Shown here: positions 1-53,631 of the stretch, in pieces | Layout: the number at the start of each line of letters is the position of its first letter | How positions within the stretch are numbered: the stretch's first letter is position 1 | Assembly: GCA_031273495.1 (NCBI GenBank) | Contig: JAISRT010000041.1 | Span: forward strand, 1-53,631 | Reading direction: 5' to 3' | Length of the DNA stretch: 53,631 nucleotides | From: Candidatus Ancillula kalotermitis | Lineage (GTDB): Bacteria > Actinomycetota > Actinomycetes > Actinomycetales > Bifidobacteriaceae | Program-made: the position numbers and the translations under genes | The notes under the pieces: model-generated | Databases searched by the model: none | What the model was told of the DNA's origin: nothing | What the model saw: the letters and a program-made list of their open reading frames with translations, nothing else

Positions 1-91
1 GATTAGCGTAGATTCTCAAGTTTACGAGCCACAATGGACAACTTGTTGTATATTTTTGGCGACAAACGCAGAAAATCGAGCGATTAGCGAG

Positions 92-250
92 ATTCTCGGG
101 ACAAGCCCAAGAATGACAGGAGACGTCAAGCCCAGGGGTGACAGGAGACGTCAAGCCCAGGGGTGACCGGAGACGTCAAGCCCAGGGGTGACAGGAGACG
201 TCAAGCCCAAGAATGACAGGAGACGTCAAGCCCAGGGGTGACAGTAATGA
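92..250. repeat. Repeat cluster A: terminal hairpin module plus 25-bp tandem repeat (about 5.7 copies, 103-244)
   Basis: Unit AAGCCCA(GGGG/AGAA)TGACAGGAGACGTC repeats at 103, 128, 153, 178, 203 and 228. 92-114 is the minus-sense hairpin ATTCTTGGG-CTTGT-CCCGAGAAT. Confidence 0.9.
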
Positions 251-281
251 GGGGTAATATGTCATCTTTGACTACAAGTCG

Positions 282-290
282 TGCTATACT
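282..290 (+). promoter_or_regulatory. Extended -10 box TGCTATACT upstream of the GT2 gene
   Basis: The 6-nt spacer GATGAA is followed by ATA 297, which is in frame with the GT2 ORF. Confidence 0.6.
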
Positions 291-377
291 GATGAAATAG
301 GTATATTAACATTATTCGACTATCTGCTCATTGTTATTGGGCTGTTTGGGTTCTGCTACCAATTTTTCTGCATTATC

Positions 378-1565
378 GTGGGCTGGTTCGGCAAGCCTCT
401 GGTATACCCTGACATCCCGCCTAGGCGGATATGCGCGATAATCTCCGCTAGAAATGAGTCTGCAGTTATAGGCAATCTGATTGACTCGCTCAACAGCCAA
501 GAGTATGACAAGGACTTTCTTGATGTGTGGGTGTGCGCAGACAACTGCACTGACTCAACTGCCCAAATATGCCGCGACAAAGGTGCATATGTCGTTGAGC
601 GCTTTAATCAAGAGATGATCGGGAAGGGGTATGCTCTAAGTTATCTCTTCAACAATATCCGGAAGGGGCTCTTCGGCGAGTCAGAGTTCACGAGTAGCAA
701 TCCTGCAGAGCTAGCGAAGCGGACCGCGCAGTATGAGGCATTTCTAGTCTTGGATGCCGACAACATTCTGGAACCTGATTACGTTAAGGAGATGAACAAG
801 GTATTCTCAGACTCTAACCGTGTAGTCACCAGCTACCGCAACTCGAAGAACTTCAATTCGAACTGGATCTCCTCTGGCTCAGCACTATGGTTTGTCCGCG
901 AGTCGAGGCTCTTGAATAACTCTCGGTCTATCTTCGGGGCAAGTTGCCACGTCGGAGGCACTGGGTTTATGTTCGCACGTTCGATTATGGAGCGCAATGA
1001 CGGGTGGAAGCATCATCTCTTGACCGAGGACCTTGAGTTCACTATGGACTGCGTGTTGCATGGTGACAAAGTGGCGTATTGTGGGACTGCAGTGCTGTAT
1101 GACGAGCAGCCAGTGACATTTTCGCAGTCTTGGAGGCAACGTTTGCGGTGGTCGAAAGGGTTCTTGCAAGTCTTCAGTCACTACGGCCCCAAACTCATCC
1201 GACAAGCGTTTAGTCGGGGTGACTTTTCTTGTGTGGACTTGACGATCTTAATTTTCCCGTGGATATTGATCAGCATTATACGCATTCTAATCGGACTACT
1301 GTATGTCCTGTTAGGGTTTGTCTCGTTTGGCTCGCAGTTGAACTCAGTCAGTCAGTCTGTCTTTACCATGGTGTTGGGGTCACTGTTCTTGATGTGCATC
1401 GCTGCGCTGACGGTCCTGATTGAGGGGAAGAAAATTGGAGCATCGCGCCTCGAACTTCTGGGCTACGTGATATCCTTCCCGCTCTTCATCCTCAGCTACA
1501 TCCCAATCTCATTTTACGCAATTTTCTCCAAGGTGGAATGGAAGCCGATTGAGCATGGCAACTGA
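378..1565 (+). CDS. Family-2 glycosyltransferase, membrane-embedded (processive synthase-like)
   Basis: 395-aa ORF with GT-A motifs (ISARNES, LDADN) and QRLRWSKG, the Q(R/Q)xRW motif of processive GT2 enzymes. Several C-terminal TM helices. The 27 in-frame codons upstream (297-377) encode a TM helix but contain no ATG/GTG/TTG (see findings). Confidence 0.85.
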   Translation: MGWFGKPLVYPDIPPRRICAIISARNESAVIGNLIDSLNSQEYDKDFLDVWVCADNCTDSTAQICRDKGAYVVERFNQEMIGKGYALSYLFNNIRKGLFGESEFTSSNPAELAKRTAQYEAFLVLDADNILEPDYVKEMNKVFSDSNRVVTSYRNSKNFNSNWISSGSALWFVRESRLLNNSRSIFGASCHVGGTGFMFARSIMERNDGWKHHLLTEDLEFTMDCVLHGDKVAYCGTAVLYDEQPVTFSQSWRQRLRWSKGFLQVFSHYGPKLIRQAFSRGDFSCVDLTILIFPWILISIIRILIGLLYVLLGFVSFGSQLNSVSQSVFTMVLGSLFLMCIAALTVLIEGKKIGASRLELLGYVISFPLFILSYIPISFYAIFSKVEWKPIEHGN

Positions 1566-3156
1566 GAGCATAGCGATTGTAGGGATGCCGGCGAGTGGTA
1601 AGTCCAGAGTGGGTGTCGCACTTGCGGACTTGTTAAACTTTAGGCTTCTCGATCTAGACATGGCAATAGAAGAGGCGCAGGGCATGTCAATTAGCCAGAT
1701 ATTTCAGCGCCACGGCGAGGAACACTTCCGAAAGGTGGAAACTGCGCATCTGGAAGCCGCACTCAGCCAGAAAGGGTGTGTCATCTCGTTGGGCGGCGGT
1801 GTGCTTGAGTCGCGGGCAAACAGGAGTGCACTGCGCAAGTTTAGGGTAGCAGGTGGCTTGGTCGTGTATATAGAAACTGATGCAGAACTTGCAAAGTCAA
1901 GGATTTCCAAAAAGGACACTAGGCCCATTTTCGTGCAGAACGGGTTGGACTACTGGGATGTGTTGCTCAAGAGAAGGAGCAAGCATTTTATACAGAATGC
2001 CGACATCAGGATTAAGACATCGCTAGGCGGGGGGGAGTTCCTTGAGGCAGAAGTGGTAGCAGAAAAAATTTTTGCGCAACTTAATACTCGTCGAGTGTTG
2101 GTCGAGCGTGATAATGACATTAAGTATAGCATAACTATTGGCAGATGTTTAATCGAGCAGATTCCGACAAGGATTACACCCGACGCAAGTGTCGCTGTTT
2201 TGTACACCGAGTCCGTGGCAGACCATAAGAGCAGTGTCGTCGCCGAACTCAAAAAGCGAGGCCTCCGAGTGTCTGAATGTGTAGTGGCTGACGCCGAGAA
2301 CGGGAAGACCGTTGCAGAATATGAGCGCACGCTAGATTTTCTTGCCGAAAGAGGGTTCACGCGCTCTGACTTCATAATTGCAATTGGTGGCGGTGCACTG
2401 ACCGATATGGCTGGGTTAGTTGCCGCGAGTTTCTTGCGCGGCGTTCAATTCATCAATGTGCCGACGTCAACCCTGGCAGCAGTCGACGCGTCCACTGGTG
2501 GAAAAACGGGCATTAACCTCAGGGCGGGCAAAAACCTCTGCGGCGCGTTTTATGAACCTGAGGCTGTGTATATTGACCTCGACTTCTTCAAGACACTCCA
2601 CGCACGCGAGTTCAACGAGGGGCTTGGTGAGGCTCTCAAAATGGGACTACTATTTGATCAAGAACTGGTGGGATTGCTATTTGACGAGCACACTCGAAAC
2701 GCTAAGTTGGAGGAAATAGTCTACAGGTGTGTCAAGCTGAAGGCGGAAGTCGTTTCGAAAGACCTCTACGATTCGGGGCTCCGTGAGTTCCTTAATTACG
2801 GGCACACTTTCGCCCACGCGGTTGAAAAACTTGAACATTTTAAGATTCGCCACGGTGAAGCGGTAGCATTGGGCTGTATTTTCGCTGCACATTTGGCATT
2901 CAAGCTCGGTATGCTGACTGAAGACGACGTGAAATTGCATTATAGGCTAGTTAAAGCAGTGGGACTACCGTATTCTTGGGGGGCAGGTGTGTCCTTTGAC
3001 GACGTCTTGAACGCTATGCGGCTCGACAAGAAAAATAAGTCTGGAACACGACGATTTGTGCTACTAGATGGGCTACAGAACCCAAGGATTGTCGAGGATC
3101 CCGAACTGCACGCGATGAGTTACGCTTTCGAAATGGTCCAGCGTGCTATACTTTAG
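1549..3156 (+). CDS. aroB: Bifunctional shikimate kinase / 3-dehydroquinate synthase (AroK-AroB fusion)
   Basis: 535 aa. N-terminal P-loop IAIVGMPASGKS is shikimate-kinase-like. The C-terminal part has DHQS motifs (GGGALTDMAG, DASTGGKTGIN, HGEAVALG). Overlaps the GT2 stop by 17 nt. Confidence 0.85.
   Translation: MSMATESIAIVGMPASGKSRVGVALADLLNFRLLDLDMAIEEAQGMSISQIFQRHGEEHFRKVETAHLEAALSQKGCVISLGGGVLESRANRSALRKFRVAGGLVVYIETDAELAKSRISKKDTRPIFVQNGLDYWDVLLKRRSKHFIQNADIRIKTSLGGGEFLEAEVVAEKIFAQLNTRRVLVERDNDIKYSITIGRCLIEQIPTRITPDASVAVLYTESVADHKSSVVAELKKRGLRVSECVVADAENGKTVAEYERTLDFLAERGFTRSDFIIAIGGGALTDMAGLVAASFLRGVQFINVPTSTLAAVDASTGGKTGINLRAGKNLCGAFYEPEAVYIDLDFFKTLHAREFNEGLGEALKMGLLFDQELVGLLFDEHTRNAKLEEIVYRCVKLKAEVVSKDLYDSGLREFLNYGHTFAHAVEKLEHFKIRHGEAVALGCIFAAHLAFKLGMLTEDDVKLHYRLVKAVGLPYSWGAGVSFDDVLNAMRLDKKNKSGTRRFVLLDGLQNPRIVEDPELHAMSYAFEMVQRAIL
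3144..3152 (+). promoter_or_regulatory. Extended -10 box TGCTATACT inside the aroKB 3' end, ahead of leaderless mfd
   Basis: A 7-nt spacer is followed by ATG 3160. No SD. Confidence 0.6.
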
Positions 3157-3159
3157 AAA

Positions 3160-5622
3160 ATGTCTCCTCTAGAGCTACTTAACCAGATTGAGGTTGATGA
3201 CGAAGAGTACTTTGACCAAGTGCTGAGGGTCGGTATGCAGAAAAATTTCGATGTTAGCAGTCGAGTCGTTGCAGTGCGCCAAATTCGCCCTTTGCTAGTC
3301 TTATCCTTGAGCAAGTTCCGACAAGTCTGGAGCCTGACGCAAATCAGGAAGAAACTGGTGTTGAAGCGTTTTCAAGTGGGGTCTGAGCAGCAGAAAGGCA
3401 CTTTAACGGGGTCGGCTGGTAGTAGTGTCAACATTGCAGTGGATCTAGAGTTCCCGATGCACTTACTGTTGGCCGCACTAGTGGATTCTGGTTATGTGAG
3501 GTCTAGTGCAGTCGAAGAAGCAGGGGAGTTCCTGACGCTAGGCGATTCGGTGATACTATTTCCACCAGAGAACGCAGTGCCAATTAAGATCGAGTATTTT
3601 GGTGATGTCATTGAGTCCATTTATTCATTTGACACCGCGTCTGGGGTGAAAGTGCGTGACTATGAGGAGTACTCAATTGAGAGATGTGGACATACTGCTG
3701 CTGAAGGCTTGGACGAGTTGTATGACTGGTCTGCCACCGATTTTGTAGATGAACAGTGGGACTTCCAGGGAAAAAATGCTATAGTGCTGATTCTGGATCC
3801 CGAGATGATAAGTGACGCGCTCAATGATCAGTATTTGGCACTCATAACGCAGTTGCACAAAAAGGACATACCGAGTGTCAGTGTTAATGGTTTTGGTGAG
3901 TATTTTGATACCGTTCAGGTCAAGTCGATAGAACTATTGTTAGAGTTCCAGAAGTGCTTGGCGAACTCGAGCCTACAGGGAGCACTTGATAATTTTCTTG
4001 GCGTTAACGAGCAACGAAAGCGTGAGAAGCCCAAACGCCCTCCGCTAGACCTAAAAACACTTGAAGTTGGTGACTTTCTGGTGCATGATTATCATGGAAT
4101 CGGTAAGTTCCTAGGCACTGAGCAGCATGAAAATGAGTATGGCGATCTTGAGGAGTATCTAGTCGTGGAATATGCGTCAGGTTTGCGGAAAAAAGATGCC
4201 CCACCAGACTTCTTATTCGTGCCATCGAATAGCACAGTGCACTTGAGTAAATACATCGGCTCAACGACACCCAAATTGTCGCGGTTTGGCGGTGAGGATT
4301 TCGCTAAAGTTAAGGCACTAACTAGGCGTCACGCCAAGGATATCGCGAAGAACTTGATTAAAATCTATTCGGAGAGAGTGTCAAGGCCTGGGATAGCGTT
4401 CCCCAGAAATGGTGCCGAACTACACGAACTTGAAAAGAGCTTCAAATACGAGTTGACTCCTGACCAGGAAGCTGCAATTACTGATGTCACGCGAGATATG
4501 GAGTCCGATTTCCCAATGGACAGGCTAGTCTGCGGTGATGTCGGGTTCGGTAAGACTGAAGTTGCGATACGTGCGGCATACAAAGCAGTGATTTCAGGGT
4601 ATCAGGTCGCAATAGTCGCACCAACCACAATTTTAACCTCTCAGCACTACGACACGTTTACTCAGAGGCTGGCGAAACTTGGTGTGAATGTGAAATTGCT
4701 CAACCGCTTCGTCTCTGCTGCAGAACGGAAAAGCACTCTTGTAGGCGTGAAAAATGGTGAAGTTGACATAATAATAGGCACCCACGCATTGTTCAATAAG
4801 AGTATCGAGTACAAAAACTTGGGGTTGCTGATTATTGACGAGGAACAACGCTTCGGGACGCTGCACAAAGAGCTGATTAAAGAGCAGAACTCGAATGTTG
4901 ATGTACTTGCGCTTTCTGCGACGCCAATACCTAGAACTTTGGAGATGGCGCTGTCGGGGGTGCGGGACATATCAACCATTTCTACACCTCCGAAGAATCG
5001 CCGACCGATAATAACCAATGTGCTCAAAATGAATGACCAGCTGATATTGGATGCCATAATGCGGGAGGTTCTGCGTGGCGGGCAAGTCTTCCTTTTGCAC
5101 AATAACACCCACTCGATTAGGCGTAGACTGCTAGCCCTACAGACTGCGTTGCCCAATGTTCGCTTTGACCTTGCTCACGGGAAAATGACTGAAATGAAGC
5201 TCGACACGATAATCGATGCGTTTTATAAGAAGCATATTGACGTGCTCGTCTGCACAACTATTGTGGAAACTGGGCTCGACATCAGTAATGCCAACACTCT
5301 AATAATTGAAAATGCCCAGGATTTCGGGCTCACTCAACTCCACCAGTTACGCGGTAGGATTGGGCGTTCTGAGGTTCAAGGATACGCCTACTTCTTTTAC
5401 GGCGACAAAATGCTCTTCAGTGCGCAGGCGGCAAAACGGCTGGAAATTGTGCAAAACCTGAATGAACTTGGCTCAGGTGTTGCAATCGCCATGAAAGACC
5501 TCCAGATGCGCGGCGCGGGTAACTTCCTTGGGTCTGAGCAGTCGGGTCATATATCAGGCGTTGGCTACAATCTTTACATCGAGATGATAAATGATGCTGT
5601 CGAGCGCATGCGACACGCCTAA
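3160..5622 (+). CDS. mfd: Transcription-repair coupling factor, compact form
   Basis: 820 aa. RNAP-interaction-like segment (GDFLVHDYHGIGKF), helicase motifs GDVGFGKTEVA and DEEQRFG, TRG-like end LQMRGAGNFLGSEQSGH. Shorter than the usual ~1150-1200 aa. Confidence 0.85.
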   Translation: MSPLELLNQIEVDDEEYFDQVLRVGMQKNFDVSSRVVAVRQIRPLLVLSLSKFRQVWSLTQIRKKLVLKRFQVGSEQQKGTLTGSAGSSVNIAVDLEFPMHLLLAALVDSGYVRSSAVEEAGEFLTLGDSVILFPPENAVPIKIEYFGDVIESIYSFDTASGVKVRDYEEYSIERCGHTAAEGLDELYDWSATDFVDEQWDFQGKNAIVLILDPEMISDALNDQYLALITQLHKKDIPSVSVNGFGEYFDTVQVKSIELLLEFQKCLANSSLQGALDNFLGVNEQRKREKPKRPPLDLKTLEVGDFLVHDYHGIGKFLGTEQHENEYGDLEEYLVVEYASGLRKKDAPPDFLFVPSNSTVHLSKYIGSTTPKLSRFGGEDFAKVKALTRRHAKDIAKNLIKIYSERVSRPGIAFPRNGAELHELEKSFKYELTPDQEAAITDVTRDMESDFPMDRLVCGDVGFGKTEVAIRAAYKAVISGYQVAIVAPTTILTSQHYDTFTQRLAKLGVNVKLLNRFVSAAERKSTLVGVKNGEVDIIIGTHALFNKSIEYKNLGLLIIDEEQRFGTLHKELIKEQNSNVDVLALSATPIPRTLEMALSGVRDISTISTPPKNRRPIITNVLKMNDQLILDAIMREVLRGGQVFLLHNNTHSIRRRLLALQTALPNVRFDLAHGKMTEMKLDTIIDAFYKKHIDVLVCTTIVETGLDISNANTLIIENAQDFGLTQLHQLRGRIGRSEVQGYAYFFYGDKMLFSAQAAKRLEIVQNLNELGSGVAIAMKDLQMRGAGNFLGSEQSGHISGVGYNLYIEMINDAVERMRHA

Positions 5623-7415
5623 ATATACTCCTTAGGGTCCAGGATGAACTTAACCTTATTGCTGAAACGCTTGATGAACGAGAAGTTACGGAGAAACTGC
5701 ACTAGTTTTGCTAAATTGCGTCCATCCTTTACTGACGACTTGATGATGTAACACTCGAGATTGTCAATTGACTGGTTGATGCTCCAATAGCGCTGATGAT
5801 AGGTTTCTCCGAGCGGAAATGGACCTTGAATGTCTAATTTAACATCGGGAAGAAACTCTGGAATTTGTGCTATACTCTGATTGAGGGCATCACGTGTCCC
5901 GATTATGCTAACCACCCTTGAAAACGGTGGCAGTGAGTTTATTTTGCGCGATTTTAGTTCCCTTAGCATCGCAGTTTCAGGATCAAGACGTTGGAGTGCA
6001 TCGCGGTATTTGTCTCCACCATTATTGATGAGCATTATGCCACCTTCGGGTTTAACTAGCGAAGCAGCATAAAACCACTTCTGGAGGGTGTTACTCGTGC
6101 CATCGAAGGAGTTGACCGCGTCCCAGTAGCCCGAATCCATTATAATCAGCAGTCCGTAGCCAGTTTTCGGTATTGGTTCCGCACCTGGGGTAGACACCAC
6201 AATCTGCTTTTCGTCGCTGAGTGTCCGAATTATGCCGCACTGCGCGGTAAGTGAACTAGAATTAATTAGAATGTTCGGGAACGCCACGCCGAGTTCACGC
6301 TTGATTTCCTCGGTGCCTATTCTGACTGAGCGCAGTTTCAAATTGTTGCACTGAGGGCATTTATAAAGTGGGAACTCCTTTGCGCAGTTGATGCAAGTCA
6401 AGATACCGTGCTCATTTGTGACTAGGGCAGACTCGCATATTTCACATGCCACTATTTCCCTGCAGTTGGCGCAAGCCAGTAGATTTTTGAAGCCTCTTCG
6501 TGGGTAGAGTAGCAGGACTGATTCGTCTTGTTCGAGTGTCTTGCGTATCGCGGAAAATGACGTTGAGGGGAGCTTTTGCCCATATTCTGGCGTGACTTGC
6601 GTGATACTCTTCTTAATTTTGAAAAGTTCATCTGCCACTGGGGTCTCTGCAGTCAAGAAGCCCATTTTGAGCAGGCGTAGAACCGAAAACGAGTGGACAT
6701 AATTGGTAAAATAGAGCTCGTCGGGGTCGCGGAGTAGGCATATTTCACGCGCATTGATGTATGGTGACTGCTCTTCTTTGAAATTAGGGTTACCGTCGTC
6801 GAAAATTACAACTACGTTCGGGGTAAACGGCGCTAGTGCGGCTGACCGCGTACCAATTACAATGCTTGCCGCACTGGTCAGAACTCTCAAATAGTTTCGA
6901 TACCGCTCGCTAGGTTTTAGTGTTGAAGTTATCGCTGCTATATGTTTCCGCGCTTCGGGGAGTTGCTCTTCTAGGCTTTGGGACAGCAGGTTTAATTGGT
7001 GTTCGTCAGGCATCAAGACTAGGCAGTTTTCACCCCGTTCAAGGCACTGCTCAATCTTCTCGGCTGCAAACTTTATATGCTCGTTAAGCTTCGGGAGTAA
7101 CGTCACTCCCACTTTTTTCTTCTCAACCTCAGTGCTGTTGTCGCTGCGCTGTCGGCTAGTCTGCGTTTGTGGGGTAGCGTTCTCGCTGAAGAGTGCCTCA
7201 GTCCGCGCTGCCCTTTTCGGGATTATGAACGCTAACAACTCCTGTATATTTGTGCCGTAATACTGGGCAATCTCGCGGTAAAGTTCAAGCAGTTCACGCG
7301 TCAGTACTGGAATCGTGGACAGCATTTTTCCTATGGGTTTGAGCTTGCCCGCGAATTCGCTCTCAGTAGAGATACCGATAATCACCCCTAGAAGGTTTCT
7401 GCCATGGAAAGGCAC
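5619..7415 (-). CDS. priA: Primosomal protein N' (PriA); minimum extent, probably continues to 7538
   Basis: 598 aa from the first canonical start (GTG 7415). Cys-rich zinc region (CANCREIVACEICES...CINC...CPQC). The 41 upstream in-frame codons (to 7538) encode a PriA-like N-terminus without a canonical start. Its stop overlaps the mfd stop by 4 nt. Confidence 0.8.
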   Translation of the reverse strand: MPFHGRNLLGVIIGISTESEFAGKLKPIGKMLSTIPVLTRELLELYREIAQYYGTNIQELLAFIIPKRAARTEALFSENATPQTQTSRQRSDNSTEVEKKKVGVTLLPKLNEHIKFAAEKIEQCLERGENCLVLMPDEHQLNLLSQSLEEQLPEARKHIAAITSTLKPSERYRNYLRVLTSAASIVIGTRSAALAPFTPNVVVIFDDGNPNFKEEQSPYINAREICLLRDPDELYFTNYVHSFSVLRLLKMGFLTAETPVADELFKIKKSITQVTPEYGQKLPSTSFSAIRKTLEQDESVLLLYPRRGFKNLLACANCREIVACEICESALVTNEHGILTCINCAKEFPLYKCPQCNNLKLRSVRIGTEEIKRELGVAFPNILINSSSLTAQCGIIRTLSDEKQIVVSTPGAEPIPKTGYGLLIIMDSGYWDAVNSFDGTSNTLQKWFYAASLVKPEGGIMLINNGGDKYRDALQRLDPETAMLRELKSRKINSLPPFSRVVSIIGTRDALNQSIAQIPEFLPDVKLDIQGPFPLGETYHQRYWSINQSIDNLECYIIKSSVKDGRNLAKLVQFLRNFSFIKRFSNKVKFILDPKEYI

Positions 7416-7544
7416 TTGAACCAGGAAGCCGAAATACTCTTGAGCGTCATTCTCCAGGCAGTCTGGCAGTAAAAAGTCAAACGACTCCCCAAGATGAAGG
7501 GGAGCGCCGATAACTGAAACCTGTGCAACTGCCGTGATTTAACA

Positions 7545-7553
7545 ATTATAGCA
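7545..7553 (-). promoter_or_regulatory. Extended -10 box TGCTATAAT (minus strand) for priA
   Basis: The spacer TGTTAA contains the in-frame stop TAA. It is followed by ATC at 7538-7536, the first codon of the open PriA frame. Confidence 0.65.
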
Positions 7554-7569
7554 CCTCCGAACGAAAATG

Positions 7570-7578
7570 CGCTATACT
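7570..7578 (+). promoter_or_regulatory. -10 box CGCTATACT for tRNA-Arg (and dgt)
   Basis: TATACT ends 8 nt before the mature tRNA 5' end (7587). Sits back-to-back with the priA box 16 bp away. Confidence 0.6.
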
Positions 7579-7586
7579 AGAGATAT

Positions 7587-7659
7587 GCCCTCGTAGCTCA
7601 GTGGATAGAGTGACGGTTTCCGGTACCGCAGGTCGCAGGTTCGACTCCTGTCGAGGGCA
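7587..7659 (+). tRNA. tRNA-Arg (anticodon CCG)
   Basis: Hand-folded 73-nt cloverleaf: acceptor GCCCTCG/CGAGGGC, D arm GCTC..GAGT, anticodon loop TTCCGGT, T arm GCAGG-TTCGACT-CCTGT, discriminator A. CCA is not encoded. Confidence 0.85.
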
Positions 7660-7660
7660 C

Positions 7661-8911
7661 TTGTCGAAAATTGAGTATTACTCTGCAGCTGATGCAGCGC
7701 GTTTTTCTGGTAATGAAAAGCATAATTCTGAACGCACTGATTTTGCTAGGGACCGCGCGCGCATCGTCCATTCTTCAGCATTGCGACGGCTTGGCGCCAA
7801 GACTCAGGTTATGGTTGCAGGCTTCGATGACTTTGTGCGAACGCGCCTAACACACTCCCTTGAAGTCGCTCAAATCGGGCGTGATATAGCATCTAGCCTA
7901 GGCCTCAGCCAAGATGTAGTTGAAGCAGCGTGCCTTGCACACGACCTCGGACACCCACCGTTCGGGCATTTTGGTGAATCGCTACTGGATGAAGTTGCCA
8001 AAGATATAGGTGGGTTTGAAGGGAATGCGCAGACTTTCAGGATTCTCACGCGCCTGGAGCCCAAAATCTTCAACCAAGACGCTGTGCCTTCTGGGTTAAA
8101 CTTGACGCGCGCAACACTTGACGCAATTCTGAAGTATCCCTGGGGTGCAGGTGAACTCAAAGACGTGAAGAAGTTCAACTATTACAGGGATGACGCGCCT
8201 GTGTTTGATTGGGTCAGGCAATATACACCAGAGAACAAGGTGCGCAAGAAGTGCATTGAGGCGCAAGTGATGGATCTGGCGGACGATATTAGCTACGCAA
8301 CGCATGATGTTCAGGACGGACTAGTTTCAGGCGGTTTTGCTGGTAACACCCTAAAAGTGCTTGAAGACCGCGGGCGCTGGAATTATATGCTTGAAGTGGC
8401 AGCGCAATGGTTTGGGAACGAGTTTACCGGAATAGACTTCGACTCTGCGAGGTATCGGCTCAAGGGGCTTGGTGTTTTCGACCTGGAGTATACTGGCACC
8501 TATATTAGCGCGGCGAAGTTGAGCAACCATATTTCAACACTTATCGGGCGTTTCGTGTCGAGTGCGATTTTAGCGACGAAGAATTACGCAGAGTCACTGG
8601 AGCTCGACGGGAACTTGACGAGATATAATGCTGACCTTATTTTGCCTACTGAACAGCGTGATGAGATTAAGCTTTTGATGGCGTTTTCTGCCGCATTTGT
8701 CATGTTGCCCAAGCGCGAGGGGAGAGAAGAAAAGGATGAGGCTGACATAATCGAGCGCCTGGTCGAGCATTTTTCAGTAGAGGACAACTTGGAGCCACAG
8801 TTTCTTGAAGTAGCGCGGCGTGCCGAAAATAGTGCCGAAAAGTTGCGCAACGTTGTTGACCAGATAGCGTCTTTGACAGATTTTAGCGCTAGAAAGATCG
8901 CTGGAAGGTAA
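7661..8911 (+). CDS. dgt: dGTP triphosphohydrolase-like HD-domain protein
   Basis: HD motif (LTHSLEVAQIGR...AHDLGHPPFGH) and N-terminal FARDRARIVHSSALRRLGAKTQV. The tracked ORF (7601) begins inside the tRNA. The first in-frame start after the tRNA is TTG 7661. Confidence 0.8.
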   Translation: MSKIEYYSAADAARFSGNEKHNSERTDFARDRARIVHSSALRRLGAKTQVMVAGFDDFVRTRLTHSLEVAQIGRDIASSLGLSQDVVEAACLAHDLGHPPFGHFGESLLDEVAKDIGGFEGNAQTFRILTRLEPKIFNQDAVPSGLNLTRATLDAILKYPWGAGELKDVKKFNYYRDDAPVFDWVRQYTPENKVRKKCIEAQVMDLADDISYATHDVQDGLVSGGFAGNTLKVLEDRGRWNYMLEVAAQWFGNEFTGIDFDSARYRLKGLGVFDLEYTGTYISAAKLSNHISTLIGRFVSSAILATKNYAESLELDGNLTRYNADLILPTEQRDEIKLLMAFSAAFVMLPKREGREEKDEADIIERLVEHFSVEDNLEPQFLEVARRAENSAEKLRNVVDQIASLTDFSARKIAGR

Positions 8912-8915
8912 AACG

Positions 8916-8924
8916 TGCTACACT
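8916..8924 (+). promoter_or_regulatory. Extended -10 box TGCTACACT upstream of tRNA-Pro/MFS
   Basis: Followed by ACTGAT-ATT, the same initial transcribed sequence as at 26209 and 31280. The predicted TSS (~8931) is 101 nt before tRNA-Pro. Confidence 0.55.
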
Positions 8925-9031
8925 ACTGATATTGTGGTATACGGGTTTATGCTCGTAGACTGTTTTTACAACTAAATATACAATTCTACTATCGTCAAGT
9001 ATACTGGGTTTCTTGTGTGCAGGCGGTTTCA

Positions 9032-9105
9032 CGGGCATTAGCGCAGCTTGGTAGCGCGTTCGACTGGGGGTCGAGAGGTCGCAAGTTCAAATCTTGTATG
9101 CCCGA
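9032..9105 (+). tRNA. tRNA-Pro (anticodon GGG)
   Basis: Hand-folded 74-nt cloverleaf: acceptor CGGGCAT/ATGCCCG, D arm GCGC..GCGC, anticodon loop CTGGGGG, T arm GCAAG-TTCAAAT-CTTGT, discriminator A. CCA is not encoded. Confidence 0.85.
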
Positions 9106-9106
9106 C

Positions 9107-10420
9107 GTGAATTTGCGTAGATTTTTGCACTCAGTTCGGAACAAGCCTAATGGTGTTCTGTTGTTGAGCATTATACTGGTCGGACTGATTGCACGAGCAC
9201 CAACTTCGGTCTATGCACCAGTCGCGGCGTATCTTGAGCCACATTTCGGAGTTGACCACGCCACTTTCGGGTGGCTCTCAGGCATACCAGTCTTCTGTTT
9301 CGCGCTGTTCACTCCGTTGGCGTCACGTTTTATAGCGAAACGGGGCCTTGATGACGCGTTCTTGACTGGGATAATTATCACAACACTTGGCGTCGCACTG
9401 CGCCTCGTTGACAATTTTCTAGTCTTGTTCATCGCTACGATTATTATAGGTGCTGGGATAGCGTTTATGAACACTACGGTCCCACTAATGGCAGCGCGCT
9501 CATTCCCGAAGAAGTTCGCTATTGTGACTGGCACCTACTCGTCATTCTGCAACCTTGGCGTGGTGTTTGCGTTCTCGTTCACGGCACCTTTTGCTGATAT
9601 AATCGGGTGGCAGCTCTCAATGTTCATGTGGTTCTTTATGTGCGTCCTCAATATACTGGTTTTCGTAATATACATCTTCAGAAGGAAGCGCGGTAAGTCC
9701 CGCAAGCAGTTCAGGGTCGACGGGGAAGACTGGTCGCAAATCAAGAAACTGCGCCAGATTTCGAAGAAGGCAACTGAGTTTGATGCTGAGAGTTATGTTC
9801 AGCCCGCTGGAGTGTCCGAGACTGTTGAGGAAGCCCGTAACTCACGTCAAATCCACCGACAAGCGTTCACCTACGGAATATGCTTGCTCTTCATCTGTCA
9901 GTGTGTCGCGTATTTCACGTTCGCCGCCTGGTTGCCCAAGATTTTGCAAGACACTCTCAATATGGACGCTTCTACTGCGGGTATTGCGAGTTCAATGTTT
10001 CCACTAATGGGGATCTTCGGTTCGATTGCGGTGACACCATTTTTGAAGCGTGTTGGTGTGCTACCTTCATTCATAGGTATAGCACTCGGCTGGTTGATGT
10101 TGCCCCTCGGACTCCTCTTCCTACCAGAACTGTGGGCAGTATGGTGCGCCGCTGCAGGGATATGTCAAGCAGCGAATTATGTCACGATGTTCGACGCGAT
10201 AAAGAAGTGGTCCAAAACGAGTGAAGAGACTAGGAAATTATCGTCCGCTACGCAGGTTTCCGCGTATATCTGCGCTGGCATTTCGCCTTCGCTTTTCGGT
10301 GCGATTCACGATGCAACACTCCAGTGGCCGATTGTAATCAGTTTACTCGGTGTGACGCTCTTCATAATGCTCCTATCGGGATTCTTGACATATAGAACAA
10401 TAAAGGAGGGGCGGGGATGA
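9107..10420 (+). CDS. MFS transporter (about 12 TM segments)
   Basis: Hydrophobic multi-helix ORF with a central basic loop ([10 protein letters not shown]). The tracked ORF (9017) runs through tRNA-Pro. In-frame starts after the tRNA are GTG 9107 and TTG 9113. Confidence 0.75.
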
Positions 10421-11298
10421 CAGTAGTACTAAACGGTAAAGAACTGGCGGCGTTAACAAAGGCGGAGTTGAAGGAGCGTGTCGAAAAGCTGAAGGAGCAT
10501 GGCGTTGAAGTGGGGTTGGGAACTATTTTGGTGGGTGATGACCCTGGCAGCATTAAATACGTGGCAGGCAAGCATCAGGACTGTAAAGATGTGGGAATAA
10601 GTTCACTTCGCATCGACCTGCCGTCAACTGCGACCGAAGCCGAGATACTTGCCGCAGTTAAAAAGATGAATGACGACCCGAAATGCACAGCGTTTATCGT
10701 GCAGCTCCCGTTGCCAAAAGGTGTAGACCAAAATGCCGTGCTCGAAGCGATTTCACCCGAAAAAGACGCCGACGGGTTACACCCCTTCAATCTGGGTTCA
10801 TTAGTCCTGAATGTTAATGAGTCCTTGAAGACCGCGGTCCCTTGCACACCGTTCGGTATTATCAAGTTGATACAACACTATTTGGGTGAGGATTTTCTTG
10901 ATGGTAAACATGTTGTAGTCCTTGGGCGTGGCGTGACCGTTGGTCGGTCTATTGGGCTATTGTTGACGCGCAAATGTGTCAATGCCACCGTCACACTTTG
11001 TCACACTGGGACGCGGAATCTTGAAGAGCTGCTTAAAACTGCAGATGTCGTCGTTGCTGCAATGGGCAAGGCGCATTTCTTGCAGCCTGAGATGCTCAAA
11101 AGAGGTGTCGTGCTAGTCGATGTTGGCGTGTCCCGTGACTCACAGACCGGTAAAATTGCCGGTGACATCGACCCGCGGTGTTACACTGACCAAAATGCTG
11201 AGGCTGTGCTAGCGTATTCACCGAACCCAGGTGGTGTTGGACCGATGACCCGTGCGATGCTACTAGAGAACGTCGTCGCGCGCGGAGAGTTGATGTAG
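10417..11298 (+). CDS. folD: Methylenetetrahydrofolate dehydrogenase / methenyl-THF cyclohydrolase
   Basis: 293 aa with an FolD-typical sequence ([24 protein letters not shown]..., [14 protein letters not shown]). Overlaps the MFS stop by 4 nt. Confidence 0.9.
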
Positions 11299-11321
11299 AA
11301 AATGTCTAAGAGTCAAAAAGA

Positions 11322-11405
11322 GTTACTCCGTTAGGGGGTGTTCGCGAAAAGAACTACTCCATCAAGGGGCATTCGCGAAAAAAAGTGTTACTCCATTAAG
11401 GGGCC
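11322..11405. repeat. Tandem repeat of ~31-34 bp, about 2.6 copies (GTTACTCC-RTYAAGGGG-(C/T)RTTCGCGAAAA)
   Basis: TACTCC recurs at 11324, 11355 and 11389. The last copy merges into element H. Confidence 0.8.
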
Positions 11406-11508
11406 ACGACCCCCCACCACCCATGTGGCCAGTGTAGCGCAAAATGGTGGCATCAAGGTGCGGAAAGTGCAGCGTGGTTAATAAGTGCGAATCTTATGTT
11501 TGAGTGAA
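11400..11508 (+). repeat. Element H copy 1 (~105-nt dispersed non-coding element)
   Basis: About 80% identical by hand alignment to 35389-35492. Shared blocks: GGGGCCACGRCCCCCCACCACCCA, GGCCAGTGTAGC, TCAAGGTGC, AGTGCA, GTGGTTAATAAGTGCG, GAGTGAA. Confidence 0.8.
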
Positions 11509-11583
11509 TGTGATGAGCAATCGACCGAAGTCCGCGTGTAAAAAAAATGTGAAGAAGAAAAAACTTAACATGCCTATTTTTTT

Positions 11584-11592
11584 TGCTATACT
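11584..11592 (+). promoter_or_regulatory. Extended -10 box TGCTATACT, leaderless whiB
   Basis: Spacer TAAGGT, then GTG 11599. Confidence 0.7.
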
Positions 11593-11598
11593 TAAGGT

Positions 11599-11943
11599 GT
11601 GTACGATGATAAAAATGGTCAATGGCAAGTGAACGCAAAGTGTCGCGATTATGTTGCCGATTTGTTTTTCCCCGTTGGGTCATCGGAACTTGCGCAACAG
11701 CAGACCATGGAGGCGAAAAAGGTGTGTTCAACGTGCGAAGTGCGGCTCGAATGCCTTGAGATGTCGTTAAGAACGCGCCGTGATACTGGAATTTGGGGCG
11801 GTGCGACCGAACAGGAACGCAAAGAGATGATTAGGCATTTTCATGTGCAAAAACCTAACTCGAACAATAAAGCGTCGAAAACGATTGTTGACACTGAGTA
11901 TTATGATGACATTATGGACTATATAAATCTAGGCAAACTCTAG
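11599..11943 (+). CDS. whiB: WhiB-family Fe-S transcription factor
   Basis: 114 aa. Four Cys in WhiB spacing (C..., CSTC, EC) followed by GIWGG. GTG start lies 6 nt after TGCTATACT. Confidence 0.85.
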   Translation: MYDDKNGQWQVNAKCRDYVADLFFPVGSSELAQQQTMEAKKVCSTCEVRLECLEMSLRTRRDTGIWGGATEQERKEMIRHFHVQKPNSNNKASKTIVDTEYYDDIMDYINLGKL

Positions 11944-11958
11944 GGAAGGCGTGAAGAT

Positions 11959-12558
11959 ATGAGAACAGCGAAGCTTGGCAGAAATACTACTGAATCTAGT
12001 GTAGAAGTTGAAATTAACCTTGACGGGACTGGTGTTGCAGATATCGAAACAACTGTACCGTTTTACAACCATATGCTCAACGCTCTCTCAAAGCACTCAC
12101 AAATCGATATGTTCATCCGCGCAAAAGGTGATACTGATATTGACGTTCATCACACTGTGGAAGATGTCGCAATAGTCCTTGGAACTGCTGTGCTTGAAGC
12201 GCTTGGTGACAAGTCTGGTATTGAGCGCTTTGCGAACGCTAACTGTCCGCTAGATGAGGCGTTGACGACCGCGACCGTAGACATCTCAGGGCGCCCGTAT
12301 CTCGTGCATACTGGTGAGCCTTCAGGGTTTGAATACGCATTGATTGGCGGACATTTCACGGGCTCGCTAGTGGAGCATTTTTTCGATGCATTCTGCCTCA
12401 ACGCTAGAATTTGCGCGCATATTGACGTTGTCCGTGGGCGTGACCCACATCATATCGCGGAATCCGAGTTCAAGGCGTTCGCGAGAGCGTTGGGCAAGGC
12501 AGTAAGAATAAGCGAGCGCCTGAACGGTGCGATCGCATCAACAAAAGGTGTCCTTTAA
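11959..12558 (+). CDS. hisB: Imidazoleglycerol-phosphate dehydratase
   Basis: 199 aa with IGPD motifs ([45 protein letters not shown]). No other his genes adjacent. Confidence 0.9.
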
Positions 12559-12582
12559 TCTACTCCAATTTGACATATAGTC

Positions 12583-12591
12583 TGCTATAAT
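12583..12591 (+). promoter_or_regulatory. Extended -10 box TGCTATAAT for the 12610-15116 operon
   Basis: The predicted TSS (~12598) coincides with the AGGAGG SD, giving a 12-nt leader to ATG 12610. Confidence 0.6.
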
Positions 12592-12609
12592 AGTGATAGG
12601 AGGTAGAAA

Positions 12610-13218
12610 ATGAGTAACGCGAAGGATGAAATCGGTTATCTAGATTTCGAGTTGCCAAAAGATATTGCAGTGCACACTGGCATTTCGGAAACTAAATCTG
12701 CGGCATTGGTGACTTCTATTAATGATATTGGCGTTCTAGCAGCACTTTGCGTGGTGAACGAAATTGAGGCAGTAATTATGCCTAGCGGTGTTTTCGGCAC
12801 AGTAGCATTTCTCCATGAGCTTAAAGATGGTGCACCCGAAAAAGCGGTCACAAAAATTACTCTAGCAGTCGATGGTCTTGACGCAGTTCTTGTTCAGTAT
12901 CGGTTCGAACGAATGGAGGCCAAACTGTATACAAAAGGTGAATTCGTTGAAGATTTGGTGCCCACTGTGGTTGTCGGCAATTTTTCTGAAGTCGCAGAAG
13001 ATGCTCTAATTGGCGAGATTGACCTCTACGACCTCATGAAAACTGGTAGTGCAAAGGTTGATGCCAACCACGCCTTGCGCAATCTGCCGTCTAACTTTGT
13101 GCCGAAGAAATATCAGCGCGGTGCGGAACGAACGTCAGGTAATTTCAACGCGTTCCCGACCTTCGCGATGCCAAAAGATGTCGCGCTCCAGACATTGAAG
13201 AGATTCGAGAATGTGTGA
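12610..13218 (+). CDS. Hypothetical acidic cytoplasmic protein
   Basis: 202-aa ORF with an AGGAGG SD 7 nt upstream. No motif I recognise. Its stop overlaps the GTG of the next gene. Confidence 0.6.
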   Translation: MSNAKDEIGYLDFELPKDIAVHTGISETKSAALVTSINDIGVLAALCVVNEIEAVIMPSGVFGTVAFLHELKDGAPEKAVTKITLAVDGLDAVLVQYRFERMEAKLYTKGEFVEDLVPTVVVGNFSEVAEDALIGEIDLYDLMKTGSAKVDANHALRNLPSNFVPKKYQRGAERTSGNFNAFPTFAMPKDVALQTLKRFENV

Positions 13219-14342
13219 ATAAGTTCTCTAAAATAGCATTGCCTCTCTTCGTCTTTGCGTTGGCGTTTTTGGGGATAGCAGTAGCAACTTTTGCAGTCTT
13301 GAGCACTCCGAACGAAGAAGAGAAACTTGAAATCCTAGTGCCTGACGGTATACCGCTTGCGAGTTTCGCTGGGTTTGCGCAGTCGGAGTCTGGTGTAGCT
13401 GCTACTCAACTGAAAGACGGCGTTTTTCCTTTTTCTGACGAGATGAACGCACTACTGGGGAAAAAGACTAGTTTGAGAATACTTAACGGTGCGGACCAAC
13501 TCTCGGCAGCGATGATAGACAAACCTAAAGCGGCAGTAGTTCCTTTGAGTATGGCGGCGCGGTTTTTCCACTCTGACGGCTATAAAATAATGCACATTGC
13601 GTCATTCGGGCTCAATGAGATTGTCGGGAACACTGAGGTTCAAGGTATGGGTGAGCTTGTCGGGAAAAAGGTCTACAGCTTCGCGAAAAATGACATCCCC
13701 GGTCTGGTTTTGCGTACTCTTATACGTGAGGACGGCGGTAAGGTCAATGAGTTGGCTGATGATAATGATGTCCTTGACCCGTCGGCAGTCAACATTCTTG
13801 AGTTTAATGATGCCCAGTCCGCAGGCGCCGCGAAGTTAAAAAGCCAGGATGCCGCAGATGTCTTCGCGTTTTTGCCTGAACCGGTGGCAACTAGTATTGC
13901 AGAGAAGTCCGATGGCAGCTTGAAGGTCACCGACCCGCAGCAGTTCTGGAAGCGTTTGTTTCACACCGACCAGCCCTACCCGCAGTCAGCATTAATAATC
14001 CGTAAAGACATCGCGGAAAGTGCTGGCTACGCTGAGACTTTTTCGGTTTTGTGCCTCGGAATGGGTTTGAGTAGTCAACTGGCATCTGAAGACGTCGACA
14101 AGCTCGTGGAGATTATGCGCGGTGACTTTAACTCGACATCATTTGCAAATGCGGGGGCAGTGAAGTTGGCGATACGTTCAGGACGCATTCCGCAGTCAGA
14201 CGGTTCAACACTGCGCCCCGAGATGAGAAGTAGTGTGCTCGCATTCCTAAAAACCTTGGCATTAACTAGCGAGCAGCCTGATAAAGTCCTAGGTGGTGAC
14301 GTGCCAGATGAGTCAATCTTCGCGGACCTACAGCAAAAGTAG
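13215..14342 (+). CDS. Putative membrane-anchored ABC substrate-binding protein (NMT1/THI5-like, tentative)
   Basis: 375 aa with an N-terminal TM anchor, then a periplasmic-binding-protein-like alpha/beta sequence. Family assignment rests on context with the downstream permease and is not verified. Confidence 0.55.
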   Translation: MNKFSKIALPLFVFALAFLGIAVATFAVLSTPNEEEKLEILVPDGIPLASFAGFAQSESGVAATQLKDGVFPFSDEMNALLGKKTSLRILNGADQLSAAMIDKPKAAVVPLSMAARFFHSDGYKIMHIASFGLNEIVGNTEVQGMGELVGKKVYSFAKNDIPGLVLRTLIREDGGKVNELADDNDVLDPSAVNILEFNDAQSAGAAKLKSQDAADVFAFLPEPVATSIAEKSDGSLKVTDPQQFWKRLFHTDQPYPQSALIIRKDIAESAGYAETFSVLCLGMGLSSQLASEDVDKLVEIMRGDFNSTSFANAGAVKLAIRSGRIPQSDGSTLRPEMRSSVLAFLKTLALTSEQPDKVLGGDVPDESIFADLQQK

Positions 14343-14363
14343 CGTTCTTAAAGGGTTAGAGTC

Positions 14364-15116
14364 TTGTTCATGGGGAAAACTACGCGAAAAGGACGGAAAT
14401 ACCTCTGGAAGGCGTTGGGCTGGGCAACTCTACTTGCACTCTGGTTTTTCCTTGCGGACTGCGCACTCGTGGACAAAAAGGTGATTCTGGATCCGTTCGG
14501 CACTGCGGTAAACATCATTACTCTAGGACAAACTATTCAATTCTGGCTTGCGATACTCTACACCTGTGTTAGCGCAGTTTCATCGTTCGCCTTCGCCTTC
14601 CTACTGTCGTTCATTATTGCGCTTTCGGCATATCTACACTCTAAACTCGAGGGGGCACTGCGCCCGTATATTTCGATTATGCGTTCAACACCGACTGTCG
14701 CAGTGATTCTGGTGCTTTTCTTGGTCGTGGACTGGAACTTCATAACATTCATCGTTGCATTCCTTGTGACATTCCCAATATTATTCGAAGGGCTACTACT
14801 GGCGTTCCGTAAAGTCCCCGCATCCGAAATTGACGCCGCGGCTGCACTAGGGATGAGTCGAGGGCAAATATTACGCCATATACACCTCGACAATATGAAG
14901 CGTGACATATTTTCCAGCGTTAGAGCGACTTTTGGGTTGAACTTGAAGGTAGTTATCGCGTCCGAAGTCCTTGGGATACCGCACACGTCTATCGGGTTGA
15001 GCATTTTGGTGGCAAAACAGAGCTTCAATTATTACGACGCCTGGACATTTCTAGTCGTTGCGGTCCTGTTAACATCTCTTCTCGAGTGGGGGTTGACGCG
15101 CATTTCTGGCACTTGA
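14364..15116 (+). CDS. ABC importer permease (binding-protein-dependent, EAA-loop type)
   Basis: 250 aa, about 6 TM segments. EAA-like loop IDAAAALGMSRGQILRHIHL. No ATPase gene adjacent. Confidence 0.75.
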   Translation: MFMGKTTRKGRKYLWKALGWATLLALWFFLADCALVDKKVILDPFGTAVNIITLGQTIQFWLAILYTCVSAVSSFAFAFLLSFIIALSAYLHSKLEGALRPYISIMRSTPTVAVILVLFLVVDWNFITFIVAFLVTFPILFEGLLLAFRKVPASEIDAAAALGMSRGQILRHIHLDNMKRDIFSSVRATFGLNLKVVIASEVLGIPHTSIGLSILVAKQSFNYYDAWTFLVVAVLLTSLLEWGLTRISGT

Positions 15117-15124
15117 ATTCGGGG

Positions 15125-15375
15125 TGATGGATCCAGCGCATCGTGGGACAAGCCCACCCACCATGTCACCCTTGGCTTTATGCCGAGGGTCCATAATGGT
15201 ATGACTGACGCGTGGATCCAGCGCAGCGTGGGACAAGCCCGCGCCTGCCCTTGGCTTTATGCCGAGGGATGACAGTAAGGGTCAGTGTGTCACCCTTGGC
15301 TTTATGCCACGCTACGCTGGGATGACAGGGGACGTGGTGTTTGTGTCACCCTTGGCTTTATGCCGAGGGTCTATG
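15125..15375. repeat. Repeat cluster B (REP/BIME-like modules)
   Basis: Contains four CCTTGGCTTTATGCC modules, three with the full hairpin (two are ACCCTTGGC-TTTAT-GCCGAGGGT at 15168 and 15348). Also GGGACAAGCCC modules and a CACGCTACGCTGGG module. Directly follows the permease stop. Confidence 0.9.
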
Positions 15376-15443
15376 AACACACCGCGCGGTGGGGTGTTGC
15401 GTTAGCGATTAAGACTTAGCGTTTAACTTTTGGCACTAGTTTG

Positions 15444-15452
15444 TGCTACACT
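15444..15452 (+). promoter_or_regulatory. Extended -10 box TGCTACACT, leaderless fhaA
   Basis: Spacer ATGTGA, then ATG 15459. Confidence 0.7.
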
Positions 15453-15458
15453 ATGTGA

Positions 15459-16721
15459 ATGGGACTATTGGATAGATTTGAAAAAGGTGTTGAAGGCGCA
15501 GTTAACTCCGTCTTCTCGAAGATTGGCTCGCATGAATTGCGTCCAGTTGATTTTATATTGGCTCTGAATGAGCATATGGACAACCACTCGACGAGCATTA
15601 AGAATAACCGAAAAGTTGCTCCAAACTCATACACGATATTCTTATCTACGCCTGACTTTGACCGCATCGAGACTTGGGATCCTGTCGCGTTTGCCGATGA
15701 ACTTGCCCAGAACTTGACCGAACATGCAAAAGCAGAGCAGTTTGAACTATTAGGAGACGTCGTCGTGTCGTTTGAGGAGAATGTACAAAACCAGGCAGGG
15801 GAGTATCAGATAAATTCAGAAGAGGTTGCGATGGAGTCTCCGATACCTGTTGATGCTATCAAACCAGTAGTCGGACAGGAGTTGCCTTCCGCATTGAGCG
15901 CAGGTGTGCCCGCAAGTCAAGCACCCGAGGAAAATGCTGACGCCAACTTGCCATACTTAGAGATTGAAGGGCAGAAATACTTCCTGACGAAACCCACAAT
16001 GGTGCTAGGGCGCGGGTCCGACTGTGACATAATTCTTGAGGACACGTCCGCTTCTCGGCGCCATCTTGAGCTCCGTAGAACGCCAACTGGCACAATCGCC
16101 TCGGACCTCCAGTCGACGAATGGCATCTTCATTGAGGGCAACAAGACTGGTGCGGCAACACTAATCGACAGGAACACTATAACTGTGGGCAAGACTGTGA
16201 TGATTTACCGTGAGGCACCCGCAACTCTTAATGCACCCGCACCTGCGACGCCTAATGTGGCAGCACTTGCAGAACAACCAGTGGCTGCTCAAACTCCTGG
16301 CTCTACGCCCGCTAAGTCATCACTCGCTGCCATGGCGCAACCGACACAGCAGCCAGTGGCACCGCAACAGCCAGTGCAACAGCCAGTAGCGCAACCCGCA
16401 CAGCAACCAGTGGCACAACCAGTGCAACAGCCCGTAGCGCAATCACCCGCACAGCAACCAGTGGCACAACCAGCGCAACAGCCCGTAATGCAGCCAATGA
16501 CACCGCAACAACCAGCGCAACAGCCGATAGCGCAGCCGCTGGCACAACAACCCGTAGCATCGCAATCAGCGTTAGGATCTACATTTTCCTCGCCAAGCGC
16601 GCCGCAATATGGGAACAGTTACGCTCCTGCACCTAGCCCTCCGCCCGCATCGCCTACCCAAGTTCCTCAACCCAATCCGTTCGACGAGCTTAACCTTTCT
16701 GAGCCGATGCCAAAACAGTAG
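15459..16721 (+). CDS. fhaA: FhaA-like FHA-domain protein with a long Pro/Gln-rich C-terminal tail
   Basis: N-terminus MGLLDRFEKGVEGAV is FhaA/DUF3662-like. FHA core is GRGSDCDIILEDTSASRRHLEL...STNGIFIEGN. ATG lies 6 nt after TGCTACACT. Confidence 0.85.
   Translation: MGLLDRFEKGVEGAVNSVFSKIGSHELRPVDFILALNEHMDNHSTSIKNNRKVAPNSYTIFLSTPDFDRIETWDPVAFADELAQNLTEHAKAEQFELLGDVVVSFEENVQNQAGEYQINSEEVAMESPIPVDAIKPVVGQELPSALSAGVPASQAPEENADANLPYLEIEGQKYFLTKPTMVLGRGSDCDIILEDTSASRRHLELRRTPTGTIASDLQSTNGIFIEGNKTGAATLIDRNTITVGKTVMIYREAPATLNAPAPATPNVAALAEQPVAAQTPGSTPAKSSLAAMAQPTQQPVAPQQPVQQPVAQPAQQPVAQPVQQPVAQSPAQQPVAQPAQQPVMQPMTPQQPAQQPIAQPLAQQPVASQSALGSTFSSPSAPQYGNSYAPAPSPPPASPTQVPQPNPFDELNLSEPMPKQ
16330..16560 (+). 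repeat. Imperfect in-frame tandem repeats encoding (Q-Q-P-V-A-Q-P-x)n in fhaA
   Basis: CAACAGCCAGT(G/A)GC(A/G)CAACC-type units recur about nine times. Confidence 0.85.
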
Positions 16722-16727
16722 GGGTAT

Positions 16728-17249
16728 ATGTCAGTATTCGTTCTCGCAATCTTGAAGTATGTCTATCTGGCATTACTTTGGGTGTTCGTGCTGACCGTAA
16801 TCACACTAATCCGACGCGACATTTTTTCTACGCAGAAGTCACTTATGGCGCGTATGGCACACTCGTCGGCATTAAAATCCGCAAGAACTCTGAGTGCGGT
16901 CCGTCAGCCTGCCCAGTCGGGTGTTGCACTGCAAAATCAGGGTTCTACGCAGCCGAGTAACCAACCAACAGCGGTAAACGTGATTTCAGGGATTGCGGAG
17001 GGTGATTATTTCGCGTTAAACAGCTTCGAGGCGACGATTGGACGCGCTAACACCGCAACAATTGTGCTTGACGACTCATTTGTCTCGTCAGTCCACGCCC
17101 GCATTTTCAAGACTAATGACAGGTTCTATATTGAGGATTGTCGCTCAACGAATGGCACCATTGTGGACGGTAAGGCAATAAAACAGACGACACCCTTGCA
17201 TTTAGGGAGCAAAATCGTGATCGGCAAAAATGTCCTGGAGTTAGTATAG
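16728..17249 (+). CDS. fhaB: FhaB-like membrane-anchored FHA-domain protein
   Basis: 173 aa with an N-terminal TM helix and a C-terminal FHA domain (IGRANTATIVLDDSFVSSVHARI...STNGTIVDG). Confidence 0.85.
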   Translation: MSVFVLAILKYVYLALLWVFVLTVITLIRRDIFSTQKSLMARMAHSSALKSARTLSAVRQPAQSGVALQNQGSTQPSNQPTAVNVISGIAEGDYFALNSFEATIGRANTATIVLDDSFVSSVHARIFKTNDRFYIEDCRSTNGTIVDGKAIKQTTPLHLGSKIVIGKNVLELV

Positions 17250-17250
17250 C

Positions 17251-18207
17251 ATGGTCAGTGAGAAAAATCTACAGTTTGATTTCGGGGCACGCTCCGACGT
17301 CGGGGTGGTGCGCGATTCTAATCAAGATTCGGCACTCGCGAGTTCAAATGTCCTGCTGGTCGCTGACGGTATGGGGGGGCACGCTGGTGGAGATGTAGCG
17401 TCAACAATTGCGACCACTATGCTTAGCGAACTCACGCAAGTTGCAGCGCCGCGCGGTCGTGCTCAAACTAGATTGTCAGTTTCGGACGCGGAACAACTAG
17501 TCAAAGACTCAATAACACAGGCCTACATCGCTATTCTGGACATCGTCAAAAATGAGCCTGAACTTGCGGGGATGGGCACCACTTTGACGGGAATAGTGCG
17601 CGCGGAGAACACTTTCCTGTCCTTCCACCTCGGTGATTCCAGACTTTATCGCTTACATGAGGGGACACTCACCCAGATGACTAAGGACCACACTTTCGTC
17701 CAGCGCTTAGTCGACTCTGGCAAGATTTCGGCAGAAGAGGCACGCAATCACCCACAGAAAAACGTGGTTGTCAGGGTGCTCGGTGATTTTGAAGTAGATT
17801 TCGAGCCTGACCTAGACTATATACCGATATGCGCTAACGACCGGTTCTTCATCTGCTCGGACGGGGTGTGCGGGACTGTCGACGACGATACGATTAGGCA
17901 GATTCTACTCGAGAAGTGTTCTCCTGAGGATGCAGCCAACGAGTTGGTCGACCTAGCGCTGCGAAATGGCTCAACCGATAATTGTACTGCTGTTGTAGCG
18001 GACGTCAAAGAGATTACGGGGGAGCCTCAGTTGCCAGTTTTTGCTGGCGCTACCCAGGAGGCACTCCAGGACCATCTCAACGACCTTGTGAAACGTGGGT
18101 CTGACACAGCGAAGAAAAAACACCCCACAAAGCAGCCCGAAAAGTTAGGGTTTTTCGACAAAATGCTCGAAACCGTGAAGTCCGTGTTTAACCAAGTCCT
18201 CCAATGA
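17251..18207 (+). CDS. pstP: PP2C-family Ser/Thr phosphatase
   Basis: 318 aa with motifs RDSNQDS, ADGMGGHAGGDVAS and DNCTAVV. No C-terminal TM segment. Confidence 0.85.
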   Translation: MVSEKNLQFDFGARSDVGVVRDSNQDSALASSNVLLVADGMGGHAGGDVASTIATTMLSELTQVAAPRGRAQTRLSVSDAEQLVKDSITQAYIAILDIVKNEPELAGMGTTLTGIVRAENTFLSFHLGDSRLYRLHEGTLTQMTKDHTFVQRLVDSGKISAEEARNHPQKNVVVRVLGDFEVDFEPDLDYIPICANDRFFICSDGVCGTVDDDTIRQILLEKCSPEDAANELVDLALRNGSTDNCTAVVADVKEITGEPQLPVFAGATQEALQDHLNDLVKRGSDTAKKKHPTKQPEKLGFFDKMLETVKSVFNQVLQ

Positions 18208-19595
18208 TTATCCGTAGACTACTGCTTTCAATGCTTGCCTGCTTGCTGGGGTTCCTGTTATTCTTCACGCTCTACTCGAAGATGGGGACTGAAATTGGCA
18301 CGACTTTCTGGGTAGTTTTCTCAGTTTCCTGCGTGCTCATAATACTTTCGGCAGTGTTGCAATTCAAACTCCTACCGCGCTCGGATTCCTTGATTTTCCC
18401 AATAGTGATACTGCTCAATATTATAGGCCTTGCGCAGATAAACCGCATCGATTATTCTGAGGACCGCATCTGGGACGACTACACCTTCGCGATTACCTCG
18501 CAACTGGTGTTCTCGCTAGTTGGACTTGCACTGGCGCTAATACTCTGCATCGCGATTCGAGACCACCGCAAATTGCGTAGTTATATCTACACCTCAATGT
18601 TCTTGGGCATCATTTTCCTAGTCCTACCGCTCATCCCGGGGCTTGGGCTAGAAACTTACGGTGCGACTGTCTGGATTAAGCTCGGACCATTTTCCGCACA
18701 GCCCGCAGAGTTCGCCAAATTGTTTTTGATACTCTTTTTCGCAGGGTACTTGACAATTAACCGTGAGCGCCTACAGTCCGCCGGGAAAAAGGTGCTCGGG
18801 ATAAGTTTCCCACGCCTTCAAGATCTGGGTCCAATCATCGTCATCTGGATAGTGTCTCTCGTTGTCCTTATTTTCCAGCATGATTTGGGGACATCACTGC
18901 TTTTCTTCGGGCTCTTCATCGCAATTCTCTACACCGCCACGGGCAAGTCGTCATGGGCGATCCTCGGACTGTTAATGTTTGCGGCAGGGGCATCTTTCGT
19001 AATGAACTTCTTTTCCCACGCACAAGCCCGCCTACAAATCTGGCAGGACCCGTTCAATCCAGAGTTCTACGACAGGGCATACAATGGTTCAAGGCAAGTT
19101 GTCCAGGGGTTTTTTGCGTTAGCATCAGGATCACTTTTTGGCACTGGTATAGGGCAGGGCTACCCAGGCTTGACACCTTTCTCTAACTCTGACTTCATTT
19201 ACACCTCTTTGGGGGAGGAGTTTGGGCTTACTGGGCTGCTCGCAATCCTTGTGCTATACTTATTGTTAATTGAGCGGTGTTTCTCAATCGCATTGCGCAC
19301 GACTGACAAATTCGGCAAGTTAATCGCTTGCGGTGTGGGCTTTTCAATCTCGATACAGATTTTCGTGGTCATCGGTGGTATCACTGGGTTAATCCCCATC
19401 ACTGGGCTGACACTCCCATTCATCTCGAAGGGTGGCTCTTCGTTAATCGCGAACTACTGTCTAATCGCACTGTTGCTAATCGTTTCAAATGGCACTAGAC
19501 TCAAGGAGGAAACTGTGGTAGGCATCCAAAATGCACCTGAACCTGCTATACTAGTGGAAGATAGCACAAGACAGGGGTTATCGCATGGGAAATAG
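18204..19595 (+). CDS. rodA: SEDS-family peptidoglycan polymerase (RodA/FtsW)
   Basis: 463 aa, polytopic. SEDS-like segments (PAEFAKLFLILFFAGYL, SDFIYTSLGEEFGLTG, PFISKGGSS). Confidence 0.85.
   Translation: MIIRRLLLSMLACLLGFLLFFTLYSKMGTEIGTTFWVVFSVSCVLIILSAVLQFKLLPRSDSLIFPIVILLNIIGLAQINRIDYSEDRIWDDYTFAITSQLVFSLVGLALALILCIAIRDHRKLRSYIYTSMFLGIIFLVLPLIPGLGLETYGATVWIKLGPFSAQPAEFAKLFLILFFAGYLTINRERLQSAGKKVLGISFPRLQDLGPIIVIWIVSLVVLIFQHDLGTSLLFFGLFIAILYTATGKSSWAILGLLMFAAGASFVMNFFSHAQARLQIWQDPFNPEFYDRAYNGSRQVVQGFFALASGSLFGTGIGQGYPGLTPFSNSDFIYTSLGEEFGLTGLLAILVLYLLLIERCFSIALRTTDKFGKLIACGVGFSISIQIFVVIGGITGLIPITGLTLPFISKGGSSLIANYCLIALLLIVSNGTRLKEETVVGIQNAPEPAILVEDSTRQGLSHGK
19544..19552 (+). promoter_or_regulatory. 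Extended -10 box TGCTATACT inside the rodA 3' end (candidate internal promoter for pbpA)
   Basis: Spacer AGTGGA is identical to the tmk spacer. The predicted TSS (~19559) is 26 nt before ATG 19585, with AGGGG in between. Confidence 0.45.
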
Positions 19596-21087
19596 TATGA
19601 GCAAGGAAATAAAACTCCTTTCAATTTTTTGTGTGTCGCTGATTATAATCCTTATGCTGAGCACGACAATCATACAATTCTTCAGAGCGGACGAGTATGC
19701 TAAAAATGACTGGAATATGAGGAGCACTTACAAAGAGTTTGGTGTCGAACGCGGTAGCATTTTGGTGCAGAACGGCAATAGTCTCAAAGAAGTGGCTAAA
19801 TCAGTGCCAGTAGACGACGCATACAAGTTTCAGCGTGTGTATTCCGACACTAATTACAGCCCTGTGACTGGGTATTTCTCGATTATCAATAAGAGTGACC
19901 GCGGTATAGAATATGCACTGGATGACGAGCTGAGTGGGAATATTGACGAGCTGGCAATCACGAATTTGGTCGACTTGGCAACTGGGAAGACTACGCGGGG
20001 TGCAGATGTAGTGTTGACGCTAGATGACAAGCTACAGGCGGCAGCGATGCAAGGGCTGAAGGACTCTGGGTTTAAGGGTGCGGTCGTGGCAGTCGAGCCT
20101 TCCACGGGTAAAATACTCTCACTAGCGAGCTACCCGAACGCCGATTACTCTAACTTCGCGAGTCACAACGCCGCAACAGCTTCAGAAGCCTACACACAAA
20201 CTGTTAACGACTCGGACGCGCCGATGATCAACCGGGCAACGGACTCACTTCTTCCGCCGGGGTCGACCTTCAAAATTATGACTACTACTGCAGCACTAGA
20301 AACCGGTGAGTACACGCCTGACACATCAGTAGAGTCACCGTTGACGTATATTTTGCCGAACACTGCGACTTACCTACCGAATTACGCTGGCGGGAATTGT
20401 AGTGCCTCAAATGGTGTTGAAACGCTAAGCAGGGCACTCCAAATGAGCTGCAACACAACATTTGCTATACTAGGGAATAAGTTGGGCTCCACCAAGATGA
20501 AGAAGCAGGCCGATCAATTCGCAATCGGTGACGCGTTGTCTATTGCTGACGGGCAAAAAGGTGGCAGTTTTAGCGTCGTGAAGTCAGTGTTCCCCGAAAA
20601 TGCGGCCCCAGATCGGTTGGCAATGGACGCGATTGGGCAGGCCGAAGTCAAGATTACGCCACTGCAAGACTGCTTACTCTCGGCGGCAGTGGCGAACAAC
20701 GGCAAGATTATGAAGCCGTATCTCGTGGACCGCATTCAACAGCAGGATGCAACTATATTGCGCAAAACATCGCCTACAGTCCTCAAGACCGCTATGTCCG
20801 AGAAGTCTAGCCAGTATCTGCGTGATATGATGAGTAAGGTTGTATCTCAAGGAACCGCGTCAAGTGCCCGAATTTCAGGGGTGCAGGTGGCAGGCAAGAC
20901 TGGAACTGCTGAAAACGCTTCGGACATGCTTCCACACTCATGGTTCACTGGATTTGCGCCGTCGGACAGTGATACTTCTGCCAAAATTGCGATTAGCGTA
21001 GTGCTCGAGAATGCTGCGAATAATTCGAACCCCGCAACAGTCCTAGCGCAGAAACTGCTGAAAACCTACTTGACGGAGCATGCATGA
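19585..21087 (+). CDS. pbpA: Class B penicillin-binding protein (transpeptidase, PbpA-like)
   Basis: 500 aa with an N-terminal TM helix and motifs STFK, SCN and KTGT. ATG 19597 is an alternative start. Confidence 0.85.
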   Translation: MGNSMSKEIKLLSIFCVSLIIILMLSTTIIQFFRADEYAKNDWNMRSTYKEFGVERGSILVQNGNSLKEVAKSVPVDDAYKFQRVYSDTNYSPVTGYFSIINKSDRGIEYALDDELSGNIDELAITNLVDLATGKTTRGADVVLTLDDKLQAAAMQGLKDSGFKGAVVAVEPSTGKILSLASYPNADYSNFASHNAATASEAYTQTVNDSDAPMINRATDSLLPPGSTFKIMTTTAALETGEYTPDTSVESPLTYILPNTATYLPNYAGGNCSASNGVETLSRALQMSCNTTFAILGNKLGSTKMKKQADQFAIGDALSIADGQKGGSFSVVKSVFPENAAPDRLAMDAIGQAEVKITPLQDCLLSAAVANNGKIMKPYLVDRIQQQDATILRKTSPTVLKTAMSEKSSQYLRDMMSKVVSQGTASSARISGVQVAGKTGTAENASDMLPHSWFTGFAPSDSDTSAKIAISVVLENAANNSNPATVLAQKLLKTYLTEHA

Positions 21088-22190
21088 AGTTAAGTTCTGG
21101 GTCAGTAATCAACAATAGGTACACTTTGAGCACCGTGATAGGCAAAGGTGGTATGTCAGAGGTGTGGGAGGCAAAAGACGGCATATTGGGGCGCACGGTT
21201 GCTGTGAAAGTCTTCCGCAGGGAGTCAGCAGGAAATGATGACGCGCTCCAGAGGCTAAGGCTCGAGGCTAAGAACAATGCTATGCTTAACCATGAGAACA
21301 TTGTGCAGCTTCATGACTATTATGAGGACGGTTCGACTGGATATATAATTATGGAACTCGTCAATGGGCACTCACTAGGTGAACTCTTGCAGAAAAACCG
21401 CATTATGAAGCTGGAAAACCTACTACCGATCCTAGTGCAAGTGGCGCGTGCTCTTGAATATGCACACAACAAAGGTGTTATACATCGCGATATTAAGCCA
21501 GGCAACATTTTGATACGTGCTGACGGCGTCGCGAAGATTACCGATTTCGGGGTGTCGAAGGCGTTTAACCAGGTTAATATGACCGCGAAGGGCATGGTGG
21601 TGGGGACTGCGCAATATTTGAGCCCTGAGCAGGCTATGGGGGACGGCGCGTCGGGGGCCTCCGACCTCTACGCACTTGGGGTAATTGCATACGAAGCATC
21701 GCAGGGAAAACGCCCGTTCAATGGCAAGAATGCTGTAGAGATTGCGCTGAGCCAGGTTAATGACAAAGTGCCTCCGATTAGTGCGCGCACTGACCCAGAG
21801 TTCGCTTCAATTGTGCTTGACCTGCTCGAAAAAGACCCCTTAAAACGTGAGGTCTCAGGGGAGGCTGTCGCGGTGCGTTTTGCCAACGTGTTGTCGCGGT
21901 TGACTACGCCCGCACAGAACCCGCCTAGAAACCCCTCTACTACTTCATCTTTACCTGAGAGTGCACGCACGGGGTCCGCGCCAAAGCACCAACTTGCCCG
22001 CGTTCGGTCTAGTCCACATAATGCCAGGGCAGTGCGCCGCGTTTCGAATTCAGGTGCTCCAAAGAAGTCAGTCACCCCCGCGAAGCCTATGAGAAGGAAG
22101 CGCCTCGATGGAGCGTCGAAGTTCGCGATGTTAATTATACTCCTGCTCCTCATACTACTCGTCATCATTCTGTTCAACATATTCTTTTAG
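21084..22190 (+). CDS. pknB: Hanks-type Ser/Thr protein kinase, tail-anchored, no PASTA domains
   Basis: 368 aa with GKGGMSEVW, VAVK, HRDIKPGNIL and DFGVSK. A Pro/Ser/Arg linker is followed by a TM helix as the final ~22 residues. Confidence 0.85.
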   Translation: MKLSSGSVINNRYTLSTVIGKGGMSEVWEAKDGILGRTVAVKVFRRESAGNDDALQRLRLEAKNNAMLNHENIVQLHDYYEDGSTGYIIMELVNGHSLGELLQKNRIMKLENLLPILVQVARALEYAHNKGVIHRDIKPGNILIRADGVAKITDFGVSKAFNQVNMTAKGMVVGTAQYLSPEQAMGDGASGASDLYALGVIAYEASQGKRPFNGKNAVEIALSQVNDKVPPISARTDPEFASIVLDLLEKDPLKREVSGEAVAVRFANVLSRLTTPAQNPPRNPSTTSSLPESARTGSAPKHQLARVRSSPHNARAVRRVSNSGAPKKSVTPAKPMRRKRLDGASKFAMLIILLLLILLVIILFNIFF

Positions 22191-22225
22191 ATTTAATGCC
22201 AGTGACTTAACATTTGGAAATAATG

Positions 22226-22234
22226 TGCTACACT
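22226..22234 (+). promoter_or_regulatory. Extended -10 box TGCTACACT for the ABC-permease-PadR operon
   Basis: The predicted TSS (~22241) lies in the first palindromic operator. The 5' UTR is 334 nt, of which 232 nt is a repeat array. Confidence 0.6.
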
Positions 22235-22239
22235 AGTGG

Positions 22240-22289
22240 TATACACCGAGTGTATAGTGGTGGCACTGTGTCTATTCACTCAGTGTATA
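22240..22289 (+). promoter_or_regulatory. Two tandem palindromic operator candidates (TATACAC-N3-GTGTATA; TATTCAC-N3-GTGTATA)
   Basis: 22240-22256 is a perfect 7+3+7 palindrome and 22273-22289 has one mismatch. Centres are 33 bp apart. The first overlaps the predicted TSS. Candidate PadR sites. Confidence 0.5.
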
Positions 22290-22314
22290 GTCGGGCGGTC
22301 ACACAGGAAAAGGG

Positions 22315-22546
22315 TACTTGTGTCATCTTTGGCTTTATGCCGAAGATCCATAATGGTATGACAGTACGCGTGGATCCTCGGGACAAGCCCAAGGATGACA
22401 TGGGACAGACAAGCCCAAGGATGACATGGGACAGACAAGCCCGCGCCTGCCCTTGGCTTTATGCCGAGGGATGACATGGGACAGACAAGCCCAAGGATGA
22501 CATGGGACAGACAAGCCCAGGGGATGACAGTAGTGTGTGCGCCAAA
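22315..22546. repeat. Repeat cluster C inside the ABC operon 5' UTR
   Basis: Contains hairpin ATCTTTGGC-TTTAT-GCCGAAGAT (22325-22347), 26-bp units GACAAGCCCAAGGATGACATGGGACA (x4) and one long module with CCCTTGGCTTTATGCCGAGGG. Flanked by GCGGTCACACA(G/A)GAAA(A)GGG at 22295 and 22547. Confidence 0.9.
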
Positions 22547-22574
22547 GCGGTCACACAAGAAAGGGAGACGGAAT

Positions 22575-23267
22575 ATGATGGACAAGTACATAATCAAGGC
22601 AGGTGCGCTAGTGAAAGCGTTCGGCGACAAGAAGAATGGCGAGTTAACTTACGCATTGAATGGCGCGAATCTCGGGGTGTATGAGGGCGAGATTCTAGCG
22701 ATTATGGGTCCCAGCGGCTCGGGCAAGTCGACGCTGCTGTATGCACTGACTGGTATTATTGGCATCAACAGCGGGCGCATCGAGATTGACGGGCAGGACA
22801 TCTTGAAAATTAAGGACTCGGAGTTGACTGCGCTGCGTCGCACTAAATTCGGGTTTGTCTTCCAGTTCAATAAACTAGTCCCGGAGCTGACTGCGCTTGA
22901 TAATGTCGCACTGCCACTCCTGCTAAACGGTGTGAAACGCAAACATGCCTACGAAGAGGCCGAAAATTGGTTGGAGCGGGTTGGTATGAAGGACTTCGCT
23001 AACAAGTCTGCAACTGTACTCTCTGGTGGGCAACAGCAGCGGGTGGCAATCGCTAGGGCACTTGTAATAAAGCCGAAGATTGTGTTCGCCGACGAGCCGA
23101 CTGGTGCTCTGGACGCTATGAACTCCGAAAATGTTATGCGCCTATTCGTGACGATCGCCAAGCAAACGGGCACTACAGTGGTACTTGTGACCCATGAGCC
23201 AAGCATTGCGGCGTATGCTGATCGTGAAGTCATAGTGCGGGACGGGAAGGTGCTGAGTAATGTATAG
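22575..23267 (+). CDS. ABC transporter ATP-binding protein (MacB/LolD/FtsE-like)
   Basis: Walker A GPSGSGKST, signature LSGGQQQRV, Walker B VFADEPT. The tracked ORF (22461) starts inside a repeat array. ATG 22575 has a GGGAG SD 6 nt upstream. Confidence 0.85.
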   Translation: MMDKYIIKAGALVKAFGDKKNGELTYALNGANLGVYEGEILAIMGPSGSGKSTLLYALTGIIGINSGRIEIDGQDILKIKDSELTALRRTKFGFVFQFNKLVPELTALDNVALPLLLNGVKRKHAYEEAENWLERVGMKDFANKSATVLSGGQQQRVAIARALVIKPKIVFADEPTGALDAMNSENVMRLFVTIAKQTGTTVVLVTHEPSIAAYADREVIVRDGKVLSNV

Positions 23268-25191
23268 TCGACTGCTACTTAAATTCATCAAGTCAAATAA
23301 AGCGCGGTTCAGCTTAATCACTCTGGCTGTCAGTGTTGCTATAGTTTGCGTCCTACTGATACTCAGCGGCATTAACGCGGTCCTATTGAAACAGGAGCGG
23401 GACAACTGGGCTATATTTCAGGCTTCAACGCTCGACGAAGCGAACTACACAAGGCTCGCTGAGGTCTGGGAGAACTATGATGTCAATGTGGCTAAGGGCA
23501 CACGTCCAGGCGATTGCTCAGTGACCCCAAAAGGCATTCAAGTGTTTTTGATACGCGGGCAAGGCGACTCTACTGGTTTCCCGTGGGTCAAGACGCCCGA
23601 AAAGGGTGAGTTCTACTTGTCTGAACGCTTGTCCGAAATCTGGGAGAGTTATAAGCGCGGCGAAGAGTTAGGACCGAGGTTTGACGACATCTTCTCAAGG
23701 CTAGGGGAGCGATATTTAGGGGTTTTGCCCAAGGAAATGACGCCGTCTCCGGACACTTTAATGGTGGTGAGATACTATTCTGATGAGGATGAAGTAAGGC
23801 TGATCAAGGCGAAGAAGGATATGGATGCGTGGAACACTGGTGAGGTGGACTTTTGCAGTAAAGAGGCACATCTGCTTACACTAGAAAGTGACCCTGGCAA
23901 TGATAAATACACCAACCCGCAGTTTGACACTAACTTGGCACAAGAGCTACACCCGCGGATGAATATCTTTATGACGCTATTCGAGCTGATCGCCATCATT
24001 GGACTGCTCTTTCCGATATGCCTATTGATCTCGATTTCCACTGGACTCGGTGCAAAACAAAAGGAGCAGAGATTTGCAGCGATGCGATTAATTGGCGCGA
24101 CTAAGGGGCAGATTTCACGGCTTATGGGTATAGAAACCGCAGTTTCAACGGTCATCGGTATCATTCTGGGGTATTTGGCGTTCAATATTTTACGGACACC
24201 TGTAGCACAGAACTTCACCCTAAATGGGACGCATTTCTATCAGGATGACCTAAATTACTCGCCCTGGCAGCTGGCACTGAGTATAGTTACGACAGTGGCA
24301 TTGGCAATAATAGTCAACGCACGCAGTTTCAGTAAGGTCAATATCTCCCCGCTTGGTGTAGTTTCTGGGGCAAAAGTAAACACGAACCCGAGATTTCTAG
24401 GGCTGTTCGTATTGCTCGCTGGCGTAGGCATTACGGCTTATTTGCTCGCATCCACTCAGTATAACACAGAGCGTTCAGTCGAAGAATCATCGGCAACATT
24501 GAACATCTTCTTCGTTGGCTTCATTCTGACGCTTCTGGGGCTGTTGCTGTGCGGTTCTTGGGTGATTTACGCAGTGTCTAGGCGTCTTTCGTCAAGGGCA
24601 AACTCCGCACTGGGGATGTTGTCGTTCAAGCGCTGGGAGTTTATGCCACGGGTAGTTTTCCGCAGTTGTGCAGGTGTGATAGTGTGTATGTATATTGGGT
24701 CATTCGTCTACACTTTGGCAGGTGTATATAATGCGTTCGCCGAGCAGCAAGGCAATTTGCTGGACATTAACAATCCATTCAAGGAGATAGTCAGCATCGG
24801 CACAGTGTTTCTGGTCATCACAGTAATTATCGCTACTATTGGGCTGTCTGTTTCCACTGCTAACGGACTGCTTGAGCGTAAAGAATCGTTTGCCACACTG
24901 CACCTCTCGGGCGTTTCACTACGGCAACTTCGCGCCCTGGTGTTGATTGAGTCGGTAGTCCCGATGGTCTTTTCGGTTCTGATAAGTGCGGCACTAGGGT
25001 ATTTTATGGCGAACACCATGCTAATTGCGAGCGCTAATTCGGATGACGCAATGGGTGGTATTATTTGGCGACTTGACACAAACCTGATTATAGCTACTCT
25101 CGGATGCGCACTGTTGTCGGCATTAGCAGTGCTACTTGTGTCGGTTTCACTCAGGAAAATCGTTGACCCACTGAGCAGCAGGAAGGAGTAG
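23260..25191 (+). CDS. FtsX-family ABC permease
   Basis: 643 aa. N-terminal TM helix, large extracytoplasmic domain, then multiple TM helices in two blocks. Overlaps the ATPase gene. Confidence 0.75.
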   Translation: MYSRLLLKFIKSNKARFSLITLAVSVAIVCVLLILSGINAVLLKQERDNWAIFQASTLDEANYTRLAEVWENYDVNVAKGTRPGDCSVTPKGIQVFLIRGQGDSTGFPWVKTPEKGEFYLSERLSEIWESYKRGEELGPRFDDIFSRLGERYLGVLPKEMTPSPDTLMVVRYYSDEDEVRLIKAKKDMDAWNTGEVDFCSKEAHLLTLESDPGNDKYTNPQFDTNLAQELHPRMNIFMTLFELIAIIGLLFPICLLISISTGLGAKQKEQRFAAMRLIGATKGQISRLMGIETAVSTVIGIILGYLAFNILRTPVAQNFTLNGTHFYQDDLNYSPWQLALSIVTTVALAIIVNARSFSKVNISPLGVVSGAKVNTNPRFLGLFVLLAGVGITAYLLASTQYNTERSVEESSATLNIFFVGFILTLLGLLLCGSWVIYAVSRRLSSRANSALGMLSFKRWEFMPRVVFRSCAGVIVCMYIGSFVYTLAGVYNAFAEQQGNLLDINNPFKEIVSIGTVFLVITVIIATIGLSVSTANGLLERKESFATLHLSGVSLRQLRALVLIESVVPMVFSVLISAALGYFMANTMLIASANSDDAMGGIIWRLDTNLIIATLGCALLSALAVLLVSVSLRKIVDPLSSRKE

Positions 25192-25192
25192 T

Positions 25193-25786
25193 ATGAGCAC
25201 TAGAGAAGCACTTTTGGGCATAATATCGCTTGAGCCGAGTTATGGCTATGAACTGAAGCAGAAATATGACCACCTCTTCGGTCAGAGTAAACCAATACTC
25301 TTCGGTCAAGTCTACTCAACAATTGCGCGGTTTCTACGCGATGGGCTGATTGAAGAGTGTCCGACTGACGGCTCGCAGGACAAGTCGGTGCGGGCATCAA
25401 AAAACGTCGGCGCTAAAAAACGCACACTAGAAACGGTCGGGACCACGAGAGAGGGGCCAGACAAGAAACAGTATAGCATAACGAGTGCTGGGCACGCAGA
25501 AATCGAGAAGTGGCTGCACACGCCCGAAGAACCAGTGCCCAACCTGCAGTTCACGCTGTATATGAAGTCGATGTTGAGCATCCTTAAAGGCGAGGACCCC
25601 AAGAAGTATTTGGACCTACAGAGAGGTAAGCATATCCAGAAAATGAGGGAATTGACGCATATGAAGTTGCAGGCGGTCGAGTCAAGTCACAGAGAAAACG
25701 CAATGCTTATAGACTATGCAATATTTCACCTTGAGGCCGACTTGAAGTGGATCGAAAAAGCGGTTCTGACTTTTCAAAAGGTGTGA
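25193..25786 (+). CDS. PadR-family transcriptional regulator
   Basis: 197 aa. N-terminal winged-helix LGIISLEPSYGYELKQ...GQVYSTIARFLRDGLIEE is PadR-like. Starts 2 nt after the permease stop. Confidence 0.75.
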   Translation: MSTREALLGIISLEPSYGYELKQKYDHLFGQSKPILFGQVYSTIARFLRDGLIEECPTDGSQDKSVRASKNVGAKKRTLETVGTTREGPDKKQYSITSAGHAEIEKWLHTPEEPVPNLQFTLYMKSMLSILKGEDPKKYLDLQRGKHIQKMRELTHMKLQAVESSHRENAMLIDYAIFHLEADLKWIEKAVLTFQKV

Positions 25787-25789
25787 TTG

Positions 25790-25895
25790 TGTCATTCTTG
25801 GGCTTGTCCGTCCCATGTCATTCTTGGGCTTGTCCGTCCCATGTCATTCTTGGGCTTGTCCGTCCCATGTCATTCTTGGGCTTGTCCCGAGAATC
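25790..25895. repeat. Repeat cluster D part 1: 26-bp tandem repeat x4 ending in the terminal hairpin
   Basis: TGTCATTCTTGGGCTTGTCCGTCCCA starts at 25790, 25816, 25842 and 25868. Hairpin ATTCTTGGG-CTTGT-CCCGAGAAT at 25872-25894. Confidence 0.95.
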
Positions 25896-25900
25896 CAGTT

Positions 25901-26170
25901 GGTGTCGCTTACTTATGGGTCCTCGGCATAAAGCCAAGGATGACAATAGGGGTGGTGTCGCTTACTTATGGATCCTCGGCATAAAGCCAAGGATGACAAT
26001 AGGGGTGGTGTCGCTTACGTATGGATCCTCGGCATAAAGCCAAGGATGACAATAGGGTTGGTGTCGCTTACTTATGGATCCTCGGCATAAAGCCAAGGAT
26101 GACAATAAGGGTGGTGTACAAGGATGACAATAAGGGTGGTGTCCAAGGATGACAGTAGTAGTGGGAACGA
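25901..26170. repeat. Repeat cluster D part 2: 53-bp tandem repeat x4 plus degenerate short units
   Basis: GGTGTCGCTTACTTATGGATCCTCGGCATAAAGCCAAGGATGACAATAGGGGT starts at 25901, 25954, 26007 and 26060. Two truncated units follow, to ~26170. Confidence 0.95.
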
Positions 26171-26190
26171 CGCACTAGGATGACAAGCAA

Positions 26191-27648
26191 GTGCGAATGT
26201 GCTACAATACTGATATTAAGGTTGAGGCTTACGAGCTAGCATTGGGCAACGTTGACGCGTTGGATGTTTTTTTGCGTCTCCGAAGTGTTGATTCGCATTG
26301 CTTTATATTGGAGTCTCTTGAGGGCGCACACTGGAGTTTTATCGGCTGGTACCCCATTCTCGAAATCACACTCCGCAATGGACATTTCTTGCAGAAGAAC
26401 TTAAAGAGTGGCGTGATGGAAGTTGACATTCAGACTGACGCACCCAAACAGTTGCTCCAACAAGTGCTTGACGATTTTCACTGCACGCCATCTGATCTGG
26501 AAAGTTTAACAAATATCTCCGAGCTCCCTCCGTTCACGGGCGGTCTGATGGGGTATTTTAGCTACGACTATATTAAGTATGCCGAGCCGACTTTGCGGCC
26601 ATTTTTCGAGCGGATGAAGGACACTGAGCGGTTTAATGACTTCGACTTGATGCTGTTTAACAATGTTATCGCGATTAACAACAACACGCAGAAGATGGTG
26701 ATTATCCACAACTCGTATGATGACACACCGTTCGATTATAAGCAGGTCTACAATACTGTGACATCTGCCCCGAAGTATAGTATGCAGGCATTAGAGATTC
26801 TTGAGGACCCCGATTTCATGTTCAACGAGCAGCAGTGGGGTGAAATTGTAGACAAAGCGCAGGAGCACATACAGCAAGGCGACATCTTCCAGGTAGTGCT
26901 CTCGAATCGGATGCAAGCGCGCGCTGAGGGAACACTTTTTGATGCCTACCGCGAGATGCGCGCCAAGAATCCGTCACCTTATATGTTTTACCTCAACTCT
27001 GACGAGCTCGAGATTGCGGGGTGCTCTCCGGAAACGCTGACGTCTTTGAGGCGTGACGGGCGTGAGGGGAACATGGTGGCTCGGACATTCCCACTTGCGG
27101 GGACGAGGCCACGCGGAGCGACCGCAGAAGAGGATGCACGTATTGAAGAGGAGTTGTTGAGCGACGAGAAAGAGCGTGCTGAGCACAATATGTTGGTTGA
27201 CTTGGGGCGTAATGACATCGGCAGAATTAGTAAAATCGGGTCAGTTGAGGTCGAGGACTATATGTCAGTATCAAGGTTTTCACATGTCATGCACATTGGC
27301 TCGAAGGTGAAGGGCATTCTTGAGGACGGACTTTCGGCACTTGACGTTATTGAGTCAGTTTTGCCCGCTGGAACACTCTCTGGTGCACCCAAAATCCGCG
27401 CTTGTGAGATTATTGACTGCCTGGAAGGCGACAGTCGCGGGATTTACGGTGGGTGTCTCGGTTATCTTGGTCTGGACGGTCAGATGGATATGTGTATAAC
27501 AATTCGGACAATCTACAAAAAGGGTGGCTATGTCTACGCGAGAAGTGGTGCCGGCATCGTTATGGATTCTAACGCGCGTTCAGAATACGTCGAGACAATC
27601 AATAAGATTAAGTCAAGCACTTTGGCTCTCGGGTTGGTGGTCAAATGA
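26191..27648 (+). CDS. Chorismate-utilising enzyme, anthranilate/aminodeoxychorismate synthase component I (TrpE/PabB family)
   Basis: 485 aa with motifs GDIFQVVLS, SPSPYMFY, GTLSGAPK and GGCLGY. The start is uncertain: GTG 26191 and ATG 26197 overlap the promoter box at 26200-26208. ATT 26215 or TTG 26242 are more plausible. Confidence 0.8.
   Translation: MRMCYNTDIKVEAYELALGNVDALDVFLRLRSVDSHCFILESLEGAHWSFIGWYPILEITLRNGHFLQKNLKSGVMEVDIQTDAPKQLLQQVLDDFHCTPSDLESLTNISELPPFTGGLMGYFSYDYIKYAEPTLRPFFERMKDTERFNDFDLMLFNNVIAINNNTQKMVIIHNSYDDTPFDYKQVYNTVTSAPKYSMQALEILEDPDFMFNEQQWGEIVDKAQEHIQQGDIFQVVLSNRMQARAEGTLFDAYREMRAKNPSPYMFYLNSDELEIAGCSPETLTSLRRDGREGNMVARTFPLAGTRPRGATAEEDARIEEELLSDEKERAEHNMLVDLGRNDIGRISKIGSVEVEDYMSVSRFSHVMHIGSKVKGILEDGLSALDVIESVLPAGTLSGAPKIRACEIIDCLEGDSRGIYGGCLGYLGLDGQMDMCITIRTIYKKGGYVYARSGAGIVMDSNARSEYVETINKIKSSTLALGLVVK
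26200..26208 (+). promoter_or_regulatory. Extended -10 box TGCTACAAT for the trpE/pabB-like gene
   Basis: Spacer ACTGAT, then in-frame ATT 26215. Confidence 0.6.
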
Positions 27649-28220
27649 GGATACTATTGGTTGATAATTATGACTCCTTCACATTCAACGTGTATCAGAT
27701 GCTCGGTGAACTCGTGCCAGAAATACTGATTAGACGCAATGATGCAATTACACCAGCTGAGGTCGAGTCATTGGGCATCACCCACTTAGTCTTGTCACCG
27801 GGACCCGGACACCCGAAGGACGCAGGAGTATGTGAAGACTTGATTCGACGATTTCACAACAGGATTCCGATACTTGGCATCTGTTTGGGGCATCAGGCGA
27901 TTTGTGAAGTGTTCGGTGGCGAGATCGGGCAGAGTAAGGTCAAAATGCACGGTAAGCAGTCTAGTCTTAAATTGCTGGGCAACTCAATATTATACACTGG
28001 AATAGATGACACTGACATTCAGGTTGCACGCTATCACTCACTTTCACTTAACGCGGACACCTGCCCTCGCGATCTGGTAGTTTCGGCAGTCTCACAAGAC
28101 GACGGCGAGGTTATGAGCGTGGAATGCGGCACAACATTTGGGACACAATTTCACCCAGAAAGCATATTGACCCCGCTCGGAGGCCGTATTTTAGCCAATT
28201 TTGTGCAGTACACATCGTAA
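27645..28220 (+). CDS. Glutamine amidotransferase component II (TrpG/PabA family)
   Basis: 191 aa with the class-I GATase triad context (GICLGHQ, FHPES). Overlaps the component I stop by 4 nt. Confidence 0.85.
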   Translation: MRILLVDNYDSFTFNVYQMLGELVPEILIRRNDAITPAEVESLGITHLVLSPGPGHPKDAGVCEDLIRRFHNRIPILGICLGHQAICEVFGGEIGQSKVKMHGKQSSLKLLGNSILYTGIDDTDIQVARYHSLSLNADTCPRDLVVSAVSQDDGEVMSVECGTTFGTQFHPESILTPLGGRILANFVQYTS

Positions 28221-28263
28221 AAAATAGAAACATAGCGCAAATGCTAAAAAAATGCGTACGGAG

Positions 28264-28272
28264 TGCTATACT
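28264..28272 (+). promoter_or_regulatory. Extended -10 box TGCTATACT, leaderless ftsZ
   Basis: Spacer AGTGCT, then ATG 28279. Confidence 0.7.
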
Positions 28273-28278
28273 AGTGCT

Positions 28279-29640
28279 ATGGATATTCAAAAAGAGCAAG
28301 TTCGCGGTGGCAGTTACCTTCCCACCATCAAAATAGTTGGCGTCGGCGGTGCTGGAGTCAATGCGATAAATAGTATGGTAGAGTTCGGGCTCTCTGATGT
28401 TGAACTTATTGCAGTTAATACTGACACTCAACAACTCGTGATGTCTGATGCCGACACAAAAGTTGAAATCGGGCGTGCGTTAACTGGTGGTCTTGGCGTC
28501 GGCGGTGACCCAGAAATTGGGCGTCAAGCTGCCGAAGAAAGTGTTGAAGAGATTGAAGAGATACTCCGTGGCGCTAATATGGTGTTTATAACCGCTGGCG
28601 AAGGCGGGGGGACTGGCACTGGTGCTTCTCCTGTGATTGCGCGTGTTGCGAAGGAACTAGGGTGCTTGACTGTCGCAATTGTGACGAAGCCGTTTAGTTT
28701 TGAGGGCTCTTTGAAAATGGAAACTGCGCTAGACGGCATTGAAGAGCTTAAGAAAAATGTAGACTGCTTGATAACCATCTCGAGTGATAAACTACTGGTT
28801 GCTGGTGGTAAGAACATTAAATTTGCGCAGGCATTCTCAATGTGTGACGAAACTCTATTAAATAACGCGCGTGCGGTCACAGAAATGCTCACAAAAGCCG
28901 GCTATGTTAACGTTGACTTCAATGATGTCCGTAGCACAATGGAAAATGCTGGCACGGCTGTAATGGGTATGGCGACTGCTAAAGGTGAGGATCGCGCAAT
29001 TAATGCTGTGGAGCAGGCGATTTCCTCTCCGCTACTCGAAAGCAGGTTAGACGGTGCCAAGGACGCGATAATTTGTTACTATTGCACTGAGGATTCTTTC
29101 TCGCTAACAGAAGTCCAACAAGCGAACACAATGCTGCAAGAGATGATTGACCCGCGGGCAAAGTTCAAGTTTGGTGTATACTATGATGACTTGATGCAGG
29201 ATGATATGCGCGTAATAGTGATCGCTACTAAGTTCCCAGAGAATCAAGATGCTATACTAGAAGATGTAAACGATGTTTCTGACACGCCAGATGAACCCGT
29301 GCCAAGTCAACCAGAATCCGAAGAGGACGCCTTGAAACGCAAGCATGACCAACTAGCGGACTTCGGCACTTCGAATACATTTTCTAGCACAGCAACTCCG
29401 CATGCCCCGACATCCTCACTTGAGTCGGTGAGTTCATCGCTGAACAGAACTGTAGCGTCAGGGAAATATGACGTGTTCGATTCTACTGCGCAGGATTTCT
29501 CAAGCCCCAACAATGAGAGCCTATTTTCTTCGAGTCGCAATGCTACGCCTTCGACGAGCTTTGGTTCTGCAGGTGTGACCGAGACAAGCCATCCGCAGTT
29601 TGAAGACTCTTTGGAGTTACCGAGTTTTCTGGATGACTAG
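28279..29640 (+). CDS. ftsZ: Cell division protein FtsZ
   Basis: IKIVGVGGAGVNAIN, GGGTGTGASPVIA and NVDFNDV, with a disordered C-terminal tail ending LELPSFLDD. ATG 28279 lies 6 nt after TGCTATACT. The tracked ORF start (28252) precedes that box. Confidence 0.9.
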   Translation: MDIQKEQVRGGSYLPTIKIVGVGGAGVNAINSMVEFGLSDVELIAVNTDTQQLVMSDADTKVEIGRALTGGLGVGGDPEIGRQAAEESVEEIEEILRGANMVFITAGEGGGTGTGASPVIARVAKELGCLTVAIVTKPFSFEGSLKMETALDGIEELKKNVDCLITISSDKLLVAGGKNIKFAQAFSMCDETLLNNARAVTEMLTKAGYVNVDFNDVRSTMENAGTAVMGMATAKGEDRAINAVEQAISSPLLESRLDGAKDAIICYYCTEDSFSLTEVQQANTMLQEMIDPRAKFKFGVYYDDLMQDDMRVIVIATKFPENQDAILEDVNDVSDTPDEPVPSQPESEEDALKRKHDQLADFGTSNTFSSTATPHAPTSSLESVSSSLNRTVASGKYDVFDSTAQDFSSPNNESLFSSSRNATPSTSFGSAGVTETSHPQFEDSLELPSFLDD

Positions 29641-29674
29641 TCTTTAAGGATGCGGAATCTGGTGTTGAACTAAA

Positions 29675-30736
29675 ATGAGCAGTTTACTTTACAATCCGAA
29701 CTTGACATACCTCGAGAATTTTGCTCAAGGGCCGTTTGATATGCACGGAATTGCTGACACCACGGGAGTTTCACTACCATTCGGCATCCCCGCAGGTCCA
29801 CTTCTGCACAGTCGGCACTGTATCGAAGCATTTAAGGCAGGGTTTGACATCTGCGTCTACAAAACTGTCCGCAATCAGCAACACCCGTGTAACGATTTCC
29901 CCAACGTGATGTTTGTGCACCCCGATGCCGAGGACATTTCGTTTGCGCAGGCGGATGCAGGTATACTCACTGATTTCGATATGCCACATATAATCAAGAA
30001 TGTTAACATTTCCAACTCGTTCGGCGTTCCATCAATGTCACCTGATTTTTGGCAGGAGGATATGCGCAAGGCAAACGATGCTGCAGGAGAGAACCAACTC
30101 TTAATCGGTAGTTTTCAAGGGAGTGGCACTGTTCAGAGTTTCGTTGACGCTGCGAAAATGGTCACTGAAACTGGCGTGAAAGTGCTAGAGATGAACACGA
30201 GCTGCCCGAATGAGGGTAAGGATAACTTGCTCTGCTTCGATCCGCAGAAGGTGGGGGAGATTGCCGAGGCGGTCAAAAATGCGATTGGTGATCTAGAGTT
30301 ACACATTAAGATAGCGTATATGCGCAAGTGCGGGACTGAGGAGATTGACGAGGCACTGCTTGACGAGTTGTTGAGGACCACTGTTGAGCGAGGTACTGTC
30401 CAGGGGATCGCTGCGATTAACACTATACCTTCGAGATTGGTCAACGCTAGTGGGGGCGACGCACTGACCGGCGGACGGTCTACTTCTGGGGTGTGCGGAG
30501 GTGGCATAAAGTGGGCAGGGCTAAAAATGGTTGAGGCACTTGACTCGCGACGTGACAGACTTAGGGAGCGGGGTGTAGACTTCTCGATCACAGGGGTCGG
30601 TGGGGTTGCTGATTTCGCGGACTACACTGAGTACCGGGGTGCTGGTGCAGATAGCGTGCTCGCTGCGACTGTGCCCATGTTTAACCCGCGCATGGCAATC
30701 GAGGTGAAAAAACAGGCGCTACTCGCTACGCTGTAA
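29675..30736 (+). CDS. Dihydroorotate-dehydrogenase-like flavin TIM-barrel oxidoreductase
   Basis: 353 aa with class-1 DHODH-like motifs (NISNSFG, LEMNTSCPN, ITGVGGV). Exact substrate unknown. The last 6 codons plus stop coincide with a repeat-element terminus. Confidence 0.65.
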   Translation: MSSLLYNPNLTYLENFAQGPFDMHGIADTTGVSLPFGIPAGPLLHSRHCIEAFKAGFDICVYKTVRNQQHPCNDFPNVMFVHPDAEDISFAQADAGILTDFDMPHIIKNVNISNSFGVPSMSPDFWQEDMRKANDAAGENQLLIGSFQGSGTVQSFVDAAKMVTETGVKVLEMNTSCPNEGKDNLLCFDPQKVGEIAEAVKNAIGDLELHIKIAYMRKCGTEEIDEALLDELLRTTVERGTVQGIAAINTIPSRLVNASGGDALTGGRSTSGVCGGGIKWAGLKMVEALDSRRDRLRERGVDFSITGVGGVADFADYTEYRGAGADSVLAATVPMFNPRMAIEVKKQALLATL

Positions 30737-30780
30737 GATTAGCTCAGTTGTTGTTACTTCTGTAGTGGGCGATACTGGAC
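30718..30780. repeat. 63-bp exact direct repeat, copy 1 (copy 2 at 30960-31022)
   Basis: Covers the last 19 nt of the DHODH-like CDS, 29 nt of spacer and the 3' 15 nt of tRNA-Val. Confidence 0.95.
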
Positions 30781-30864
30781 AGGGGAGACCTTGGCAACTT
30801 GTTGCCTAGTTCGGAGCGTGGACCAGCGACCTCCTGCGTGTCGAGCAGGTGCTCTAACCAACTG
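30766..30864 (-). pseudogene. tRNA-Val pseudogene fragment (5' acceptor/D-stem missing, 41-nt replacement in the T-loop)
   Basis: 30822-30864 is identical to 31027-31069 (D-loop to T-stem), and 30766-30780 is identical to 31008-31022 (3' end). The T-loop nucleotides are replaced by 30781-30821, which contains the palindrome GGCAAC-TT-GTTGCC. Confidence 0.8.
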
Positions 30865-30865
30865 T

Positions 30866-30975
30866 CGTTACATTTCGCTTCGCTCTTTTCTTACCTCGCC
30901 TCGCTTGCGCGTCGGCTCGAGCACACTCCGCTCGTTTACGCCGCCGAATGAATCGGACGGCTACTCGCTACGCTG
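30866..30975 (-). repeat. Element T copy 1 (~110-nt dispersed element ending in CAGCGTAGCGAGTAG on the minus strand)
   Basis: Shares CACACTCC-N-CTC...CCGAAT(G/A)AATCGGACG(G/C)CTA(C/T)TCGCTACGCTG and GC-rich CGCTC blocks with 41993-42105. Confidence 0.75.
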
Positions 30976-31022
30976 TAAGATTAGCTCAGTTGTTGTTACT
31001 TCTGTAGTGGGCGATACTGGAC
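30960..31022. repeat. 63-bp exact direct repeat, copy 2
   Basis: Identical to 30718-30780 by direct comparison. Confidence 0.95.
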
Positions 31023-31081
31023 TTGAACCAGCGACCTCCTGCGTGTCGAGCAGGTGCTCTAACCAACTGAGCTAACCGCCC
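31008..31081 (-). tRNA. tRNA-Val (anticodon GAC)
   Basis: Hand-folded 74-nt cloverleaf: acceptor GGGCGGT/ATCGCCC, D arm GCTC-AGTTGGTTA-GAGC, anticodon stem CCTGC/GCAGG with loop TCGACAC, T arm GCTGG-TTCAAGT-CCAGT. CCA is not encoded. C occupies the position that is usually U33. Confidence 0.8.
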
Positions 31082-31099
31082 GTGTCAATTGATGTTATT

Positions 31100-31108
31100 A
31101 GTGTAGCA
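31100..31108 (-). promoter_or_regulatory. Extended -10 box TGCTACACT (minus strand) for tRNA-Val
   Basis: The -10 hexamer ends 18 nt before the tRNA 5' end at 31081, so the predicted 5' leader is ~12 nt. Confidence 0.6.
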
Positions 31109-31270
31109 GATGTTTGTCGTAATGTCAAATCAGGGACCGAGAACATTTCCCCATACTTTTTTTCGAGCCATGGTGGGAAGGAACAAAATGTGAAGAGGAA
31201 TTGCCCGATGGTTAGAAGTAGTGCCTTAAACCACAATTTCAAACACGATTTAACTTTTTTGTGACTGTTG

Positions 31271-31279
31271 TGCTATAAT
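31271..31279 (+). promoter_or_regulatory. Extended -10 box TGCTATAAT for fusA (leadered)
   Basis: Followed by ACTGAT-ATA. A ~47-nt leader with AAAGGAAAA precedes ATG 31333. Confidence 0.65.
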
Positions 31280-31332
31280 ACTGATATACGGGGCGCTCTA
31301 CGCGTTGACTCTATCTTATTGAAAGGAAAAAC

Positions 31333-33489
31333 ATGGCAGTAAATGCAGAAAAAGACTTGAACAAGGTCCGCAATATTGGAATCATGGCGCATATTGACGC
31401 AGGAAAGACAACAACGACTGAGCGCATTCTGTATTATGCAGGTGTTAACCACAAGATTGGTGAGACCCACGACGGCGAGTCTACTATGGACTGGATGGAG
31501 CAGGAGCAAGAGCGTGGCATCACGATTACGTCTGCGGCAACTGCTTGCAAATGGGGACAGACCCACATCAATATTATCGACACCCCTGGACACGTTGACT
31601 TTACCGTTGAGGTTGAACGTTCACTCCGTGTCCTTGACGGTGCTGTTGCAGTTTTCGATGGTAAAGAAGGTGTGGAACCGCAATCTGAGACCGTATGGCG
31701 TCAGGCCGACAAGTATAATGTTCCCCGTATCTGTTTCATCAACAAGATGGACAAACTGGGCGCAGACTTCTACTTCTCGATTGAGACCATCAAGAACCGC
31801 CTGAAAGCTAAGCCTATTCCGATTCAACTCCCAATTGGTGCGGAGGATTCTTTCGAGGGTGTAATCGACTTGGTGACTATGAAGGCAATCTCTTGGGGTA
31901 ATTCTGAGGACCACGGCAAGAAGTTCGAGACACTTGACATTTCCGAAGTAGACCGCGAAGTGCATGTTGCCAATAAAGATGGCGTTAAGAAAGTTCACAA
32001 GTTGTCAGACCTCGCTAAGCAGTATCGTGCGCAATTGCTTGAAGACATCGCTGAAACTGATGAGGACTTGATGGAGCACTATTTAGAAGAGGGCGAACTG
32101 ACCGTGGACGAAATCAAATCTGGTCTGCGTAATATAGTCCTGAATTCGCTAGGTTTCCCAGTACTCTGCGGCTCGGCATATAAAGACAAAGGCGTCCAGC
32201 CAATGTTAGACTGCGTTGTCGATTACCTACCGTCGCCACTTGATGTGCCCGACGCTGAAGGTGTTGACCCCGATGATGAGGAAAAAGTACTGACCCGTAA
32301 GGCTGATGCAAGCGCACCGTTTGCTGGACTAGTCTTCAAAGTGGCTACACACCCATTCTACGGAGAGTTGAATTATATCCGTATCTATTCGGGGAAGGCT
32401 AAACCTGGTGACACAGTGTTAAACCCAGTGCGCGGTAAGAAAGAGCGTATCGGTAAGATGTTCCAGATGCACTCTAATAAGGAGAACCCAGTTGACGAGG
32501 CGATCGCTGGACACATTTATGCGTTCATCGGCCTGAAAGACACTTCTACGGGTGATACACTATGCGACGAGAAGAACCCTATTTCGCTTGAAGCGATGAC
32601 ATTCCCAGAACCAGTGATCAATGTTGCGATTGAGCCTAACTCTAAAGCGGACCAAGAGAAGCTGTCTATCGCGATCCAGAAGTTCGTCAAGGAGGACCCA
32701 ACTTTCCGCGTCACGCATGACCAGGAGTCAGGGCAGACCATTATTGGCGGTATGGGTGAACTGCAACTTGACATTTATGTTGACCGTATGAAGCGCGAGT
32801 TCAAAGTCGAGGCTAATGTCGGTAACCCGCAGGTGGCGTATCGTGAGGCAATTCGTGGGACTGTTGACCAAGAATACACTCACAAGAAGCAGTCTGGTGG
32901 TTCTGGTCAGTTCGCTAAGGTGCAGATTAAGTTTGAGCCACTTGAGGTTGAAGCTGGTTCGGACCAGATATTCGAGTTTGTCAATGAAATCAAGGGCGGG
33001 TCAATCCCCAAGGAGTACATCCCTGGAGTTGAAGTCGGAATCCAGAAGGCAATGCAGAACGGTATCATCGCTGGCTACCCAGTTGTGGGTGTTAAGGCGA
33101 CACTTTATGACGGACAGACGCATGATGTTGACTCGTCAGTCTACGCCTTCGAGTATGCTGGACTACAAGCATTCAAAGAGGCTGGGAAGAAGGCGAACCC
33201 TGTGTTGCTCGAGCCTATTATGGCAGTTGAGGTGCGGACGCCCGAAGAGTATTTAGGATCAGTTATTGGTGACATTAACTCTCGTCGTGGTATTTTGCAA
33301 CAGCAGTATGATGCCACTGGTGTAAAAGTAGTTGACGCGAAAGTTCCGCTGTCTGAGATGTTCGGTTATATTGGTGACTTGCGCTCGTTCACGCAGGGCC
33401 GCGCAGTGTTCTCGATGCAGTTTGACTCTTACGCTGAGGCTCCACGTAACATTGCCGAGGAAGTAATCAAGAAGACCCGCGGCGAGTAA
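31333..33489 (+). CDS. fusA: Elongation factor G
   Basis: 718 aa with [20 protein letters not shown] and [10 protein letters not shown]-like AAAGGAAAA precedes the ATG. Not flanked by rpsL/rpsG/tuf. Confidence 0.95.
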
Positions 33490-33520
33490 CCCTCACTAGC
33501 GTGGCACCCTACCGCACCCC

Positions 33521-33650
33521 GTGTGTCATCTCCTGACACACCGCACCCCTCATGTCATCCCAGCGTAGCGTGGCATAAAGCCAAGGGCAGGCGCGGGCTT
33601 GTCCGCCTCATGTCATCCTTGGGCTTGTCCCGAGGATCCATACGCCGTGT
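33521..33650. repeat. Repeat cluster E
   Basis: Contains palindrome GTGTCA-TCTCC-TGACAC, a long module with GCATAAAGCCAAGGGCAGGCGCGGGCTTGTC, and terminal hairpin ATCCTTGGG-CTTGT-CCCGAGGAT (33615-33637). Lies between convergent fusA and glnA. Confidence 0.9.
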
Positions 33651-33758
33651 GCACCTTGTCGCATCCACTTCGTGGCGGTGCTTCACTAGCCAACTTAGTG
33701 CGCCCACACCTGCACCCCGCTGTGCGGGATAGGCACAAGGGCAGGCAGTAGACTAAGT

Positions 33759-33797
33759 AAAACGCAAAACGCCCACCGCAGTTTAGTACAGTGGGCG
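33759..33797 (-). terminator. Intrinsic terminator of glnA
   Basis: On the minus strand, stem CGCCCAC/GTGGGCG (33797-33791 and 33776-33770) with a 14-nt loop, followed by TTTTGCGTTTT. Lies 35 nt after the glnA stop. It is the only clear hairpin plus U-tract I found in the window. Confidence 0.75.
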
Positions 33798-33831
33798 CAG
33801 GCGGAACCTTGCGAAGGATAAATATTAGGTA

Positions 33832-35256
33832 TTAGCAATCGTAGTATAGTTCGAACTCGTGCGGGTGAGGGCGAGTCTGGAACTCCGCTGCCTCTGCACG
33901 CTTGAACTCGAGCCATGTTTCGATGAGGTCCTTAGAGAACACATTGCCTTTCATCAAGAACTCAGAGTCATTCTCAAGCGCGTTAAGTGCCTCTTCAAGT
34001 GAGACTGGAACATGCTTAATGCTCAACTGCTGATCGGCACTCAGTTCGTAGATGTTAGAGTCCACAGGAGATGGTGGCTCGATATGGTTCAAAATACCGT
34101 CTAGCCCTGCCATCAACTGAGCAGCAAACGCAAGGTATGGGTTAGAACTCGGGTCTGGAACACGGAACTCGATGCGCTTCGCCTTCGGATTGTCACCAGT
34201 AATCGGGATACGAATTGCAGCCGAGCGGTTACGTGCTGAATAGACAAGATTTACTGGTGCCTCGAACCCAGGAACTAGGCGGTGATACGAGTTTGTCGTC
34301 GGGTTAGTGAAAGCGATTACAGCCTCTGCATGCTTGATTAGCCCTCCAATATACCAGCGAGCGATGTCACTTAGGTCGCCATACTTACCAGACTCGAAGA
34401 ATAGGTTCTCACCGTTCTTCCAGAGCGACTGGTGGCAGTGCATGCCAGACCCGTTGTCGCCAGATATTGGCTTAGGCAGGAATGTTGCAGTCTTGCCGAA
34501 CTCGTTGACAGTGTTCTTGACCACGTATTTGAAGCGTAGAACGTCGTCCGCAGCGAACTTCAGCTTGTTGAACCGGTAGTTGATCTCCTGCTGGCCTGCA
34601 GTCCCGACCTCGTGGTGTGCACGCTCGATATGAAGACCTGTTTGCGCTAGACGAGCAGTAATCTCATCGCGTAGGTCAGCGAAATGGTCAACTGGGGGCA
34701 CAGGGAAGTAGCCACCTTTGAAACGAGGCTTGTGTGCCAGGTTTCCGCCAACTTCTTCTGCACCAGTATTCCAGGCTGCTTCTTCGGAGTCAATAGTGTA
34801 GAAACTACGAGCAGCACTAGTCTCGAAACGGACATCATCAAAAATGTAGAACTCCGCCTCAGGTGCGAAAAACGCTGTGTCTGCAATCCCAGTTTCCTGT
34901 AAGTATTTCTCAGCCTTCATCGACACTTGACGTGGGTCACGCGAGTATGGCTCATTTGTGAAAGGGTCTACAACATTCATGATCACCACTAGCGTGACAT
35001 GGTTGCGGAACGGGTCAATATACGCAGTCTGCGGGCAGGGTAGAAGTTTCATATCGGACTCGTTAATTGATTGGAAGCCACGAATCGAAGAGCCATCGAA
35101 CGCGAATCCTGCCTCATAGTTGTCCAAGAACTCATCGACCGGAACATTGAAATGCTGTTGCACTCCAGGAAGGTCGGTGAAGCGGATGTCTACAAACTCA
35201 ACCTCGTTGTCTTCAATATAACGTGCGGTCTCATTCTTATTGGTAAGTAAAGCCAT
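33832..35256 (-). CDS. glnA: Glutamine synthetase type I
   Basis: MALLTNKNE...EVEFVDIRFTDLPG, GSGMHCHQSLW and NRSAAIRIP. The start is set at ATG 35256 because the promoter box and AAAGGA SD lie inside the 19-codon upstream extension of the tracked ORF. Confidence 0.9.
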   Translation of the reverse strand: MALLTNKNETARYIEDNEVEFVDIRFTDLPGVQQHFNVPVDEFLDNYEAGFAFDGSSIRGFQSINESDMKLLPCPQTAYIDPFRNHVTLVVIMNVVDPFTNEPYSRDPRQVSMKAEKYLQETGIADTAFFAPEAEFYIFDDVRFETSAARSFYTIDSEEAAWNTGAEEVGGNLAHKPRFKGGYFPVPPVDHFADLRDEITARLAQTGLHIERAHHEVGTAGQQEINYRFNKLKFAADDVLRFKYVVKNTVNEFGKTATFLPKPISGDNGSGMHCHQSLWKNGENLFFESGKYGDLSDIARWYIGGLIKHAEAVIAFTNPTTNSYHRLVPGFEAPVNLVYSARNRSAAIRIPITGDNPKAKRIEFRVPDPSSNPYLAFAAQLMAGLDGILNHIEPPSPVDSNIYELSADQQLSIKHVPVSLEEALNALENDSEFLMKGNVFSKDLIETWLEFKRAEAAEFQTRPHPHEFELYYDC

Positions 35257-35284
35257 ATTTAGGTCCTTTCTGTCTAATGTCAGT

Positions 35285-35293
35285 AGTATAGCA
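35285..35293 (-). promoter_or_regulatory. Extended -10 box TGCTATACT (minus strand) for glnA (22-nt leader)
   Basis: Spacer ACTGAC, then a leader ATTAGACAGAAAGGACCTAAAT before ATG 35256. Confidence 0.65.
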
Positions 35294-35388
35294 CATTTTG
35301 TAGGCGGACTCAAAAATGCATTGCGTAATGTTAAGGAAATGTTAAGTTACGTGAACTCTTCGTCATTTTTTCATTATCATACCATCAC

Positions 35389-35492
35389 GGGGCCACGGCC
35401 CCCCACCACCCAAGGCCAGTGTAGCATGAAGTCGTGTCGTCAAGGTGCTAAGAGTGCACTGTGGTTAATAAGTGCGGTTTTTATCGAGTGAA
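35389..35492 (+). repeat. Element H copy 2
   Basis: See 11400-11508. Lies between the divergent glnA and rluB promoters. Confidence 0.8.
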
Positions 35493-35509
35493 GTTCGCGC
35501 GAGAGAATA

Positions 35510-35518
35510 TGCTACAAT
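35510..35518 (+). promoter_or_regulatory. Extended -10 box TGCTACAAT, leaderless rluB
   Basis: Spacer ATATGC, then ATG 35525. Confidence 0.7.
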
Positions 35519-35524
35519 ATATGC

Positions 35525-36325
35525 ATGGTAGAAACAGTGAAGATCCAGAAGGTGATCGCACAAGCAGGATACGCGTCTAGACGGGGCGCCGAAGACTTAA
35601 TCCTCGACGGACGGGTTGAGGTAAATGATGAAATTGTGTTAGACGTCGCTATGCGCATTGACCCAACAAAAGACGTTGTGCGAGTTGACGGCGAGAAGGT
35701 GAACTTTGACCGTAATATGGTGACTATTGCCGTTAATAAGCCCAAAGGTGTAGTTTCCGCAATGGAGGATCCGCAAGGTCGCCCTACACTCTCCGATTTA
35801 GTGGGCAACAAATACGGGCGCTTGTTCCACATCGGACGCCTGGACACTGCGACGGAAGGGCTAATACTTATGAGCAATGACGGGGACCTAGCCCAGTTGA
35901 TCGCGCACCCCTCAGGTGAAATACAAAAGGTGTATGTTGCGACTGTGAACGGCAAAGTCAAGGAGTCCGAGTTGAAGCTGCTGGCAAAAGGGTTTGAACT
36001 CAACGATGGCTTCACGAAATTCGATAAGGTCAGGATATTGGCGCATGCGCAGGACCAAACTGTTCTCGAATGTGTGCTCCATAGCGGTAAAAACAGGATA
36101 GTTCGCCGTATGCTGAAATACGTTAACCATCCGGTTCAGAAACTCGTGCGGGTGCAGATAGGGCCAATTCGGCTGGGTGAGTTGAAGTCGGGAAGGGAGC
36201 GTGTCCTGAGCGACACAGAGGTCTCCGCAATCGAAGCGTTGGCGAAGAGGGGCAAGAAGTCCTCTCAGTTTGACATCTCTGTGCGCAAGAAAGACCGTGA
36301 GAAACGACTGGATAGGAGAAAATGA
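35525..36325 (+). CDS. rluB: RsuA/RluB-family rRNA pseudouridine synthase with S4 domain
   Basis: 266 aa with an S4-like N-terminus (KVIAQAGYASRRGAEDLI), catalytic GRLDTATEGLIL and a basic C-terminal tail. ATG lies 6 nt after TGCTACAAT. Confidence 0.85.
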   Translation: MVETVKIQKVIAQAGYASRRGAEDLILDGRVEVNDEIVLDVAMRIDPTKDVVRVDGEKVNFDRNMVTIAVNKPKGVVSAMEDPQGRPTLSDLVGNKYGRLFHIGRLDTATEGLILMSNDGDLAQLIAHPSGEIQKVYVATVNGKVKESELKLLAKGFELNDGFTKFDKVRILAHAQDQTVLECVLHSGKNRIVRRMLKYVNHPVQKLVRVQIGPIRLGELKSGRERVLSDTEVSAIEALAKRGKKSSQFDISVRKKDREKRLDRRK

Positions 36326-37794
36326 ACAATAATAACGCGGTAATTGCAAACGAGCTGAAATTAAAGCGCACTCTGAAGGCTAGACACCTCAATATGATCG
36401 CGCTCGGCGGCTCAATAGGGACTGGACTGTTCTTGGCGTCAGGTGGATCAATCGCTCAAGCTGGACCGGGTGGGGCACTTTTAGCCTACACTCTAATTGG
36501 CGTTATGGTCTACTTCTTAATGACTTCACTAGGCGAGATGTCCACGAATATGCCGACGTCTGGCTCGTTTTCCGAATATGCGAAGCGGTATTTCGACAAG
36601 TCGCTCGGATTTGCGTCAGGCTGGAACTACTGGTTTAATTGGGCAATCACACTAGCGTCCGAGCTGGCTGCAGCGGCCGTGATAATGAAATTCTGGTTCC
36701 CTGACGTGCCGGGCTGGATTTTTAGCCTACTGTTCTTGTTCATCATCTTGGCGTTAAACATCATCTCTGTCCGTGGGTTTGGGGAGTCCGAATACGTCTT
36801 CTCATCGATAAAAGTCGTCACGGTTATAGTGTTCATAATCGTCGGTGCTGGAATAATACTGGGGCTCTGGGGTGGCGAAGGGCACACTGTTGGCTTCGAG
36901 AACTGGTTTATAGGCGATGCGCCCTTCCATGACGGTGTTCTGGGGGTCCTTGCGATAATGATGATTGCGGGGTATTCATTTCAAGGCACTGAACTACTGG
37001 GAGTTGCCGCAGGTGAGACTGACGACCCGAAGAAGAATGTGCCCAAAGCAGTCCGTCAAATATTCTGGCGCATAGTGTTGTTCTATATGCTCTCAATATT
37101 CGTGATTGGCACCCTAATACCATACACTAATGAGAACCTTAGCCTTGAAGATGTCGCGGTGTCGCCCTACACATTAGTCTTCTCGCAAATTGGCATCCCT
37201 GCTGCGGCGTCAGTCCTGAACGCAGTGATCCTAATCGCGGTGCTCTCTGCGGGGAACTCCGGTACTTATGCCTCAACTAGAATGCTGTTTGCGCTGGCGG
37301 AGCAGGGTGAAGCGCCCAAAGTGTTCAGTCAGGTGTCCAAGAACGGAGTCCCTGTTCCCGCGCTGCTGCTCACTATTGCGGTCGGCGGTGCTAGTTGTCT
37401 GAGCTCAATAGTTGGGGACGGCGAAATGTATAACCTACTGCTCAACATTTCGGCGCTGGCAGGGTTCATTACGTGGTTTATCATCGCACTGAGCCATTAT
37501 CGGTTCCGCAAAGCCTTCATTAAGCAGGGTAAAAGCCTGGACGATCTGCCATTCAAAGCCAAGTTCTTCCCAGTCGGTCAGCTCCTCGCACTGTTTCTCT
37601 GTGGGTTCGTCATCATCGGGCAAGGTTTTTCGGCATTTTCTGATACAGGCGTGGATTGGAACGCGCTACTTTCGACATATATTGGCGTCCCAGTATTCTT
37701 CGTAGTCTACTTTGCCCACAAGTTTAAGCATAAAACTCGGCTTGTGCGGCTTGAAGAAATGGATCTCGACGGGATCGATAACATACTCAAGTAA
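36322..37794 (+). CDS. APC-family amino acid permease
   Basis: 490 aa, about 12 TM segments. N-terminal LKRTLKARHLNMIALGGSIGTGLF is typical of amino-acid permeases. Overlaps the rluB stop by 4 nt. Confidence 0.85.
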   Translation: MNNNNAVIANELKLKRTLKARHLNMIALGGSIGTGLFLASGGSIAQAGPGGALLAYTLIGVMVYFLMTSLGEMSTNMPTSGSFSEYAKRYFDKSLGFASGWNYWFNWAITLASELAAAAVIMKFWFPDVPGWIFSLLFLFIILALNIISVRGFGESEYVFSSIKVVTVIVFIIVGAGIILGLWGGEGHTVGFENWFIGDAPFHDGVLGVLAIMMIAGYSFQGTELLGVAAGETDDPKKNVPKAVRQIFWRIVLFYMLSIFVIGTLIPYTNENLSLEDVAVSPYTLVFSQIGIPAAASVLNAVILIAVLSAGNSGTYASTRMLFALAEQGEAPKVFSQVSKNGVPVPALLLTIAVGGASCLSSIVGDGEMYNLLLNISALAGFITWFIIALSHYRFRKAFIKQGKSLDDLPFKAKFFPVGQLLALFLCGFVIIGQGFSAFSDTGVDWNALLSTYIGVPVFFVVYFAHKFKHKTRLVRLEEMDLDGIDNILK

Positions 37795-37798
37795 AAAG

Positions 37799-37807
37799 TG
37801 CTATACT
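37799..37807 (+). promoter_or_regulatory. Extended -10 box TGCTATACT, leaderless lipoprotein gene
   Basis: Spacer ATTGCA, then ATG 37814. Confidence 0.7.
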
Positions 37808-37813
37808 ATTGCA

Positions 37814-38809
37814 ATGACCCAAGAACGATTTTTCACGCGCTCTAATAAAGCCGTTTGTGGTATATGTGCCGCAGTATGTATTTTGCTGACTTTAACGCTT
37901 TCGAGCTGTATTGACTATTCCGCAAAGGACACCGAAAAAGTGGAGTCGAATTCAAATGTGCTACCCAGTCTAAAAGTTGAGTTTGACGGCAAGAATGAGC
38001 CTAAAGTGGAATATGATGCTACTGCCACGATTCCAGTTGAAGTGATTGATGAAAATGCTGACGTCGCTCGGAATGTCTCAAAAGTGGTCAGCCATGGTGA
38101 AGGCACAATCCAGAATGGGCAGACTGTCGCGCTAGAATATTTGTATTATTCGATGCCGGGGTTCTCTAAACAGTTTTCAACTTGGGACGAGGGCGCGAAG
38201 GTGCAGAAGTTGACGGTCAATAAAGATGACCAGGACTCAAATTCACTCTCAAAGTTGCTGTTAGGGCTTGGGAAAGGTGCTATCGTTGCGGTTGCCACTC
38301 CAGGATTTGATATGCAGACCCAGAAACTTGACCTATCTGGCACCAACTACACTGTGCAGATACTCATTGTCGACGACTTCAAGAATCCAACCACGAAAGC
38401 GGAGGGCACACCTGTCGATGATGCCTCATTAGATCCCAAGTTGCCTAAAGTCACGCTCGCTACGGACGGGACACCTTCGATTAAAATACCTTCTAGCTTC
38501 ATTATGCCATCTTCGAGTGTGAGTGAACAGCTTAAAAAGGGCGCAGGGCCGAAGTTGGACAAGGTTTCAAACATCTCGTTCGCGTATTCGGCATTTGACG
38601 CAGACACTTCGGAGTTGATTCAGTCCACTTGGGACACGAAAATACCGTTGACTGCGACGCTAGGGCAGACCAATATGGCGTGGCAGACTGCGCTTGAGCA
38701 CGCATCAGTCGGCGATCAGTATTTAATTATTGTGCCAAAAGGGGGTGAAAACAGCACTTCGAAGGACTTGAACCTGATCTTTGTTGTCGATGTGCTTGAT
38801 GAAATCTAG
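37814..38809 (+). CDS. Lipoprotein with two degenerate FKBP-like repeats (tentative)
   Basis: Signal peptide with lipobox LTLSSC. Two similar halves resemble FKBP-type PPIase folds, but I cannot confirm the catalytic residues. ATG 37814 lies 6 nt after TGCTATACT. Confidence 0.6.
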   Translation: MTQERFFTRSNKAVCGICAAVCILLTLTLSSCIDYSAKDTEKVESNSNVLPSLKVEFDGKNEPKVEYDATATIPVEVIDENADVARNVSKVVSHGEGTIQNGQTVALEYLYYSMPGFSKQFSTWDEGAKVQKLTVNKDDQDSNSLSKLLLGLGKGAIVAVATPGFDMQTQKLDLSGTNYTVQILIVDDFKNPTTKAEGTPVDDASLDPKLPKVTLATDGTPSIKIPSSFIMPSSSVSEQLKKGAGPKLDKVSNISFAYSAFDADTSELIQSTWDTKIPLTATLGQTNMAWQTALEHASVGDQYLIIVPKGGENSTSKDLNLIFVVDVLDEI

Positions 38810-39831
38810 TGTTAAGTAAAATTATTTCTGGTGTGCTTGTAATCGCGGGGTTACTTGTCATGATTTTTGCCATAACGTTCTCCAATAACGAATCGGCAAC
38901 TCAGAATATAGTTAAGGCGGAGCTAGCAATCGATAAGGCATCACCAACTATTGTGATTACTGACACTGGTGTGCTTGAAGCGATGAATCCATCAATCTCT
39001 GCTGTAGTTTCAACAGACTTCGCGGCGTCACTAAATGTTGCGGTCGGTGCATCGTATGACGTCAACGCCTGGATAGAGCAGGTCAATACTATCAATATTA
39101 CGGGGATTTCACCGCAGGGTAAACTTCTGCTCCAAAATAGGGACAACTTAAGAGACGAAGTTCGCGGTACATCCTATTTGTCGGACATCTGGAATTTTCA
39201 GAACACCCAGAAGAACGAGGCAAAAGTAGACTGGGTAAGGCCGAATGACAATAACTACTCGATAATATTTGTGATCACCCCTGACGACACTGCATTTCAA
39301 AGTGGAACTGCTACGATCACGTTCAGCTGGTTAAATAAAAGCAATAGTGCATTTCTGGTGACTGGAGTTGTGATCTCTATCTTCCTATTCGTCTCGGCGT
39401 TATTGCTAGTTGTGTTGAGGCGACGCCAGAATAAAAACGGTTCACATTTCGGGGACGTTAAGCGACTGAAAGATATTGTGGTCACCAAAAACAAGTTCTC
39501 ACTGCCACAGACTGAGCAGATTCAATCGGTGAAAGACTTCATGCAGAACGAGAAAAGTGCAGGCACTAACTCATCTTCACTTCTAACGACGGCAACACTT
39601 GGGCAGAAGCACACTGCGTCCTATTTCACATCAGTCCTCGACGGCAACACTGAGCAGAATGCAACCCCAGAAAGTAACGCGTTCCAGAGCAACAGCCTTC
39701 CTATTGACTCAGCGTCCTTGAGCTTTAAGACTTCGAGACTCATTGTTGAAGATGAGAATAAGACAACCCGAAAGCAACTGCGAAAACGGAAAGACGGTAG
39801 TAGTTCAAAATGGAGAAAGGGACGCAAATGA
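38809..39831 (+). CDS. Hypothetical bitopic membrane protein
   Basis: 340 aa: N-terminal TM anchor, ~170-aa outside domain, second TM (FLVTGVVISIFLFVSALLLVVL), then a Ser/Thr/Asn-rich basic tail. GTG start overlaps the upstream stop. Confidence 0.55.
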   Translation: MLSKIISGVLVIAGLLVMIFAITFSNNESATQNIVKAELAIDKASPTIVITDTGVLEAMNPSISAVVSTDFAASLNVAVGASYDVNAWIEQVNTINITGISPQGKLLLQNRDNLRDEVRGTSYLSDIWNFQNTQKNEAKVDWVRPNDNNYSIIFVITPDDTAFQSGTATITFSWLNKSNSAFLVTGVVISIFLFVSALLLVVLRRRQNKNGSHFGDVKRLKDIVVTKNKFSLPQTEQIQSVKDFMQNEKSAGTNSSSLLTTATLGQKHTASYFTSVLDGNTEQNATPESNAFQSNSLPIDSASLSFKTSRLIVEDENKTTRKQLRKRKDGSSSKWRKGRK

Positions 39832-40850
39832 AGAAGTTTTGCCTACTGTCAGCACTTTGCCTGGTTTTGAGCCTCAGTGTGCCCTTTGGTCTGAGTAGTT
39901 GTGGGTCTGACGAGAGCGCGATTAATGACACTAAAGTGAAGGGAACTGAGAGCGGTGGTGAAAAGAATGTTCCAGTCCTTCAAGTCGAGCAGATTACGCC
40001 AATACTCAGTAAAATAGTTGCCAAGATTGATGAGGCTGCCGCGCAGAAAAACCTCAACCTATTAGATGAGCGCGTCCAAGGGGCGGAAAAGCCTTTGATG
40101 ACGACAAAACTGCGTATTAACGCTAACGACCTGCAAGTTATCCCCTCGATTAAGCAGTATATAGTAACTAACACTAAGTCATGGCCGAGAACGATATTCC
40201 TGATTGGTGAAGATGCATCGACTAAATTGGCGAATAAGCTATATGTGCTCCAGCAGAATAATGTGCGCGATAATTATAAGGTCTCCGCTAGTGTTACACT
40301 TTTTGACTCACAACAACTTCCCAAGTTCGACGTCCCGAATCAGGGGAGCGCTAATGTTAAACTGACCGAAACGGGGTATGAGTCTTCAATCCCGGACATA
40401 TTGACTAAATACTCTGACCTGTTAAGCAACGGGACCGACTCACATTATGCAAACGACTTCGCGATAGACCAGCTCCAGACGCAGATTCGCTCGGCGCATC
40501 AAATTGCCAACGATCAGCTGTCACAGCTTGGGGGGCAACAATCCGAAGTCTTTAACTTTGTGCCCGAAACATTTTCCGCACTGAAAACTTATGATGGTGG
40601 CGCGCTCTGCGTGGCGGAGTTCAAGTCAACTTGGGTGCGCAGTCTGCCAGGGAATTTCTACGCGACGACAGCTACTGAGGCGGAGAAAACACTCTTCGGG
40701 GACAGCCAACGGGGGCACACTATTGAAGCGGACTATATCACTGAAGTTCTAATGTATATCCCCAAGAAAGTGGACAACGCGAAGAATGCGTCAAGTTCAC
40801 TAAAAGTCTTCGGTGCAGAGCGCTTTCCTGTTGAAGTCCGTTCGCGCTAA
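39828..40850 (+). CDS. Hypothetical lipoprotein
   Basis: MKKFCLLSALCLVLSLSVPFGLSSC is a signal peptide plus lipobox. GAGAAAGGGA SD precedes ATG 39828. Overlaps the upstream stop by 4 nt. Confidence 0.65.
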   Translation: MKKFCLLSALCLVLSLSVPFGLSSCGSDESAINDTKVKGTESGGEKNVPVLQVEQITPILSKIVAKIDEAAAQKNLNLLDERVQGAEKPLMTTKLRINANDLQVIPSIKQYIVTNTKSWPRTIFLIGEDASTKLANKLYVLQQNNVRDNYKVSASVTLFDSQQLPKFDVPNQGSANVKLTETGYESSIPDILTKYSDLLSNGTDSHYANDFAIDQLQTQIRSAHQIANDQLSQLGGQQSEVFNFVPETFSALKTYDGGALCVAEFKSTWVRSLPGNFYATTATEAEKTLFGDSQRGHTIEADYITEVLMYIPKKVDNAKNASSSLKVFGAERFPVEVRSR

Positions 40851-40862
40851 GATTGCACCACT

Positions 40863-42038
40863 TCACCGCGCCGACTTCGGGATAATCATTGATGCGAACA
40901 GACTGCTCAAAACCAAGTTCGGTATGCAGTTACGGCTGAGTTTCATGCGTGCATCTTGTATCAGGTCAATTTTGAGGTTGATGTCTTTCAGGGTCTGTGC
41001 AGCCGCCAGGGAAGTAATTTCGTTCTGGTGCATCTTGTTGACAGGTGGCACATTACTTCGGGTCTTCGCCATCATCACATCACGCCAAAGTTCAAGCACT
41101 TGCTGTAGGCGGATGTCAATATAGTCGCGAGCCGCCCGCTTCTTAGCCAGCTCCCTTTCGTCGTCTAATTGTTTGAAACGCACACGGTAGTTTGGTGGTA
41201 TCGTCTTAAGGTCCTGTATGCCTAGCGTGCTCTTAAGTTCGTCCGTCAAGGCGTCGTATCGCTCGTTAATCACGTCTTCATACTCGGTTTTTGCCCCAGA
41301 GATGATGAAGTCACTCAGCATTACTGCGTCGGCAATCGTTTCAAGTCCCAGCGCTCGTTTCGTCACTTCTAGGCGGCTGTCCAGTGCTGACTTATTTTTA
41401 GAGAGATACCGCGCTATCCCGACATGGTTTCCACTCAGGAGTGCACATATTTCCGCAGTTTCAGCGTCAATTCCTTCTGCTATCAGTAATTCCACTACCG
41501 CTTCGAGACGGGGTGTTTTGAGGTGTATCTCAGTCGCCCGAGAACGTATCGTTGGCAGTAAATCTTCACTTGACGGCGCTAAAAGAATCCAGATAGTGCT
41601 GTATATTGGCTCCTCAAGCGCTTTTAATAGGGCGTTCTGTGCTTCAGGTGTTAAGCGATCGGCATCATGTATAATGAACACACGGTATTTCTGGTTGCTT
41701 GGCATAAGCGCAGACTCCGAAATTAACCCACGAACCTCTTTGACACCAATTGACAATCTGTTGGTTTGCACAATATGAACATCACTCAGATCGTTGAAGT
41801 TCTTGTCGTTACCGAGTAGCAGGTGGGTAAATGCGTATGCCAAGTCACTGCGTCCCGAGCCTGGAGGACCACAAAATAGGTAGGTTGAGCTGACCGAATC
41901 GTTTTCTACGGCAGATGTTAAGCAATCGACCGCATTATCTTGGTCAACTACACGTTCAAAATACCCCAGCTTCGCCTTTGCGTTACACCTCCCCGAATTT
42001 GGGTCGATCGCTCCGCGCTCTCTGCTCCCCTCGCTCAT
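40863..42038 (-). CDS. holB: DNA polymerase III delta' subunit
   Basis: 391 aa with an AAA+ clamp-loader-like core (YLFCGPPGSGRSDLAYAF, FIIHDADRLT, PTIRSR). The only canonical in-frame start (ATG 42038) lies inside a repeat element. Confidence 0.8.
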   Translation of the reverse strand: MSEGSRERGAIDPNSGRCNAKAKLGYFERVVDQDNAVDCLTSAVENDSVSSTYLFCGPPGSGRSDLAYAFTHLLLGNDKNFNDLSDVHIVQTNRLSIGVKEVRGLISESALMPSNQKYRVFIIHDADRLTPEAQNALLKALEEPIYSTIWILLAPSSEDLLPTIRSRATEIHLKTPRLEAVVELLIAEGIDAETAEICALLSGNHVGIARYLSKNKSALDSRLEVTKRALGLETIADAVMLSDFIISGAKTEYEDVINERYDALTDELKSTLGIQDLKTIPPNYRVRFKQLDDERELAKKRAARDYIDIRLQQVLELWRDVMMAKTRSNVPPVNKMHQNEITSLAAAQTLKDINLKIDLIQDARMKLSRNCIPNLVLSSLFASMIIPKSAR

Positions 42039-42131
42039 TCATTCGCTCAAACACACTCCACTCATATTCGGCACCGAATAAATCGGACGCCTATTCGCTA
42101 CGCTGGTCGCTTTTGGTGTCATGATAGATTT
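41993..42131 (-). repeat. Element T copy 2, bracketed by the 11-bp direct repeat GTTACACCTCC (41982-41992 and 42132-42142)
   Basis: A 139-nt segment between the tmk stop and the holB core. Contains the holB ATG (42038) and the hairpin GGCACCGA-ATAAA-TCGGACGCC. Confidence 0.75.
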
Positions 42132-42132
42132 G

Positions 42133-42777
42133 TTACACCTCCACCTTCTGGTGTGTCAGCATACAATTCACGGCTTTTGCTACCCGGTCGGCAATAATAT
42201 CGACGTCGTCATCACCGCTTAGAACGAGCCACCGACCGCCCTCTGCAACAGTTTCACCCTCTGACAGCTCAAGGAACTTCTCGCGTGTCCGTTCAAAAAA
42301 GTCAATCTTCGAACTCTCTAAGCGGTCTTTCTTTTCCCCACTGGACTCTACGCGGTTCTTAGAAATGTGCGCCTCGATGTCGAGTAAAACTGTCAGGTCT
42401 GGAGTTAAGCCATGCGACGAAAACTCATTACAGGTCATAATAACGTCCTCGTCAAGTTTGCGTCCTGCAGACTGATAACATATCGTCGAGTCTGAATAGC
42501 GGTCACTAATCACGATTGCACCACGGTCGAGTGCTGGCTTAATCAGTTTTGCCACATGTTCCGCGCGGTCCGCCAAATATAACAGTAGTTCGGTCCTCTT
42601 GTCAATATCGTCGCCATGTAGAATCTCCTGCCGAATTCTCGCACCAATCGGAGTCCCACCTGGCTCTTTCGAGACGACAACTTCACGCTCTGGGAAAAAA
42701 TTACCCAGGAATTCCCTCAACTTGGCGATCTGGGTAGTCTTCCCAGAACCGTCGATACCTTCAAAAGTGATGAACAT
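42133..42777 (-). CDS. tmk: Thymidylate kinase
   Basis: MFITFEGIDGSGKTTQ and the DRY motif (SDRYSDS). ATG lies 6 nt after TGCTATACT on the minus strand. Confidence 0.9.
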   Translation of the reverse strand: MFITFEGIDGSGKTTQIAKLREFLGNFFPEREVVVSKEPGGTPIGARIRQEILHGDDIDKRTELLLYLADRAEHVAKLIKPALDRGAIVISDRYSDSTICYQSAGRKLDEDVIMTCNEFSSHGLTPDLTVLLDIEAHISKNRVESSGEKKDRLESSKIDFFERTREKFLELSEGETVAEGGRWLVLSGDDDVDIIADRVAKAVNCMLTHQKVEV

Positions 42778-42783
42778 TCCACT

Positions 42784-42792
42784 AGTATAGCA
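42784..42792 (-). promoter_or_regulatory. Extended -10 box TGCTATACT (minus strand), leaderless tmk
   Basis: Spacer AGTGGA, then ATG at 42777-42775. Confidence 0.7.
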
Positions 42793-42806
42793 CCGCGTGA
42801 AAAAAG

Positions 42807-42815
42807 TGCTACAAT
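42807..42815 (+). promoter_or_regulatory. Extended -10 box TGCTACAAT, leaderless cmk
   Basis: Spacer AATGGT, then ATG 42822. Lies 14 bp from the divergent tmk box. Confidence 0.7.
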
Positions 42816-42821
42816 AATGGT

Positions 42822-43493
42822 ATGAATAATGTTATTGCAATTGATGGTGGTGCGGGGACTGGCAAGTCGTCTACCGCTAAACTTTTGGCGAGTCGACTAC
42901 ACACGAAATATTTGGGCACTGGTTTAATCTACCGTGCGGCGACGTATTATTGTGTCCTGCATGAAGTGCCACTTGAGGACGAGGTTAGCGTGTATTGTGC
43001 GATTCTACAATTCGTTGAAGAGTATCAGCAGGGGATAGGGCTCAAGACTGATTTCGACCCAGATGACGTCAAGTTTTACTACGCAGGTGTTGAAATAAGC
43101 AGTGCGCTACGTGACCTAGAGCTGACGCGGAAAGTGCAGTTTGTGTCATCGAACCTGCGGGCAAGAGCATTATTAGTGAAGATGCAGCAGGATATTGTCA
43201 CCGAGTTTCATGAGCAAGGTATCGTGCTAGAGGGAAGAGATACAACGGATGTTATTGCACCAGACGCGCGCGTGCGGGTAATCTTAACAGCGTCGAGTGC
43301 AGTGCGCGCGGTGCGACGTGCGAAGGACCTCGGGGAGCTTAATGTGTCCGAAATTGAGAAAAAGTTGCAGGAACGTGACGCGAAAGACGCGGAGGTTACC
43401 TCGTTCGAAGCGCCAAATGATGCGGGTATACACGTTATCGACACATCTAACTTAACAATAAGTGAAGTTGTAGACAAAATAATGCTATACTAA
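42822..43493 (+). CDS. cmk: Cytidylate kinase
   Basis: IAIDGGAGTGKSSTAKLLA...YLGTGLIYRA. ATG lies 6 nt after TGCTACAAT. Confidence 0.9.
   Translation: MNNVIAIDGGAGTGKSSTAKLLASRLHTKYLGTGLIYRAATYYCVLHEVPLEDEVSVYCAILQFVEEYQQGIGLKTDFDPDDVKFYYAGVEISSALRDLELTRKVQFVSSNLRARALLVKMQQDIVTEFHEQGIVLEGRDTTDVIAPDARVRVILTASSAVRAVRRAKDLGELNVSEIEKKLQERDAKDAEVTSFEAPNDAGIHVIDTSNLTISEVVDKIMLY
43483..43491 (+). promoter_or_regulatory. Extended -10 box TGCTATACT inside the last codons of cmk, leaderless glgP
   Basis: Spacer AATGGA, then ATG 43498. Confidence 0.65.
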
Positions 43494-43497
43494 TGGA

Positions 43498-46134
43498 ATG
43501 ACTGATAATAAAAACTTTGAAGCCGTAAACTCGGCGTTTGATGCTGTTTGTCCTGGTGCCTCAGGGGCCACTGAAGAGTCGATGCAGACCTTCATCACAC
43601 TGTTCAATAATGAACTTAACTACGGGCAGGGGCTTAGCCTGAAACGCGCGTCAAGTTATGACATACATCTTGCGCTCTCCAAAACTGTGCGGAACTATAT
43701 GGCGAAGAGGTGGAACGCGACCAACGAAGATATGACCCCTACTGCACTCGGTGGCGAACCCAAGGGTGACACACGTGTCGTGGCCTATTTGTCTGCGGAG
43801 TATTTGCTCGGAAGTCAGTTGCAGAACGCTATTTTAACTACAGGGCTTGAAGAGACAATTCGCGCGTCGTTCAAGCGCATTAGTGAGAACACTGGGATTG
43901 AGTTGAACTATGAGGACATTGTTGCACAAGAAGTTGAGCCAGGTCTAGGAAACGGCGGGTTGGGGCGGCTTGCGGCATGTTTCATTGACTCACTAGCAAC
44001 ATTGAGCATCCCAGCATTTGGGTATGGAATACGCTATGAATACGGCATTTTCCGTCAAGCGTTCGAGAACGGCGGACAGGTAGAGTATCCTGACAACTGG
44101 CTTGAGTTCGGGGACCCGTGGGAAGTCACACATCCCGAGAAATATCAGCTCGTAGGGTTCGGTGGGCATGTTGAGAATTATGTTGACCATGACGGGCGTA
44201 ACAGGAAGAAGTGGGTGCCGAATTGGAAAGTTATGGCAATTCCGAACGACTGGATGGTGCCAGGATATAAAACTGCGAACGTCAACACACTGCGACTTTG
44301 GAGTGCCCGCGCAACGCAGACTTTCATACTGAGCAAATTCAATGTGGGTGATTATATTGATGCGGCTTCCGAGCAGGTGCGTGCCGAGAATATCAGTAAA
44401 GTGCTCTACCCCGAGGACTCGACGCTTCAAGGTAAAGAACTTCGCCTACAACAGCAGTATTTCTTCGTCGCAGCGTCAATTAAGGACCTCTTGCAAAATC
44501 GGTTCGGGCGTGTTGAGGTCACTGACGAGAACCCGTCTGGGATACCTTGGGACGCAGATTTGAGCAGGATTCCAGAGTTAATATGCTTCCAACTAAATGA
44601 TACGCACCCCGTAATCGGCATCCCCGAGTTGTTGCGTATACTGATTGACGAACGCGGCTGGGAGTTTGAGCCAGCGTGGGACATCGTTAAGCGGACGTTC
44701 AACTACACTTGTCATACTCTACTGCCAGAAGCGTTAGAGGTTTGGCCTGCGGACTTGCTGGGGTCTATACTGCCACGTCACCTCGAGCTGATCAAGCAGA
44801 TTAATGACGTTTGGCTAAGCGAAGTGCGTGCACAGTCTAAGGTGGAGAATCCTCGAATTACACCTGCCCAGGCGGAAAATATGTCGATTATCGCAGGTGG
44901 GTCTTATTCAGGGAGTGAAGCTGTCCAGATGGCGTATCTTGCTACAGTCGGCAGCACTAGAGTTAATGGTGTGGCTGAACTACACTCACAGTTACTCAAA
45001 GATGAGACGCTCAAGAACTTCAGTGATTACACACCCGACAAGTTCACTAATGTCACCAACGGTGTCACCCCGCGCCGCTTTATACGCCTCGCGGACCCGA
45101 AGCTCTGCAAGTTAATTAACGACCTACTGGGACATGGCTGGATAAACAACCTCGACCGCCTGAAAGAACTTGAACAGTTTGTGAACGACGACTCAGTGCT
45201 TGACCGCCTACTCGAAGTGAAACAGTTCAACAAGGTGCGCCTTGCGTCTCTGCTGCAGGCCCGTGACGGCATCAACCTCAATGTGGACACTATGTTTGAT
45301 GTTATGGTGAAGAGACTGCACGAATATAAGCGCCAGACCCTCAAAATACTACATATTATCGCGCTCTACGCTAAAGTTAAGAATGGGACACTCAATCCAG
45401 AGGACATCCAGCACAGAACCGTGATTTTCGGCGCGAAGGCAGCACCTGGTTACCGTATGGCGAAGGAAATCATTAAGCTAATCAATGCGGTCGGTGAAAA
45501 AGTGCGCATTTGCCCTGAGTTGCAGGGTAGACTCGACGTGCAGTTCCCCGCGAACTATAATGTGACTCTTGCGCAGACGTTGATTCCTGCAGCCAACCTA
45601 TCCGAGCAGATTAGTCTTGCCGGGAAGGAAGCGTCTGGAACAGGCAATATGAAGTTTATGCACACGGGTGCCTTGACTTGCGGGACTTTAGACGGCGCAA
45701 ATGTTGAGATGCACGAGCGTGCGGGTGATGAGAACTTCTACCTCTTCGGAATGAAAGTTCCTGACGTTGAAGAGTTGTTGCAGCGTGGGTATTCGCCGTA
45801 TTCGTTCTATGAGCAGAACCAGGATTTACGCGACGCCATCGACTTGATAAGCAGCGGTGAGTTTAGTGATGGGGATGGGTCAACCTTCTCGAATTTAGTC
45901 CACGACTTGTTGAACAATGACCGCTTTATGGTGCTCGCTGATTTCGATGCCTATATGCAGATTCAGAACACTATTGAGAATGACTACAAGAATCCGAGGC
46001 TTTGGGCGAAGAAGAGCTTGATGAACATTGCGAACTCGGGATACTTCTCGTCTGACCGATCAATTCAAGACTACCTTGACAGAATCTGGCACTCTAGCCC
46101 GCTGAAAGTGAACGTTTCAGGGCCGTATAACTAG
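43498..46134 (+). CDS. glgP: Alpha-glucan (glycogen/maltodextrin) phosphorylase, GT35
   Basis: 878 aa with the pyridoxal-phosphate site EASGTGNMKFM and GLGNGGLGRLAACF. ATG lies 6 nt after a TGCTATACT embedded in the cmk 3' end. Confidence 0.9.
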   Translation: MTDNKNFEAVNSAFDAVCPGASGATEESMQTFITLFNNELNYGQGLSLKRASSYDIHLALSKTVRNYMAKRWNATNEDMTPTALGGEPKGDTRVVAYLSAEYLLGSQLQNAILTTGLEETIRASFKRISENTGIELNYEDIVAQEVEPGLGNGGLGRLAACFIDSLATLSIPAFGYGIRYEYGIFRQAFENGGQVEYPDNWLEFGDPWEVTHPEKYQLVGFGGHVENYVDHDGRNRKKWVPNWKVMAIPNDWMVPGYKTANVNTLRLWSARATQTFILSKFNVGDYIDAASEQVRAENISKVLYPEDSTLQGKELRLQQQYFFVAASIKDLLQNRFGRVEVTDENPSGIPWDADLSRIPELICFQLNDTHPVIGIPELLRILIDERGWEFEPAWDIVKRTFNYTCHTLLPEALEVWPADLLGSILPRHLELIKQINDVWLSEVRAQSKVENPRITPAQAENMSIIAGGSYSGSEAVQMAYLATVGSTRVNGVAELHSQLLKDETLKNFSDYTPDKFTNVTNGVTPRRFIRLADPKLCKLINDLLGHGWINNLDRLKELEQFVNDDSVLDRLLEVKQFNKVRLASLLQARDGINLNVDTMFDVMVKRLHEYKRQTLKILHIIALYAKVKNGTLNPEDIQHRTVIFGAKAAPGYRMAKEIIKLINAVGEKVRICPELQGRLDVQFPANYNVTLAQTLIPAANLSEQISLAGKEASGTGNMKFMHTGALTCGTLDGANVEMHERAGDENFYLFGMKVPDVEELLQRGYSPYSFYEQNQDLRDAIDLISSGEFSDGDGSTFSNLVHDLLNNDRFMVLADFDAYMQIQNTIENDYKNPRLWAKKSLMNIANSGYFSSDRSIQDYLDRIWHSSPLKVNVSGPYN

Positions 46135-46135
46135 T

Positions 46136-47347
46136 ATGGATCTCTATGAGTTTCAGGCTCGGCGTCTTCTCAAAGCGGAAGGCATTAACCTGTCTGATGC
46201 AGCGCTAGTGAAGGACCTCAAAGGGCTCGAGGACATCAGTATTGAGCTACCAGTAGTTGTCAAAGCGCAGGTGCAGGTTGGTGGTAGAGGCAAAGCGGGG
46301 GGCGTGAAATTAGTCAGTGCTGCAAATAGGTTCAAGTCTACGGTAAAGAGCATTCTCGGTAAGAACATCGGGGGACATTTGGTTGAGTCTGTGCTTATAG
46401 TGCCCGCGCGCGATATTGTGCAAGAGTTATACGTGTCGATAGGGTTTGACCGCAGTGCCCACGAATACTTCATAATGGCAAGCGTAGACGGGGGCGTAGA
46501 CATTGAGGAGACTGCAAAATTGAGCCCAGACGCGATTAAAAGGCATTATTTTAGTGCAGTTGACGGTCTAGAACTCGATGATGTAAAAACGTTTTGTGGC
46601 AGTTTGCTTGATGAGTGTGAATTTGTGCAAGATCTGGACAAAAAACAGCGGTCACTTATTATGAAGAACTTTAGTACTACCGTTTACAACATTTGGCAGA
46701 CCTACCGAAAATATGATGCAACGCTAGTCGAGGTCAATCCACTCGCGATAGTTAGGGCTGGTGATGCTGCCCTAGAAATTGAGGCGCTGGACGCGAAAGT
46801 CAGCTTGGATGACAATAGCAGGTTCCGCCAACTTGAACTGTTTGAGCAACTTGAATCGGAGACTGAGTTCTCTTCAAATCATAATGCGCTTGAGAAGAAG
46901 GCTAAAAACCTCGACATTAATTATGTGCACTTAGGTGGCGAAGTTGGCATTATCGGAAATGGGGCAGGGCTGGTAATGTCCACTGTTGACATTGTTGCGC
47001 TTTCCGGGGAGACGCTTGAAGCCAAGCCAGCAAACTTCCTAGACGTGGGTGGTGGCGCTAACACTGCGAAGATGCAACAGTCGATTGAAATAATACTTGC
47101 CGACGAGAACGTGAAGTCTATTTTTGTTAACATTTTCGGTGGGTTGACGCAGTGCGATCTTGTTGCACACGGCTTACTCGATGCCACTTCAGACGTCGAG
47201 ATTCCAGTGGTAGTGAGGTTTGACGGCAACGAAAAGGAATCAGGGCTCAAAATACTTCAAGAGTCTAACCGCAGCAACATTTTTACCGCGGACAACCAGG
47301 AAGAAGGGGCACTGCTTGCTTGCAAAATGGCGAAGGAGGCAGTTTGA
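46136..47347 (+). CDS. sucC: Succinate-CoA ligase beta subunit
   Basis: MDLYEFQARRLLKAEGI with an ATP-grasp N-terminus and a GGGA region. Starts 1 nt after the glgP stop. Confidence 0.9.
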   Translation: MDLYEFQARRLLKAEGINLSDAALVKDLKGLEDISIELPVVVKAQVQVGGRGKAGGVKLVSAANRFKSTVKSILGKNIGGHLVESVLIVPARDIVQELYVSIGFDRSAHEYFIMASVDGGVDIEETAKLSPDAIKRHYFSAVDGLELDDVKTFCGSLLDECEFVQDLDKKQRSLIMKNFSTTVYNIWQTYRKYDATLVEVNPLAIVRAGDAALEIEALDAKVSLDDNSRFRQLELFEQLESETEFSSNHNALEKKAKNLDINYVHLGGEVGIIGNGAGLVMSTVDIVALSGETLEAKPANFLDVGGGANTAKMQQSIEIILADENVKSIFVNIFGGLTQCDLVAHGLLDATSDVEIPVVVRFDGNEKESGLKILQESNRSNIFTADNQEEGALLACKMAKEAV

Positions 47348-48273
47348 GTATTCTAGTTAATGACGAGACGCGCATAATTGTTCAGGGGATCACTGGTGCA
47401 GAGGGGTGGCGACACACTGTTCGAATGCTGAACGCTGGAAGTAGTGTTGTGGGTGGGACAAACCCGAAGAAAGCCGGTGAAGTTTTGACCGCAAAATTAG
47501 ATGCTGGTGGGTCAGTCAAACTGCCAGTTTTTGCCACAGTTCAAGAAGCGAAGGACACCCTAAACGCGAACTGTTCAGTAGTTTTCGTACCGCCTAGATT
47601 CGCTAAAGCTGCAATAGTTGAGTCTGTTGAGGCGAATATTGAGCTGATAGTTGTCATTACTGAAGGCATACCGCTTCAAGACTCCGCCTACTGCGTGGAC
47701 TTGGCGAAACGAAAGCGCGAAGAGGGTGTGAGCGTCCGTATTCTGGGACCGAACTGCCCTGGACTGGTGACACCTCCTACTGACACTTCCCCCGGCTCGA
47801 ATGTCGGCATTATACCTGATAGCATCACTCGTCAAGGTCCAGTGGGGCTCGTTTCCAAATCGGGGACACTGACCTATCAGATGCTCTCCGATCTCAGTGA
47901 TGTTGGTTTTAGCACAGGTGTTGGAATTGGCGGTGACCCCGCAGTGGGCACCTCTCAGATTGAGTGTCTAGAACTGTTTGAAGAGGACCCAGACACGAAG
48001 TTGATTGTGATGATCGGTGAAATTGGGGGAGACGCGGAAGAGTTGGCAGCTGAGTATATTAAGCAGCATGTGTCAAAGCCTGTCGTGGCATATATAGCGG
48101 GGTTCGAGGCACCTGTCGGCAAGGCTATGGGGCATGCGGGCGCAATAGTTTCAGGGAGTTCAGGCACTGCGCAGTCGAAAAAGACTGCCCTGGAGTCGGT
48201 CGGTGTCAAGGTGGGTGAGACACCCACGCAAACTGCTGCAATCGTTCGCTCAGTGCTCAAAAGTTTAGTGTAG
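47344..48273 (+). CDS. sucD: Succinate-CoA ligase alpha subunit
   Basis: (M)SILVNDETRIIVQGITG, SKSGTLTYQ and GHAGAIV. TTG 47344 is preceded by GAAGGAGG. The tracked ORF start (47320) lies upstream of that SD. Confidence 0.9.
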   Translation: MSILVNDETRIIVQGITGAEGWRHTVRMLNAGSSVVGGTNPKKAGEVLTAKLDAGGSVKLPVFATVQEAKDTLNANCSVVFVPPRFAKAAIVESVEANIELIVVITEGIPLQDSAYCVDLAKRKREEGVSVRILGPNCPGLVTPPTDTSPGSNVGIIPDSITRQGPVGLVSKSGTLTYQMLSDLSDVGFSTGVGIGGDPAVGTSQIECLELFEEDPDTKLIVMIGEIGGDAEELAAEYIKQHVSKPVVAYIAGFEAPVGKAMGHAGAIVSGSSGTAQSKKTALESVGVKVGETPTQTAAIVRSVLKSLV

Positions 48274-48314
48274 TAGTTTTGTCGGTGTGTCAATTTAACT
48301 TTTTGGACTGACTG

Positions 48315-48323
48315 TGCTACAAT
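48315..48323 (+). promoter_or_regulatory. Extended -10 box TGCTACAAT for the rpsH-secY operon (leadered)
   Basis: A ~73-nt leader with GAAAGG SD precedes ATG 48403. Confidence 0.65.
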
Positions 48324-48402
48324 GTCGTTAGTATCATACGGTGCCTCAATTCTTGCGTATAGCGCGTCAAGATGAAGCATACCGTGGTAAGAAAGGTAAA
48401 AT

Positions 48403-48801
48403 ATGACAATGACTGATCCAGTTGCGGATTTGCTAACGCGGATTCGTAATGCACAGGGCGCACACCATGCGTCAGTAGATGTGCCTCATTCAAAGTTCAA
48501 AGAGAATATCGTGAGGATTCTCAAGAGTGAGGGCTATATTAAGGACTACTCAGTTGCTCCTGCACGCGTCGGCAAAACTCTTACAGTTGAGCTGAAATTT
48601 GACGCGAACCGTAAGGGTGCAATTGAAGGTATTAAGCGCATTTCTAAGCCAGGGCTGCGTAACTATGCGGGTAAGGATAATCTTCCGCAAGTTCTCGGTG
48701 GTCTAGGGATCGCTATTCTGTCAACTAGTTCTGGTCTGATGACTGACAAGGATGCAAATACGAAAGGCGTCGGCGGAGAAATCGTCGCGTATGTATGGTA
48801 G
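48403..48801 (+). CDS. rpsH: 30S ribosomal protein S8
   Basis: [17 protein letters not shown]..., 132 aa. SD GAAAGG. Confidence 0.95.
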
Positions 48802-48809
48802 GGGGAATA

Positions 48810-49370
48810 ATGGTTGTTAAAGTAGATAAACGTTCAAGAATTGGTAAAGTTCCCGTCGCTGTGCCTGCTGGTGTGGAGATTAGTTTCACTGCACCTCTGC
48901 TTAAAGTGAAGGGTGCAAAAGGCGAGTTGTCATTAACAATTCCGGAGCCTGTAGAGCTTAAAATTGCTGAGACAGAGATTGATGTTGTAGTTCCTAATGC
49001 TGAGCGCATTTCACTTTCAATGCACGGTCTAACACGCACACTAATATATAATATGGTGGAAGGTGTTACTAATGGCTATGAGAAGAAGATGGAAATCGTG
49101 GGCACTGGTTATCGTGTTACTGCAAAGGGTGACAAGTCGATGGAATTTGCACTCGGTAAGTCGCATACTGACACTGTCGATGCTCCAGAGGGTATCACGT
49201 TTAATGTTGAAGACCAGAACCACTTCTCAGTGATCGGGATTGACAAACAGCAGGTGGGCGAAGTGGCGGCGAACATCCGCAAACTGCGCAAACCAGAGCC
49301 ATACAAAGGAAAAGGTATTAAATATGTCGGCGAGCACATTCGTCGCAAAGTAGGAAAGGCAGGTAAATAA
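48810..49370 (+). CDS. rplF: 50S ribosomal protein L6
   Basis: [16 protein letters not shown] motif. ATG 48810 is preceded by GGGGG. The tracked ORF begins 15 nt earlier, overlapping rpsH. Confidence 0.9.
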
Positions 49371-49371
49371 T

Positions 49372-49746
49372 ATGCCAGTTAAAGTATTAGGAAAAGGCAC
49401 TGCGAAGGCTAAACTACGGCGTCACCTTCGGTTGCGCAAGAAGATTTCTGGGAGCACTGAGCGCCCACGTCTAGTCGTCACTCGCACTTTACGCCATATT
49501 ACAGCGCAAGTGGTTGATGACTCTAAAGGGGCAACTCTGGCTAGCGCGTCAACTGTAGCAAAAGCGGACAAGACGGCGAAGTCGGGTAATAAGACTGAAC
49601 AGGCTAAGGCAATCGGTCTGCTTGTTGCACAAAAGGCACAAAAGGCTGGAGTTAAAGAAGTGGTTTTTGACCGCGGTGGAAATAAATATCATGGACGTGT
49701 TGCAGCACTTGCTGATGGCGCGAGAGAAGGAGGGCTAAAACTATAA
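49372..49746 (+). CDS. rplR: 50S ribosomal protein L18
   Basis: 124 aa with [18 protein letters not shown] and [24 protein letters not shown]. Confidence 0.95.
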
Positions 49747-50324
49747 TGGCTATTTTATTTGAAGATGAGACCCCCGAGTATATTGAGCGTCAAGTTATTG
49801 TTCGCCGTGTTGCTAAGACTACTAAGGGCGGCCGCACTATGTCATTTGCGACGCTAATTGTCGTTGGTGATGGTAAAGGTAAAGTCGGAGTTGGATACGC
49901 TAAGGCACGTGAAATCCCTCAGGCTGCGGACAAGGCACGTGAAATCGCGAAGAAGGCTATGTTCGAAGTTCCTCACATTCAGGGCACAATACCACATCCA
50001 GTTCAGGGTGAAAAAGCTGCTGGGATAGTATTTATGCGTCCTGCGTCGCCAGGTACAGGAGTTATCGCTGGTGGTCCAGTCCGTGCAGTTCTAGAGTGCG
50101 CTGGTTATTCTGATGTGTTAACGAAGTCTTTGGGCTCGTCAAATGCAATCAATATTGTCAACGCGACAGTTGCAGCATTGAAGAAGTTAGAGAAACCTGA
50201 AAACGTGGCGCTACGTCGCGGGCTCCCTCTTGAACATGTTGCACCAGCGCGTCTATTGAGGAGCGAAGCTGAAGGCGAAGCTCAAGAAGCTGCAGAAGAA
50301 GCAAGAAAGAAGGAGGCTAACTAA
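49746..50324 (+). CDS. rpsE: 30S ribosomal protein S5
   Basis: 192 aa with [25 protein letters not shown] and an acidic/basic C-terminal tail. Confidence 0.95.
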
Positions 50325-50325
50325 T

Positions 50326-50505
50326 ATGGCTACACTAACGATTAAGCAAGTAAAATCAGGCATCGGGCGCAAGGACAATCAAATTGAAACGTTACGCTCG
50401 CTCGGGCTGAAGAGAATCGGGCACACTGTGACTAAAGAGGATCGCCCAGAGTTCCGCGGTATGATTAACACTGTGAGTCATCTCGTTGAGGTCACTGAGA
50501 AGTAG
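50326..50505 (+). CDS. rpmD: 50S ribosomal protein L30
   Basis: 59-codon ORF below the track threshold, translated by hand: [59 protein letters not shown]. In the expected position between rpsE and rplO. Confidence 0.9.
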
Positions 50506-50538
50506 TAGAAAAGTTATCTATAGGTAAAGGAGAAAGAA

Positions 50539-51291
50539 ATGGCAGAAGCAAAAGATACAACTAAAAAAGCGAGTGCTACAGTGAAAAAGACTGCAAGTGC
50601 GTCAAAATCTGCATCAACTGCGAAGAAAGCGCCAGCTAAAACCGAGGCAAAGAAGGCACCGGCGAAAGTGGCTGCTAAGAAACCAGTGGCTGCAAGTGCT
50701 AACAAGACGGGTAAGGTTAAGTCCGAGTCCACTAAGAAGGCGGCACAAGAGTCTGCAGGTGGGTTGCTCAAATTACACCACTTAAAGCCGGCGGAGGGCG
50801 CACACAAGAGCAAGACTCGTGTTGGGCGTGGTGAAGCTAGTAAGGGTAAGACTGCGGGGCGTGGTACTAAAGGAACTAAGGCGCGTTATCAAGTGCATAT
50901 CGGTTTCGAGGGTGGCCAGATGCCAATGCATATGCGTCTGCCAAAACTTCGCGGTTTCAAGAACCCATTCCGTGTTGAGTTTCAAGTGGTAAACCTTAAC
51001 CGTCTCGAGAAGATTTTCCCCAAAGGTGGCAAGGTTACCGTTGAAGATTTAGTGCTTAAAGGGCTAGTCCGCGATATGTCGCCAGTAAAACTGCTTGGTG
51101 AGGGCGAGGTGACGCAGAAGTTCGAGATCACAGTTGACCGGGCGTCGAAGTCTGCTATCGCTGCTGTTGAAAAAGCTGGTGGCACTGTGACAATGACTGG
51201 TAAGACTAAGGATGAGATTAAGGCCGAGAACAAGGCTGACCATGAGACTAAGACTAAGGCGGCTGCAAAAGTAAGGAACGCTCGTTCTTAA
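50539..51291 (+). CDS. rplO: 50S ribosomal protein L15 with a ~75-aa Lys/Ala-rich N-terminal extension
   Basis: The L15 core starts at [23 protein letters not shown] (codon 76). The upstream 75 codons are in frame, K/A/T/S-rich and preceded by AAGGAG 6 nt before ATG 50539. Confidence 0.85.
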
Positions 51292-51319
51292 CTAGGCGGC
51301 AGGAAAAGGAAGGTATAGT

Positions 51320-52627
51320 ATGCTAAAAGGATTCTTCAACGCGTTTAAGACACCAGATCTTCGCAAGAAGTTATTGTTCACTATTGGCATTATTGTTATC
51401 TTCCGCCTTGGCTCATTTATCCCGACGCCTGGTGTTAACTACTCTGCAGTAAAGGAGTGCACCGCTGGTGATGTTAATGACGGCTTAATGGGCATGATTA
51501 ACTTGTTCTCTGGCGGCGCGCTGTTGCAGTTGAGTGTTTTTGCGCTCGGAATTATGCCATACATCACTGCGTCGATCATTATACAGTTATTGCGCGTTGT
51601 GATTCCTAGGTTTGAAGCCTTGAATAAAGAAGGGCAGTCGGGCCAGGCAAAATTGACTCAATATACACGCTACGTCACCGTGGGGCTCGCGATTTTGCAG
51701 TCTACCACTATAATTACTACCGCCATTTCAGGGCAACTATTCGGCGGAAAAACGGGTGCTTGCGAGTCGGTCATCACGCACAAGGACAATATAATGACGC
51801 TCGTTATAATGATTATTGCCATGACTGCGGGGACCTCTCTTATCATGTGGTTTGGTGAGCTTATTACTGAGAACGGTGTAGGAAACGGTATGTCCATTTT
51901 GATATTCTCGTCAATCTGCGCTAACTTCCTGCCTAACCTCTGGTCAATCGGACAGACTAATATTATGAAGTTTGTCATGGTTGTAGCGATTGTTATTCTT
52001 ATCATCACGATTGTTACATTTGTGGAGAACTCTCAGCGACGGATTCCTGTGCAGTATGCGCGTCGTCAAGTTGGGTCGCAAACACTAGGCGGGCAGTCAA
52101 CTTATTTGCCGATCAAGATTAACATGTCGGGTGTTATACCGATTATCTTTGCGTCCTCGATCCTCGCGGTTCCTGGACTTATTGCGCAGTTCGGAGACCC
52201 GAATTCGGAAGTTGTTCAATGGATTCAAACGCACGTTTCCCAGCAGCAAAGCCCAGTGCATATGACGCTATACGCTTTGCTTATCATCTTCTTCTGCTTC
52301 TTCTACACTTCAATCACATTTAATGTCGTCGAGGTGGCAGAAAATATGCGAAACCAGGGTGGGTTCGTCCCAGGAATACGCGCAGGTAAGCCGACTTCGA
52401 ACTATCTACGCTATATTCTACACCGTTTGAATACTGTTGGGTCAATCTACCTTGCACTCATCGCGCTAATACCGACTATTGTGTTCCTAGTTGCTGGTCT
52501 AAGTCAGAGCCTACCGTTCGGAGGCACCACTATTCTCATCATCGTCGGCGTCGGGTTGGACACGGTGAAGCAGATTAACTCTCAACTGCAGCAGCATCAC
52601 TACGACGGGTTCCTCGGGCAGAGATAG
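51320..52627 (+). CDS. secY: Preprotein translocase subunit SecY
   Basis: 435 aa, 10 TM segments, with LFSGGAL...SVFALGIMPYITASII. Confidence 0.95.
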   Translation: MLKGFFNAFKTPDLRKKLLFTIGIIVIFRLGSFIPTPGVNYSAVKECTAGDVNDGLMGMINLFSGGALLQLSVFALGIMPYITASIIIQLLRVVIPRFEALNKEGQSGQAKLTQYTRYVTVGLAILQSTTIITTAISGQLFGGKTGACESVITHKDNIMTLVIMIIAMTAGTSLIMWFGELITENGVGNGMSILIFSSICANFLPNLWSIGQTNIMKFVMVVAIVILIITIVTFVENSQRRIPVQYARRQVGSQTLGGQSTYLPIKINMSGVIPIIFASSILAVPGLIAQFGDPNSEVVQWIQTHVSQQQSPVHMTLYALLIIFFCFFYTSITFNVVEVAENMRNQGGFVPGIRAGKPTSNYLRYILHRLNTVGSIYLALIALIPTIVFLVAGLSQSLPFGGTTILIIVGVGLDTVKQINSQLQQHHYDGFLGQR

Positions 52628-52650
52628 CCCGCACACACCCCGCGACGCCG

Positions 52651-52860
52651 TGTCATCCACGCACGCACACTGCCCCCTCATGTCATCCTTGGGCTTGTCT
52701 GTCCCATGTCATCCCTCGGCATAAAGCCAAGGGCAGGCGCGGGCTTGACGTCCCATGTCATCCCTCGGCATAAAGCCAAGGGCAAGCGCGGGCTTGACGT
52801 CCCATGTCATCCCTCGGCATAAAGCCAAGGGCAGGCGCGGGCTTGTCCCGAGGATCCATA
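52651..52860. repeat. Repeat cluster F including a 49-bp tandem repeat x3 (52703-52849)
   Basis: CCCATGTCATCCCTCGGCATAAAGCCAAGGGCAGGCGCGGGCTTGACGT starts at 52703, 52752 and 52801. Directly follows the secY stop. Confidence 0.95.
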
Positions 52861-53174
52861 TTGGCGCGTTTGCCCCTCCGCGCCGCAACGTCTCCCGCGG
52901 CGGTTTATCGTCACGGTTCCGTTTTGCATTCTCTCTAAATTCGTAGCCTTTAACTCTAAGAAATTTTTCTATCAAAAAATGACGATTGCGCTCCTAAACT
53001 CGCGCTAAAGCACTCATTAAGGTGCTCGTGTATCTTTTTGACTTAACGAAACAATTTCTAAGAGTGAAAAGTCCACTTCATAAAAGAGAGAATACGCAAA
53101 TGTCACACCTCCTCAAAACCACCACGCTCGCCGTTGCTCCGCTAGGCGTCACGTTCCCGCGCACACACGCCCCC

Positions 53175-53318
53175 CATGTCATCCTTGGGCTTGTCCCGAG
53201 GATCCATCGCGCGCACTCCGCCATTGTGGACCCTCGGCATAAAGCCAAGGGTGACACTAGAGAGCGCGGGTGTGTTCAATAGATCCAGCGTAGCGTGGCA
53301 TAAAGCCAAGGGTGACAG
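53175..53318. repeat. Repeat cluster G
   Basis: Contains terminal hairpin ATCCTTGGG-CTTGT-CCCGAGGAT (53181-53203), two GGCATAAAGCCAAGGGTGACA modules and one CCAGCGTAGCGTGG module. Confidence 0.9.
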
Positions 53319-53322
53319 AATG

Positions 53323-53479
53323 GGTCAAACTCGCTTGCGAGTTTGGCAATTGGCGGAAGGAGAGCTCGGCGTCCACCCGCGCTAGCGCGCGGGCCCCTGA
53401 GACGCACCCGCCCGCCCGCGAGCGCAGCGGTTCTTCCTCTCGAAGTTAAATCTGTTATGAATAGCACTTACTGAATTCG
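53323..53479. repeat. Terminal direct repeat copy 1 (157 nt, with a GC-rich ~50-nt insert)
   Basis: The GGTCAAACTCGCTTGCGAGTTTGGCAA...GAGCGCAGCGGTTCTTCCTCTCGAAGTTAAATCTGTTATGAATAGCACTTACTGAATTCG blocks recur at 53519. Confidence 0.9.
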
Positions 53480-53518
53480 TCAGGGTGGCTTCGCCGCCCT
53501 GCGAATGAAGCTAAATAA

Positions 53519-53631
53519 GGTCAAACTCGCTTGCGAGTTTGGCAAATAAGCGGAAGGAGAGCTCGAGAGGAGAGCGCAGCGGTTCTTCCTCTCGAAGTTA
53601 AATCTGTTATGAATAGCACTTACTGAATTCG
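53519..53631. repeat. Terminal direct repeat copy 2 (113 nt, runs to the window end)
   Basis: Same blocks as 53323-53479 but lacks the GC-rich insert. The window ends exactly at the repeat end. Confidence 0.9.

Follow-up and report, generated by a model that had tools for sequence, protein, structure and literature searches.

The window (the whole stretch of DNA analysed) is one contig of 53.6 kb. This is the sequence read for this organism, and the copy numbers of arrays are given as they stand in a single assembly. The SecY protein is 77% identical to that of Ca. Ancillula and 82% identical to those of uncultured relatives, and the window also carries whiB and an operon that runs from fhaA to the kinase gene. 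The host is a termite-gut, Ancillula-like member of the Bifidobacteriaceae (Actinomycetota).

Seven intergenic regions, named A to G, are built of common modules (Table 1), as had been described from the letters of the window in a preceding sequence-only reading. They occupy 2.8% of the 53.6 kb, and the modules are seen nowhere else in the window: TGTCATYCTTGGGCTTGTC has 15 matches and CTCGGCATAAAGCCAAGG has 16, each against 0.02 expected by chance. A covariance model, which that reading had proposed as a check, matches 13 full units and five nested hairpin bodies, all inside the seven clusters and none in genes. A scan for hairpins with a 9-bp stem and a 5-nt loop finds every variant at the position and strand reported before: 92(-), 15168(+), 15348(+), 22325(+), 22374(-), 25872(+), 25972/26025/26078(-), 33615(+), and 53181(+). 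Two hairpins are additional to that list, one at 53230(-) and one, imperfect, at 25919(-).

The flanking genes are also those named previously: the GT2 gene is downstream of cluster A, and the genes for an ABC permease, a Ser/Thr kinase, PadR, EF-G, and SecY are upstream of clusters B–F. The cluster positions stand with two corrections, as cluster A really starts at 89 and cluster D runs to about 26186. The description of the clusters as much more GC-rich than their surroundings was overstated; they are moderately richer (50–61% against a background of 49%), and cluster D is not enriched.

Table 1. Positions and composition of the seven repeat clusters in the window.
Feature	Positions	Strand	Description
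Cluster A	89-243	-	Upstream of GT2 glycosyltransferase gene (378-1565)
A, full unit	89-118	-	TGTC-ATTCTTGGG-CTTGT-CCCGAGAAT-CTC
A, truncated units		-	Five, 25 nt each (TGTCACCCCTGGGCTTGACGTCTCC), preceding the full unit
Cluster B	15129-15373	.	Begins 12 nt past the ABC permease stop codon
B, full units	15164-15193, 15344-15373	+, +	TTTAT loop
B, long nested form		-	Head-to-head dimer with 15164-15193
B, other units			Double-tagged unit; two more units with 10-nt ACGCTRCGCT-type substitution
Cluster C	22321-22529	-	Between kinase gene and ABC ATPase gene
C, head-to-head heterodimer	22371-22400, 22321-22350	-, +	CTTGT loop (-) and TTTAT loop (+); 20-nt spacer
C, array		-	Four truncated units, one of them a long nested form
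Cluster D	25790-26186	+	Begins 3 nt past the padR stop codon
D, truncated units			Three, 26 nt each (100% identical), followed by the full unit
D, full unit	25868-25897		
D, inverted units	25916-26104		Four, TTTAT loop, 53-nt tandem array
D, 3' part			Three tag-proximal fragments (…GGATGACA) after the inverted array
Cluster E	33524-33640	+	34 nt past the fusA stop codon; convergent with glnA
E, mini-palindrome			TGTCATCTCCTGACA
E, truncated unit			Long nested form, AGCGTAGCGT variant
E, full unit	33611-33640		
Cluster F	52651-52858	+	23 nt past the secY stop codon; no inverted partner
F, fragment and truncated unit			Degenerate tag fragment; one 26-nt truncated unit
F, long nested forms			Three; 49-nt period, 96% matches; last complete through ...CCCGAGGATCCA
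Cluster G	53177-53317	+	Head-to-head heterodimer and extra inverted unit
G, heterodimer	53177-53206, 53227-53256	+, -	CTTGT loop (+) and TTTAT loop (-); 20-nt spacer
G, extra inverted unit	53281-53317		AGCGTAGCGT variant

At the contig edge, positions 1–20 are a partial copy of the 3' flank of the full unit of cluster A. The last fragment of cluster D provides ATGACA, the -35-like hexamer of a promoter-like site at 26180–26208.

Repeat units, dimers and arrays

The units are 30-nt imperfect palindromes with the structure TGTC-ATCCTTGGG-CTTGT-CCCGAGGAT-CCA, in which a 9-bp stem and a 5-nt loop are placed between an unpaired 5' tag (TGTC) and an unpaired tail (CCA). Two types are distinguished: one has the loop CTTGT with G-C as the top pair, and the other has the loop TTTAT with C-G as the top pair. 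The tag TGTC is seen in all 13 full units. The first stem pair is A-T in 12 of the 13, and the second is T-A in nine and C-G in four. The tail is CCA in 11 full units and CTC or CTA in the rest. A T-G stem pair is invariant in all 13 units of the window.

CGTC-tagged REPs were defined by the tag CGTC, often TGTC and also CCTC, stems of 8–9 bp starting from A-T, loops of 4–5 nt, and the tail CCA (Di Nocera, De Gregorio and Rocco 2013, BMC Genomics 14:522, PMC3733652). They are mostly head-to-head dimers, with heterodimers in CGTC-3; G-T pairs are frequent, and they have no dedicated transposase (PMC3733652). They abound in Alphaproteobacteria, of which they are typical. The seven clusters belong to this already described superfamily and are built of units of the family-3 type; this assignment, in preference to family 4, is made from the text and supplement of PMC3733652. 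The peptide VILGLVPRIH...DPRHKAKDD from the window parallels the CGTC-3 peptides VIAGLDPAIH...DARVKPAHD of R. palustris (PMC3733652, supplement). The REP/BIME-like interpretation proposed from the sequence holds, and CGTC-tagged REPs are the family that it had missed.

Head-to-head heterodimers of one CTTGT-loop and one TTTAT-loop unit are present in clusters B, C, D, and G, with the tags outside and spacers of 18–20 nt. Their predicted folds have energies of -35 to -57 kcal/mol and z-scores of -3.8 to -6.1 (C, D, and G on both strands, B on the + strand). The truncated-unit arrays and the long forms show no significant structure on folding. A whole dimer was copied between loci at least once, because clusters B and C have a common spacer; the 20-nt spacer of the cluster C dimer is homologous to that of cluster B.

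Head-to-tail arrays of truncated units, which are atypical for CGTC-tagged REPs, are seen in clusters A, C, D, E, and F. The array periods are 25/26, 49, and 53 nt, the copies within an array are 90–100% identical, and variants are specific to the cluster. The clusters grew by local tandem duplication. Two direct repeats of TGTCCC lie at a distance of 26 nt, TGTCCCA in the 5' flank and TGTCCCG at the junction of the loop and the stem, and slippage between them presumably generated the 26-nt arrays.

Other identifications fit less well. The tag of the REP/REPIN-RAYT group is GTAG, whereas it is TGTC here. The head-to-tail copies do not constitute a CRISPR array, having no unique spacers, and no cas domains were found in the window ORFs scanned. 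The units are not intrinsic terminators either: none is among the terminator-like sites, and they end in CCA without a run of T. An Rfam search of the window returns only three tRNAs, even at E ≤ 1.

Stem covariation and strand asymmetry

Compensatory changes had been noticed at stem positions 2, 3, 4, and 9. This covariation is confirmed in the window, and it is far wider in the units of other genomes. Of 39 hits listed in an unbiased scan of genomes, 28 are paired at all four free stem positions, and eight outer-stem types are represented. In two alignments, 99.1% and 98.2% of cells are paired and 4–5 pairs are changed on both sides, while slid controls are paired at 24–56%. None of 500 shuffles reaches the observed cells paired, cells changed on both sides, or covariation score; shuffles did reach the observed counts of both-side-changed pairs and of pair types, and, as a caveat of the covariation tool, related sequences can beat shuffles without structural constraint. 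In the dimers of clusters C, D, and G, the stems of the two partners differ and each is internally compensated.

The T-G pair had been taken as a sign of a strand-specific fold, either of RNA or of single-stranded DNA. The asymmetry itself is borne out in the window, and folding as single-stranded DNA gives -6.5/-7.1 kcal/mol for the tag strand against -4.5/-5.1 kcal/mol for the complement. The asymmetry does not track transcription, because six full units are on the + strand and seven on the - strand while the flanking genes are nearly all on the + strand. In alphaproteobacterial copies, the T-G position is C-G in 28 and U-G in 26, a biased split as the set was seeded with a TTGG pattern. The strand asymmetry is more readily explained by the recognition of single-stranded DNA or by a founder effect than by a role in RNA.

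A function at the RNA level could be considered as the main reason for the clusters, in which stem-loops at 3' ends terminate transcription or shield the upstream mRNAs from 3' exonucleases, and the covariation reflects selection on the RNA fold. Clusters start 3–34 nt past the stop codons of the permease, padR, fusA, and secY genes, the dimers of C, D, G, and B (+ strand) fold stably, and Di Nocera et al. read G-T pairs and the 3' location as hints of transcription (PMC3733652). In addition, terminator-like sites in the window are not enriched over the shuffled expectation, and the only convincing terminator is the one after glnA, 33798–33769(-), which was also the single classical terminator of the sequence-only reading. 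However, the hairpins are not followed by a T-tract, and the mixed orientation means that half of the units would have a C-A mismatch in RNA. The compensation maintains the hairpin of each unit, not the predicted long RNA helix between the arms; neither the truncated-unit arrays nor the long forms fold significantly, and no obvious RNA role can be assigned to the tag and tail, which are conserved and unpaired. As the main reason for the clusters, this function is possible, if somewhat on the unlikely side. Less likely still is that the compensation is a by-product of DNA mechanics, namely hairpin-templated repair or template switching with founder amplification, which needs no structural selection. 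The window variants are a few subtypes, each locally repeated, and the changes at stem positions 2–4 are all transitions, which can go via a G-T intermediate; the caveat on shuffles among kin sequences also applies here. Against this, at least eight outer-stem types are distributed over unrelated genomes with GC contents of 38 to 69% at 98–99% pairing, and they include transversions (GC, GG/CC, AC/GT). The T-G position was never repaired in the 13 of 13 window units, and the conservation of loop, tag, and tail while the stem varies is the signature of a recognised structure.

Distribution and proposed spread

Units identical over 30 of 30 nt are present in many alphaproteobacterial genomes among the matches listed. 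This identity is weak evidence for recent transfer, because the ATCC/GGAT unit type is the commonest. Matches are seen on 135 plasmids; with one exception, these belong to rhizobial genera or to related genera of Alphaproteobacteria, including genera where CGTC-3 was described. The related alphaproteobacterial units have the tag TGTC or CGTC. No other actinobacterium is among the matches listed in the genome scan, which is not evidence that other Actinobacteria lack the family. The covariance model has no unit match in about 90 kb from five related lineages, and this absence suggests a lineage-specific gain. On a second, independent contig (42.9 kb), a spurious ORF translates to both unit types.

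The window had been described as having no transposase gene, and a Pfam scan of 38 window ORFs finds neither Y1_Tnp nor any other transposase domain; NCBIfam was added for five ORFs that Pfam left unmatched, for two ribosomal genes, and for a 94-aa ORF that overlaps a tRNA gene. This accords with CGTC REPs having no known dedicated enzyme. The defining paper found no dedicated mobilising enzyme for the superfamily and left its mode of spread open (PMC3733652), and our literature search found no later paper naming a dedicated CGTC REP transposase. In the alphaproteobacterial loci examined, no transposase flanks the units; across these loci the neighbour genes have nothing in common except an LRR surface-protein family and include no candidate enzyme.

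The explanation we consider probable as a whole is that CGTC-3-type REPs were gained, locally amplified, and spread as non-autonomous hairpin elements. The gain would have occurred in the Ancillula-like lineage of Bifidobacteriaceae, probably horizontally from Alphaproteobacteria, in which the family is common; we infer the horizontal origin only from the distribution. The family would then have spread into intergenic regions just downstream of genes, presumably as non-autonomous elements. A trans-acting enzyme encoded elsewhere probably recognises the single-stranded DNA hairpins through the tag, stem, and tail. Such recognition would explain why the hairpin of the unit is maintained by compensation, and why the T-G asymmetry follows the tag strand and not the direction of transcription. 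As a side effect, the hairpins of transcribed dimers directly past stop codons could stabilise or end the upstream mRNAs. A narrower proposal, tentative and rather doubtful, has CGTC REPs passing from Alphaproteobacteria to a lineage of genome-reduced actinobacteria that live as endosymbionts in termite-gut flagellates, and multiplying there in recent times.

The remaining explanations are less probable. Binding platforms of the kind put forward for E. coli BIMEs, with double-stranded sites for host proteins such as gyrase, IHF/HU, or other nucleoid proteins, would suit the BIME-like mosaic of two unit types in alternating orientation and the position of the clusters between transcription units, at which supercoiling accumulates. 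Such platforms are improbable; both the covariation and the asymmetry of the strands indicate a folded single strand and not duplex recognition. Very improbable is the derivation of the dimers as MITEs from a DDE-type insertion sequence, with the 30-nt units as terminal inverted repeats. The dimers do resemble 80-nt elements with terminal inverted repeats of about 30 nt starting TGT...ACA, and the spacer is common to B and C, but no target-site direct repeats flank the dimers (C, D, and G) or the single units, no transposase is found in the window or flanking the alphaproteobacterial units, partnerless single units and head-to-tail arrays are present in A, E, and F, and each supposed terminal repeat forms a covarying hairpin of its own, the tag and tail of which are asymmetric. 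An assembly artefact, or a chimeric actinobacterial/alphaproteobacterial contig, deserves next to no credence: the contig starts and ends in repeats, and short-read assemblers can miscount tandem copies, but each of the seven loci is bounded on either side by unique actinobacterial sequence, the variants are particular to each cluster, the same units exist in independent public genomes, and the spurious ORF of the second contig translates to both unit types.

Comparison with known repeats and significance

CGTC-3 was described in Agrobacterium tumefaciens, Sinorhizobium meliloti, Bradyrhizobium, and Rhodopseudomonas palustris (PMC3733652). The window units share with it the TGTC/CGTC tag, the 9-bp stem opening with A-T, the 5-nt loop, the CCA tail, the head-to-head heterodimers, the G-T stem pairs, and the intergenic location between co-directional or convergent genes without a linked transposase. 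Copies in alphaproteobacterial genomes match them at 100% identity, and copies on plasmids of Rhizobium, Sinorhizobium, Shinella, and Agrobacterium at 86–97%. In contrast to CGTC-3, the host is an actinobacterium (Bifidobacteriaceae), most units belong to large mosaic clusters that include truncated units in head-to-tail arrays, and the nested long forms and the 10-nt ACGCTRCGCT substitution are absent from the other loci examined. In the 2013 survey, head-to-tail arrangements were negligible and clusters were chiefly in Neisseria and Wolbachia (PMC3733652). Neisseria dRS3 (CGTC-1) and Wolbachia CGTC-4 are superfamily members that also form large clusters, although they are other families, with an 8-bp stem and a 4-nt loop or other sequences. 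[quoted passage not shown]

The E. coli REP/BIME and the Pseudomonas REPINs, which are GTAG-tagged and mobilised by RAYT, are similar in being short imperfect palindromes with an unpaired tag, in having two unit types in inverted pairs able to fold as one long hairpin, in forming mosaic 3' intergenic clusters, and in their presumed recognition as single-stranded DNA. They differ from the window units in the tag and show no sequence similarity to them, and no RAYT flanked by CGTC-type units is found in the window or in the literature.

The survey of 2013 lists five host phyla, and Actinobacteria are not among them (PMC3733652). The present finding extends the host range to a phylum outside that list, with unusually dense clustering; if neither this nor what follows stood, it would be one more REP family in one more genome. 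In a genome nearly devoid of canonical terminators, the clusters are candidate mRNA 3'-end elements. The high density, in a small and eroded actinobacterial genome, of units identical to alphaproteobacterial ones, with none in the roughly 90 kb of related lineages, speaks for a family still able to invade and multiply. If a recent cross-phylum transfer were true, the family would still be mobile, its mobilising activity would have been either co-transferred or supplied by a widely conserved host enzyme, and a genome of roughly 1.5 Mb would be a tractable space in which to search for the enzyme of CGTC REPs.

The repeat units and their assembly into clusters

The modules described in the sequence-only reading are genuine repeats. 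TGTCATYCTTGGGCTTGTC is matched 15 times in the window with up to three mismatches, where chance would give 0.02 matches, and CTCGGCATAAAGCCAAGG is matched 16 times, again with 0.02 expected. The hairpin variants listed there were all recovered, at the same positions and on the same strands, by a blind scan for 9-bp stems with 5-nt loops. The scan added one hairpin, and an imperfect copy was picked up both by the covariance model and in the parsing of cluster D. The same layout is seen in each of the 13 full units: TGTC, then a stem of 9 bp closing around a loop of 5 nt, followed in 11 of the 13 by a CCA tail. Matches of the covariance model built from the units are confined in the window to the seven intergenic clusters (A–G) and none lies within a gene.

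The earlier REP/BIME-like reading is supported. These units belong to a known superfamily, the CGTC-tagged REPs defined by Di Nocera, De Gregorio and Rocco in 2013 (PMC3733652). According to that paper, the terminal CGTC is frequently TGTC, the unpaired tail is CCA, the stems are of 8 or 9 bp and nearly always start with complementary A-T residues, and the loops are of 4 or 5 nt. G-T pairs are common. Most elements are HH dimers, with heterodimers characteristic of CGTC-2 and CGTC-3, and they are located between co-directional or convergent ORFs (PMC3733652). The window units share all of these structural characters. In addition, CGTC-3 units of R. palustris translate as VIAGLDPAIH...DARVKPAHD (PMC3733652, supplement), and VILGLVPRIH...DPRHKAKDD of the window is the counterpart of these peptides. 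We assign the units to the family-3 type of CGTC REPs, with the choice between families 3 and 4 based on the text of the paper, its supplement and the host range.

All seven regions were parsed again after each cluster had been oriented. A cluster begins with n copies of TGTCATCCTTGGGCTTGTC plus a linker of 6–7 nt, and one complete unit, TGTCATCCTTGGGCTTGTCCCGAGGATCCA, terminates every head-to-tail array. Clusters B, C, D and G continue with 18–20 nt of spacer and then an inverted unit of the second type, which reads TGTCA(T/C)CCTTGGCTTTATGCCGAGG(A/G)TCCA on its own strand. The two units of a pair thus form a head-to-head heterodimer whose tags are outermost. The spacers of B and C are identical at 17 of 20 positions, which indicates that the whole dimer was copied between these two clusters. 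The long form is the body of a second-type unit, inverted and nested after TGTCATCC. The linker, TGTCCCA or CGTCCCA, resembles a tag plus a tail, and TGTCCC reappears 26 nt on at the junction of loop and stem (TGTCCCG). Repeats at this distance could plausibly serve as a substrate for slippage, by which the arrays would grow. In five units, the 10-nt direct repeat ACGCTRCGCT, or its close variant ACGATGCGCT, takes the place of two stem bases. The lost bases are GA (TC when read from the opposite strand), and the site of replacement coincides exactly with the stem position of the T-G pair.

The clusters had been described as much more GC-rich than their surroundings. They are richer (50–61%, against 49% in the remaining window and 38–49% in most other intergenic DNA), although not dramatically, and cluster D is not enriched. 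CRISPR arrays, intrinsic terminators, DDE-type MITEs and an assembly chimera were each rejected as readings of the clusters. The contig starts with GATTAGCGTAGATTCTC, which nearly duplicates the 3' end of the cluster A unit together with its flank, and the assembly therefore probably broke within a further copy of the repeat.

Repeats and other features of the window (array periods from Tandem Repeats Finder)
Feature	Position	Description
Cluster A	89-243	Tandem array, period 25 nt
Cluster B	15129-15373	
Cluster C	22321-22529	Tandem array, period 26 nt
Cluster D	25790-26186	Tandem arrays, period 26 nt (100% identical) and 53 nt (96% matches)
Cluster E	33524-33640	
Cluster F	52651-52858	Tandem array, period 49 nt, 96% matches
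Cluster G	53177-53317	
Additional hairpin	53230(-)	Blind scan
Imperfect copy	25919(-)	Cluster D
ACGCTRCGCT-type substitution	15135-15144, 15220-15229, 15309-15318, 33562-33571, 53287-53296	
Outer stems of dimer partners (C, D, G set)		ATCT/AGAT with ATCC/GGAT, internally compensated
Outer stems of dimer partners (C, D, G set)		ATTC/GAAT with ATCC/GGAT, internally compensated
Outer stems of dimer partners (C, D, G set)		ATCC/GGAT with ACCC/GGGT, internally compensated
Near copy at contig start	1-20	Resembles 84-103
Terminator of glnA	33798-33769(-)	
Second repeat family	53319-53631	Two copies of a module of ~150-200 nt; GC 55%
20-nt hairpin palindrome of the module, GGTCAAACTCGCTTGCGAGTTTGGCAA	53323, 53519	Lies in a 27-nt segment
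60-nt segment of the module	53420-53479 and 53572-53631	100% identical
Tandem copies of AAAAGAGTTACTCCGTTAGGGGGTGTTCGCG	11316-11411	Unit of 31-34 nt, three copies, mutual identity 68-77%
Coding tandem repeats, FhaA-like gene	16364-16509	Imperfect; periods 12, 24, 27 and 51 nt; local GC 59%, negative GC skew
Promoter-like site	26180-26208	ATGACA-17 nt-TACAAT, extended TG; score 10/12
ORFs without Pfam match	12610-14342 and 37712-40850	202, 375, 365, 340 and 346 aa

Folding and compensatory changes

A dimer is predicted to fold into one long hairpin, both as RNA and as DNA. The RNA folds lie between -31 and -57 kcal/mol, with z-scores of -3.8 to -6.1 for all but the minus strand of the B dimer (z -1.8). 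The G dimer, the sole dimer folded as DNA, reaches -20.4 kcal/mol (z -3.8). The outer stems of the partners in C, D and G differ from each other and each is compensated within itself. It is therefore the hairpin of the individual unit that is preserved, and not a helix between the arms.

A strand-specific fold had been proposed for the units. The tag strand of single units is indeed more stable as DNA, at -6.5 and -7.1 kcal/mol against -4.5 and -5.1 kcal/mol for the complement, because stem position 6 is a T-G pair. The asymmetry is not aligned with transcription, however. Six units lie on the plus strand and seven on the minus strand, beside genes that are almost all on the plus strand, and the asymmetry thus tracks the element.

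The compensatory stem changes noticed in the window are borne out in other genomes. One genome per species was scanned with TGTCANNNTTGGNNTTNTNCCGANNNTC, in which stem positions 2, 3, 4 and 9 were left free, and at least 39 matches were obtained at no fewer than 38 loci. Among the 39 matches listed, 28 are paired at all four free positions. In the remaining 11, pairing extends to one to three of them; nine of these 11 look like chance matches, and two (loci L015 and L021) are paired at three of four positions. The 28 fully paired matches among those listed comprise eight types of outer stem and four types of top pair, and several are the window unit over 30 of 30 nt. Their hosts are Alphaproteobacteria or unclassified Pseudomonadota with a GC content of 38–69%.

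In the mixed alignment, 99.1% of cells are paired and four pairs are changed on both sides. None of 500 shuffles reaches the observed number of paired cells, the number of cells changed on both sides, or the covariation score, and slid controls are 27–56% paired. For the number of pairs with changes on both sides and the number of pair types, the observed values are reached by 158 and 128 of the 500 shuffles, respectively. In 67 alphaproteobacterial units found by covariance-model search, 98.2% of cells are paired and five pairs show changes on both sides. At position 6, 28 of these units have C-G and 26 have U-G, a split biased by the TTGG pattern with which the set was seeded.

Gene ends, enzymes and neighbouring repeats

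Clusters start shortly after the stop codons of padR (3 nt), the permease gene (12 nt), secY (23 nt) and fusA (34 nt), in agreement with their placement behind these genes in the earlier reading. Terminator-like sites are not commoner than in shuffled sequence and the sole convincing one is that of glnA, which had already been singled out. Starts 3–34 nt past the stop codons make it plausible, as a prediction from sequence, that the clusters could act as mRNA 3' stabilisers or as terminators without a T-tract; the orientation of the units does not favor this. In E. coli, a REP very near a stop codon can reduce the expression of the upstream gene via ribosome stalling. Clusters B and D would, by analogy, be candidates for such an effect.

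The window appeared to contain no transposase gene, and this holds. No transposase or HUH domain is found by Pfam among its 38 ORFs, five of which have no Pfam match. NCBIfam, searched with these five together with two ribosomal genes and an ORF of 94 aa that overlaps a tRNA gene, gives weak lipoprotein-like matches only. The five ORFs look consecutive and none is nuclease- or transposase-like; one weakly matches the SCO2278-family lipoprotein model. Likewise, no candidate enzyme is seen beside the units at 30 alphaproteobacterial loci. The window is concordant with the literature here, as CGTC-tagged REPs have no known dedicated transposase (PMC3733652), and our literature search found no later paper naming an enzyme for them.

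Other repeats accompany the clusters. The family at the end of the contig is unrelated to the units and has no Rfam match. The AAAAGAGTTACTCCGTTAGGGGGTGTTCGCG copies lie in a 300-nt gap upstream of a whiB-like gene (11599–11943) and, judged from their arrangement, could be a regulatory repeat or an operator array. The coding repeats in the FhaA-like gene are probably a low-complexity linker. The promoter-like site, tied in score with six others and among the best in the 20–40 kb segment, lies immediately upstream of the anthranilate synthase gene and takes its -35 hexamer from the tag end of the REP fragment GGATGACA. As the annotated GTG start (26191) falls within this site, the gene probably begins further downstream.

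Distribution and host

Outside the window, the units are seen mainly in Alphaproteobacteria. A BLAST search of plasmids with the unit returns 135 records, all from Rhizobium, Sinorhizobium, Shinella and allied genera except one from Roseateles, and the matches listed lie under no annotated feature. A metagenome scan with the right-arm 18-mer gives 24 loci, among which only L053 and L063 carry genuine units. Neither is from this organism, and they hold exact counterparts of both window unit types. Viral contigs contain one chance match, no genuine unit and no long-form junction, and the exact ACGCTRCGCT motif is not found in any of 69 fetched loci. The repeats have no Rfam match at gathering thresholds or at E ≤ 1, and a literature search with the literal repeat sequence returned nothing relevant.

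Near the units at the 30 alphaproteobacterial loci, the sole recurrences are tadA synteny and a family of LRR surface proteins. This secreted leucine-rich-repeat family recurs in L006, L012, L016, L027, L031 and L053, which are MAGs of low-GC Alphaproteobacteria and related contigs, with some derived from rumen samples. The proteins share the conserved C-terminus RIYT.EEA...GN.F.LRYK. In L006, L016 and L027, the LRR gene starts ~20–25 nt downstream of a CGTC REP unit.

The window itself is actinobacterial, with a whiB gene and the operon fhaA-fhaB-PP2C-rodA-pbpA-kinase. The identity of its SecY is 82% with proteins of uncultured organisms, 77% with that of Candidatus Ancillula sp. and 66–70% with those of Bifidobacteriaceae MAGs. 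Look-ups of exact matches to the window proteins PadR, GlnA and SecY gave no recorded entry. Across the secY regions of five related lineages (~90 kb; SecY 76–82% identical), the covariance model with filters off finds no unit, where about a dozen clusters would be expected at the density of the window. A protein search with a REP-derived spurious ORF found one spurious ORF encoding both unit types on P0121, a second contig of 42.9 kb, and the repeats therefore extend beyond the window contig. After secY (52628–53631), the window has repeat clusters and an AT-rich stretch instead of adk. Among the loci of relatives, adk follows secY in L067 only, and L039, L041, L042 (Ancillula hodotermitis, GCA_031262545.1) and L068 each have a different downstream gene, which indicates that this junction is a rearrangement hot spot of the clade.

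Hosts of the Ancillula type are genome-reduced endosymbionts of termite-gut flagellates and acquire genes from co-resident symbionts; a paper on these flagellate endosymbionts does not mention such repeats. The route by which the units spread is one that we infer. CGTC-tagged REPs have been reported mainly from Alphaproteobacteria and from five phyla in all, with Actinobacteria not listed (PMC3733652). The host phylum thus appears to be new, as does the apparent lineage-specific gain. Also apparently new is the strongly clustered mosaic architecture, in which truncated units are arrayed head to tail and nested long forms and a 10-nt substitution allele occur.

Follow-up and report, generated by a model that had tools for sequence, protein, structure and literature searches.

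A predicted leaderless start on 5'-AUA in a membrane glycosyltransferase gene of Candidatus Ancillula kalotermitis and its genome-wide context

The N-terminal transmembrane (TM) helix of a glycosyltransferase family 2 (GT2) enzyme from Candidatus Ancillula kalotermitis is probably translated from an ATA codon at position 297 of the window (the whole stretch of 53,631 nucleotides that we analyzed, contig C23 of the source assembly), which lies at the predicted transcription start of the gene, so that the transcript would be a leaderless mRNA beginning with 5'-AUA. What we report on the geometry of the promoter and start region, on conservation among homologues, on the genome-wide pattern and on the intact translation-related genes is direct observation. 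Taken across the genome, the same sequences incline us, if only slightly, to the broader view that this lineage routinely initiates leaderless mRNAs on 5'-AUA, AUU, AUC, GUA or GUU with an ordinary initiator tRNA and IF3, these codons replacing AUG or GUG in approximately 20-29% of the predicted leaderless genes of the genome.

The features of the start region are collected in Table 1. The GT2 frame is open from position 258 on, directly after the TAA at 255-257, and the open stretch upstream of the ATA (258-296) holds no canonical start. An earlier note on this DNA had placed ATA 297 at the seventh base past TGCTATACT (282-290), and had named GTG 378 as the first canonical start, with no ATG, GTG or TTG among codons 297-377; we find both statements to be correct. 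Codons 297-377 encode the hydrophobic segment IGILTLFDYLLIVIGLFGFCYQFFCII, and a start at GTG 378 would give a protein beginning with (M)GWFGKP. No Shine-Dalgarno (SD) sequence precedes GTG 378, where the preceding sequence is CAATTTTTCTGCATTATC, and no purine-rich SD lies 5-10 nt ahead of ATA 297, where the upstream sequence reads ACTGATGAA. An Rfam search of positions 1-600 matched no family, i.e., revealed no leader RNA element. The same note had likened this geometry to that of priA, and priA indeed shares it on the minus strand, where TGCTATAAT is followed by TGTTAA and by ATC at 7538.

Table 1. Features in and around the start region of the GT2 gene (positions in the window)
Feature	Position	Strand	Remarks
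25-bp tandem repeat, 5.7 copies	102..244		TRF, 90% matches; consensus CAAGCCCAGGGGTGACAGGAGACGT; context only
Upstream in-frame TAA	255..257	+	Closes the GT2 reading frame; no ATG, GTG or TTG from TAA to 378
Extended -10 promoter box TGCTATACT (TGn + TATACT)	282..290	+	As in genome consensus and sister lineages
Spacer GATGAA, 6 nt, from -10 box to predicted transcription start	291..296	+	No Shine-Dalgarno
ATA, predicted transcript +1 and putative start codon	297..299	+	Position of the ancestral ATG/GTG
N-terminal transmembrane helix	300..389	+	Residues 2-31; holds invariant L4, D8, Y21, Q22 and C25
GTG, first canonical start	378..380	+	Picked by automatic ORF calling; inside the helix
Full GT2 membrane glycosyltransferase ORF	297..1565	+	422 codons + TGA; GT-A domain, C-terminal TM bundle

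Pfam assigns the product to glycosyltransferase family 2 (Glyco_tranf_2_3, 84.6 bits with a cut-off of 27; Glyco_trans_2_3, 74.2 bits), and the equivalog cut-offs of NCBIfam were missed (EpsU, 105 bits versus 700; PgaC_IcaA, 66 bits versus 422). Its closest relatives in the databases, at 54-74% identity and 407-447 aa in length, belong to 'Candidatus Ancillula' and other Bifidobacteriaceae. The catalytic motifs D153-A-D155, T243-E244-D245 and Q281-R-L-R-W285 are invariant in an alignment of 36 sequences. When the 422-residue protein starting with ATA 297 was modeled with AlphaFold2 (mean pLDDT 86.9, pTM 0.86), residues 2-31 formed a single long helix (pLDDT 85-87) and C-terminal membrane helices occupied residues 314-338, 344-380 and 384-410, with the GT-A domain between, and the maximum of Kyte-Doolittle hydropathy within the first 32 residues is 2.55. 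The top structural matches returned by Foldseek are hyaluronan synthases (E 1e-14, TM 0.66), and cellulose synthase BcsA is also among them. On the basis of these matches and of the invariant DxD, TED and QRLRW motifs, we consider the product to be a membrane-embedded, probably processive, GT2 sugar-polymer synthase resembling hyaluronan, cellulose and PNAG synthases. The enzyme shares the GT-A fold and the DxD, TED and QxxRW motifs with hyaluronan synthase (8smn/7sp8), BcsA (4hg6), PgaC/IcaA and EpsU, and, with synthases of the hyaluronan synthase and BcsA type, an arrangement in which the catalytic domain stands between one or more N-terminal TM helices and a C-terminal TM bundle, but it is only 13-18% identical in sequence to known processive GT2 synthases and has a single N-terminal TM helix. 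This helix stands ahead of the glycosyltransferase domain only when translation begins at 297. The database entry for the enzyme, P0002, is 395 aa long and lacks the first membrane helix.

Conservation of an N-terminal helix among full-length homologues had been proposed as a check on the ATA start, and the helix proved to be conserved: all 35 aligned homologues have their first residue at the column of ATA 297. The motif M-x-(L/F/I)-L-x-x-(L/F)-D begins exactly at this column in every homologue, in an alignment of 21 sequences as well as in one of 36, and the family-invariant residues L4, D8, Y21, Q22 and C25 all lie upstream of GTG 378; together with the AlphaFold2 helix and the hydropathy value, these residues support the earlier reading of the segment as an N-terminal TM helix. 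The residues encoded by 258-296 have no counterpart in any homologue. ATA 297 is thus our candidate start, because it occupies the Met1 column of all homologues and because invariant residues are encoded between 297 and 378. The aligned start codon in 17 related genomes (three of the same genus, 14 of the same family) is ATG in 15 cases and GTG in two, and in most of these genomes an AGGAG-type SD precedes the start and no -10 box is found there.

The nearest lineages branch, with good support, as (window, (P0005, (P0003, P0009))), and the three sisters keep the -10 box as TGnTA(T/A)ACT with a spacer of 6-7 nt. In the window TGCTATACT is followed by the spacer GATGAA and ATA; the corresponding box, spacer and start codon are GGTTATACT, TAAAAT and ATA in L030 (encoding P0009), TGTTAAACT, GTGAAT and GTG in L031 (P0003), and TGTTATACT, TAAAATA and ATG in L044 (P0005). 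The sub-clade therefore keeps the geometry of box, spacer and start at the glycosyltransferase gene, while the codon itself varies between ATG, GTG and ATA. The two lineages with ATA, the window and L030, are not sisters in the tree. The L030 gene is intact, its product is 68% identical to that of the window, and the sequence was assembled independently from a different sample (Logan DRR534531), so that the occurrence of ATA in it argues against both a sequencing error and a recent dead-end mutation. A search of public contig collections for identical DNA or independent copies of the window locus found none. P0009 has been cut by the gene caller to a protein beginning with 'MLFD', at a TTG four codons into the frame.

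The arrangement seen at the glycosyltransferase gene recurs throughout the source assembly (1.07 Mb, 62 contigs, 49% G+C, 81% complete). The 1.07 Mb contain 466 copies of the strict box TGCTAYAMT, where approximately 33 would be expected for a 4-fold degenerate 9-mer, and the number of in-frame ATG codons with a long ORF is 3, 127, 35 and 20 at distances of 5, 6, 7 and 8 nt from the box, respectively. The arrangement of box and 6 nt thus exceeds chance, and the 6-nt spacing is a sharp genome-wide optimum. We scanned the genome for TGNTANNNT followed by exactly 6 nt and then by a codon that stands in frame with an open stretch of 100 codons or more, which yielded 272 sites. The codon at these sites is ATG in 127 cases and GTG in 13, and the non-canonical codons ATA (21), ATT (17), ATC (4), GTA (6), GTT (7) and GTC (1), which we denote RTH, make up a further 56; every other codon occurs five times or fewer. 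Three control motifs (reversed or scrambled) gave an RTH frequency of 11%, equal to RTH codon usage (11.5%), and applying the 11% to the approximately 89 background sites predicts about 10 RTH starts against the 56 seen. ATA exceeds expectation approximately 16-fold, GTA 8-fold and ATT 6-fold, leaving some 45-46 genes above background with a non-canonical codon at the predicted leaderless start. RTH starts have A or G in first and T in second position and differ at the third base only, which fits a functional near-cognate start rather than random decay. Variants in the first or second position (ACG, AAG, CTG and TTG) are not enriched at these sites, and where one is present a canonical start lies within a few codons.

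Promoter consensus sequences built from 126 ATG-type and 35 non-canonical predicted leaderless genes are the same upstream of the start in both classes (..GTGCTATACTA.TGAT-ATG and ..TGTGCTATACTAGTGGT-ATA), and a -35 signal is absent from the consensus of either. Boxes lacking the TG extension gave background only, bar two CGCTATACT cases, namely tgt (GTA) and a C39 gene (ATC). For 21 of the 56 RTH cases, the glycosyltransferase gene and priA among them, the open frame upstream is free of canonical starts and the nearest one downstream is 10 or more codons away. Another 23 do have an in-frame canonical codon further up, typically within or before the promoter box, and for these an alternative leadered transcript is possible. 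Both ATA and ATT are frequent at +1 even where no ORF follows, which gives partial truth to the view that RTH codons are mere promoter-region preferences of leadered transcripts; such a preference cannot explain the excess of in-frame codons or the matches that begin at profile position 1, and we rejected it as a general account. As to the surroundings of these promoters, the 25-bp tandem repeat at 102-244 of the window resembles modules of a dispersed GC-rich repeat family of the genome, and 'aagccaagggtgaca'-like modules stand ahead of many promoter copies.

The matches to known protein families indicate that such non-canonical starts are real N-termini. Among 20 non-canonical candidates run against NCBIfam profiles, the start codon falls at profile position 1 or a few residues away from it for IspF (ATA; protein from residue 2, profile from 1), CoaC (ATT; protein residues 2-139, profile 2-139), ArgC (GTA; protein from 4, profile from 2), prephenate dehydrogenase (GTT; protein from 2, profile from 2-3), NadB (ATA; protein from 3, profile from 4-5) and PrfB (ATT; protein from 6, profile from 2), and likewise for GlgX (ATA; protein from 10, profile from 6), NadE (GTA; both from 10), IspG (ATC; protein from 4-5, profile from 16 or 5 in two models) and PriA (ATC; protein from 3, profile from 14). 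The first canonical codon in the profiled genes lies 17-47 codons downstream (six in IspG), and starts at these codons would delete Rossmann GxGxxG motifs or catalytic segments. In relatives, IspF has an ATG start that is mostly SD-led.

We then asked what the translation genes of this organism say about such starts. The genome carries tilS (C24:14626), whose own start consists of the box and ATT, and three tRNA genes with a CAU anticodon, one of them tRNA-Ile2-like and one a standard initiator with a GGG/CCC anticodon stem and a CUCAUAA loop. The infC gene has an SD-led TTG start, and its product aligns normally with solved IF3 structures and conserves the equivalents of Y75, D106, K110, R131 and R133. 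Recoding of ATA as methionine is ruled out by tilS and the tRNA-Ile2-like gene, and by the use of ATT, ATC, GTA and GTT at the same position; loss of or damage to IF3 or the initiator tRNA was not seen, infC being intact and the anticodon stem-loop of the initiator canonical. We found nothing in infC or the initiator tRNA gene that explains a relaxed start specificity; the relaxation, if real, would belong to leaderless initiation as such in this organism, or to a factor that these genes do not reveal.

In the mechanism that we propose, RNA polymerase would use the extended -10 box TGCTATACT and begin transcription 7 nt downstream, at A297, and transcription from A297 would produce an mRNA with neither a leader nor an SD. 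The 5' end would be bound by a ribosome loaded with initiator fMet-tRNA (anticodon CAU), probably in the 70S form by analogy with other leaderless systems, and initiation would occur on 5'-AUA with the first two bases paired and the third-base mismatch tolerated. The glycosyltransferase gene does not stand alone in this, as between a fifth and a quarter of the predicted leaderless genes in this genome have AUA, AUU, AUC, GUA or GUU in place of AUG or GUG. We infer each of these elements, the transcription start at 297, the use of the initiator tRNA and the efficiency of initiation, from sequence. Initiation at ATA may be inefficient, which would fit a membrane enzyme of low abundance.

Several other readings of the locus were weighed against this one. 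Gene decay often begins with the loss of a start codon. In a symbiont genome undergoing reduction, a change of ATG to ATA could mark a recently formed pseudogene that is not expressed, and the source genome, related to the 'Candidatus Ancillula' symbionts of termite guts, is small at 1.07 Mb (81% complete). We regard such decay as unlikely, given that the 422-codon frame is intact and keeps all family-invariant residues, that ATA recurs, with the gene intact, in a relative that has diverged to 68% identity, that the variants affect the third base and never the first or second, and that the same codon class heads prfB, tilS, ispF, ispG, coaC and argC, which cannot all be dead; since prfB, tilS, ispF, ispG and coaC are normally essential, wholesale pseudogenization is untenable. 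We also see little likelihood of an unrecognized upstream promoter whose leadered transcript would be initiated at ATA 297 or at some other near-cognate codon (ATC 264, for example). The frame is open from 258, with ATC 264 in frame, and near-cognate starts elsewhere in bacteria do better with a leader and an SD (PMC4633059; PMC8459731), but no SD precedes either 297 or 264, positions 1-600 hold no Rfam element, the residues encoded by 258-296 have no homologous counterpart, and the box and spacer are kept in the sister lineages with a geometry that is the dominant leaderless signature of the genome.

Initiation at GTG 378 on an mRNA with an 81-nt leader, which would give a 395-residue enzyme without the first TM helix and leave the upstream frame as a relic, is improbable. 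The codon is the first canonical one and the choice of ORF callers (P0002, 395 aa), but it has no SD before it, whereas the 27 codons upstream are stop-free and hydrophobic and include five family-invariant residues, and the helix that they encode is present in all 35 homologues and is packed confidently in the model; moreover, by the same logic over 15 other enzymes would lose a Rossmann or catalytic N-terminus. A sequencing or assembly error that masks a true G at position 299 is very improbable, even though the source is a fragmented metagenome-assembled genome of 62 contigs: some 45 start codons in excess of background would need to be miscalled at their third base, behind one promoter box only and with the ORFs left intact, the substitutions are to A, T and C in varied contexts that no single error motif fits, and the independently assembled relative (Logan DRR534531) likewise has ATA. 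Finally, ATG 259 opens a 13-codon frame (MSSLTTSRAILMK, stop TAG 298-300) whose end overlaps ATA 297, but a programmed frameshift from it into the GT2 frame near 295-300 is scarcely credible, as the junction has no slippery heptamer, ATG 259 precedes the -10 box, relatives lack the short frame and the genome-wide pattern would be left unexplained.

The proposed leaderless initiation at ATA 297 shares its architecture with known bacterial systems and departs from them in its codon. As in Mycobacterium tuberculosis and M. smegmatis (Cortes 2013, PMC3898074; Shell 2015, PMC4633059) and in Deinococcus deserti (de Groot 2014, PMC4007540), the -10 box lies 6-7 nt before the first codon, and as in the leaderless genes known from Actinobacteria and Deinococcus, no SD is present, the mRNA would lack a 5' UTR, and such genes hold a large share of the genome; mycobacteria belong to the same phylum (Actinomycetota). 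Leaderless genes of mycobacteria and Deinococcus, however, begin only with AUG or GUG, whereas ATA heads the gene described here. All bacteria examined so far have needed AUG, or AUG or GUG, for leaderless translation. A 5' ATG or GTG is 'necessary and sufficient' in M. smegmatis, with ATC used as the incompetent control (PMC4633059); all 916 leaderless genes of D. deserti have ATG or GTG (PMC4007540); and in Caulobacter leaderless 5' AUC, AUU and AUA 'drastically decreased' reporter output, with non-AUG codons heading only 4.4% of natural leaderless mRNAs (PMC8459731). Near-cognate starts led by an SD, such as the AUU of infC, mycobacterial ATT reporters (PMC4633059) and those of an E. coli survey of 64 codons (bioRxiv 10.1101/063800), resemble the proposed initiation in pairing the initiator tRNA with a third-position mismatch, but those are anchored by SD-anti-SD pairing, rare and weak, whereas here there would be no leader and the use is frequent.

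The mammalian mitochondrion is the exception named in this literature, in which leaderless mRNAs begin more often with GUG, AUC, AUU or AUA, taken together, than with AUG (PMC8459731; PMC11775629), and in the papers that we consulted AUA-type use of leaderless start codons has so far been reported only for mitochondria. The present genome resembles this system in having a reduced genome and predicted leaderless starts of the AUG, AUA, AUU and AUC type (PMC11775629; PMC7797035). Mitochondria, however, read AUA as methionine throughout with one tRNA-Met that carries f5C34, whereas the genome studied here has tilS, a tRNA-Ile2-like CAU gene, a separate canonical initiator tRNA and a normal-looking IF3, and the likeness would thus be one of behavior and not of machinery. 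If true, our reading would provide a bacterial parallel to mitochondrial initiation that has arisen without the mitochondrial tRNA changes, and a rule that the first two bases suffice would operate in a bacterium, contradicting the AUG/GUG requirement of Mycobacterium, Caulobacter, Deinococcus and E. coli. If confirmed, the AUG/GUG rule for bacterial leaderless mRNAs would not be universal, and the 5' end together with 'RU' would define the start; such a lineage would offer a simple comparative system for testing start selection by the ribosome on leaderless mRNA. Weaker start codons may also set low expression in reduced genomes. For annotation, gene finders that require ATG, GTG or TTG shorten such proteins, as they have done with this enzyme (395 aa) and with P0009.

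Among relatives, the box followed by 6 nt and ATG is absent as an excess from typical high-G+C bifidobacteria, and its excess over a reversed-pattern control is strong in the source genome, in three congeners and in three other low-G+C members of the family (G006, G010 and G016). An apparent excess of ATH (ATA, ATT or ATC) at this position is also seen in the source genome, the congeners and the low-G+C group, where it is blurred by the AT-rich background. In one congener (G001), 12 sampled sites with the box and ATH included 0-1 long open frames, a small sample in which the pattern is not seen. The clearest cases are the source genome and the organism of L030.

The glycosyltransferase is one of several genes in this genome whose reading frame appears to open on a codon other than ATG, GTG or TTG. 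In the window, the predicted leaderless layout (an extended -10 promoter element, or box, then six nucleotides and the start codon) occurs at ATC in priA, where a stop codon lies directly upstream of the arrangement, the NCBIfam PriA profile match begins at residue 3 of the product and the first canonical start is reached only 41 codons into the ORF. The ATT that opens a 477-codon ORF (IKVEAYELALGNVD...) may be a third start of this non-canonical, leaderless kind within the window; here the ORF caller chose GTG 26191, upstream of the box. On another contig, tilS, encoding the enzyme responsible for AUA being read as isoleucine, has the same layout at ATT, with no canonical alternative start upstream. 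For glmM ('..KKTARLFGTDGVRG') we found neither a canonical start ahead of the conserved N-terminus nor a box at six nucleotides; the SD-like sequence AGAGG is followed by an ACG codon, which could be a non-canonical SD-led start or reflect a different problem.

Genome-wide, a dispersed repeat with the 3' end '...GCGAATGAAGTT AG TGCTATACT nnnGAT' adjoins the start codons of dozens of genes, ATG as well as ATA, ATT and ATC; its upstream part varies among several modules ('ttattccggaggaaaattt', 'ggtggcttcgccgccct', 'aagccaagggtgacat'). This family seems to supply many of the genome's leaderless promoters, and may bear on the origin of promoters placed exactly at start codons. In G001, a genome of the same genus, many leaderless-type sites carry a 6-nt spacer that resembles a Shine-Dalgarno sequence but stands too near the ATG to function as one.

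Features discussed, with coordinates
Feature	Location	Strand	Arrangement
priA start	window 7536-7553	-	TGCTATAAT + TGTTAA + ATC
477-codon ORF start	window 26200-26217	+	TGCTACAAT + ACTGAT + ATT
aroK-aroB fusion	window, TTG 1549		535 aa
tilS	C24:14626	+	box + 6 nt + ATT
glmM	C7:14998-16413	-	
Repeat, examples	C38:18023	-	
	C44:10118	+	
	C13:36949	+	
	C15:41817	-	
	window 53501		
G001 sites, examples	C1:7019; C2:4737; C5:150 (G001 contigs)		TGGTATAAT GGAGGT ATG
P0009	L030:1489-1503		
P0003	L031:299-307		

Downstream, the glycosyltransferase ORF overlaps the next gene, an aroK-aroB fusion, by 17 nt (window 1549-1565), which suggests that the two are co-transcribed. The automatic calls for the relatives' glycosyltransferases probably have wrong 5' ends: that of P0009 is shortened, beginning at a TTG four codons in, and that of P0003 is two codons too long, beginning at an upstream GTG.

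Follow-up and report, generated by a model that had tools for sequence, protein, structure and literature searches.

In an uncultured relative of termite-gut symbionts, an actinobacterium, the replication-restart gene priA, located in the 53.6-kb stretch of DNA analysed here as a whole (the window), encodes a conserved PriA N-terminus for which the reading frame offers no canonical start codon. The arrangement of the locus suggests that the priA mRNA is leaderless or nearly so and is translated, inefficiently, from a 5'-terminal AUC, a reading to which we give somewhat more credence than doubt. Leaderless mRNAs are believed to need a 5'-terminal AUG or, in Actinobacteria, GUG to be translated. 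If the reading is true, there are natural genes of conserved proteins with leaderless AUC or AUA starts and this rule has exceptions among bacteria; such genes would form a bacterial parallel to the AUH starts of mitochondria, open to reporter assay. Gene callers mis-annotate such genes: this priA has three N-termini (that of JGI, that of NCBI and the one proposed here), and the JGI version cuts a domain.

Read directly, the minus strand around the priA start consists of cGGAGG, the box TGCTATAAT (7553-7545), TGT, TAA, ATC and ACG GCA GTT, and A7538, the first base of the ATC, is the 7th nucleotide after the last T of the -10 hexamer. A sequence-only reading of this DNA had placed the ATC there, directly after an in-frame TAA, and had described 41 open codons upstream of GTG 7415, the first ATG/GTG/TTG of the frame; the coordinates were confirmed, and the residues of the extension, ITAVAQVSVIGAPLHLGESFDFLLPDCLENDAQEYFGFLVQ, are as that reading gave them. 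The features of the locus, together with those of two comparable loci described below, are listed in Table 1.

Table 1. Features of the priA locus and of the two comparable loci in the window
Feature	Position	Strand	Remarks
Extended -10 promoter box of priA, TGCTATAAT (TGn + TATAAT)	7545..7553	-	Perfect box, read directly; belongs to motif TGCTAYAMT
In-frame TAA	7539..7541	-	Immediately 5' of the ATC; shuts the priA frame upstream
ATC, putative start codon of priA and predicted +1 of its transcript	7536..7538	-	6-nt spacer
41-codon N-terminal extension of priA	7416..7538	-	Beta-strand 4-9, FDF motif 20-22 and helix 26-35 of the 3'-DNA-binding domain
Second in-frame ATC (priA codon 10)	7509..7511	-	NCBI start; protein of 630 aa, MGAPLHLGESFDF...
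GTG, first canonical in-frame start of priA	7413..7415	-	JGI call, 598 aa; no Shine-Dalgarno; would cut the 3'BD domain
Full priA reading frame	5619..7538	-	639 codons + stop (5621-5619); actinobacterial type, no Walker A motif
GGAGG (7558-7554), 9 nt, TTG (7544-7542)	7542..7558	-	TTG one base out of the priA frame
TATACT, -10 box of divergent tRNA-Arg	7573..7578	+	Back to back with the priA promoter, 22 bp apart
tRNA-Arg(CCG), divergent from priA	7587..7660	+	Leaves priA 48 nt of upstream sequence
GT2 glycosyltransferase start: TGCTATACT (282-290), 6 nt, ATA (297-299)	282..299	+	Frame of 422 codons
Possible third case, trpE: TGCTACAAT (26200-26208), 6 nt, ATT (26215-26217)	26200..26217	+	In frame with trpE

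On the predicted transcript the coding homology of priA begins at codon 3, and there is neither a Shine-Dalgarno sequence nor a 5' UTR; the GGAGG sits upstream of the -10 box. The first 30 nt have little structure (-0.7 kcal/mol), the corresponding values being 0 to -2.9 kcal/mol for the canonical leaderless genes of the window and -3.75 +/- 2.4 for the coding background. A search for a Shine-Dalgarno sequence before GTG 7415 and before ATC 7511 found no real one at either codon; leadered genes in the window bear AGGAGG or AAAGGA. Extension of the frame further upstream, or readthrough of a stop codon, was rejected in view of the in-frame TAA 7541 and TAG 7574 and of the tRNA gene 48 nt away. 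Because of these two stops, the nearby tRNA gene and the lack of a Shine-Dalgarno sequence at GTG 7415 and ATC 7511, neither an upstream nor a downstream start appears to serve priA. The window also contains two cases of a tRNA gene that directly abuts a start codon, a point in common with mammalian mitochondria.

The 41-codon extension codes for the conserved N-terminus of the 3'-DNA-binding domain (3'BD) of PriA, as the sequence-only reading had proposed. With the extension the protein matches PF17764 with 64 bits (profile positions 5-96), versus 44 bits (31-96) without it, a difference of 20 bits and 26 profile positions, and over the profiles used the gain is 20-27 bits; only when the extension is included does the match comprise the first beta-strand and the FDY-type motif. 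The NCBIfam PriA models (NF011453/NF011452) align from residue 3. In the AlphaFold2 model residues 1-10 have a pLDDT of 90 and residues 4-9 form a strand (pLDDT about 90), followed by FDF at 20-22. A custom HMM built from 43 homologues gave 420.2 bits for the protein beginning at ATC 7538, 414.5 bits from ATC 7511 and 393.4 bits from GTG 7415, and the native first nine residues outscored 20 of 20 shuffles. Alignment with PriA homologues, proposed in the earlier reading as a check, put ATC 7538 at the position of Met1 of P0015, P0055 and P0061, and homologues with short N-termini (MAPVARI, MSKIARV, MATYAKV) are colinear with ITAVAQV of the priA frame. V7 of the first beta-strand is conserved in at least 90% of the homologues, and the strand itself is found in every one aligned.

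These data support the view that GTG 7415 is not the natural start of priA and that the conserved N-terminus is without a canonical one. Production of a truncated PriA from this GTG, which is the first canonical start in the frame and was used in the JGI gene call, is extremely unlikely: two strands, the FDF pocket motif and one helix of the 3'BD would be lost at the cost of the 20-27 bits, no Shine-Dalgarno sequence precedes the codon, and all 43 homologues extend upstream of its position, none beginning there.

Translation might instead start at the second in-frame ATC, with the first 27 nt forming an untranslated leader. NCBI record P0361 begins at this codon, the Pfam 3'BD match starts at residue 13, and a weak AGG is located 8 nt 5' of it. 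We nevertheless consider this start quite unlikely, since it would delete the strand formed by residues 4-9, worth 5.7 bits, and would lack a real Shine-Dalgarno sequence, whereas the leadered genes of the window have one. It would also leave unexplained that the open frame begins precisely at the predicted transcription start, with a codon colinear with Met1 of the homologues. Moreover, for the GT2 gene described below NCBI itself picked the codon that follows the box by 6 nt, unlike its choice of ATC 7511 for priA.

The priA box is one of 28 instances of TGCTAYAMT (TGCTA[TC]A[AC]T) on the two strands of the window, where Markov-1 simulations predict 1.5 +/- 1.1, an enrichment of about 19-fold. 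In the same simulations the expectation for the box followed after 6 nt by RTG was 0.0 and by ATH 0.17, and each arrangement was observed eight times; this geometry is well beyond chance. The nine AUG/GUG leaderless genes counted in the sequence-only reading were recovered, all with a box 6-7 nt 5' of the ATG or GTG start of a verified gene: the spacer is 7 nt in mfd and 6 nt, as in priA, in the other eight. Profile colinearity identified the RTG codons as true N-termini for FtsZ, Cmk, Tmk, RluB-like, GlgP and Mfd. For 12 of the 28 boxes the predicted start falls on the first base of a gene, and most leaderless genes of the window still use ATG. Since 'AT' is general at the predicted +1/+2 positions of these promoters (15/28, leadered ones among them), an ATC at the predicted start is not special in itself.

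An independent second case, which strengthens the idea beyond the sequence-only reading, is the GT2 glycosyltransferase gene. NCBI protein P0366 begins at ATA 297, the first canonical start in the frame being GTG 378, and ATA 297 is exactly colinear with Met1 of the homologues, so that Q22-F23-F24 are numbered alike. A possible third case, trpE, is ambiguous. The annotated ATG 26197 overlaps the box, GTG 26191 also lies in frame upstream of ATT 26215, and the family profile begins only about 15 residues into the protein; for these reasons the ATT was not accepted as firm evidence.

The anomaly might also stem from an error in sequencing or assembly, or from a genuine frameshift of one base, the true codon being ATG or AAA 7540-7538 being AA. 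In the latter case a Shine-Dalgarno-led TTG 7544 behind GGAGG would open the frame TTG-TTA-ATC-ACG (M-L-I-T-A-V-A-Q-V), whose N-terminus resembles MLPIARV of P0053. GGAGG-N9-TTG has good ribosome-binding geometry, and the pattern GGAGG-N5-10-DTG is rare (18 instances per 107 kb). The contig comes from an uncultured source; a second assembly was sought and none was found. Such an error or frameshift is nonetheless decidedly improbable. Being located 3' of the -10 box and 5' of the predicted start, TTG 7544 would be off the transcript of the sole recognisable promoter, and a search upstream on the priA strand revealed no other promoter-like site. An indel error is unlikely in a homopolymer of 3 bases, no other gene of the window looks frameshifted, and a second, independent error would be needed in GT2. 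A programmed +1 frameshift of the prfB type from TTG 7544 was rejected for lack of a slippery site: in TTG TTA AAT C the tRNA-Leu on UUA would be unable to re-pair on UAA, and there is no in-frame stop at the shift site. Nor does the locus match an IF3-regulated AUU start of the infC type, which is Shine-Dalgarno-led and conserved among orthologues: the predicted priA transcript has no Shine-Dalgarno sequence and all aligned PriA homologues begin with M or V, i.e. with a canonical start as called.

The protein encoded by the full frame is a PriA. The AlphaFold2 model of the whole chain (pLDDT 88.5) folds as PriA, the top Foldseek matches are all PriA (6dcr, 8fak, 6dgd, 4nl4; E = 7e-38, TM-score 0.6-0.7), and NF011453 matches with E = 2e-98, a score below its curated cut-off. 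Walker A and DExH motifs were sought, and neither GK[ST] nor DE.H/D is present in the protein, nor are they in the consensus of the actinobacterial homologues; the product belongs to the non-helicase actinobacterial branch and is not an E. coli-type superfamily II ATPase. All 19 invariant columns are kept, among them the eight cysteines of the Cys-rich zinc-binding region, which form two sets of four (C356, C359, C365, C368, C382, C385, C394, C397). So are 64 of the 84 highly conserved columns, and substitutions are mostly conservative. The sequence is the most divergent actinobacterial-type PriA in the alignment, which is compatible with relaxed selection.

No close priA orthologue was found by protein search (best match 30% identity), in GTDB genomes or in JGI metagenomes, and the exact protein was absent from every other contig searched. 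When synteny was followed from the neighbouring dGTPase gene and from EF-G in Ancillula-like relatives, the loci were not syntenic and contained no priA; their GC content is 36-54% and they do not have the TGCTATACT habit. Contigs matched by the core of a dispersed repeat from the window were unrelated, with only a motif of ~30 nt in common, and Rfam detected three tRNAs only in the window, the repeat region yielding nothing but a generic hairpin.

The divergence of the protein also fits an explanation by decay, in which an ancestral leaderless ATG became ATC in a shrinking genome and priA is a young pseudogene, intact in frame and not usefully translated. The relatives are endosymbionts whose reduced genomes each have 10-26 pseudogenes (PMC11707648), and leaderless AUC was essentially inactive in the bacteria tested (PMC4633059, PMC8459731). 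We regard decay as unlikely, because the 639-codon frame is free of stops and frameshifts with every invariant residue kept, and its 5' end is still unstructured, like those of functional leaderless genes; priA looks maintained. The same lesion, again a single one, occurs at this position in GT2, although the third base of a start codon is a tiny mutational target. That two unselected, decaying genes should each have their sole visible lesion there seems very unlikely, and the two cases point to tolerance rather than decay.

In the leaderless reading, which we prefer, priA would be transcribed from the extended -10 promoter, and its mRNA would begin at, or at most 2 nt from, A7538, with no leader and no Shine-Dalgarno sequence, in the same arrangement as at least nine other genes of the window. 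Within AAA 7540-7538, A7540 and A7539 are transcription starts as plausible as A7538; in other bacteria 1-2 leader nucleotides already inhibit leaderless initiation. Translation would start at AUC 7538-7536, a near-cognate codon whose first two bases pair with the initiator tRNA, and would give full-length PriA of 639 aa with an intact 3'-DNA-binding domain and the N-terminal peptide (f)M/I-TAVAQVSVIGAPLHLGE. The level of PriA would probably be low, which may suffice when a replication-restart protein acts at low copy number. A third-base change in an ancestral leaderless ATG, tolerated in this lineage, is the most likely origin of the AUC, ATA 297 of GT2 being in the same state. We infer the transcription start site, initiation at AUC, the low expression level and the ancestral ATG from these sequence features.

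Published data bear on this reading in both directions. Leaderless transcription is common in the family, about 15% of the transcription starts of Bifidobacterium pseudolongum being of this type (PMC4782308). In the M. smegmatis work, where ATC was the negative control, leaderless initiation was supported by ATG/GTG and 'no other codon' (PMC4633059); in C. crescentus, reporters with leaderless AUC, AUU or AUA starts fell drastically short of AUG (PMC8459731). The suggestion of the sequence-only reading that priA has a leaderless mRNA with a 5' AUC thus gains from the promoter geometry, the colinearity with Met1 and the GT2 case, and is weakened by reporters in which leaderless AUC is very weak or inactive. 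A wider proposal is that the lineage has relaxed the AUG/GUG rule and that its ribosomes routinely initiate at 5' AUC, AUA and perhaps AUU, much as in mitochondria. It would account for 2-3 of the 12 leaderless-type genes (priA, GT2 and possibly trpE) and predict many more genome-wide; we put it forward tentatively, as somewhat short of an even chance.

Compared with known systems, the protein shares its domain order with PriA of E. coli and K. pneumoniae (PDB 4nl4, 6dgd, 6dcr, 8fak) and with the actinobacterial PriA family (PF17764 + PF27106; PRK14873). As in known PriA proteins, the 3'BD opens 2-3 residues past Met1 with a beta-strand and then the FDY motif, and there are eight Cys in the Cys-rich region; unlike the E. 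coli and K. pneumoniae enzymes, it has no Walker A or DExH motif. Identity is 19-20% to the solved structures and about 30% to other actinobacterial PriAs.

Bacterial genetic code table 11 permits AUH starts, and NCBI applies such a start to priA. AUU starts occur on leadered bacterial mRNAs (infC, pcnB), and all 64 codons were reportedly measured as starts in E. coli by Hecht in 2017. With non-canonical AUU, AUC and AUA starts of this kind the priA start would have in common a near-cognate AUH codon and low-level initiation with the initiator tRNA; leadered AUH genes rely on a Shine-Dalgarno sequence, and infC on IF3 autoregulation, whereas priA has neither. The leaderless genes of Actinobacteria (M. 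tuberculosis and M. smegmatis, Cortes 2013 and Shell 2015, PMC4633059; B. pseudolongum, PMC4782308) are close to the set in the window, with a -10 box 6-7 nt before the start codon, no 5' UTR or Shine-Dalgarno sequence, an unstructured 5' end and many such genes per genome. In mycobacteria, however, a 5' ATG/GTG is 'necessary and sufficient', whereas the predicted +1 codon is ATC in priA and ATA in GT2. An AUH first codon is shared with the leaderless mRNAs of mammalian mitochondria, which have AUA, AUU and AUC starts (PMC11775629; table in PMC8459731), but those are translated by a specialised system with a single tRNA-Met bearing f5C34, with IF3mt and with a different genetic code.

Direct reading of the minus strand from 7560 to 7410 gave tcGGAGG-TGCTATAAT-TGT-TAA-ATC-ACG-GCA-GTT-GCA-CAG-GTT..., and the sequence-only reading had described the priA 5' region correctly in every element. 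The frame beginning with ATC 7538 is open for 639 codons (stop at 5621-5619) and is closed upstream by TAA 7541 and TAG 7574; as had been stated, its earliest ATG, GTG or TTG is GTG 7415, 41 codons downstream of the ATC. Because a tRNA-Arg gene starts at 7587, just 48 nt separate it from ATC 7538. The tRNA promoter (TATACT, 7573-7578, plus strand) stands back to back with that of priA (region 7545-7578), with 22 bp between the -10 boxes, and the tRNA transcript is predicted to start only 2 nt upstream of the 5' end of the mature tRNA.

Positions of the promoter boxes, start codons and repeats discussed in the text
Feature	Position	Strand	Basis
priA -10 box TGCTATAAT	7553-7545	-	read directly
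TAA in frame with priA	7541-7539	-	read directly
ATC, proposed priA start	7538-7536	-	read directly
tRNA-Arg(CCG) gene	7587-7660	+ (opposite priA)	sequence and Rfam
GT2 (glycosyltransferase) box TGCTATACT, 6 nt, then ATA 297	box 282-290; gene 297-1565	+	promoter geometry and homologue colinearity
trpE box TGCTACAAT (perfect), then in-frame ATT 26215 as predicted transcript start	26200-26208	+	promoter geometry
Example boxes	3144, 15444, 28264, 37799, 43483	+	TGCTAYAMT
Example boxes	42792, 7553	-	TGCTAYAMT
dGTPase start TTG at tRNA-Arg end	TTG 7661; tRNA end 7659/7660	+	
MFS transporter start GTG at tRNA-Pro end	GTG 9107; tRNA end 9105/9106; annotated ATG 9098 overlaps tRNA	+	
Tandem repeats	102-244, 22382-22529, 25790-26154, 33600-33645, 52691-52845, 53177-53206		

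Judged from homology and a predicted structure, the 41-codon extension is the real N-terminus of PriA. The protein is of the actinobacterial type, and NCBIfam PRK14873 models align from residue 3. The assignment of the extension to the N-terminal DNA-binding region was borne out by the Pfam domain PriA_3primeBD, which matched over profile positions 5-96 with 64 bits, versus only 31-96 with 44 bits from GTG 7415, and by an alignment with 43 homologues, in which I-T-A-V-A-Q-V-S-V-...-F-D-F-L-L-P of the window matches the universal [PI]-[VI]-A-R-V-x-V-D-...-F-D-Y-L-V-P. The Met of homologues with short N-termini falls exactly at the ATC (P0015 MAPVARI, P0055 MSKIARV, P0061 MATYAKV). With an HMM trained only on the homologues, starts at ATC 7538, ATC 7511 and GTG 7415 scored 420.2, 414.5 and 393.4 bits, respectively, and the first nine native residues scored above 20 of 20 shuffles. 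The AlphaFold2 model (pLDDT 88.5) has strands at residues 4-9 and 20-23 and a helix at 26-35, all with pLDDT 83-93, and its top structural matches are the PriA structures 6dcr, 8fak, 6dgd and 4nl4. Taken together, profile, alignment, HMM and model indicate that GTG 7415 is not the natural start, and a truncated PriA made from this codon is scarcely credible.

As a canonical start is missing, non-canonical choices have already been forced in the public record. JGI starts priA at GTG 7415 (598 aa) and GT2 at GTG 378, NCBI at the second in-frame ATC 7511 (630 aa, MGAPLHL...) and at ATA 297 (422 aa), respectively; in neither gene is the start connected to a leaderless promoter position. By alignment and model, the NCBI start of priA loses a conserved strand. 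Initiation at ATC 7511 is quite unlikely: this codon has no Shine-Dalgarno sequence, its use would delete a strand universal in PriA, and the coincidences of frame and Met1 at ATC 7538 would be left without an account.

The two strands of the window together contain 28 copies of the box TGCTA[TC]A[AC]T versus 1.5 ± 1.1 expected, an approximately 19-fold excess, with A at the base six downstream in 20 of the boxes and AT in 15. The geometry reported for nine AUG/GUG leaderless genes was reproduced: eight boxes precede ATG/GTG by 6 nt and one (mfd) by 7 nt, and all nine open long genes. Profile colinearity placed true N-termini at the box-led codons for FtsZ (13/16), Cmk (2/2), Tmk (1/5), an RluB-like protein (5/3), GlgP and Mfd, and both public annotations share the leaderless start for mfd and a WhiB-like gene. 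By place, the predicted start coincides with the first base of a gene for 12 boxes; eight stand ahead of genes with leaders, of tRNAs or of unknown RNAs, four lie inside genes in the sense direction, and four are antisense. Apart from the nine leaderless cases, boxes head tRNA genes or short leaders with a clear Shine-Dalgarno sequence (glnA, fusA and the gene at 12610). Several boxes come with a -35 element (TTAACA) and, downstream, with a recurring ACTGAT-AT element, and one antisense box (5868-5876, plus strand) is directed into priA. The mfd gene (3160-5622, plus strand), with its leaderless ATG, overlaps the convergent priA stop codon and encodes only 820 aa versus roughly 1150-1200 aa in matched Mfd structures. 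A strong promoter, box TGCTACACT with TTAACA (region 22226-22460, plus strand), has its predicted transcript start at 22241; this transcript would carry a near-perfect hairpin (22239-22290), continue into tandem repeats upstream of the gene at 22461, and could be either a structured leader of some length or a small RNA of unrecognised type.

Since priA has the same box and 6-nt spacer as the leaderless genes, its predicted transcript starts AUCACGGCAG. The folding energy of the first 30 nt is -0.7 kcal/mol, with 0 to -2.9 for the canonical leaderless genes and -3.75 ± 2.4 for the coding background. A conventional start could be hidden by an error in the sequence or by a genuine frameshift of one base, as GGAGG (7558-7554), 9 nt and TTG 7544 make a good ribosome-binding site that is offset by one base from the priA frame, and AA in place of AAA would give MLITAV. 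This is distinctly improbable, however: TTG 7544 comes after the -10 box but ahead of the predicted transcript start, a search found no other promoter on the priA strand, no other gene of the window looks frameshifted, and a second error would be needed in GT2.

When all long open frames of the window were screened for conserved yet startless N-termini, only two first-in-operon genes passed, priA and GT2, the latter near the window's left end. By promoter geometry and homology, ATA 297 of GT2 is a second, independent case of a startless gene of the leaderless type. Starting at GTG 378, the earliest canonical codon, would truncate a conserved N-terminal transmembrane helix. A full phmmer search returned many homologues of 410-430 residues, colinear from their own residues 3-9; in their N-termini (MTTLQIINLAIMLAFFLCYSYQFFYI, METVKIINLIIAIIFTVCYSYQFFYI) Q22-F23-F24 are numbered as in IGILTLFDYLLIVIGLFGFCYQFFCI of the window, which places ATA 297 at the Met1 position. 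A third AUH leaderless gene is possibly trpE (region 26191-26217). Its annotated start, ATG 26197, overlaps the box and has neither a Shine-Dalgarno sequence nor a -10 box of its own; the case is ambiguous because two in-frame codons a short way upstream, this ATG and GTG 26191, overlap the box.

'Candidatus Ancillula' are genome-reduced Bifidobacteriaceae of termite-gut flagellates (PMC11707648). EF-G of the window is 82-85% identical to that of 'Candidatus Ancillula' MAGs and about 71% to those of Promicromonosporaceae and Cellulomonadaceae; less conserved proteins share just 53-55% with the Ancillula-like relatives. Neither synteny nor the TGCTATACT habit was found at the loci of Ancillula-like relatives, and protein search, GTDB genomes, JGI metagenomes and exact-protein look-up yielded neither a close orthologue of priA nor another assembly. 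In a reducing genome, decay of the start codon in a young pseudogene is plausible, and this protein diverges more than any other PriA of the actinobacterial type, with 64 of 84 conserved columns retained. We nevertheless regard decay as unlikely, as the frame is intact with every invariant residue kept, and two genes with their sole lesion at the third base of the start codon would hardly be expected without tolerance.

On balance, the predicted transcription start and the homology are best explained by translation of priA from an AUC at the very 5' end of an mRNA with no leader or almost none. Such initiation would yield full-length PriA in low amounts, and the AUC would most simply be a tolerated third-base change from an ancestral leaderless ATG. 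This best-supported reading, in which priA is leaderless and its first codon is not RUG, is somewhat more probable than not.

Dispersed intergenic tandem repeats (units of 25/26 and 49-53 nt) share the core GACAAGCCCAAGRATGACA, and TGGATCCTCGG often stands ahead of the arrays. A motif of about 30 nt, GGATCCTCGGGACAAGCCCAAGGATGACA, has exact or near copies, some as inverted pairs, in dozens of unrelated metagenome contigs (GC 34-67%); no match to it was found among Rfam families or in the literature. Two genes start right at a tRNA 3' end (7587-7663 and 9032-9109, plus strand), where tRNA 3' processing could, by analogy, release leaderless mRNAs, a likeness to mitochondrial tRNA punctuation.

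The AUC reading of priA is at odds with reporter data from M. smegmatis, where ATC served as negative control and only ATG or GTG worked in the leaderless position (PMC4633059), and from Caulobacter, where activity fell drastically when AUG was replaced with AUC, AUU or AUA (PMC8459731). In mouse mitochondria, in contrast, leaderless mRNAs with AUC, AUU and AUA are in use (PMC8459731, PMC11775629).

Follow-up and report, generated by a model that had tools for sequence, protein, structure and literature searches.

The tRNA-Arg(CCG) gene of Candidatus Ancillula kalotermitis ends a single nucleotide before the start codon of dgt, and we tentatively propose, with confidence a little short of even, that the two form one transcription unit from which excision of the tRNA frees the dgt mRNA for leaderless translation. 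The analysis covers a 53,631-nucleotide stretch of DNA (contig JAISRT010000041.1, positions 1 to 53,631; "the window"), in which a second tRNA gene, tRNA-Pro, stands in a similar position ahead of a transporter gene (Table 1).

Table 1. Features of the tRNA-Arg/dgt and tRNA-Pro/MFS/folD regions (window coordinates).
Feature	Position	Strand	Remarks
-10 hexamer TATACT of the tRNA-Arg/dgt promoter	7573-7578	+	Context gcgcTATACT; hexamer of the TGCTAYAMT class
tRNA-Arg, anticodon CCG, 73 nt	7587-7659	+	Rfam RF00005, 61.4 bits; ARAGORN
SD-like GAGGG, tRNA-Arg acceptor 3' strand	7653-7657	+	GAGG ends 4 nt before TTG 7661
C at tRNA-Arg position 74	7660	+	Partial CCA; likely processing-site nucleotide
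dgt (dGTP triphosphohydrolase), 416 aa	7661-8911	+	TTG 7661-7663 directly after C74; NF002829; NCBI and JGI call
Weak hairpin (5 bp) then T-run, 22 nt into dgt	7683-7706	+	Terminator-like match; seen in predicted fold
Full-consensus promoter, TGCTACACT plus ACTGATAT	8916-8932	+	5 nt past dgt stop; predicted TSS ~8931, toward tRNA-Pro
Second -10-like TATACT, without TGC	9000-9005	+	26 nt ahead of tRNA-Pro
tRNA-Pro, anticodon GGG	9032-9105	+	Discriminator A9105, C74 at 9106; Rfam 60.4 bits; ARAGORN 9032-9106
ATG in MFS frame	9098-9100	+	First three bases of tRNA-Pro acceptor 3' strand; NCBI and JGI start (440 aa)
CynX/NimT-like MFS transporter ORF, 437 aa from GTG 9107	9107-10420	+	GTG directly after C74; folD overlap 4 nt
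folD, last gene of the tRNA-Pro unit	10417-11298	+	NF010789, 405 bits vs cut-off 401

A single nucleotide separates tRNA-Arg from dgt

An Rfam scan of the whole window returned three tRNAs and no other match. tRNA-Arg aligns to model positions 1-71 of 71 of RF00005, above the gathering score of 29, with a single A-C mismatch at pair 27:43. A first-pass annotation of this DNA had placed the end of the tRNA at discriminator A7659, followed by C7660, and the Rfam span agrees; ARAGORN ends the gene at 7660 (7587-7660) because it includes the C at position 74 (C74). This C is the only part of CCA that is encoded, as had also been claimed, and it constitutes the entire 1-nt spacer before TTG 7661, which is in frame with the dGTPase-like ORF just as first read. 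Two of the three tRNAs in this window abut a real ORF, and both junctions, A7659-C7660-TTG7661 and A9105-C9106-GTG9107, fall within the spacing of zero to a few nucleotides that characterizes tRNA punctuation of the mitochondrial type.

Among 72 other actinobacterial tRNA genes (1.4 Mb of loci), no verified CDS start was found closer than about 17 nt to a tRNA end. The loci that seemed to have no spacer proved spurious: at L099 and L115 a terminator hairpin comes after the TTG that follows CCA, and in L154 and loci like it the true start, an ATG, lies 17-20 nt downstream, behind an SD. Streamlined actinobacteria do have tRNA-to-CDS spacers of ~17-20 nt that carry an SD, as in the tRNA-Asn to azlC-like pairs, so tRNA-mRNA co-transcripts are probably ordinary in the phylum; judged by its layout, tRNA-Arg/dgt is the zero-spacer extreme of these pairs.

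The dgt product scores 470 bits against NCBIfam NF002829 (PRK03007, the actinobacterial equivalog; cut-off 385), matches both Pfam HD and HD_assoc, and in an alignment keeps every column that is invariant in 24 homologues. Its residues 4-414 align to profile positions 7-414, and with residue 4 at position 7 the normal-length N-terminus earlier ascribed to the TTG start is borne out. Apart from GTG 7601 and GTG 7610, both inside tRNA-Arg, the sole canonical start in frame ahead of the conserved dGTPase N-terminus is TTG 7661. The one further in-frame candidate is the non-canonical ATT 7670, and the stretch from 7664 to the conserved Y-x3-D-x2-R...F-x-RDRAR block contains no ATG, GTG or TTG in frame. 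That dgt begins at one of these other codons we consider the least likely of all the readings weighed here. No stop codon interrupts the frame back to 7601 and ATT is able to initiate in mycobacteria when an SD is present (PMC4633059), but the 17-20 residues added by the upstream starts match no homologue, the start of the family profile falls about 3 residues ahead of TTG, ATT 7670 is 13 nt from the GAGG, and both NCBI and JGI/IMG call the 416-aa TTG version.

Promoter class and leaderless initiation in the window

The dominant extended -10 element of the window is TGCTAYAMT, with 28 copies observed against 1.5 expected. Leaderless translation clearly appears to be routine in this organism, since the element stands exactly 6 nt before an ATG in 7 of the 28 copies (TGCTAYAMT-N6-ATG, 0.02 expected in the window). 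There is one additional N7 case; the hexamer-to-+1 spacing of the window's leaderless genes is 6-7 nt, and all eight of these promoter-defined genes start with ATG.

The hexamer of this recurrent element is what stands ahead of tRNA-Arg, with a predicted TSS at ~7585-7587, which would leave 0-2 nt as the 5' leader of the pre-tRNA. A generic sigma-70 scan proposed TTAACA-18-GAAAAT (7539-7568), which was dropped in favor of the organism-specific extended -10 class. The first-pass annotation had derived a single transcript from a box at 7570-7578; the box is real in the form of TATACT at 7573-7578, and co-transcription is what we infer from it. The gap between the genes is too small for a promoter, the tRNA holds none of the organism's own type and a hexamer of the dominant class stands upstream; tRNA-Arg and dgt are therefore very likely co-transcribed. 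No terminator lies between them.

The accompanying claim that dgt has no separate promoter holds insofar as no copy of TGCTAYAMT occurs inside tRNA-Arg or tRNA-Pro and no TANNNT occurs within 7612-7660, and it must be qualified for a weak TAGAGT in the D arm of tRNA-Arg (7606-7611). TAGAGT matches TANNNT, the loose actinobacterial -10 rule (PMC6448022), and transcription from it would give dgt a leader of ~43 nt in which GAGG is unpaired, the RNA having no acceptor 5' strand. We nevertheless find an internal promoter very unlikely: TAGAGT has no TGC extension and two mismatches to the TAYAMT of the sole class enriched in the window, its predicted +1 falls on T residues, it is a near-universal D-arm motif, tRNA-Pro contains no TANNNT at all, and the predicted fold of 7619-7720 pairs the GAGGG region again.

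C74 as a candidate processing site

We examined 45 non-redundant actinobacterial tRNA genes that do not encode CCA, and every one of them has C74. RNase E of mycobacteria makes its cuts just ahead of C (PMC6448022, PMC10641625), cleaving RN/CNU to yield 5'-P-C ends (PMC10641625), and in M. smegmatis C occupies +1 in >90% of cleavage sites (PMC6448022). In P. acnes, tRNA 3' ends arise from endonucleolytic cuts, some of which separate the two Cs of CCA (PMC3848588). By this comparison, a C directly after the discriminator is in keeping with the tendency of actinobacteria to cut on the 5' side of C. In the predicted fold, the dgt RNA that such a cut would release is unstructured over its first 13 nt. 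If 3' maturation were instead of the E. coli type, in which exonucleases trim back from a downstream cut, it would place the cut inside the dgt coding sequence. Just past tRNA-Arg there is an AU-rich stretch (7667-7681), and the weak hairpin beyond it could be a partial terminator or attenuator or could be a by-product of encoding the conserved AADAARFS.

We envisage the following sequence of events, in which the cleavage position and the translation of the freed RNA are our proposals. The TATACT box would start the transcript ~0-2 nt before tRNA-Arg, so that the tRNA would be essentially the whole dgt 5' UTR and, in effect, its entire 5' leader. RNase P would trim the tRNA 5' end, and an endonuclease would cut at the conserved C74, either on its 5' side (the C-preferring actinobacterial RNase E) or on its 3' side (the "between the Cs" cut of P. 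acnes). The freed tRNA-Arg would be completed by the CCA-adding enzyme, and the cut would leave a dgt mRNA bearing a 5'-monophosphate and a leader of 1 nt or 0 nt. This mRNA would be translated leaderless, probably at a low level because its start is UUG. The tRNA-Pro, MFS and folD unit may act alike from GUG 9107. Translation and stability of the dgt message could both suffer from a 1-nt leader and from a 5'-monophosphate, which counts against the mechanism, as do the TTG start, the GAGG upstream of it, the absence of the arrangement at all the related dgt and MFS loci examined and the possible start of MFS at ATG 9098.

An SD-like element within the tRNA acceptor stem

The first-pass annotation had seen no SD between tRNA-Arg and dgt. 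None lies downstream of the tRNA, and the pair is thus not an operon with an SD-bearing spacer, but the claim fails for GAGG at 7653-7656, the sole SD-like element, which is inside the tRNA at a usable distance from TTG. Its 4-nt separation from the start is inside the 3-8 nt range at which the SD-led genes of the window carry GGAG or GGAGG, and suggests a leadered mode. In such a mode the acceptor-strand GAGG(G) would be the RBS of dgt, used when the acceptor stem is unformed; the usable RNAs would be unprocessed or misfolded precursors or RNAs without the tRNA 5' half, and tRNA maturation and dgt translation would be alternative fates of the transcript. The start codon argues in the same direction. 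In mycobacteria, ATG or GTG at +1 is needed and sufficient for leaderless initiation, for which TTG is ineffective; TTG does initiate where an SD is present (PMC4633059). Every leaderless gene of the window uses ATG; the dgt message would present UUG at its terminus, and of the two junctions it is the MFS candidate GTG 9107 that would present an AUG or GUG there.

Against this, GAGGG is base-paired in the 7-bp acceptor stem of the predicted precursor fold, and the tRNA has already folded when the start codon exits the polymerase. Acceptor strands are often G-rich, so the motif may be incidental, and none of the MFS starts at tRNA-Pro has an SD within 25 nt. On balance we judge an SD within the tRNA to be an unlikely basis for dgt translation, though much less so than an internal promoter.

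The putative tRNA-Pro/MFS/folD unit

The annotation had described tRNA-Pro/MFS as having the same geometry as tRNA-Arg/dgt. A9105-C9106-GTG9107 is indeed in frame with MFS, but the parallel is insecure: it requires that GTG 9107 be the start in preference to ATG 9098, which both NCBI and JGI choose, and to TTG 9113 and TTG 9125. An in-frame GTG exactly at tRNA-Pro position 75 is expected by chance at ~2% by our own rough estimate (1/3 for the frame times ~5% for a start codon). The M-P-D encoded from ATG 9098 aligns with the M-S-D of the nearest MFS homologue, P0122.

The MFS product is a member of the superfamily (Pfam MFS_1, 126 bits against a cut-off of 33) and falls short of TIGR00896 (CynX/NimT; 139.9 bits against 406), and it should be named "CynX-like" only. 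Its gene overlaps folD, which is SD-led by a GGAGG within the MFS 3' end, and the MFS-folD pair is conserved at loci L167 and L168. The nearest MFS homologue, at L168, is itself leaderless (TATAAT-N6-ATG), so MFS appears to belong to a type of gene that can do without an SD.

Genomic context and conservation

No tRNA lies upstream of dgt in any of about 165 related dgt loci, all of them no more than 55% identical, which comprised 80 from GTDB genomes, 80 from metagenomes and the contigs of the nearest homologues (L001/2, L083-85, L169/170). In relatives, dgt usually stands in the order dgt-dnaG-tRNA-Asn or in an operon whose genes overlap by 1 nt, and the usual dnaG neighbor is lost here. The clusters that hold the window's own proteins contain no members beyond this contig as deposited in NCBI and JGI. 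Similarly, none of the three MFS homologues found (45-49% identity) has a tRNA upstream. Insertion at tRNA-Arg by site-specific recombination was considered and rejected, as there are no att-like direct repeats around dgt and the only repeats are T-arm similarities among tRNAs.

This lineage-specific arrangement, with dgt apart from dnaG, could simply have arisen as the genome was reduced and rearranged, with no dedicated mechanism involved. tRNA 3' maturation, whether by a downstream cut with trimming or by a cut at C74, would then mostly inactivate the message, and dgt and MFS would be weakly expressed from read-through or unprocessed RNA, MFS from ATG 9098. This genome, like those of Ancillula-like relatives, is densely packed, with many overlaps between its genes; the MFS start is inside tRNA-Pro in both annotations, where the M-P-D alignment would place it; and the AU-rich stretch and the weak hairpin with its T-run come just after tRNA-Arg. 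Yet dgt retains all invariant residues and scores above the equivalog cut-off, the MFS-folD pair is conserved and MFS transcription must pass through tRNA-Pro, and an in-frame start follows C74 exactly at two independent junctions. We hold neutral compaction to be improbable, to about the same degree as use of the SD-like element in the acceptor stem.

Relation to known systems

Mitochondrial tRNA punctuation, in the model of Ojala, Montoya and Attardi, reportedly relies on RNase P and RNase Z to excise tRNAs and so produce leaderless mRNAs. As in that system, the tRNA adjoins the coding sequence with a spacer of 0-1 nt, there appears to be a polycistron with two successive tRNA-CDS modules (tRNA-Arg-dgt-tRNA-Pro-MFS-folD), and the released mRNA would begin at or next to the start codon with a 5'-monophosphate. 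Unlike mitochondria, this bacterial genome has many promoters of its own, its messages are punctuated on their 5' sides only, and the candidate nuclease may be a C-preferring RNase E and not RNase Z.

Operons that join tRNA and mRNA are known from E. coli (thrU-tyrU-glyT-thrT-tufB and metY-rimP-nusA-infB). In these and in the actinobacterial tRNA-Asn to azlC-like pairs, as apparently here, a tRNA heads a same-strand unit that runs into a protein gene with no terminator or promoter between, but their spacer carries an SD (~17-20 nt long in actinobacteria and longer in E. coli) whereas a single C is found here. The leaderless mRNAs of actinobacteria (Mycobacterium, P. acnes; PMC4633059, PMC6448022, PMC3848588) are matched in this window by the eight genes with a -10 box 6-7 nt before ATG, and the dgt and MFS messages would likewise be without an SD-bearing leader. 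Those mRNAs, in contrast, are primary 5'-triphosphate transcripts that start with A/GUG; the dgt end would arise by processing and would start (C)UUG, a start that shows no activity in the mycobacterial reporter system. In T. kodakarensis, a tRNA-Lys lies within the 159-nt 5' UTR of TK0306 (PMC4247193), and the protein gene, as proposed here for dgt, is transcribed together with a tRNA in its 5' UTR; this example comes from an archaeon, and its UTR exceeds the tRNA alone. We found no bacterial precedent for a leaderless mRNA made by tRNA excision in the literature searched, which is no proof of absence. To our knowledge, leaderless messages made in this way have so far been regarded as organellar.

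Taken with these likenesses, tRNA-Arg/dgt is plausibly a variant of tRNA-punctuated expression. In the wider form of the proposal, tRNA genes here would serve as mitochondria-like punctuation: the cut at C74 would both finish the tRNA and make a 5'-monophosphate mRNA, and the tRNA would replace the promoter-proximal leader and RBS for dgt and for MFS-folD. We give this wider form noticeably less credence than the proposal for tRNA-Arg/dgt itself, though more than neutral compaction.

Implications

Abutments and overlaps of tRNA and CDS are usually taken as start-codon errors in annotation, and tRNA-Arg/dgt may offer a concrete test bed for the maturation of CCA-less tRNAs in actinobacteria. 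Were the arrangement merely the product of neutral compaction, it would be a curiosity that bears on how much disorder gene expression tolerates in a reduced genome. If the proposed mechanism is true, these would be the first bacterial leaderless mRNAs produced by tRNA excision, and the regular presence of C74 in actinobacterial tRNA genes without CCA would be linked to a C-specific RNase E. If the released RNA is translated, leaderless initiation would work on processed 5'-monophosphate ends, possibly even on UUG, and compact genomes could shed a gene's promoter, leader and SD by docking it onto a tRNA.

The tRNA-Arg/dgt junction

The first-pass annotation placed the dGTPase gene dgt directly behind tRNA-Arg, here identified as tRNA-Arg(CCG), and the junction A7659-C7660-TTG in the dgt frame is confirmed by Rfam, ARAGORN and the reading of the ORF; as it also stated, CCA is not encoded, the tRNA carrying a C without CCA after its discriminator. 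The ORF encodes a genuine dGTPase: against the actinobacterial equivalog NF002829 it reaches 470 bits (cut-off 385), and in an alignment with 24 homologues it keeps all of their invariant columns. The claim that TTG 7661 gives a normal N-terminus also stands: residue 4 aligns with profile position 7, and no homologue matches a longer N-terminus. The conserved block Y-x3-D-x2-R-[FW] ... F-x-RDRAR starts at about 7679 and there is no ATG, GTG or TTG in frame from 7664 to this block; thus, translation must begin at TTG 7661, at GTG 7601 or 7610 within the tRNA, or at the non-canonical ATT 7670. A start other than TTG 7661 is very improbable: with the GTG codons the protein would gain 17-20 residues that have no counterpart in any homologue, and the TTG version is the one annotated by NCBI as well as JGI/IMG.

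At 22 nt inside dgt, a 5-bp hairpin (CTGCA...TGCAG) precedes CGCGTTTTTC (window 7683-7706). It could be a weak terminator or attenuator with most transcripts ending after the tRNA, or may merely reflect the conserved AADAARFS coding sequence.

Promoters and probable co-transcription

The window is ~49% G+C with tightly packed ORFs, many of which overlap or abut. It has 28 copies of the extended -10 element TGCTAYAMT where shuffles predict 1.5; an ATG follows seven of them at a distance of exactly 6 nt (0.02 expected) and one more at 7 nt. TGCTAYAMT appears to be the main promoter element of the organism, with no obvious -35, and the copies 6-7 nt before ATG mark leaderless genes, all eight of which start with ATG. 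Operon-internal genes carry GGAG/GGAGG 3-8 nt ahead of the start.

Features of the window and of related loci
Feature	Coordinates or loci	Strand	Remark
TATACT hexamer	7573-7578		context gcgcTATACT
tRNA-Arg(CCG)	7587-7659		discriminator A7659; Rfam and ARAGORN concordant
C74	7660		
dgt	7661-8911		TTG 7661-7663; 416 aa
TGCTAYAMT (examples)	3144-3152, 15444-15452, 28264-28272, 35510-35518, 43483-43491		
TGCTAYAMT (example)	42784-42792	minus	
mfd-like gene	start 3160		leaderless
fhaA	start 15459		leaderless
ftsZ	start 28279		leaderless
pseudouridine synthase	start 35525		leaderless
ORF	start 37814		leaderless
tmk	start 42777	minus	leaderless
cmk	start 42822		leaderless
878-aa ORF	start 43498		leaderless
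ACTGAYAT promoter	8919-8932		tRNA-Pro downstream
ACTGAYAT promoter	26203-26216		trpE downstream
ACTGAYAT promoter	31274-31287		fusA (EF-G) downstream
ACTGAYAT promoter	35277-35290	minus	glnA downstream
tRNA-Asn with close protein gene	L068, L151, L154, L156, L157, L159; also L134, L146, L148, L155, L049, L067		related loci

Promoter positions imply that some true ORFs are shorter than the longest-ORF calls (window 28252-28281, 37712-37816): the most likely start of ftsZ is ATG 28279 instead of 28252 and that of the ORF called 37712-38809 is ATG 37814, and the hexamer at 35290-35285 and the promoter at 26200-26208 place the starts of glnA (minus strand) and trpE downstream of their longest-ORF starts. 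Four promoters share ACTGAYAT directly behind the -10 hexamer (0.1 expected), which may represent a common discriminator, an element of the initially transcribed region or a site for a regulator. Five ORFs in consecutive pairs (202, 375, 331, 340 and 346 aa; window 12610-14342 and 37814-40850) have no Pfam match at E<=1e-8; their neighbours are housekeeping genes.

The promoter box proposed ahead of tRNA-Arg contains TATACT, the commonest hexamer of the TGCTAYAMT class, and the 6-7 nt spacing taken from the leaderless genes predicts a TSS at ~7585-7587, 0-2 nt before the tRNA. Between tRNA-Arg and dgt there is neither terminator nor spacer, and no TANNNT occurs from 7612 to 7660, in agreement with the earlier statement that no separate promoter is visible between the two genes. 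The sole -10-like hexamer inside the tRNA, TAGAGT at 7606-7611, is the universal D-arm motif; it has no TGC extension and departs from TAYAMT at two positions, making an internal promoter in the D arm highly unlikely. With no spacer, terminator or consensus internal promoter, co-transcription of tRNA-Arg and dgt, inferred from sequence, is the only economical reading.

Proposed processing at C74 and possible initiation at UUG

All three window tRNAs carry C, not CCA, after the discriminator. Among 65 non-redundant actinobacterial tRNA genes (62 from fetched loci L004-L159 and three from the window), 20 encode CCA and the CCA-less ones have C74, the C directly after the discriminator, in 45/45 cases; this set includes Gly, Pro, Met and Arg genes and is dominated by tRNA-Asn orthologues, with ~9 other independent cases. 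The C thus belongs, as a conserved element, to the gene or to its processing site and is no spacer; this fits the preference of mycobacterial RNase E for C at +1, or a partial CCA that was retained. C occupies +1 at more than 90% of the cleavage sites mapped in M. smegmatis (PMC6448022), and purified mycobacterial RNase E cleaves RN|CNU, leaving C with a 5'-monophosphate at the new end (PMC10641625). In P. acnes, for which no RNase Z homologue was found, tRNA 3' ends arise by endonucleolytic cleavage, also between both Cs of an encoded CCA (PMC3848588). The tRNA-Pro junction GA|CGU matches RN|CNU exactly and the tRNA-Arg junction CA|CUU does so save at position -2. Cleavage 5' of C74 would give the 1-nt leader originally proposed; cleavage 3' of it would give a truly leaderless UUG (dgt) or GUG (MFS) message. 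In the predicted fold of the released dgt RNA, the first 13 nt stay unpaired.

We tentatively favor a tRNA-headed unit in which 3' maturation at C74 yields a dgt message, and probably an MFS-folD message too, with a 0-1 nt leader that is translated in the leaderless mode of the organism, weakly so from UUG. The observation made in the first-pass annotation stands and its interpretation is partly supported. In the best-studied actinobacteria leaderless translation occurs only from ATG or GTG at +1, and mycobacterial TTG is ineffective when leaderless yet functional with an SD (PMC4633059); UUG is found in only 3% of P. acnes leaderless mRNAs (PMC3848588). The supposed absence of an SD ahead of dgt did not survive: GAGG occurs at 7653-7656 within the acceptor 3' strand CGAGGGC, 4 nt ahead of TTG, a distance that fits the SD-led genes of the window. 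Initiation from this motif on unprocessed molecules would suit a TTG start, but GAGG is base-paired in the folded tRNA-Arg and so could serve only unfolded or 5'-truncated molecules; we regard this route as rather unlikely.

The tRNA-Pro/MFS junction

The same A-C-start geometry was claimed for tRNA-Pro and the MFS transporter ORF behind it. GTG 9107 is indeed in frame at position 75, but its choice over ATG 9098, TTG 9113 and TTG 9125 is insecure, and family profiles, which start only at residues 9-18, cannot separate the candidates. ATG 9098, the first three bases of the acceptor 3' strand, is taken by both public annotations, and the M-P-D it would encode lines up with M-S-D in the nearest homologue. 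GTG 9107 is favored by the ~2% chance, by our own estimate, of a start falling in frame at precisely position 75 and by the efficiency of GTG as a leaderless codon in mycobacteria (PMC4633059). The nearest homologue is itself leaderless (TATAAT-N6-ATG, L168 894-908), indicating that the MFS gene does not need an SD.

The MFS-folD pair is kept in termite-gut relatives (L167 5001-7086; L168 906-3070). The first 9 nt of the L168 MFS gene, ATGTCCGAT, resemble ATGCCCGAC at the tRNA-Pro 3' end (7/9 bases), which hints at microhomology-mediated fusion of the tRNA end with the MFS gene start. Elsewhere, tRNA-Val(GAC) (31081-31008, minus strand) has a second, broken copy behind it, the two together spanning 30718-31081. 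The copy repeats 46 nt from the D/anticodon region (30819-30864, 98% identity) and 63 nt that cover the T-arm 3' part, the acceptor strand and the trailer (30718-30780, 100% identity), and its T arm carries an insertion of ~38 nt. It resembles an att-type duplication or a remnant of integration or rearrangement at the tRNA.

A lineage-specific arrangement

The dgt protein is closest (53-55% identity) to those of 'Candidatus Ancillula' MAGs and termite-gut metagenomes, followed by Micrococcales, Actinomycetales and Bifidobacteriaceae; no closer relative was present in any collection searched. Ancillula-like bacteria are endosymbionts of termite-gut flagellates with reduced genomes (PMC11707648). 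The tRNA-dgt arrangement is lineage-specific: a tRNA precedes dgt in 0/160 actinobacterial loci and in none of the Ancillula-like loci, and MFS homologues in 0/3. In relatives dgt either overlaps the preceding gene by 1 nt, with dnaG next, or has an SD-bearing leader. The 1-nt overlap is seen in the Ancillula-like loci L083 (4001), L084 (4001), L169 (714) and L170 (689); in L083 the gene ahead of dgt is a truB/ribF/Sua5-like fusion, in L084 an RNase T-like exonuclease. A second 1-nt overlap, between dgt and dnaG, occurs in L083, L169 and L170. These overlaps reflect compact genomes. Neutral compaction, with tRNA and mRNA as mutually exclusive fates of the transcript, is a minor possibility for the window.

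In 1.4 Mb of related loci outside the window, none of 72 tRNA genes has a verified CDS start less than ~17 nt from its end; apparent zero-spacer matches proved to be artefacts. The literature searched contained no bacterial precedent for a leaderless mRNA made by tRNA excision, the nearest analogues being tRNA punctuation in mitochondria and, in an archaeon, a tRNA that lies within a 5' UTR (PMC4247193). A protein gene begins just ~17-28 nt behind tRNA-Asn in streamlined freshwater and marine actinobacteria. In six loci it encodes an azlC-like membrane protein, and the short spacer has an SD-like motif but is too small to hold a promoter; in the freshwater ones the azlC-like gene follows after 17-20 nt. 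Such pairs are evidently co-transcribed, which makes tRNA-mRNA co-transcripts normal for the phylum; what is special to the window is the loss of the spacer and, with it, the SD.

Follow-up and report, generated by a model that had tools for sequence, protein, structure and literature searches.

Organization of the tRNA-Pro/MFS locus

In the window, i.e. the whole stretch of 53,631 nt that was analysed from a small actinobacterial genome, a tRNA-Pro gene with anticodon GGG is followed after a single base by the coding sequence of an MFS transporter, which in turn overlaps folD (Table 1). The tRNA scores 60.4 bits against the RF00005 threshold of 29 (E=4e-12), its cloverleaf is intact with the anticodon in place, and its orthologues in genomes G001 and G003 carry compensatory changes in the acceptor stem. 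Between the discriminator and the in-frame GTG at 9107-9109 lies only C9106; the end of the tRNA, this base and the start in the MFS frame had been given in the initial annotation, and ARAGORN, Rfam and the ORF agree with all three positions. The spacing falls within the 0-3 nt tRNA/CDS abutment of mitochondrial-type punctuation, and the leader with a ribosome-binding site that separates tRNA and CDS in arrangements of the tufB type is missing. No SD sequence was found at a usable distance in the 3' half of tRNA-Pro, nor before GTG 9107 or the in-frame ATG 9098. The latter codon, which the initial annotation did not mention, would be removed from the MFS mRNA upon excision of the tRNA.

Table 1. 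Features of the tRNA-Pro/MFS locus and of the neighbouring tRNA-Arg/dgt unit.
Feature	Position	Strand	Remarks
Promoter of the tRNA-Arg/dgt unit, gcgcTATACT	7569-7578	+	
tRNA-Arg(CCG), sister junction	7587-7659	+	A7659, C7660, TTG 7661; dgt-like HD phosphohydrolase to 8911
Promoter -10 element GTGCTACACT	8915-8924	+	Genome consensus; extended -10 type, no matching -35 at 17-18 nt
Predicted transcription start	A8931	+	7th nt past the -10; from leaderless-gene spacing
14-codon frame ATT...TAA	8931-8975	+	Sequence confirmed; probably no gene
Hairpin (8936-8961) followed by GUUUUU	8936-8968	+	Terminator scan; weak, intrinsic-terminator-like; 25 nt past the dgt stop
ACAACTAAATAT-type motif in the tRNA-Pro leader	8967-8982	+	CAACT[GAT]AATA
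tRNA-Pro (anticodon GGG)	9032-9105	+	ARAGORN; Rfam RF00005; discriminator A9105
Alternative in-frame ATG in the tRNA-Pro acceptor stem	9098-9100	+	Public gene call, 440-aa product; no SD upstream
C74	9106	+	Sole encoded base of the tRNA-Pro CCA end; proposed final tRNA base after the 3' cut
MFS transporter CDS	9107-10420	+	GTG start, 437 aa; stop TGA 10418-10420
folD	10417-11298	+	Pfam THF_DHG_CYH and C-terminal domain; ATGA overlap with the stop of MFS; closes the proposed unit

The MFS ORF matches Pfam MFS_1 (PF07690; E=1.7e-36, 126 bits against a cut-off of 33.4) from residue 23 onward, and its short N-terminus, which carries positive charge, precedes TM1. Its homologues are 43-49% identical, and a large protein database queried with the protein returned three of them only, at 45-49% identity. 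By the JGI name of the homologues, "CP family cyanate transporter-like MFS transporter", the protein is cyanate-transporter-like, a putative substrate assignment. A comparison of the protein with the genome and metagenome contigs yielded no closer relative of the locus, and the adjacency of MFS and folD, with overlap or abutment, is also present in loci L187 and L189.

Promoter and proposed transcription unit

The promoter consensus of this genome, GTGCTAyAcT, was derived from 198 of its leaderless candidates, and TGCTACACT at 8916-8924, together with the preceding G, matches it perfectly. The motif TGCTAYAMT occurs 466 times in the genome, compared with about 33 expected by our own arithmetic, and 28 times in the window, compared with 1.5 expected from shuffles. 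The initial annotation had called 8916-8924 the only strong promoter box, and this holds, since no other consensus box is found on the + strand between 7553 and 11584, where whiB is located. Because GTGCTACACT is the sole such box before whiB on this strand, tRNA-Pro, MFS and folD appear to have one common promoter. The start codons of 116 leaderless genes (ORFs of at least 100 aa) lie exactly 6 nt past the box; the equivalent position here is A8931, in agreement with the transcript start that had been predicted at ATT 8931.

Other candidate promoters were rejected. The sequence caagTATACT (9000-9005; 9/12 in a generic scan) would be nearer to tRNA-Pro and is devoid of the TGC extension of most promoters in the genome; inspection of the sequence found no TAnnnT at the distance needed for a promoter inside tRNA-Pro initiating at GTG 9107. 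Inside MFS, TGATATAAT at 9595-9603 is probably a chance match rather than a folD promoter, the TGA, TGG and TGT variants of the box being at background frequency.

Recurrence of the junction within the genus

The upstream tRNA-Arg gene has the same N73-C74-start spacing relative to the dgt-like gene, exactly as had been claimed from the window. In this genome the arrangement is found at 4 of the 34 tRNAs (Arg-dgt, Pro-MFS, Arg-murA and Gln-tyrS), and at two further tRNAs the start is 3 nt away, including the one before topA, whose N-terminus is the canonical MGKSLVIVESPAKAKK. When the four genomes of the genus were scanned for ORFs of at least 100 aa at offsets of 0 to 150 nt past the tRNA, 9 of 136 tRNAs had an ORF start right after C74 (four in this genome and five in two sister species), and no other offset had more than 3. 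The Poisson probability of the spike at C74+1 is about 3e-8, or 5.5e-5 when only 6 independent origins are counted, which bears out the earlier view that the junctions are unlikely to be coincidental.

The junction tRNA-Gln(CTG)-C-start of tyrS is present in three species, with ATG in G000 and GTG in G001 and G003, and it is conserved between species whose proteins are 60% identical. Its register is kept even though the start codon differs and the N-terminal length varies by 4 codons, and an in-frame TAG is located 9 nt upstream, within the tRNA. In G001 and G003, tRNA-Thr-C-GTG precedes purD with its canonical VRILVVGSGAREHA N-terminus. None of the 136 tRNAs from three other genera of the family has such a junction (Fisher P=0.003); the family members free of junctions include smaller, nearly complete genomes of 0.8-1.1 Mb, and at the loci examined outside the genus neither tyrS nor topA is preceded by a tRNA. 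The open-access full-text literature yielded no prior description of this arrangement in bacteria.

The tRNA-Pro/MFS junction itself is, according to the genomes compared, lineage-specific, and its MFS relatives are served either by promoters of their own or by tRNA-Tyr followed by a short leader. The MFS orthologues of G001 and G003 are located after tRNA-Tyr with a spacer of 19-27 nt, that of G001 with an SD sequence (GAGGAG, 7 nt, GTG), and tRNA-Pro(GGG) of G003 is followed by a terminator-like hairpin. The MFS relatives at L187-L189 have no tRNA upstream; in L187, which has the same MFS-folD order, a separate promoter of the gene makes it leaderless (TATAAT, 6 nt, ATG). The initial annotation had stated that a lack of conservation in relatives would count against the junction; MFS orthologues are indeed not found after tRNA-Pro, but the type of junction is conserved at other genes, which outweighs this. 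In G001 an aminotransferase gene directly adjoins tRNA-Asn, and in this genome the gene has a promoter that makes it leaderless. This case and that of the L187 MFS gene suggest that the two routes to a leaderless message may interchange, and both count in favour of tRNA excision as the origin of the MFS message.

We also considered that the adjacency plays no part in expression and merely results from a shrinking genome and from rearrangement around tRNA genes, the MFS gene being served by an unrecognised promoter or a later start. It is consistent with this that the gene adjoining a given tRNA varies by species, as MFS itself does between tRNA-Pro and tRNA-Tyr, that dgt and murA lie in ordinary operons in relatives, that copies of tRNA 5' fragments near tRNA genes suggest rearrangement, and that weak box-like sequences such as TGATATAAT are found within MFS. 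We nonetheless regard a mere by-product as very unlikely in view of the sharp spike at a single offset, the conservation of the tyrS junction across species at 60% protein identity, and the canonical N-termini of tyrS, purD and topA, which leave no space for a downstream start. Moreover, given its conserved N-terminal block, the MFS protein cannot start past 9122, box variants without C at -1 are as frequent as chance predicts, and the smaller family genomes are free of such junctions. Judging from these comparisons, the tRNA-to-CDS junction is non-random and part of a recurring layout.

Leaderless starts and tRNA 3' ends

A start codon is located 6-8 nt past the promoter box in 163 genes of this genome, in which this mode of start predominates and leaderless genes number at least 160. 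GTG and TTG are a minority among these promoter-made leaderless starts (23/163), which speaks against our preferred reading of the locus, namely that cutting the tRNA 3' end after C74 would set free an MFS-folD mRNA without a leader. The leaderless signal is shared by G001 and G003, is weaker in G002 and all but missing from the three other genera, and the junctions track this use of leaderless starts across genera. The 3' end of the 16S rRNA, with its antiSD, was not found in this assembly.

C74 is encoded in 33 of the 34 tRNAs of this genome, in 99 of 102 from the sister species and in all 136 from the three other genera, the full CCA in only 2, 7 and 19 of them, respectively. The initial annotation named no cutting enzyme. 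RNase Z (TIGR02651), which would usually be expected to make such a cut, is over the cut-off in none of the 31 family genomes, this one included, and was rejected as the enzyme that cuts after the discriminator; since it is absent from the family, another nuclease must cut. RNase E/G was not found in this assembly, which is incomplete. The four genomes of the genus all encode a CCA-adding-type enzyme. By dRNA-seq, endonucleolytic cuts of tRNA 3' ends between C74 and C75 have been reported in P. acnes (PMC3848588) and S. coelicolor (PMC4681348). These published cuts and the near-universal C74 point to a cut one base past the discriminator. The cuts in those two organisms concern CCA-encoding tRNAs and fall between two Cs; here a G follows C74, and this difference, like the RNase E/G result, speaks against our reading.

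Proposed origin of the MFS-folD message

We propose that tRNA-Pro(GGG), MFS and folD would be transcribed as one RNA from GTGCTACACT at 8915-8924, to which read-through out of the tRNA-Arg-dgt unit may add. RNase P would form the 5' end of tRNA-Pro, an endonuclease other than RNase Z would form its 3' end by cutting after C9106 (C74), or one base earlier, and the CCA-adding enzyme would then finish the tRNA. The same cut would leave an MFS mRNA with GTG 9107 first and a 5' monophosphate, and this MFS-folD mRNA would be translated by the leaderless route that already serves at least 160 genes of the organism. Excision of tRNA-Pro would then probably yield a messenger that opens directly with the start codon, and tRNA-Pro would in effect be the entire 5' leader of the MFS-folD message. 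The analysis shows the geometry of the junctions, how they are enriched and conserved across the genus, how the promoters are laid out, the lack of RNase Z, the near-universal C74 and the heavy reliance on leaderless starts; that the genes are co-transcribed, where exactly the cut falls and that its product is translated are inferred. We consider release of a leaderless MFS-folD mRNA by a cut after C74 moderately probable.

Translation might instead be independent of the cut. The tRNA and MFS would then still be co-transcribed, ribosomes would start on the uncut precursor at GTG 9107 (SD-independent, with loading on A/U-rich sequence past the tRNA) or at ATG 9098, and each transcript would become either tRNA or message; the tRNA fold may in addition shield the 5' end from decay. 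The N-terminal protein alignment places the MFS start at or before 9122 and fails to separate GTG 9107 from ATG 9098 or TTG 9113, which weakens the case for a start set by the cut. The frame is open through tRNA-Pro back to 9017, the N-terminus from ATG 9098 equals that of the relative P0002 in length, the public gene call starts there, and the first 25 nt past GTG are A/U-rich and weakly structured. However, neither codon has an SD-like sequence before it, and a start codon flush with a stable tRNA helix, as here, is a poor site for 30S loading. At the tyrS junctions, the in-frame stop inside the tRNA rules out upstream starts. A start right after C74 is the sole rule that fits all nine junctions, and the one-base register need not persist unless a cut set the 5' end. 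We consider initiation on the uncut precursor unlikely.

At the level of the genus, our confidence is evenly balanced over a broader form of the excision proposal. According to it, tRNA 3' maturation after C74 without RNase Z would have been co-opted repeatedly and independently to make mRNA 5' ends, giving leaderless messages of the housekeeping genes tyrS, purD, murA, dgt, topA, the aminotransferase and MFS-folD; bacteria would then have an equivalent of the tRNA punctuation of mitochondria, found only where leaderless translation is the main initiation mode.

The leader upstream of tRNA-Pro

The hairpin at 8936-8961 has a folding energy of -10 kcal/mol (z=-2.6), and 1 of 200 shuffles was equally good. 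This terminator-like element is close behind the predicted transcription start, a position that argues against transcription through tRNA-Pro into MFS and folD as we propose it. The genome has 17 copies of the motif CAACT[GAT]AATA, roughly half of which are 2-12 nt upstream of tRNA genes or tRNA 5' fragments lacking a promoter box.

The initial annotation had described a micro-ORF in this leader. The frame, which opens with ATT GTG GTA and closes with AAC TAA, is exact in its letters and coordinates; as a gene it is unsupported, given that it has no canonical start, a length expected by chance (the probability of no stop in 14 random codons is about 0.5) and no Pro codon. The last point also led us to reject a proline-sensing leader peptide. 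ORFs of 10-40 codons follow ATH at the leaderless position in 20 of 91 cases, compared with 74 of 235 for other codons, and are thus not enriched.

The 101-nt leader (8931-9031) could nevertheless be regulatory, with a leaderless micro-ORF from AUU 8931 or GUG 8934 translated across the hairpin and U-run (8936-8968) and setting read-through into tRNA-Pro, MFS and folD by attenuation. In favour of this, attenuation by short leaderless ORFs has been reported in mycobacteria (bioRxiv 10.1101/834739). The ATT is located exactly at the leaderless position, where ATA, ATT and ATC head ORFs of at least 100 aa in 34 of 91 cases compared with 20 of 235 for other non-start codons (P=3e-9); because of this enrichment ahead of long ORFs, AUU may serve as a start here. 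The micro-ORF also spans the hairpin and then the run of five U. On the other hand, a frame of 14 codons is open about half the time by chance, and charging of tRNA-Pro cannot be sensed with no proline codons. No significant anti-terminator alternative was found (z=-0.96), folding of the complete leader does not differ significantly from that of shuffles (z=-1.5), and Rfam identified no known RNA element in it, the only matches being the two tRNAs. In G001 and G003, tRNA-Pro(GGG) has a shorter leader, in which visual comparison showed nothing in common with the sequence of this one, and no relative carrying this leader was found. Overall, an ATT start, a frame free of Pro codons, a hairpin with U5 and a non-significant alternative fold do not amount to a leader-peptide attenuator, and we find attenuation scarcely probable; it could coexist with excision of tRNA-Pro as the source of the message.

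Comparison with known systems

Punctuation of mitochondrial transcripts by tRNAs was reportedly described by Ojala, Montoya and Attardi in 1981. As in mitochondria, tRNA genes here abut protein genes in what we predict to be one transcript; there, tRNA excision sets the mRNA 5' end, leaders are 0-3 nt and translation is SD-less, and the same is proposed for this locus. Unlike in mitochondria, the genes lie on a bacterial chromosome that has numerous promoters and in which only 4-6 of 34 tRNAs are concerned, the tRNA bounds the gene on its 5' side only (the dgt stop is 120 nt from tRNA-Pro), and stop codons are complete. RNase Z, moreover, is absent here, and the proposed cut falls after C74 and not after the discriminator.

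In the thrU-tyrU-glyT-thrT-tufB operon of E. coli, tRNA and protein genes share one promoter and are separated by RNA processing. The tufB message retains a normal leader with an SD sequence, whereas none separates tRNA-Pro from MFS here; the tRNA-Tyr-MFS order of G001 and G003, with its spacer, is an ordinary arrangement of the tufB type.

Leaderless genes have been reported in the actinobacteria M. tuberculosis and M. smegmatis (Shell 2015, PMC4633059), P. acnes (Lin 2013, PMC3848588) and S. coelicolor (Romero 2014, PMC4681348). Our proposal resembles these in that the phylum is the same and translation would begin at a 5'-terminal ATG, GTG or rarely TTG. Their 5' ends are primary, carry a triphosphate and have a -10 box 6-7 nt upstream, whereas those proposed here would be processed, monophosphorylated and set by a tRNA. 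The position of the C74-C75 cleavage in P. acnes and S. coelicolor fits N73-C74|start, repair by CCA addition is assumed in both cases, and P. acnes is likewise without RNase Z. In contrast to our junctions, where C74 is followed by the first base of the start codon, those tRNAs encode CCA and were not linked to a downstream CDS in the reports. Cleavage by MazF, as described in PMC3848588 (Vesper 2011), also makes leaderless mRNAs in E. coli, and in both systems an endonuclease would create the leaderless message after transcription. According to that description, MazF is a stress-induced toxin that cuts at ACA and leaves a 5' hydroxyl, no tRNA is involved and the process is not constitutive, unlike what is proposed here.

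Implications

On our reading, gene callers would misplace starts of this kind, and one call at this locus begins inside tRNA-Pro. The junctions would represent a concrete set for finding the actinobacterial tRNA 3' endonuclease and would also allow a test of whether bacteria translate leaderless mRNAs that carry a 5' monophosphate. If our reading is true, a mechanism deemed typical of mitochondria would also work in bacteria, and RNA processing at a tRNA, instead of a promoter or a ribosome-binding site, would set the start of a message and permit its translation. The levels of the transporter and of folD would be tied to the transcription of a tRNA gene, and the near-universal encoding of C74, in a family without RNase Z, would have a functional reason.

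Start codons directly behind tRNA genes

At 4 of the 34 tRNAs of Candidatus Ancillula kalotermitis, a long ORF begins directly behind nucleotides N73-C74 of the tRNA: Arg(CCG)-dgt (TTG), Pro(GGG)-MFS (GTG), Arg(TCT)-murA (GTG), and Gln(CTG)-tyrS (ATG). The start lies 3 nt further on in Leu(CAA)-topA, which has the canonical N-terminus MGKSLVIVESPAKAKK, and behind Ala(TGC), where a 93-aa membrane protein is encoded. The source assembly comprises 1.07 Mb in 62 contigs, with 81% completeness and 49% G+C, and the window is its contig C23. We compared the flanks of all tRNAs in the three other genomes of the genus (G001, G002, and G003), giving 136 tRNAs with those above. Junctions were found in G001 at Gln-tyrS, Thr(GGT)-purD (VRILVVGSGAREHA), and Asn-aminotransferase, and in G003 at Gln-tyrS and Thr-purD; the sole case in G002 is a 62-aa ORF behind tRNA-Ile.

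ORFs of 100 aa or more start directly after C74 at 9 of the 136 tRNAs of the genus, and at most 3 tRNAs have such a start at any other offset up to 150 nt (P = 3e-8, or 5.5e-5 if six independent origins are counted). This peak bears out the view of the initial annotation that the shared spacing of the tRNA-Arg and tRNA-Pro junctions was unlikely to be coincidental; on the evidence of the sequences, the position is not a product of chance. The strongest single case is, in our reading, tyrS, whose junction occurs in three species at about 60% protein identity. Its register is identical even though the start codon is either ATG or GTG, the N-termini are 4 codons apart in length, and the tRNA carries an in-frame TAG 9 nt before the start. 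No such junction occurs at 136 tRNAs from three further genera of the family, two of them represented by nearly complete genomes of 0.8-1.1 Mb (Fisher P = 0.003).

The tRNA-Pro/MFS/folD locus

Features of the locus and its surroundings, in window coordinates
Feature	Position	Strand	Evidence or context
tRNA-Arg(CCG), C, start of dgt-like gene	7587-7659, C7660, TTG 7661	+	Register as at tRNA-Pro/MFS
Hairpin	8936-8961	+	-10 kcal/mol, z = -2.6; followed by GUUUUU; 25 nt past dgt stop
ACAACTAAATAT motif	8967-8982	+	Elsewhere just upstream of tRNAs without promoter
tRNA-Pro(GGG)	9032-9105	+	ARAGORN and Rfam, 60.4 bits; discriminator A9105
C74 of tRNA-Pro	C9106	+	Between A9105 and GTG 9107
MFS ORF, 437 aa	Start GTG 9107	+	MFS_1 match from residue 23, E = 1.7e-36
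folD start	10417-10420	+	Overlaps MFS stop as ATGA
whiB-like gene	Box TGCTATACT 11584-11592, 6 nt, GTG 11599	+	Leaderless; next + strand box after 8916-8924

Read from GTG 9107, the MFS protein has a positively charged N-terminus ahead of its first hydrophobic helix. In the N-terminal alignment of MFS relatives, the conserved block begins about 7 residues before R-N-x-P. This block puts the start no further downstream than 9122, and the candidates are thus GTG 9107, TTG 9113, and ATG 9098. A public gene call (440 aa) uses the last of these (9098-9100), which falls inside the acceptor stem of tRNA-Pro and is likely an annotation artefact of the abutment of tRNA and coding sequence.

Promoters and leaderless genes

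Many tRNAs of this genome are preceded by a box of the form TGCTAyAmT, with TTTAACA 17-18 nt ahead of it. By our own arithmetic, TGCTAYAMT occurs in 466 genomic copies against about 33 expected. Start codons of ORFs of 100 aa or more follow the box at 6 nt in 116 cases, at 7 nt in 32, and at 8 nt in 15. The organism therefore has at least 160 leaderless genes, in which transcription starts at base 7 past the box. From 198 candidates we derived the consensus GTGCTATACT; variants in which A, G, or T replaces the C ahead of the hexamer occur at background frequency. Among the codons 6 nt after the box, ATG is the commonest (124), and ATA (43), ATT (33), and ATC (15) come next; these three head an ORF of 100 aa or more in 34 of 91 instances, and the remaining non-start codons do so in 20 of 235 (P = 3e-9), which suggests leaderless initiation at AUH codons throughout the genome.

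Shuffling predicts 1.5 boxes in the window, which in fact has 28. From 7553 to 11584 on the + strand, the sole consensus box is that at 8916-8924, as had been proposed, and it is a perfect match once G8915 is counted. Therefore, tRNA-Pro, MFS, and folD have one recognisable promoter, from which transcription is predicted to begin at A8931; transcripts of the tRNA-Arg-dgt unit may also read through into them. A generic scan offered TATACT at 9000-9005 as a nearer tRNA-Pro promoter, which we rejected as it is without the TGC extension.

The promoter-made leaderless signal is strong in this genome, in G001 (14 cases in 85 kb), and in G003 (12 in 63 kb), weak in G002, and nearly absent in the three other genera; junctions are limited to genomes in which it is strong. 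At one locus each in G001 and G003, a -10 box (TGCTATAAT or TGTTATAAT) lies at most 20 nt past tRNA-Met, followed by a leaderless-looking ORF of 412-421 aa, so that a promoter is packed between tRNA and gene with no direct junction.

The 101-nt leader and its short frame

The leader has no match in Rfam and does not fold more stably than shuffled sequences (z = -1.5). The hairpin near its 5' end may weakly terminate dgt transcription, and would then also stand in the way of transcripts begun at 8931. The 14-codon frame at 8931-8975 and the other coordinates of the initial annotation proved exact on re-checking. Its first codon, ATT, stands at the leaderless position, and the ATH excess among the heads of long ORFs there means that AUU may be usable as a start. 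As a gene, the micro-ORF is unsupported: 14 codons without a stop are expected by chance about half the time, it contains no Pro codon, and short ORFs after ATH codons at the leaderless position are not enriched.

ACAACT(G/A/T)AATAT, found at 8967-8982, has 17 genomic copies (also on contigs C2, C4, C24, C28, and C62), about half of them 2-12 nt upstream of tRNA genes without a box. A second repeat, ACAACTGAGCTACA...CAGCGTAGCGA, stands behind several tRNAs of the genome, and the two may act as a processing signal or belong to a repeat family. Fragments copied from tRNA 5' ends also occur beside intact tRNAs, on the - strand of C24 (~9440-9460) and C62 (~12800-12833): CCACCCGTAGTTCAGTTGG stands behind tRNA-Met, and the 5' half of a tRNA-Tyr lies ahead of tRNA-Tyr. 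They resemble remnants of rearrangement or integration events at tRNA genes.

Proposed processing and related systems

Position 74 is C in 33 of 34 tRNAs of this genome, 99 of 102 in the sister species, and all 136 in the three other genera (268 of 272), and the full CCA is encoded in 2, 7, and 19 of them, respectively (28 of 272). All four genomes of the genus encode a CCA-adding-type enzyme, and RNase E/G was found in two of these four assemblies, all incomplete. We propose that tRNA-Pro, MFS, and folD are cotranscribed and that a cut after C74 would yield both a tRNA-Pro with C74 as its last base, to which CA could then be added, and an mRNA whose first codon is GUG 9107 and which would be translated leaderless. 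E. coli reportedly translates leaderless mRNAs with a 5' mono- or triphosphate, not those with a 5' hydroxyl. We hold this mechanism, taken as a whole, to be moderately probable.

Mitochondrial tRNA punctuation, in which a tRNA likewise abuts a coding sequence, is the closest known system; we draw this likeness from sequence, and infer cotranscription and translation at our junction. Punctuation uses RNase Z, whereas no RNase Z (TIGR02651) scored over the cut-off in any of 31 genomes of the family, and tRNA 3' maturation must therefore use another nuclease. In P. acnes, which is also without RNase Z, and in S. coelicolor, differential RNA-seq showed that encoded CCA ends are cut endonucleolytically, "always between the Cs" and hence behind C74, which matches the cut proposed here (PMC3848588, PMC4681348). 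Actinobacterial leaderless genes share the translation mode proposed for MFS, although the 5' end would here be a processed one, and ordinary mixed operons of the tufB type, unlike our junction, have a leader. Full-text searches of open-access papers yielded no description of such tRNA-start-codon junctions in bacteria.

Changing arrangements among relatives

The tRNA-Pro/MFS pairing singled out by the initial annotation is not conserved in the relatives compared (G001, G003, and the metagenomic loci L187 to L189) and is restricted to this lineage. A 43%-identical MFS gene with a GTG start lies behind tRNA-Tyr in G001 and G003, after a spacer of 19-27 nt (with GAGGAG 7 nt upstream of the GTG in G001), and the promoter TTGACA-17-TGGTATAAT precedes the tRNA; this is an ordinary mixed tRNA-mRNA unit. 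In both genomes, tRNA-Pro(GGG) is served by a separate TGGTATAAT box, 39-54 nt ahead of it, and in G003 a terminator-like hairpin comes after this tRNA. L187 keeps the MFS-folD order of the window, with its own promoter (TATAAT, 6 nt, ATG) making the gene leaderless, and at L188 the MFS leader is about 35 nt long with an SD sequence. L189, also MFS-folD (Logan SRR14710902 contig, 2384-2501), has a good SD, AAGGAGG, and no ATG, GTG, or TTG before TM1; its gene call begins at GTG 2501 and so shortens the protein, and ATA 2405 is a possible non-canonical start.

In relatives, dgt and murA stand in ordinary contexts (SD or TGATG coupling), and the aminotransferase gene that directly adjoins tRNA-Asn in G001 is made leaderless by a promoter in the genome studied here. 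The contexts of MFS, dgt, murA, and the aminotransferase thus indicate that genes switch among promoter-made leaderless, tRNA-made leaderless, and leadered arrangements.
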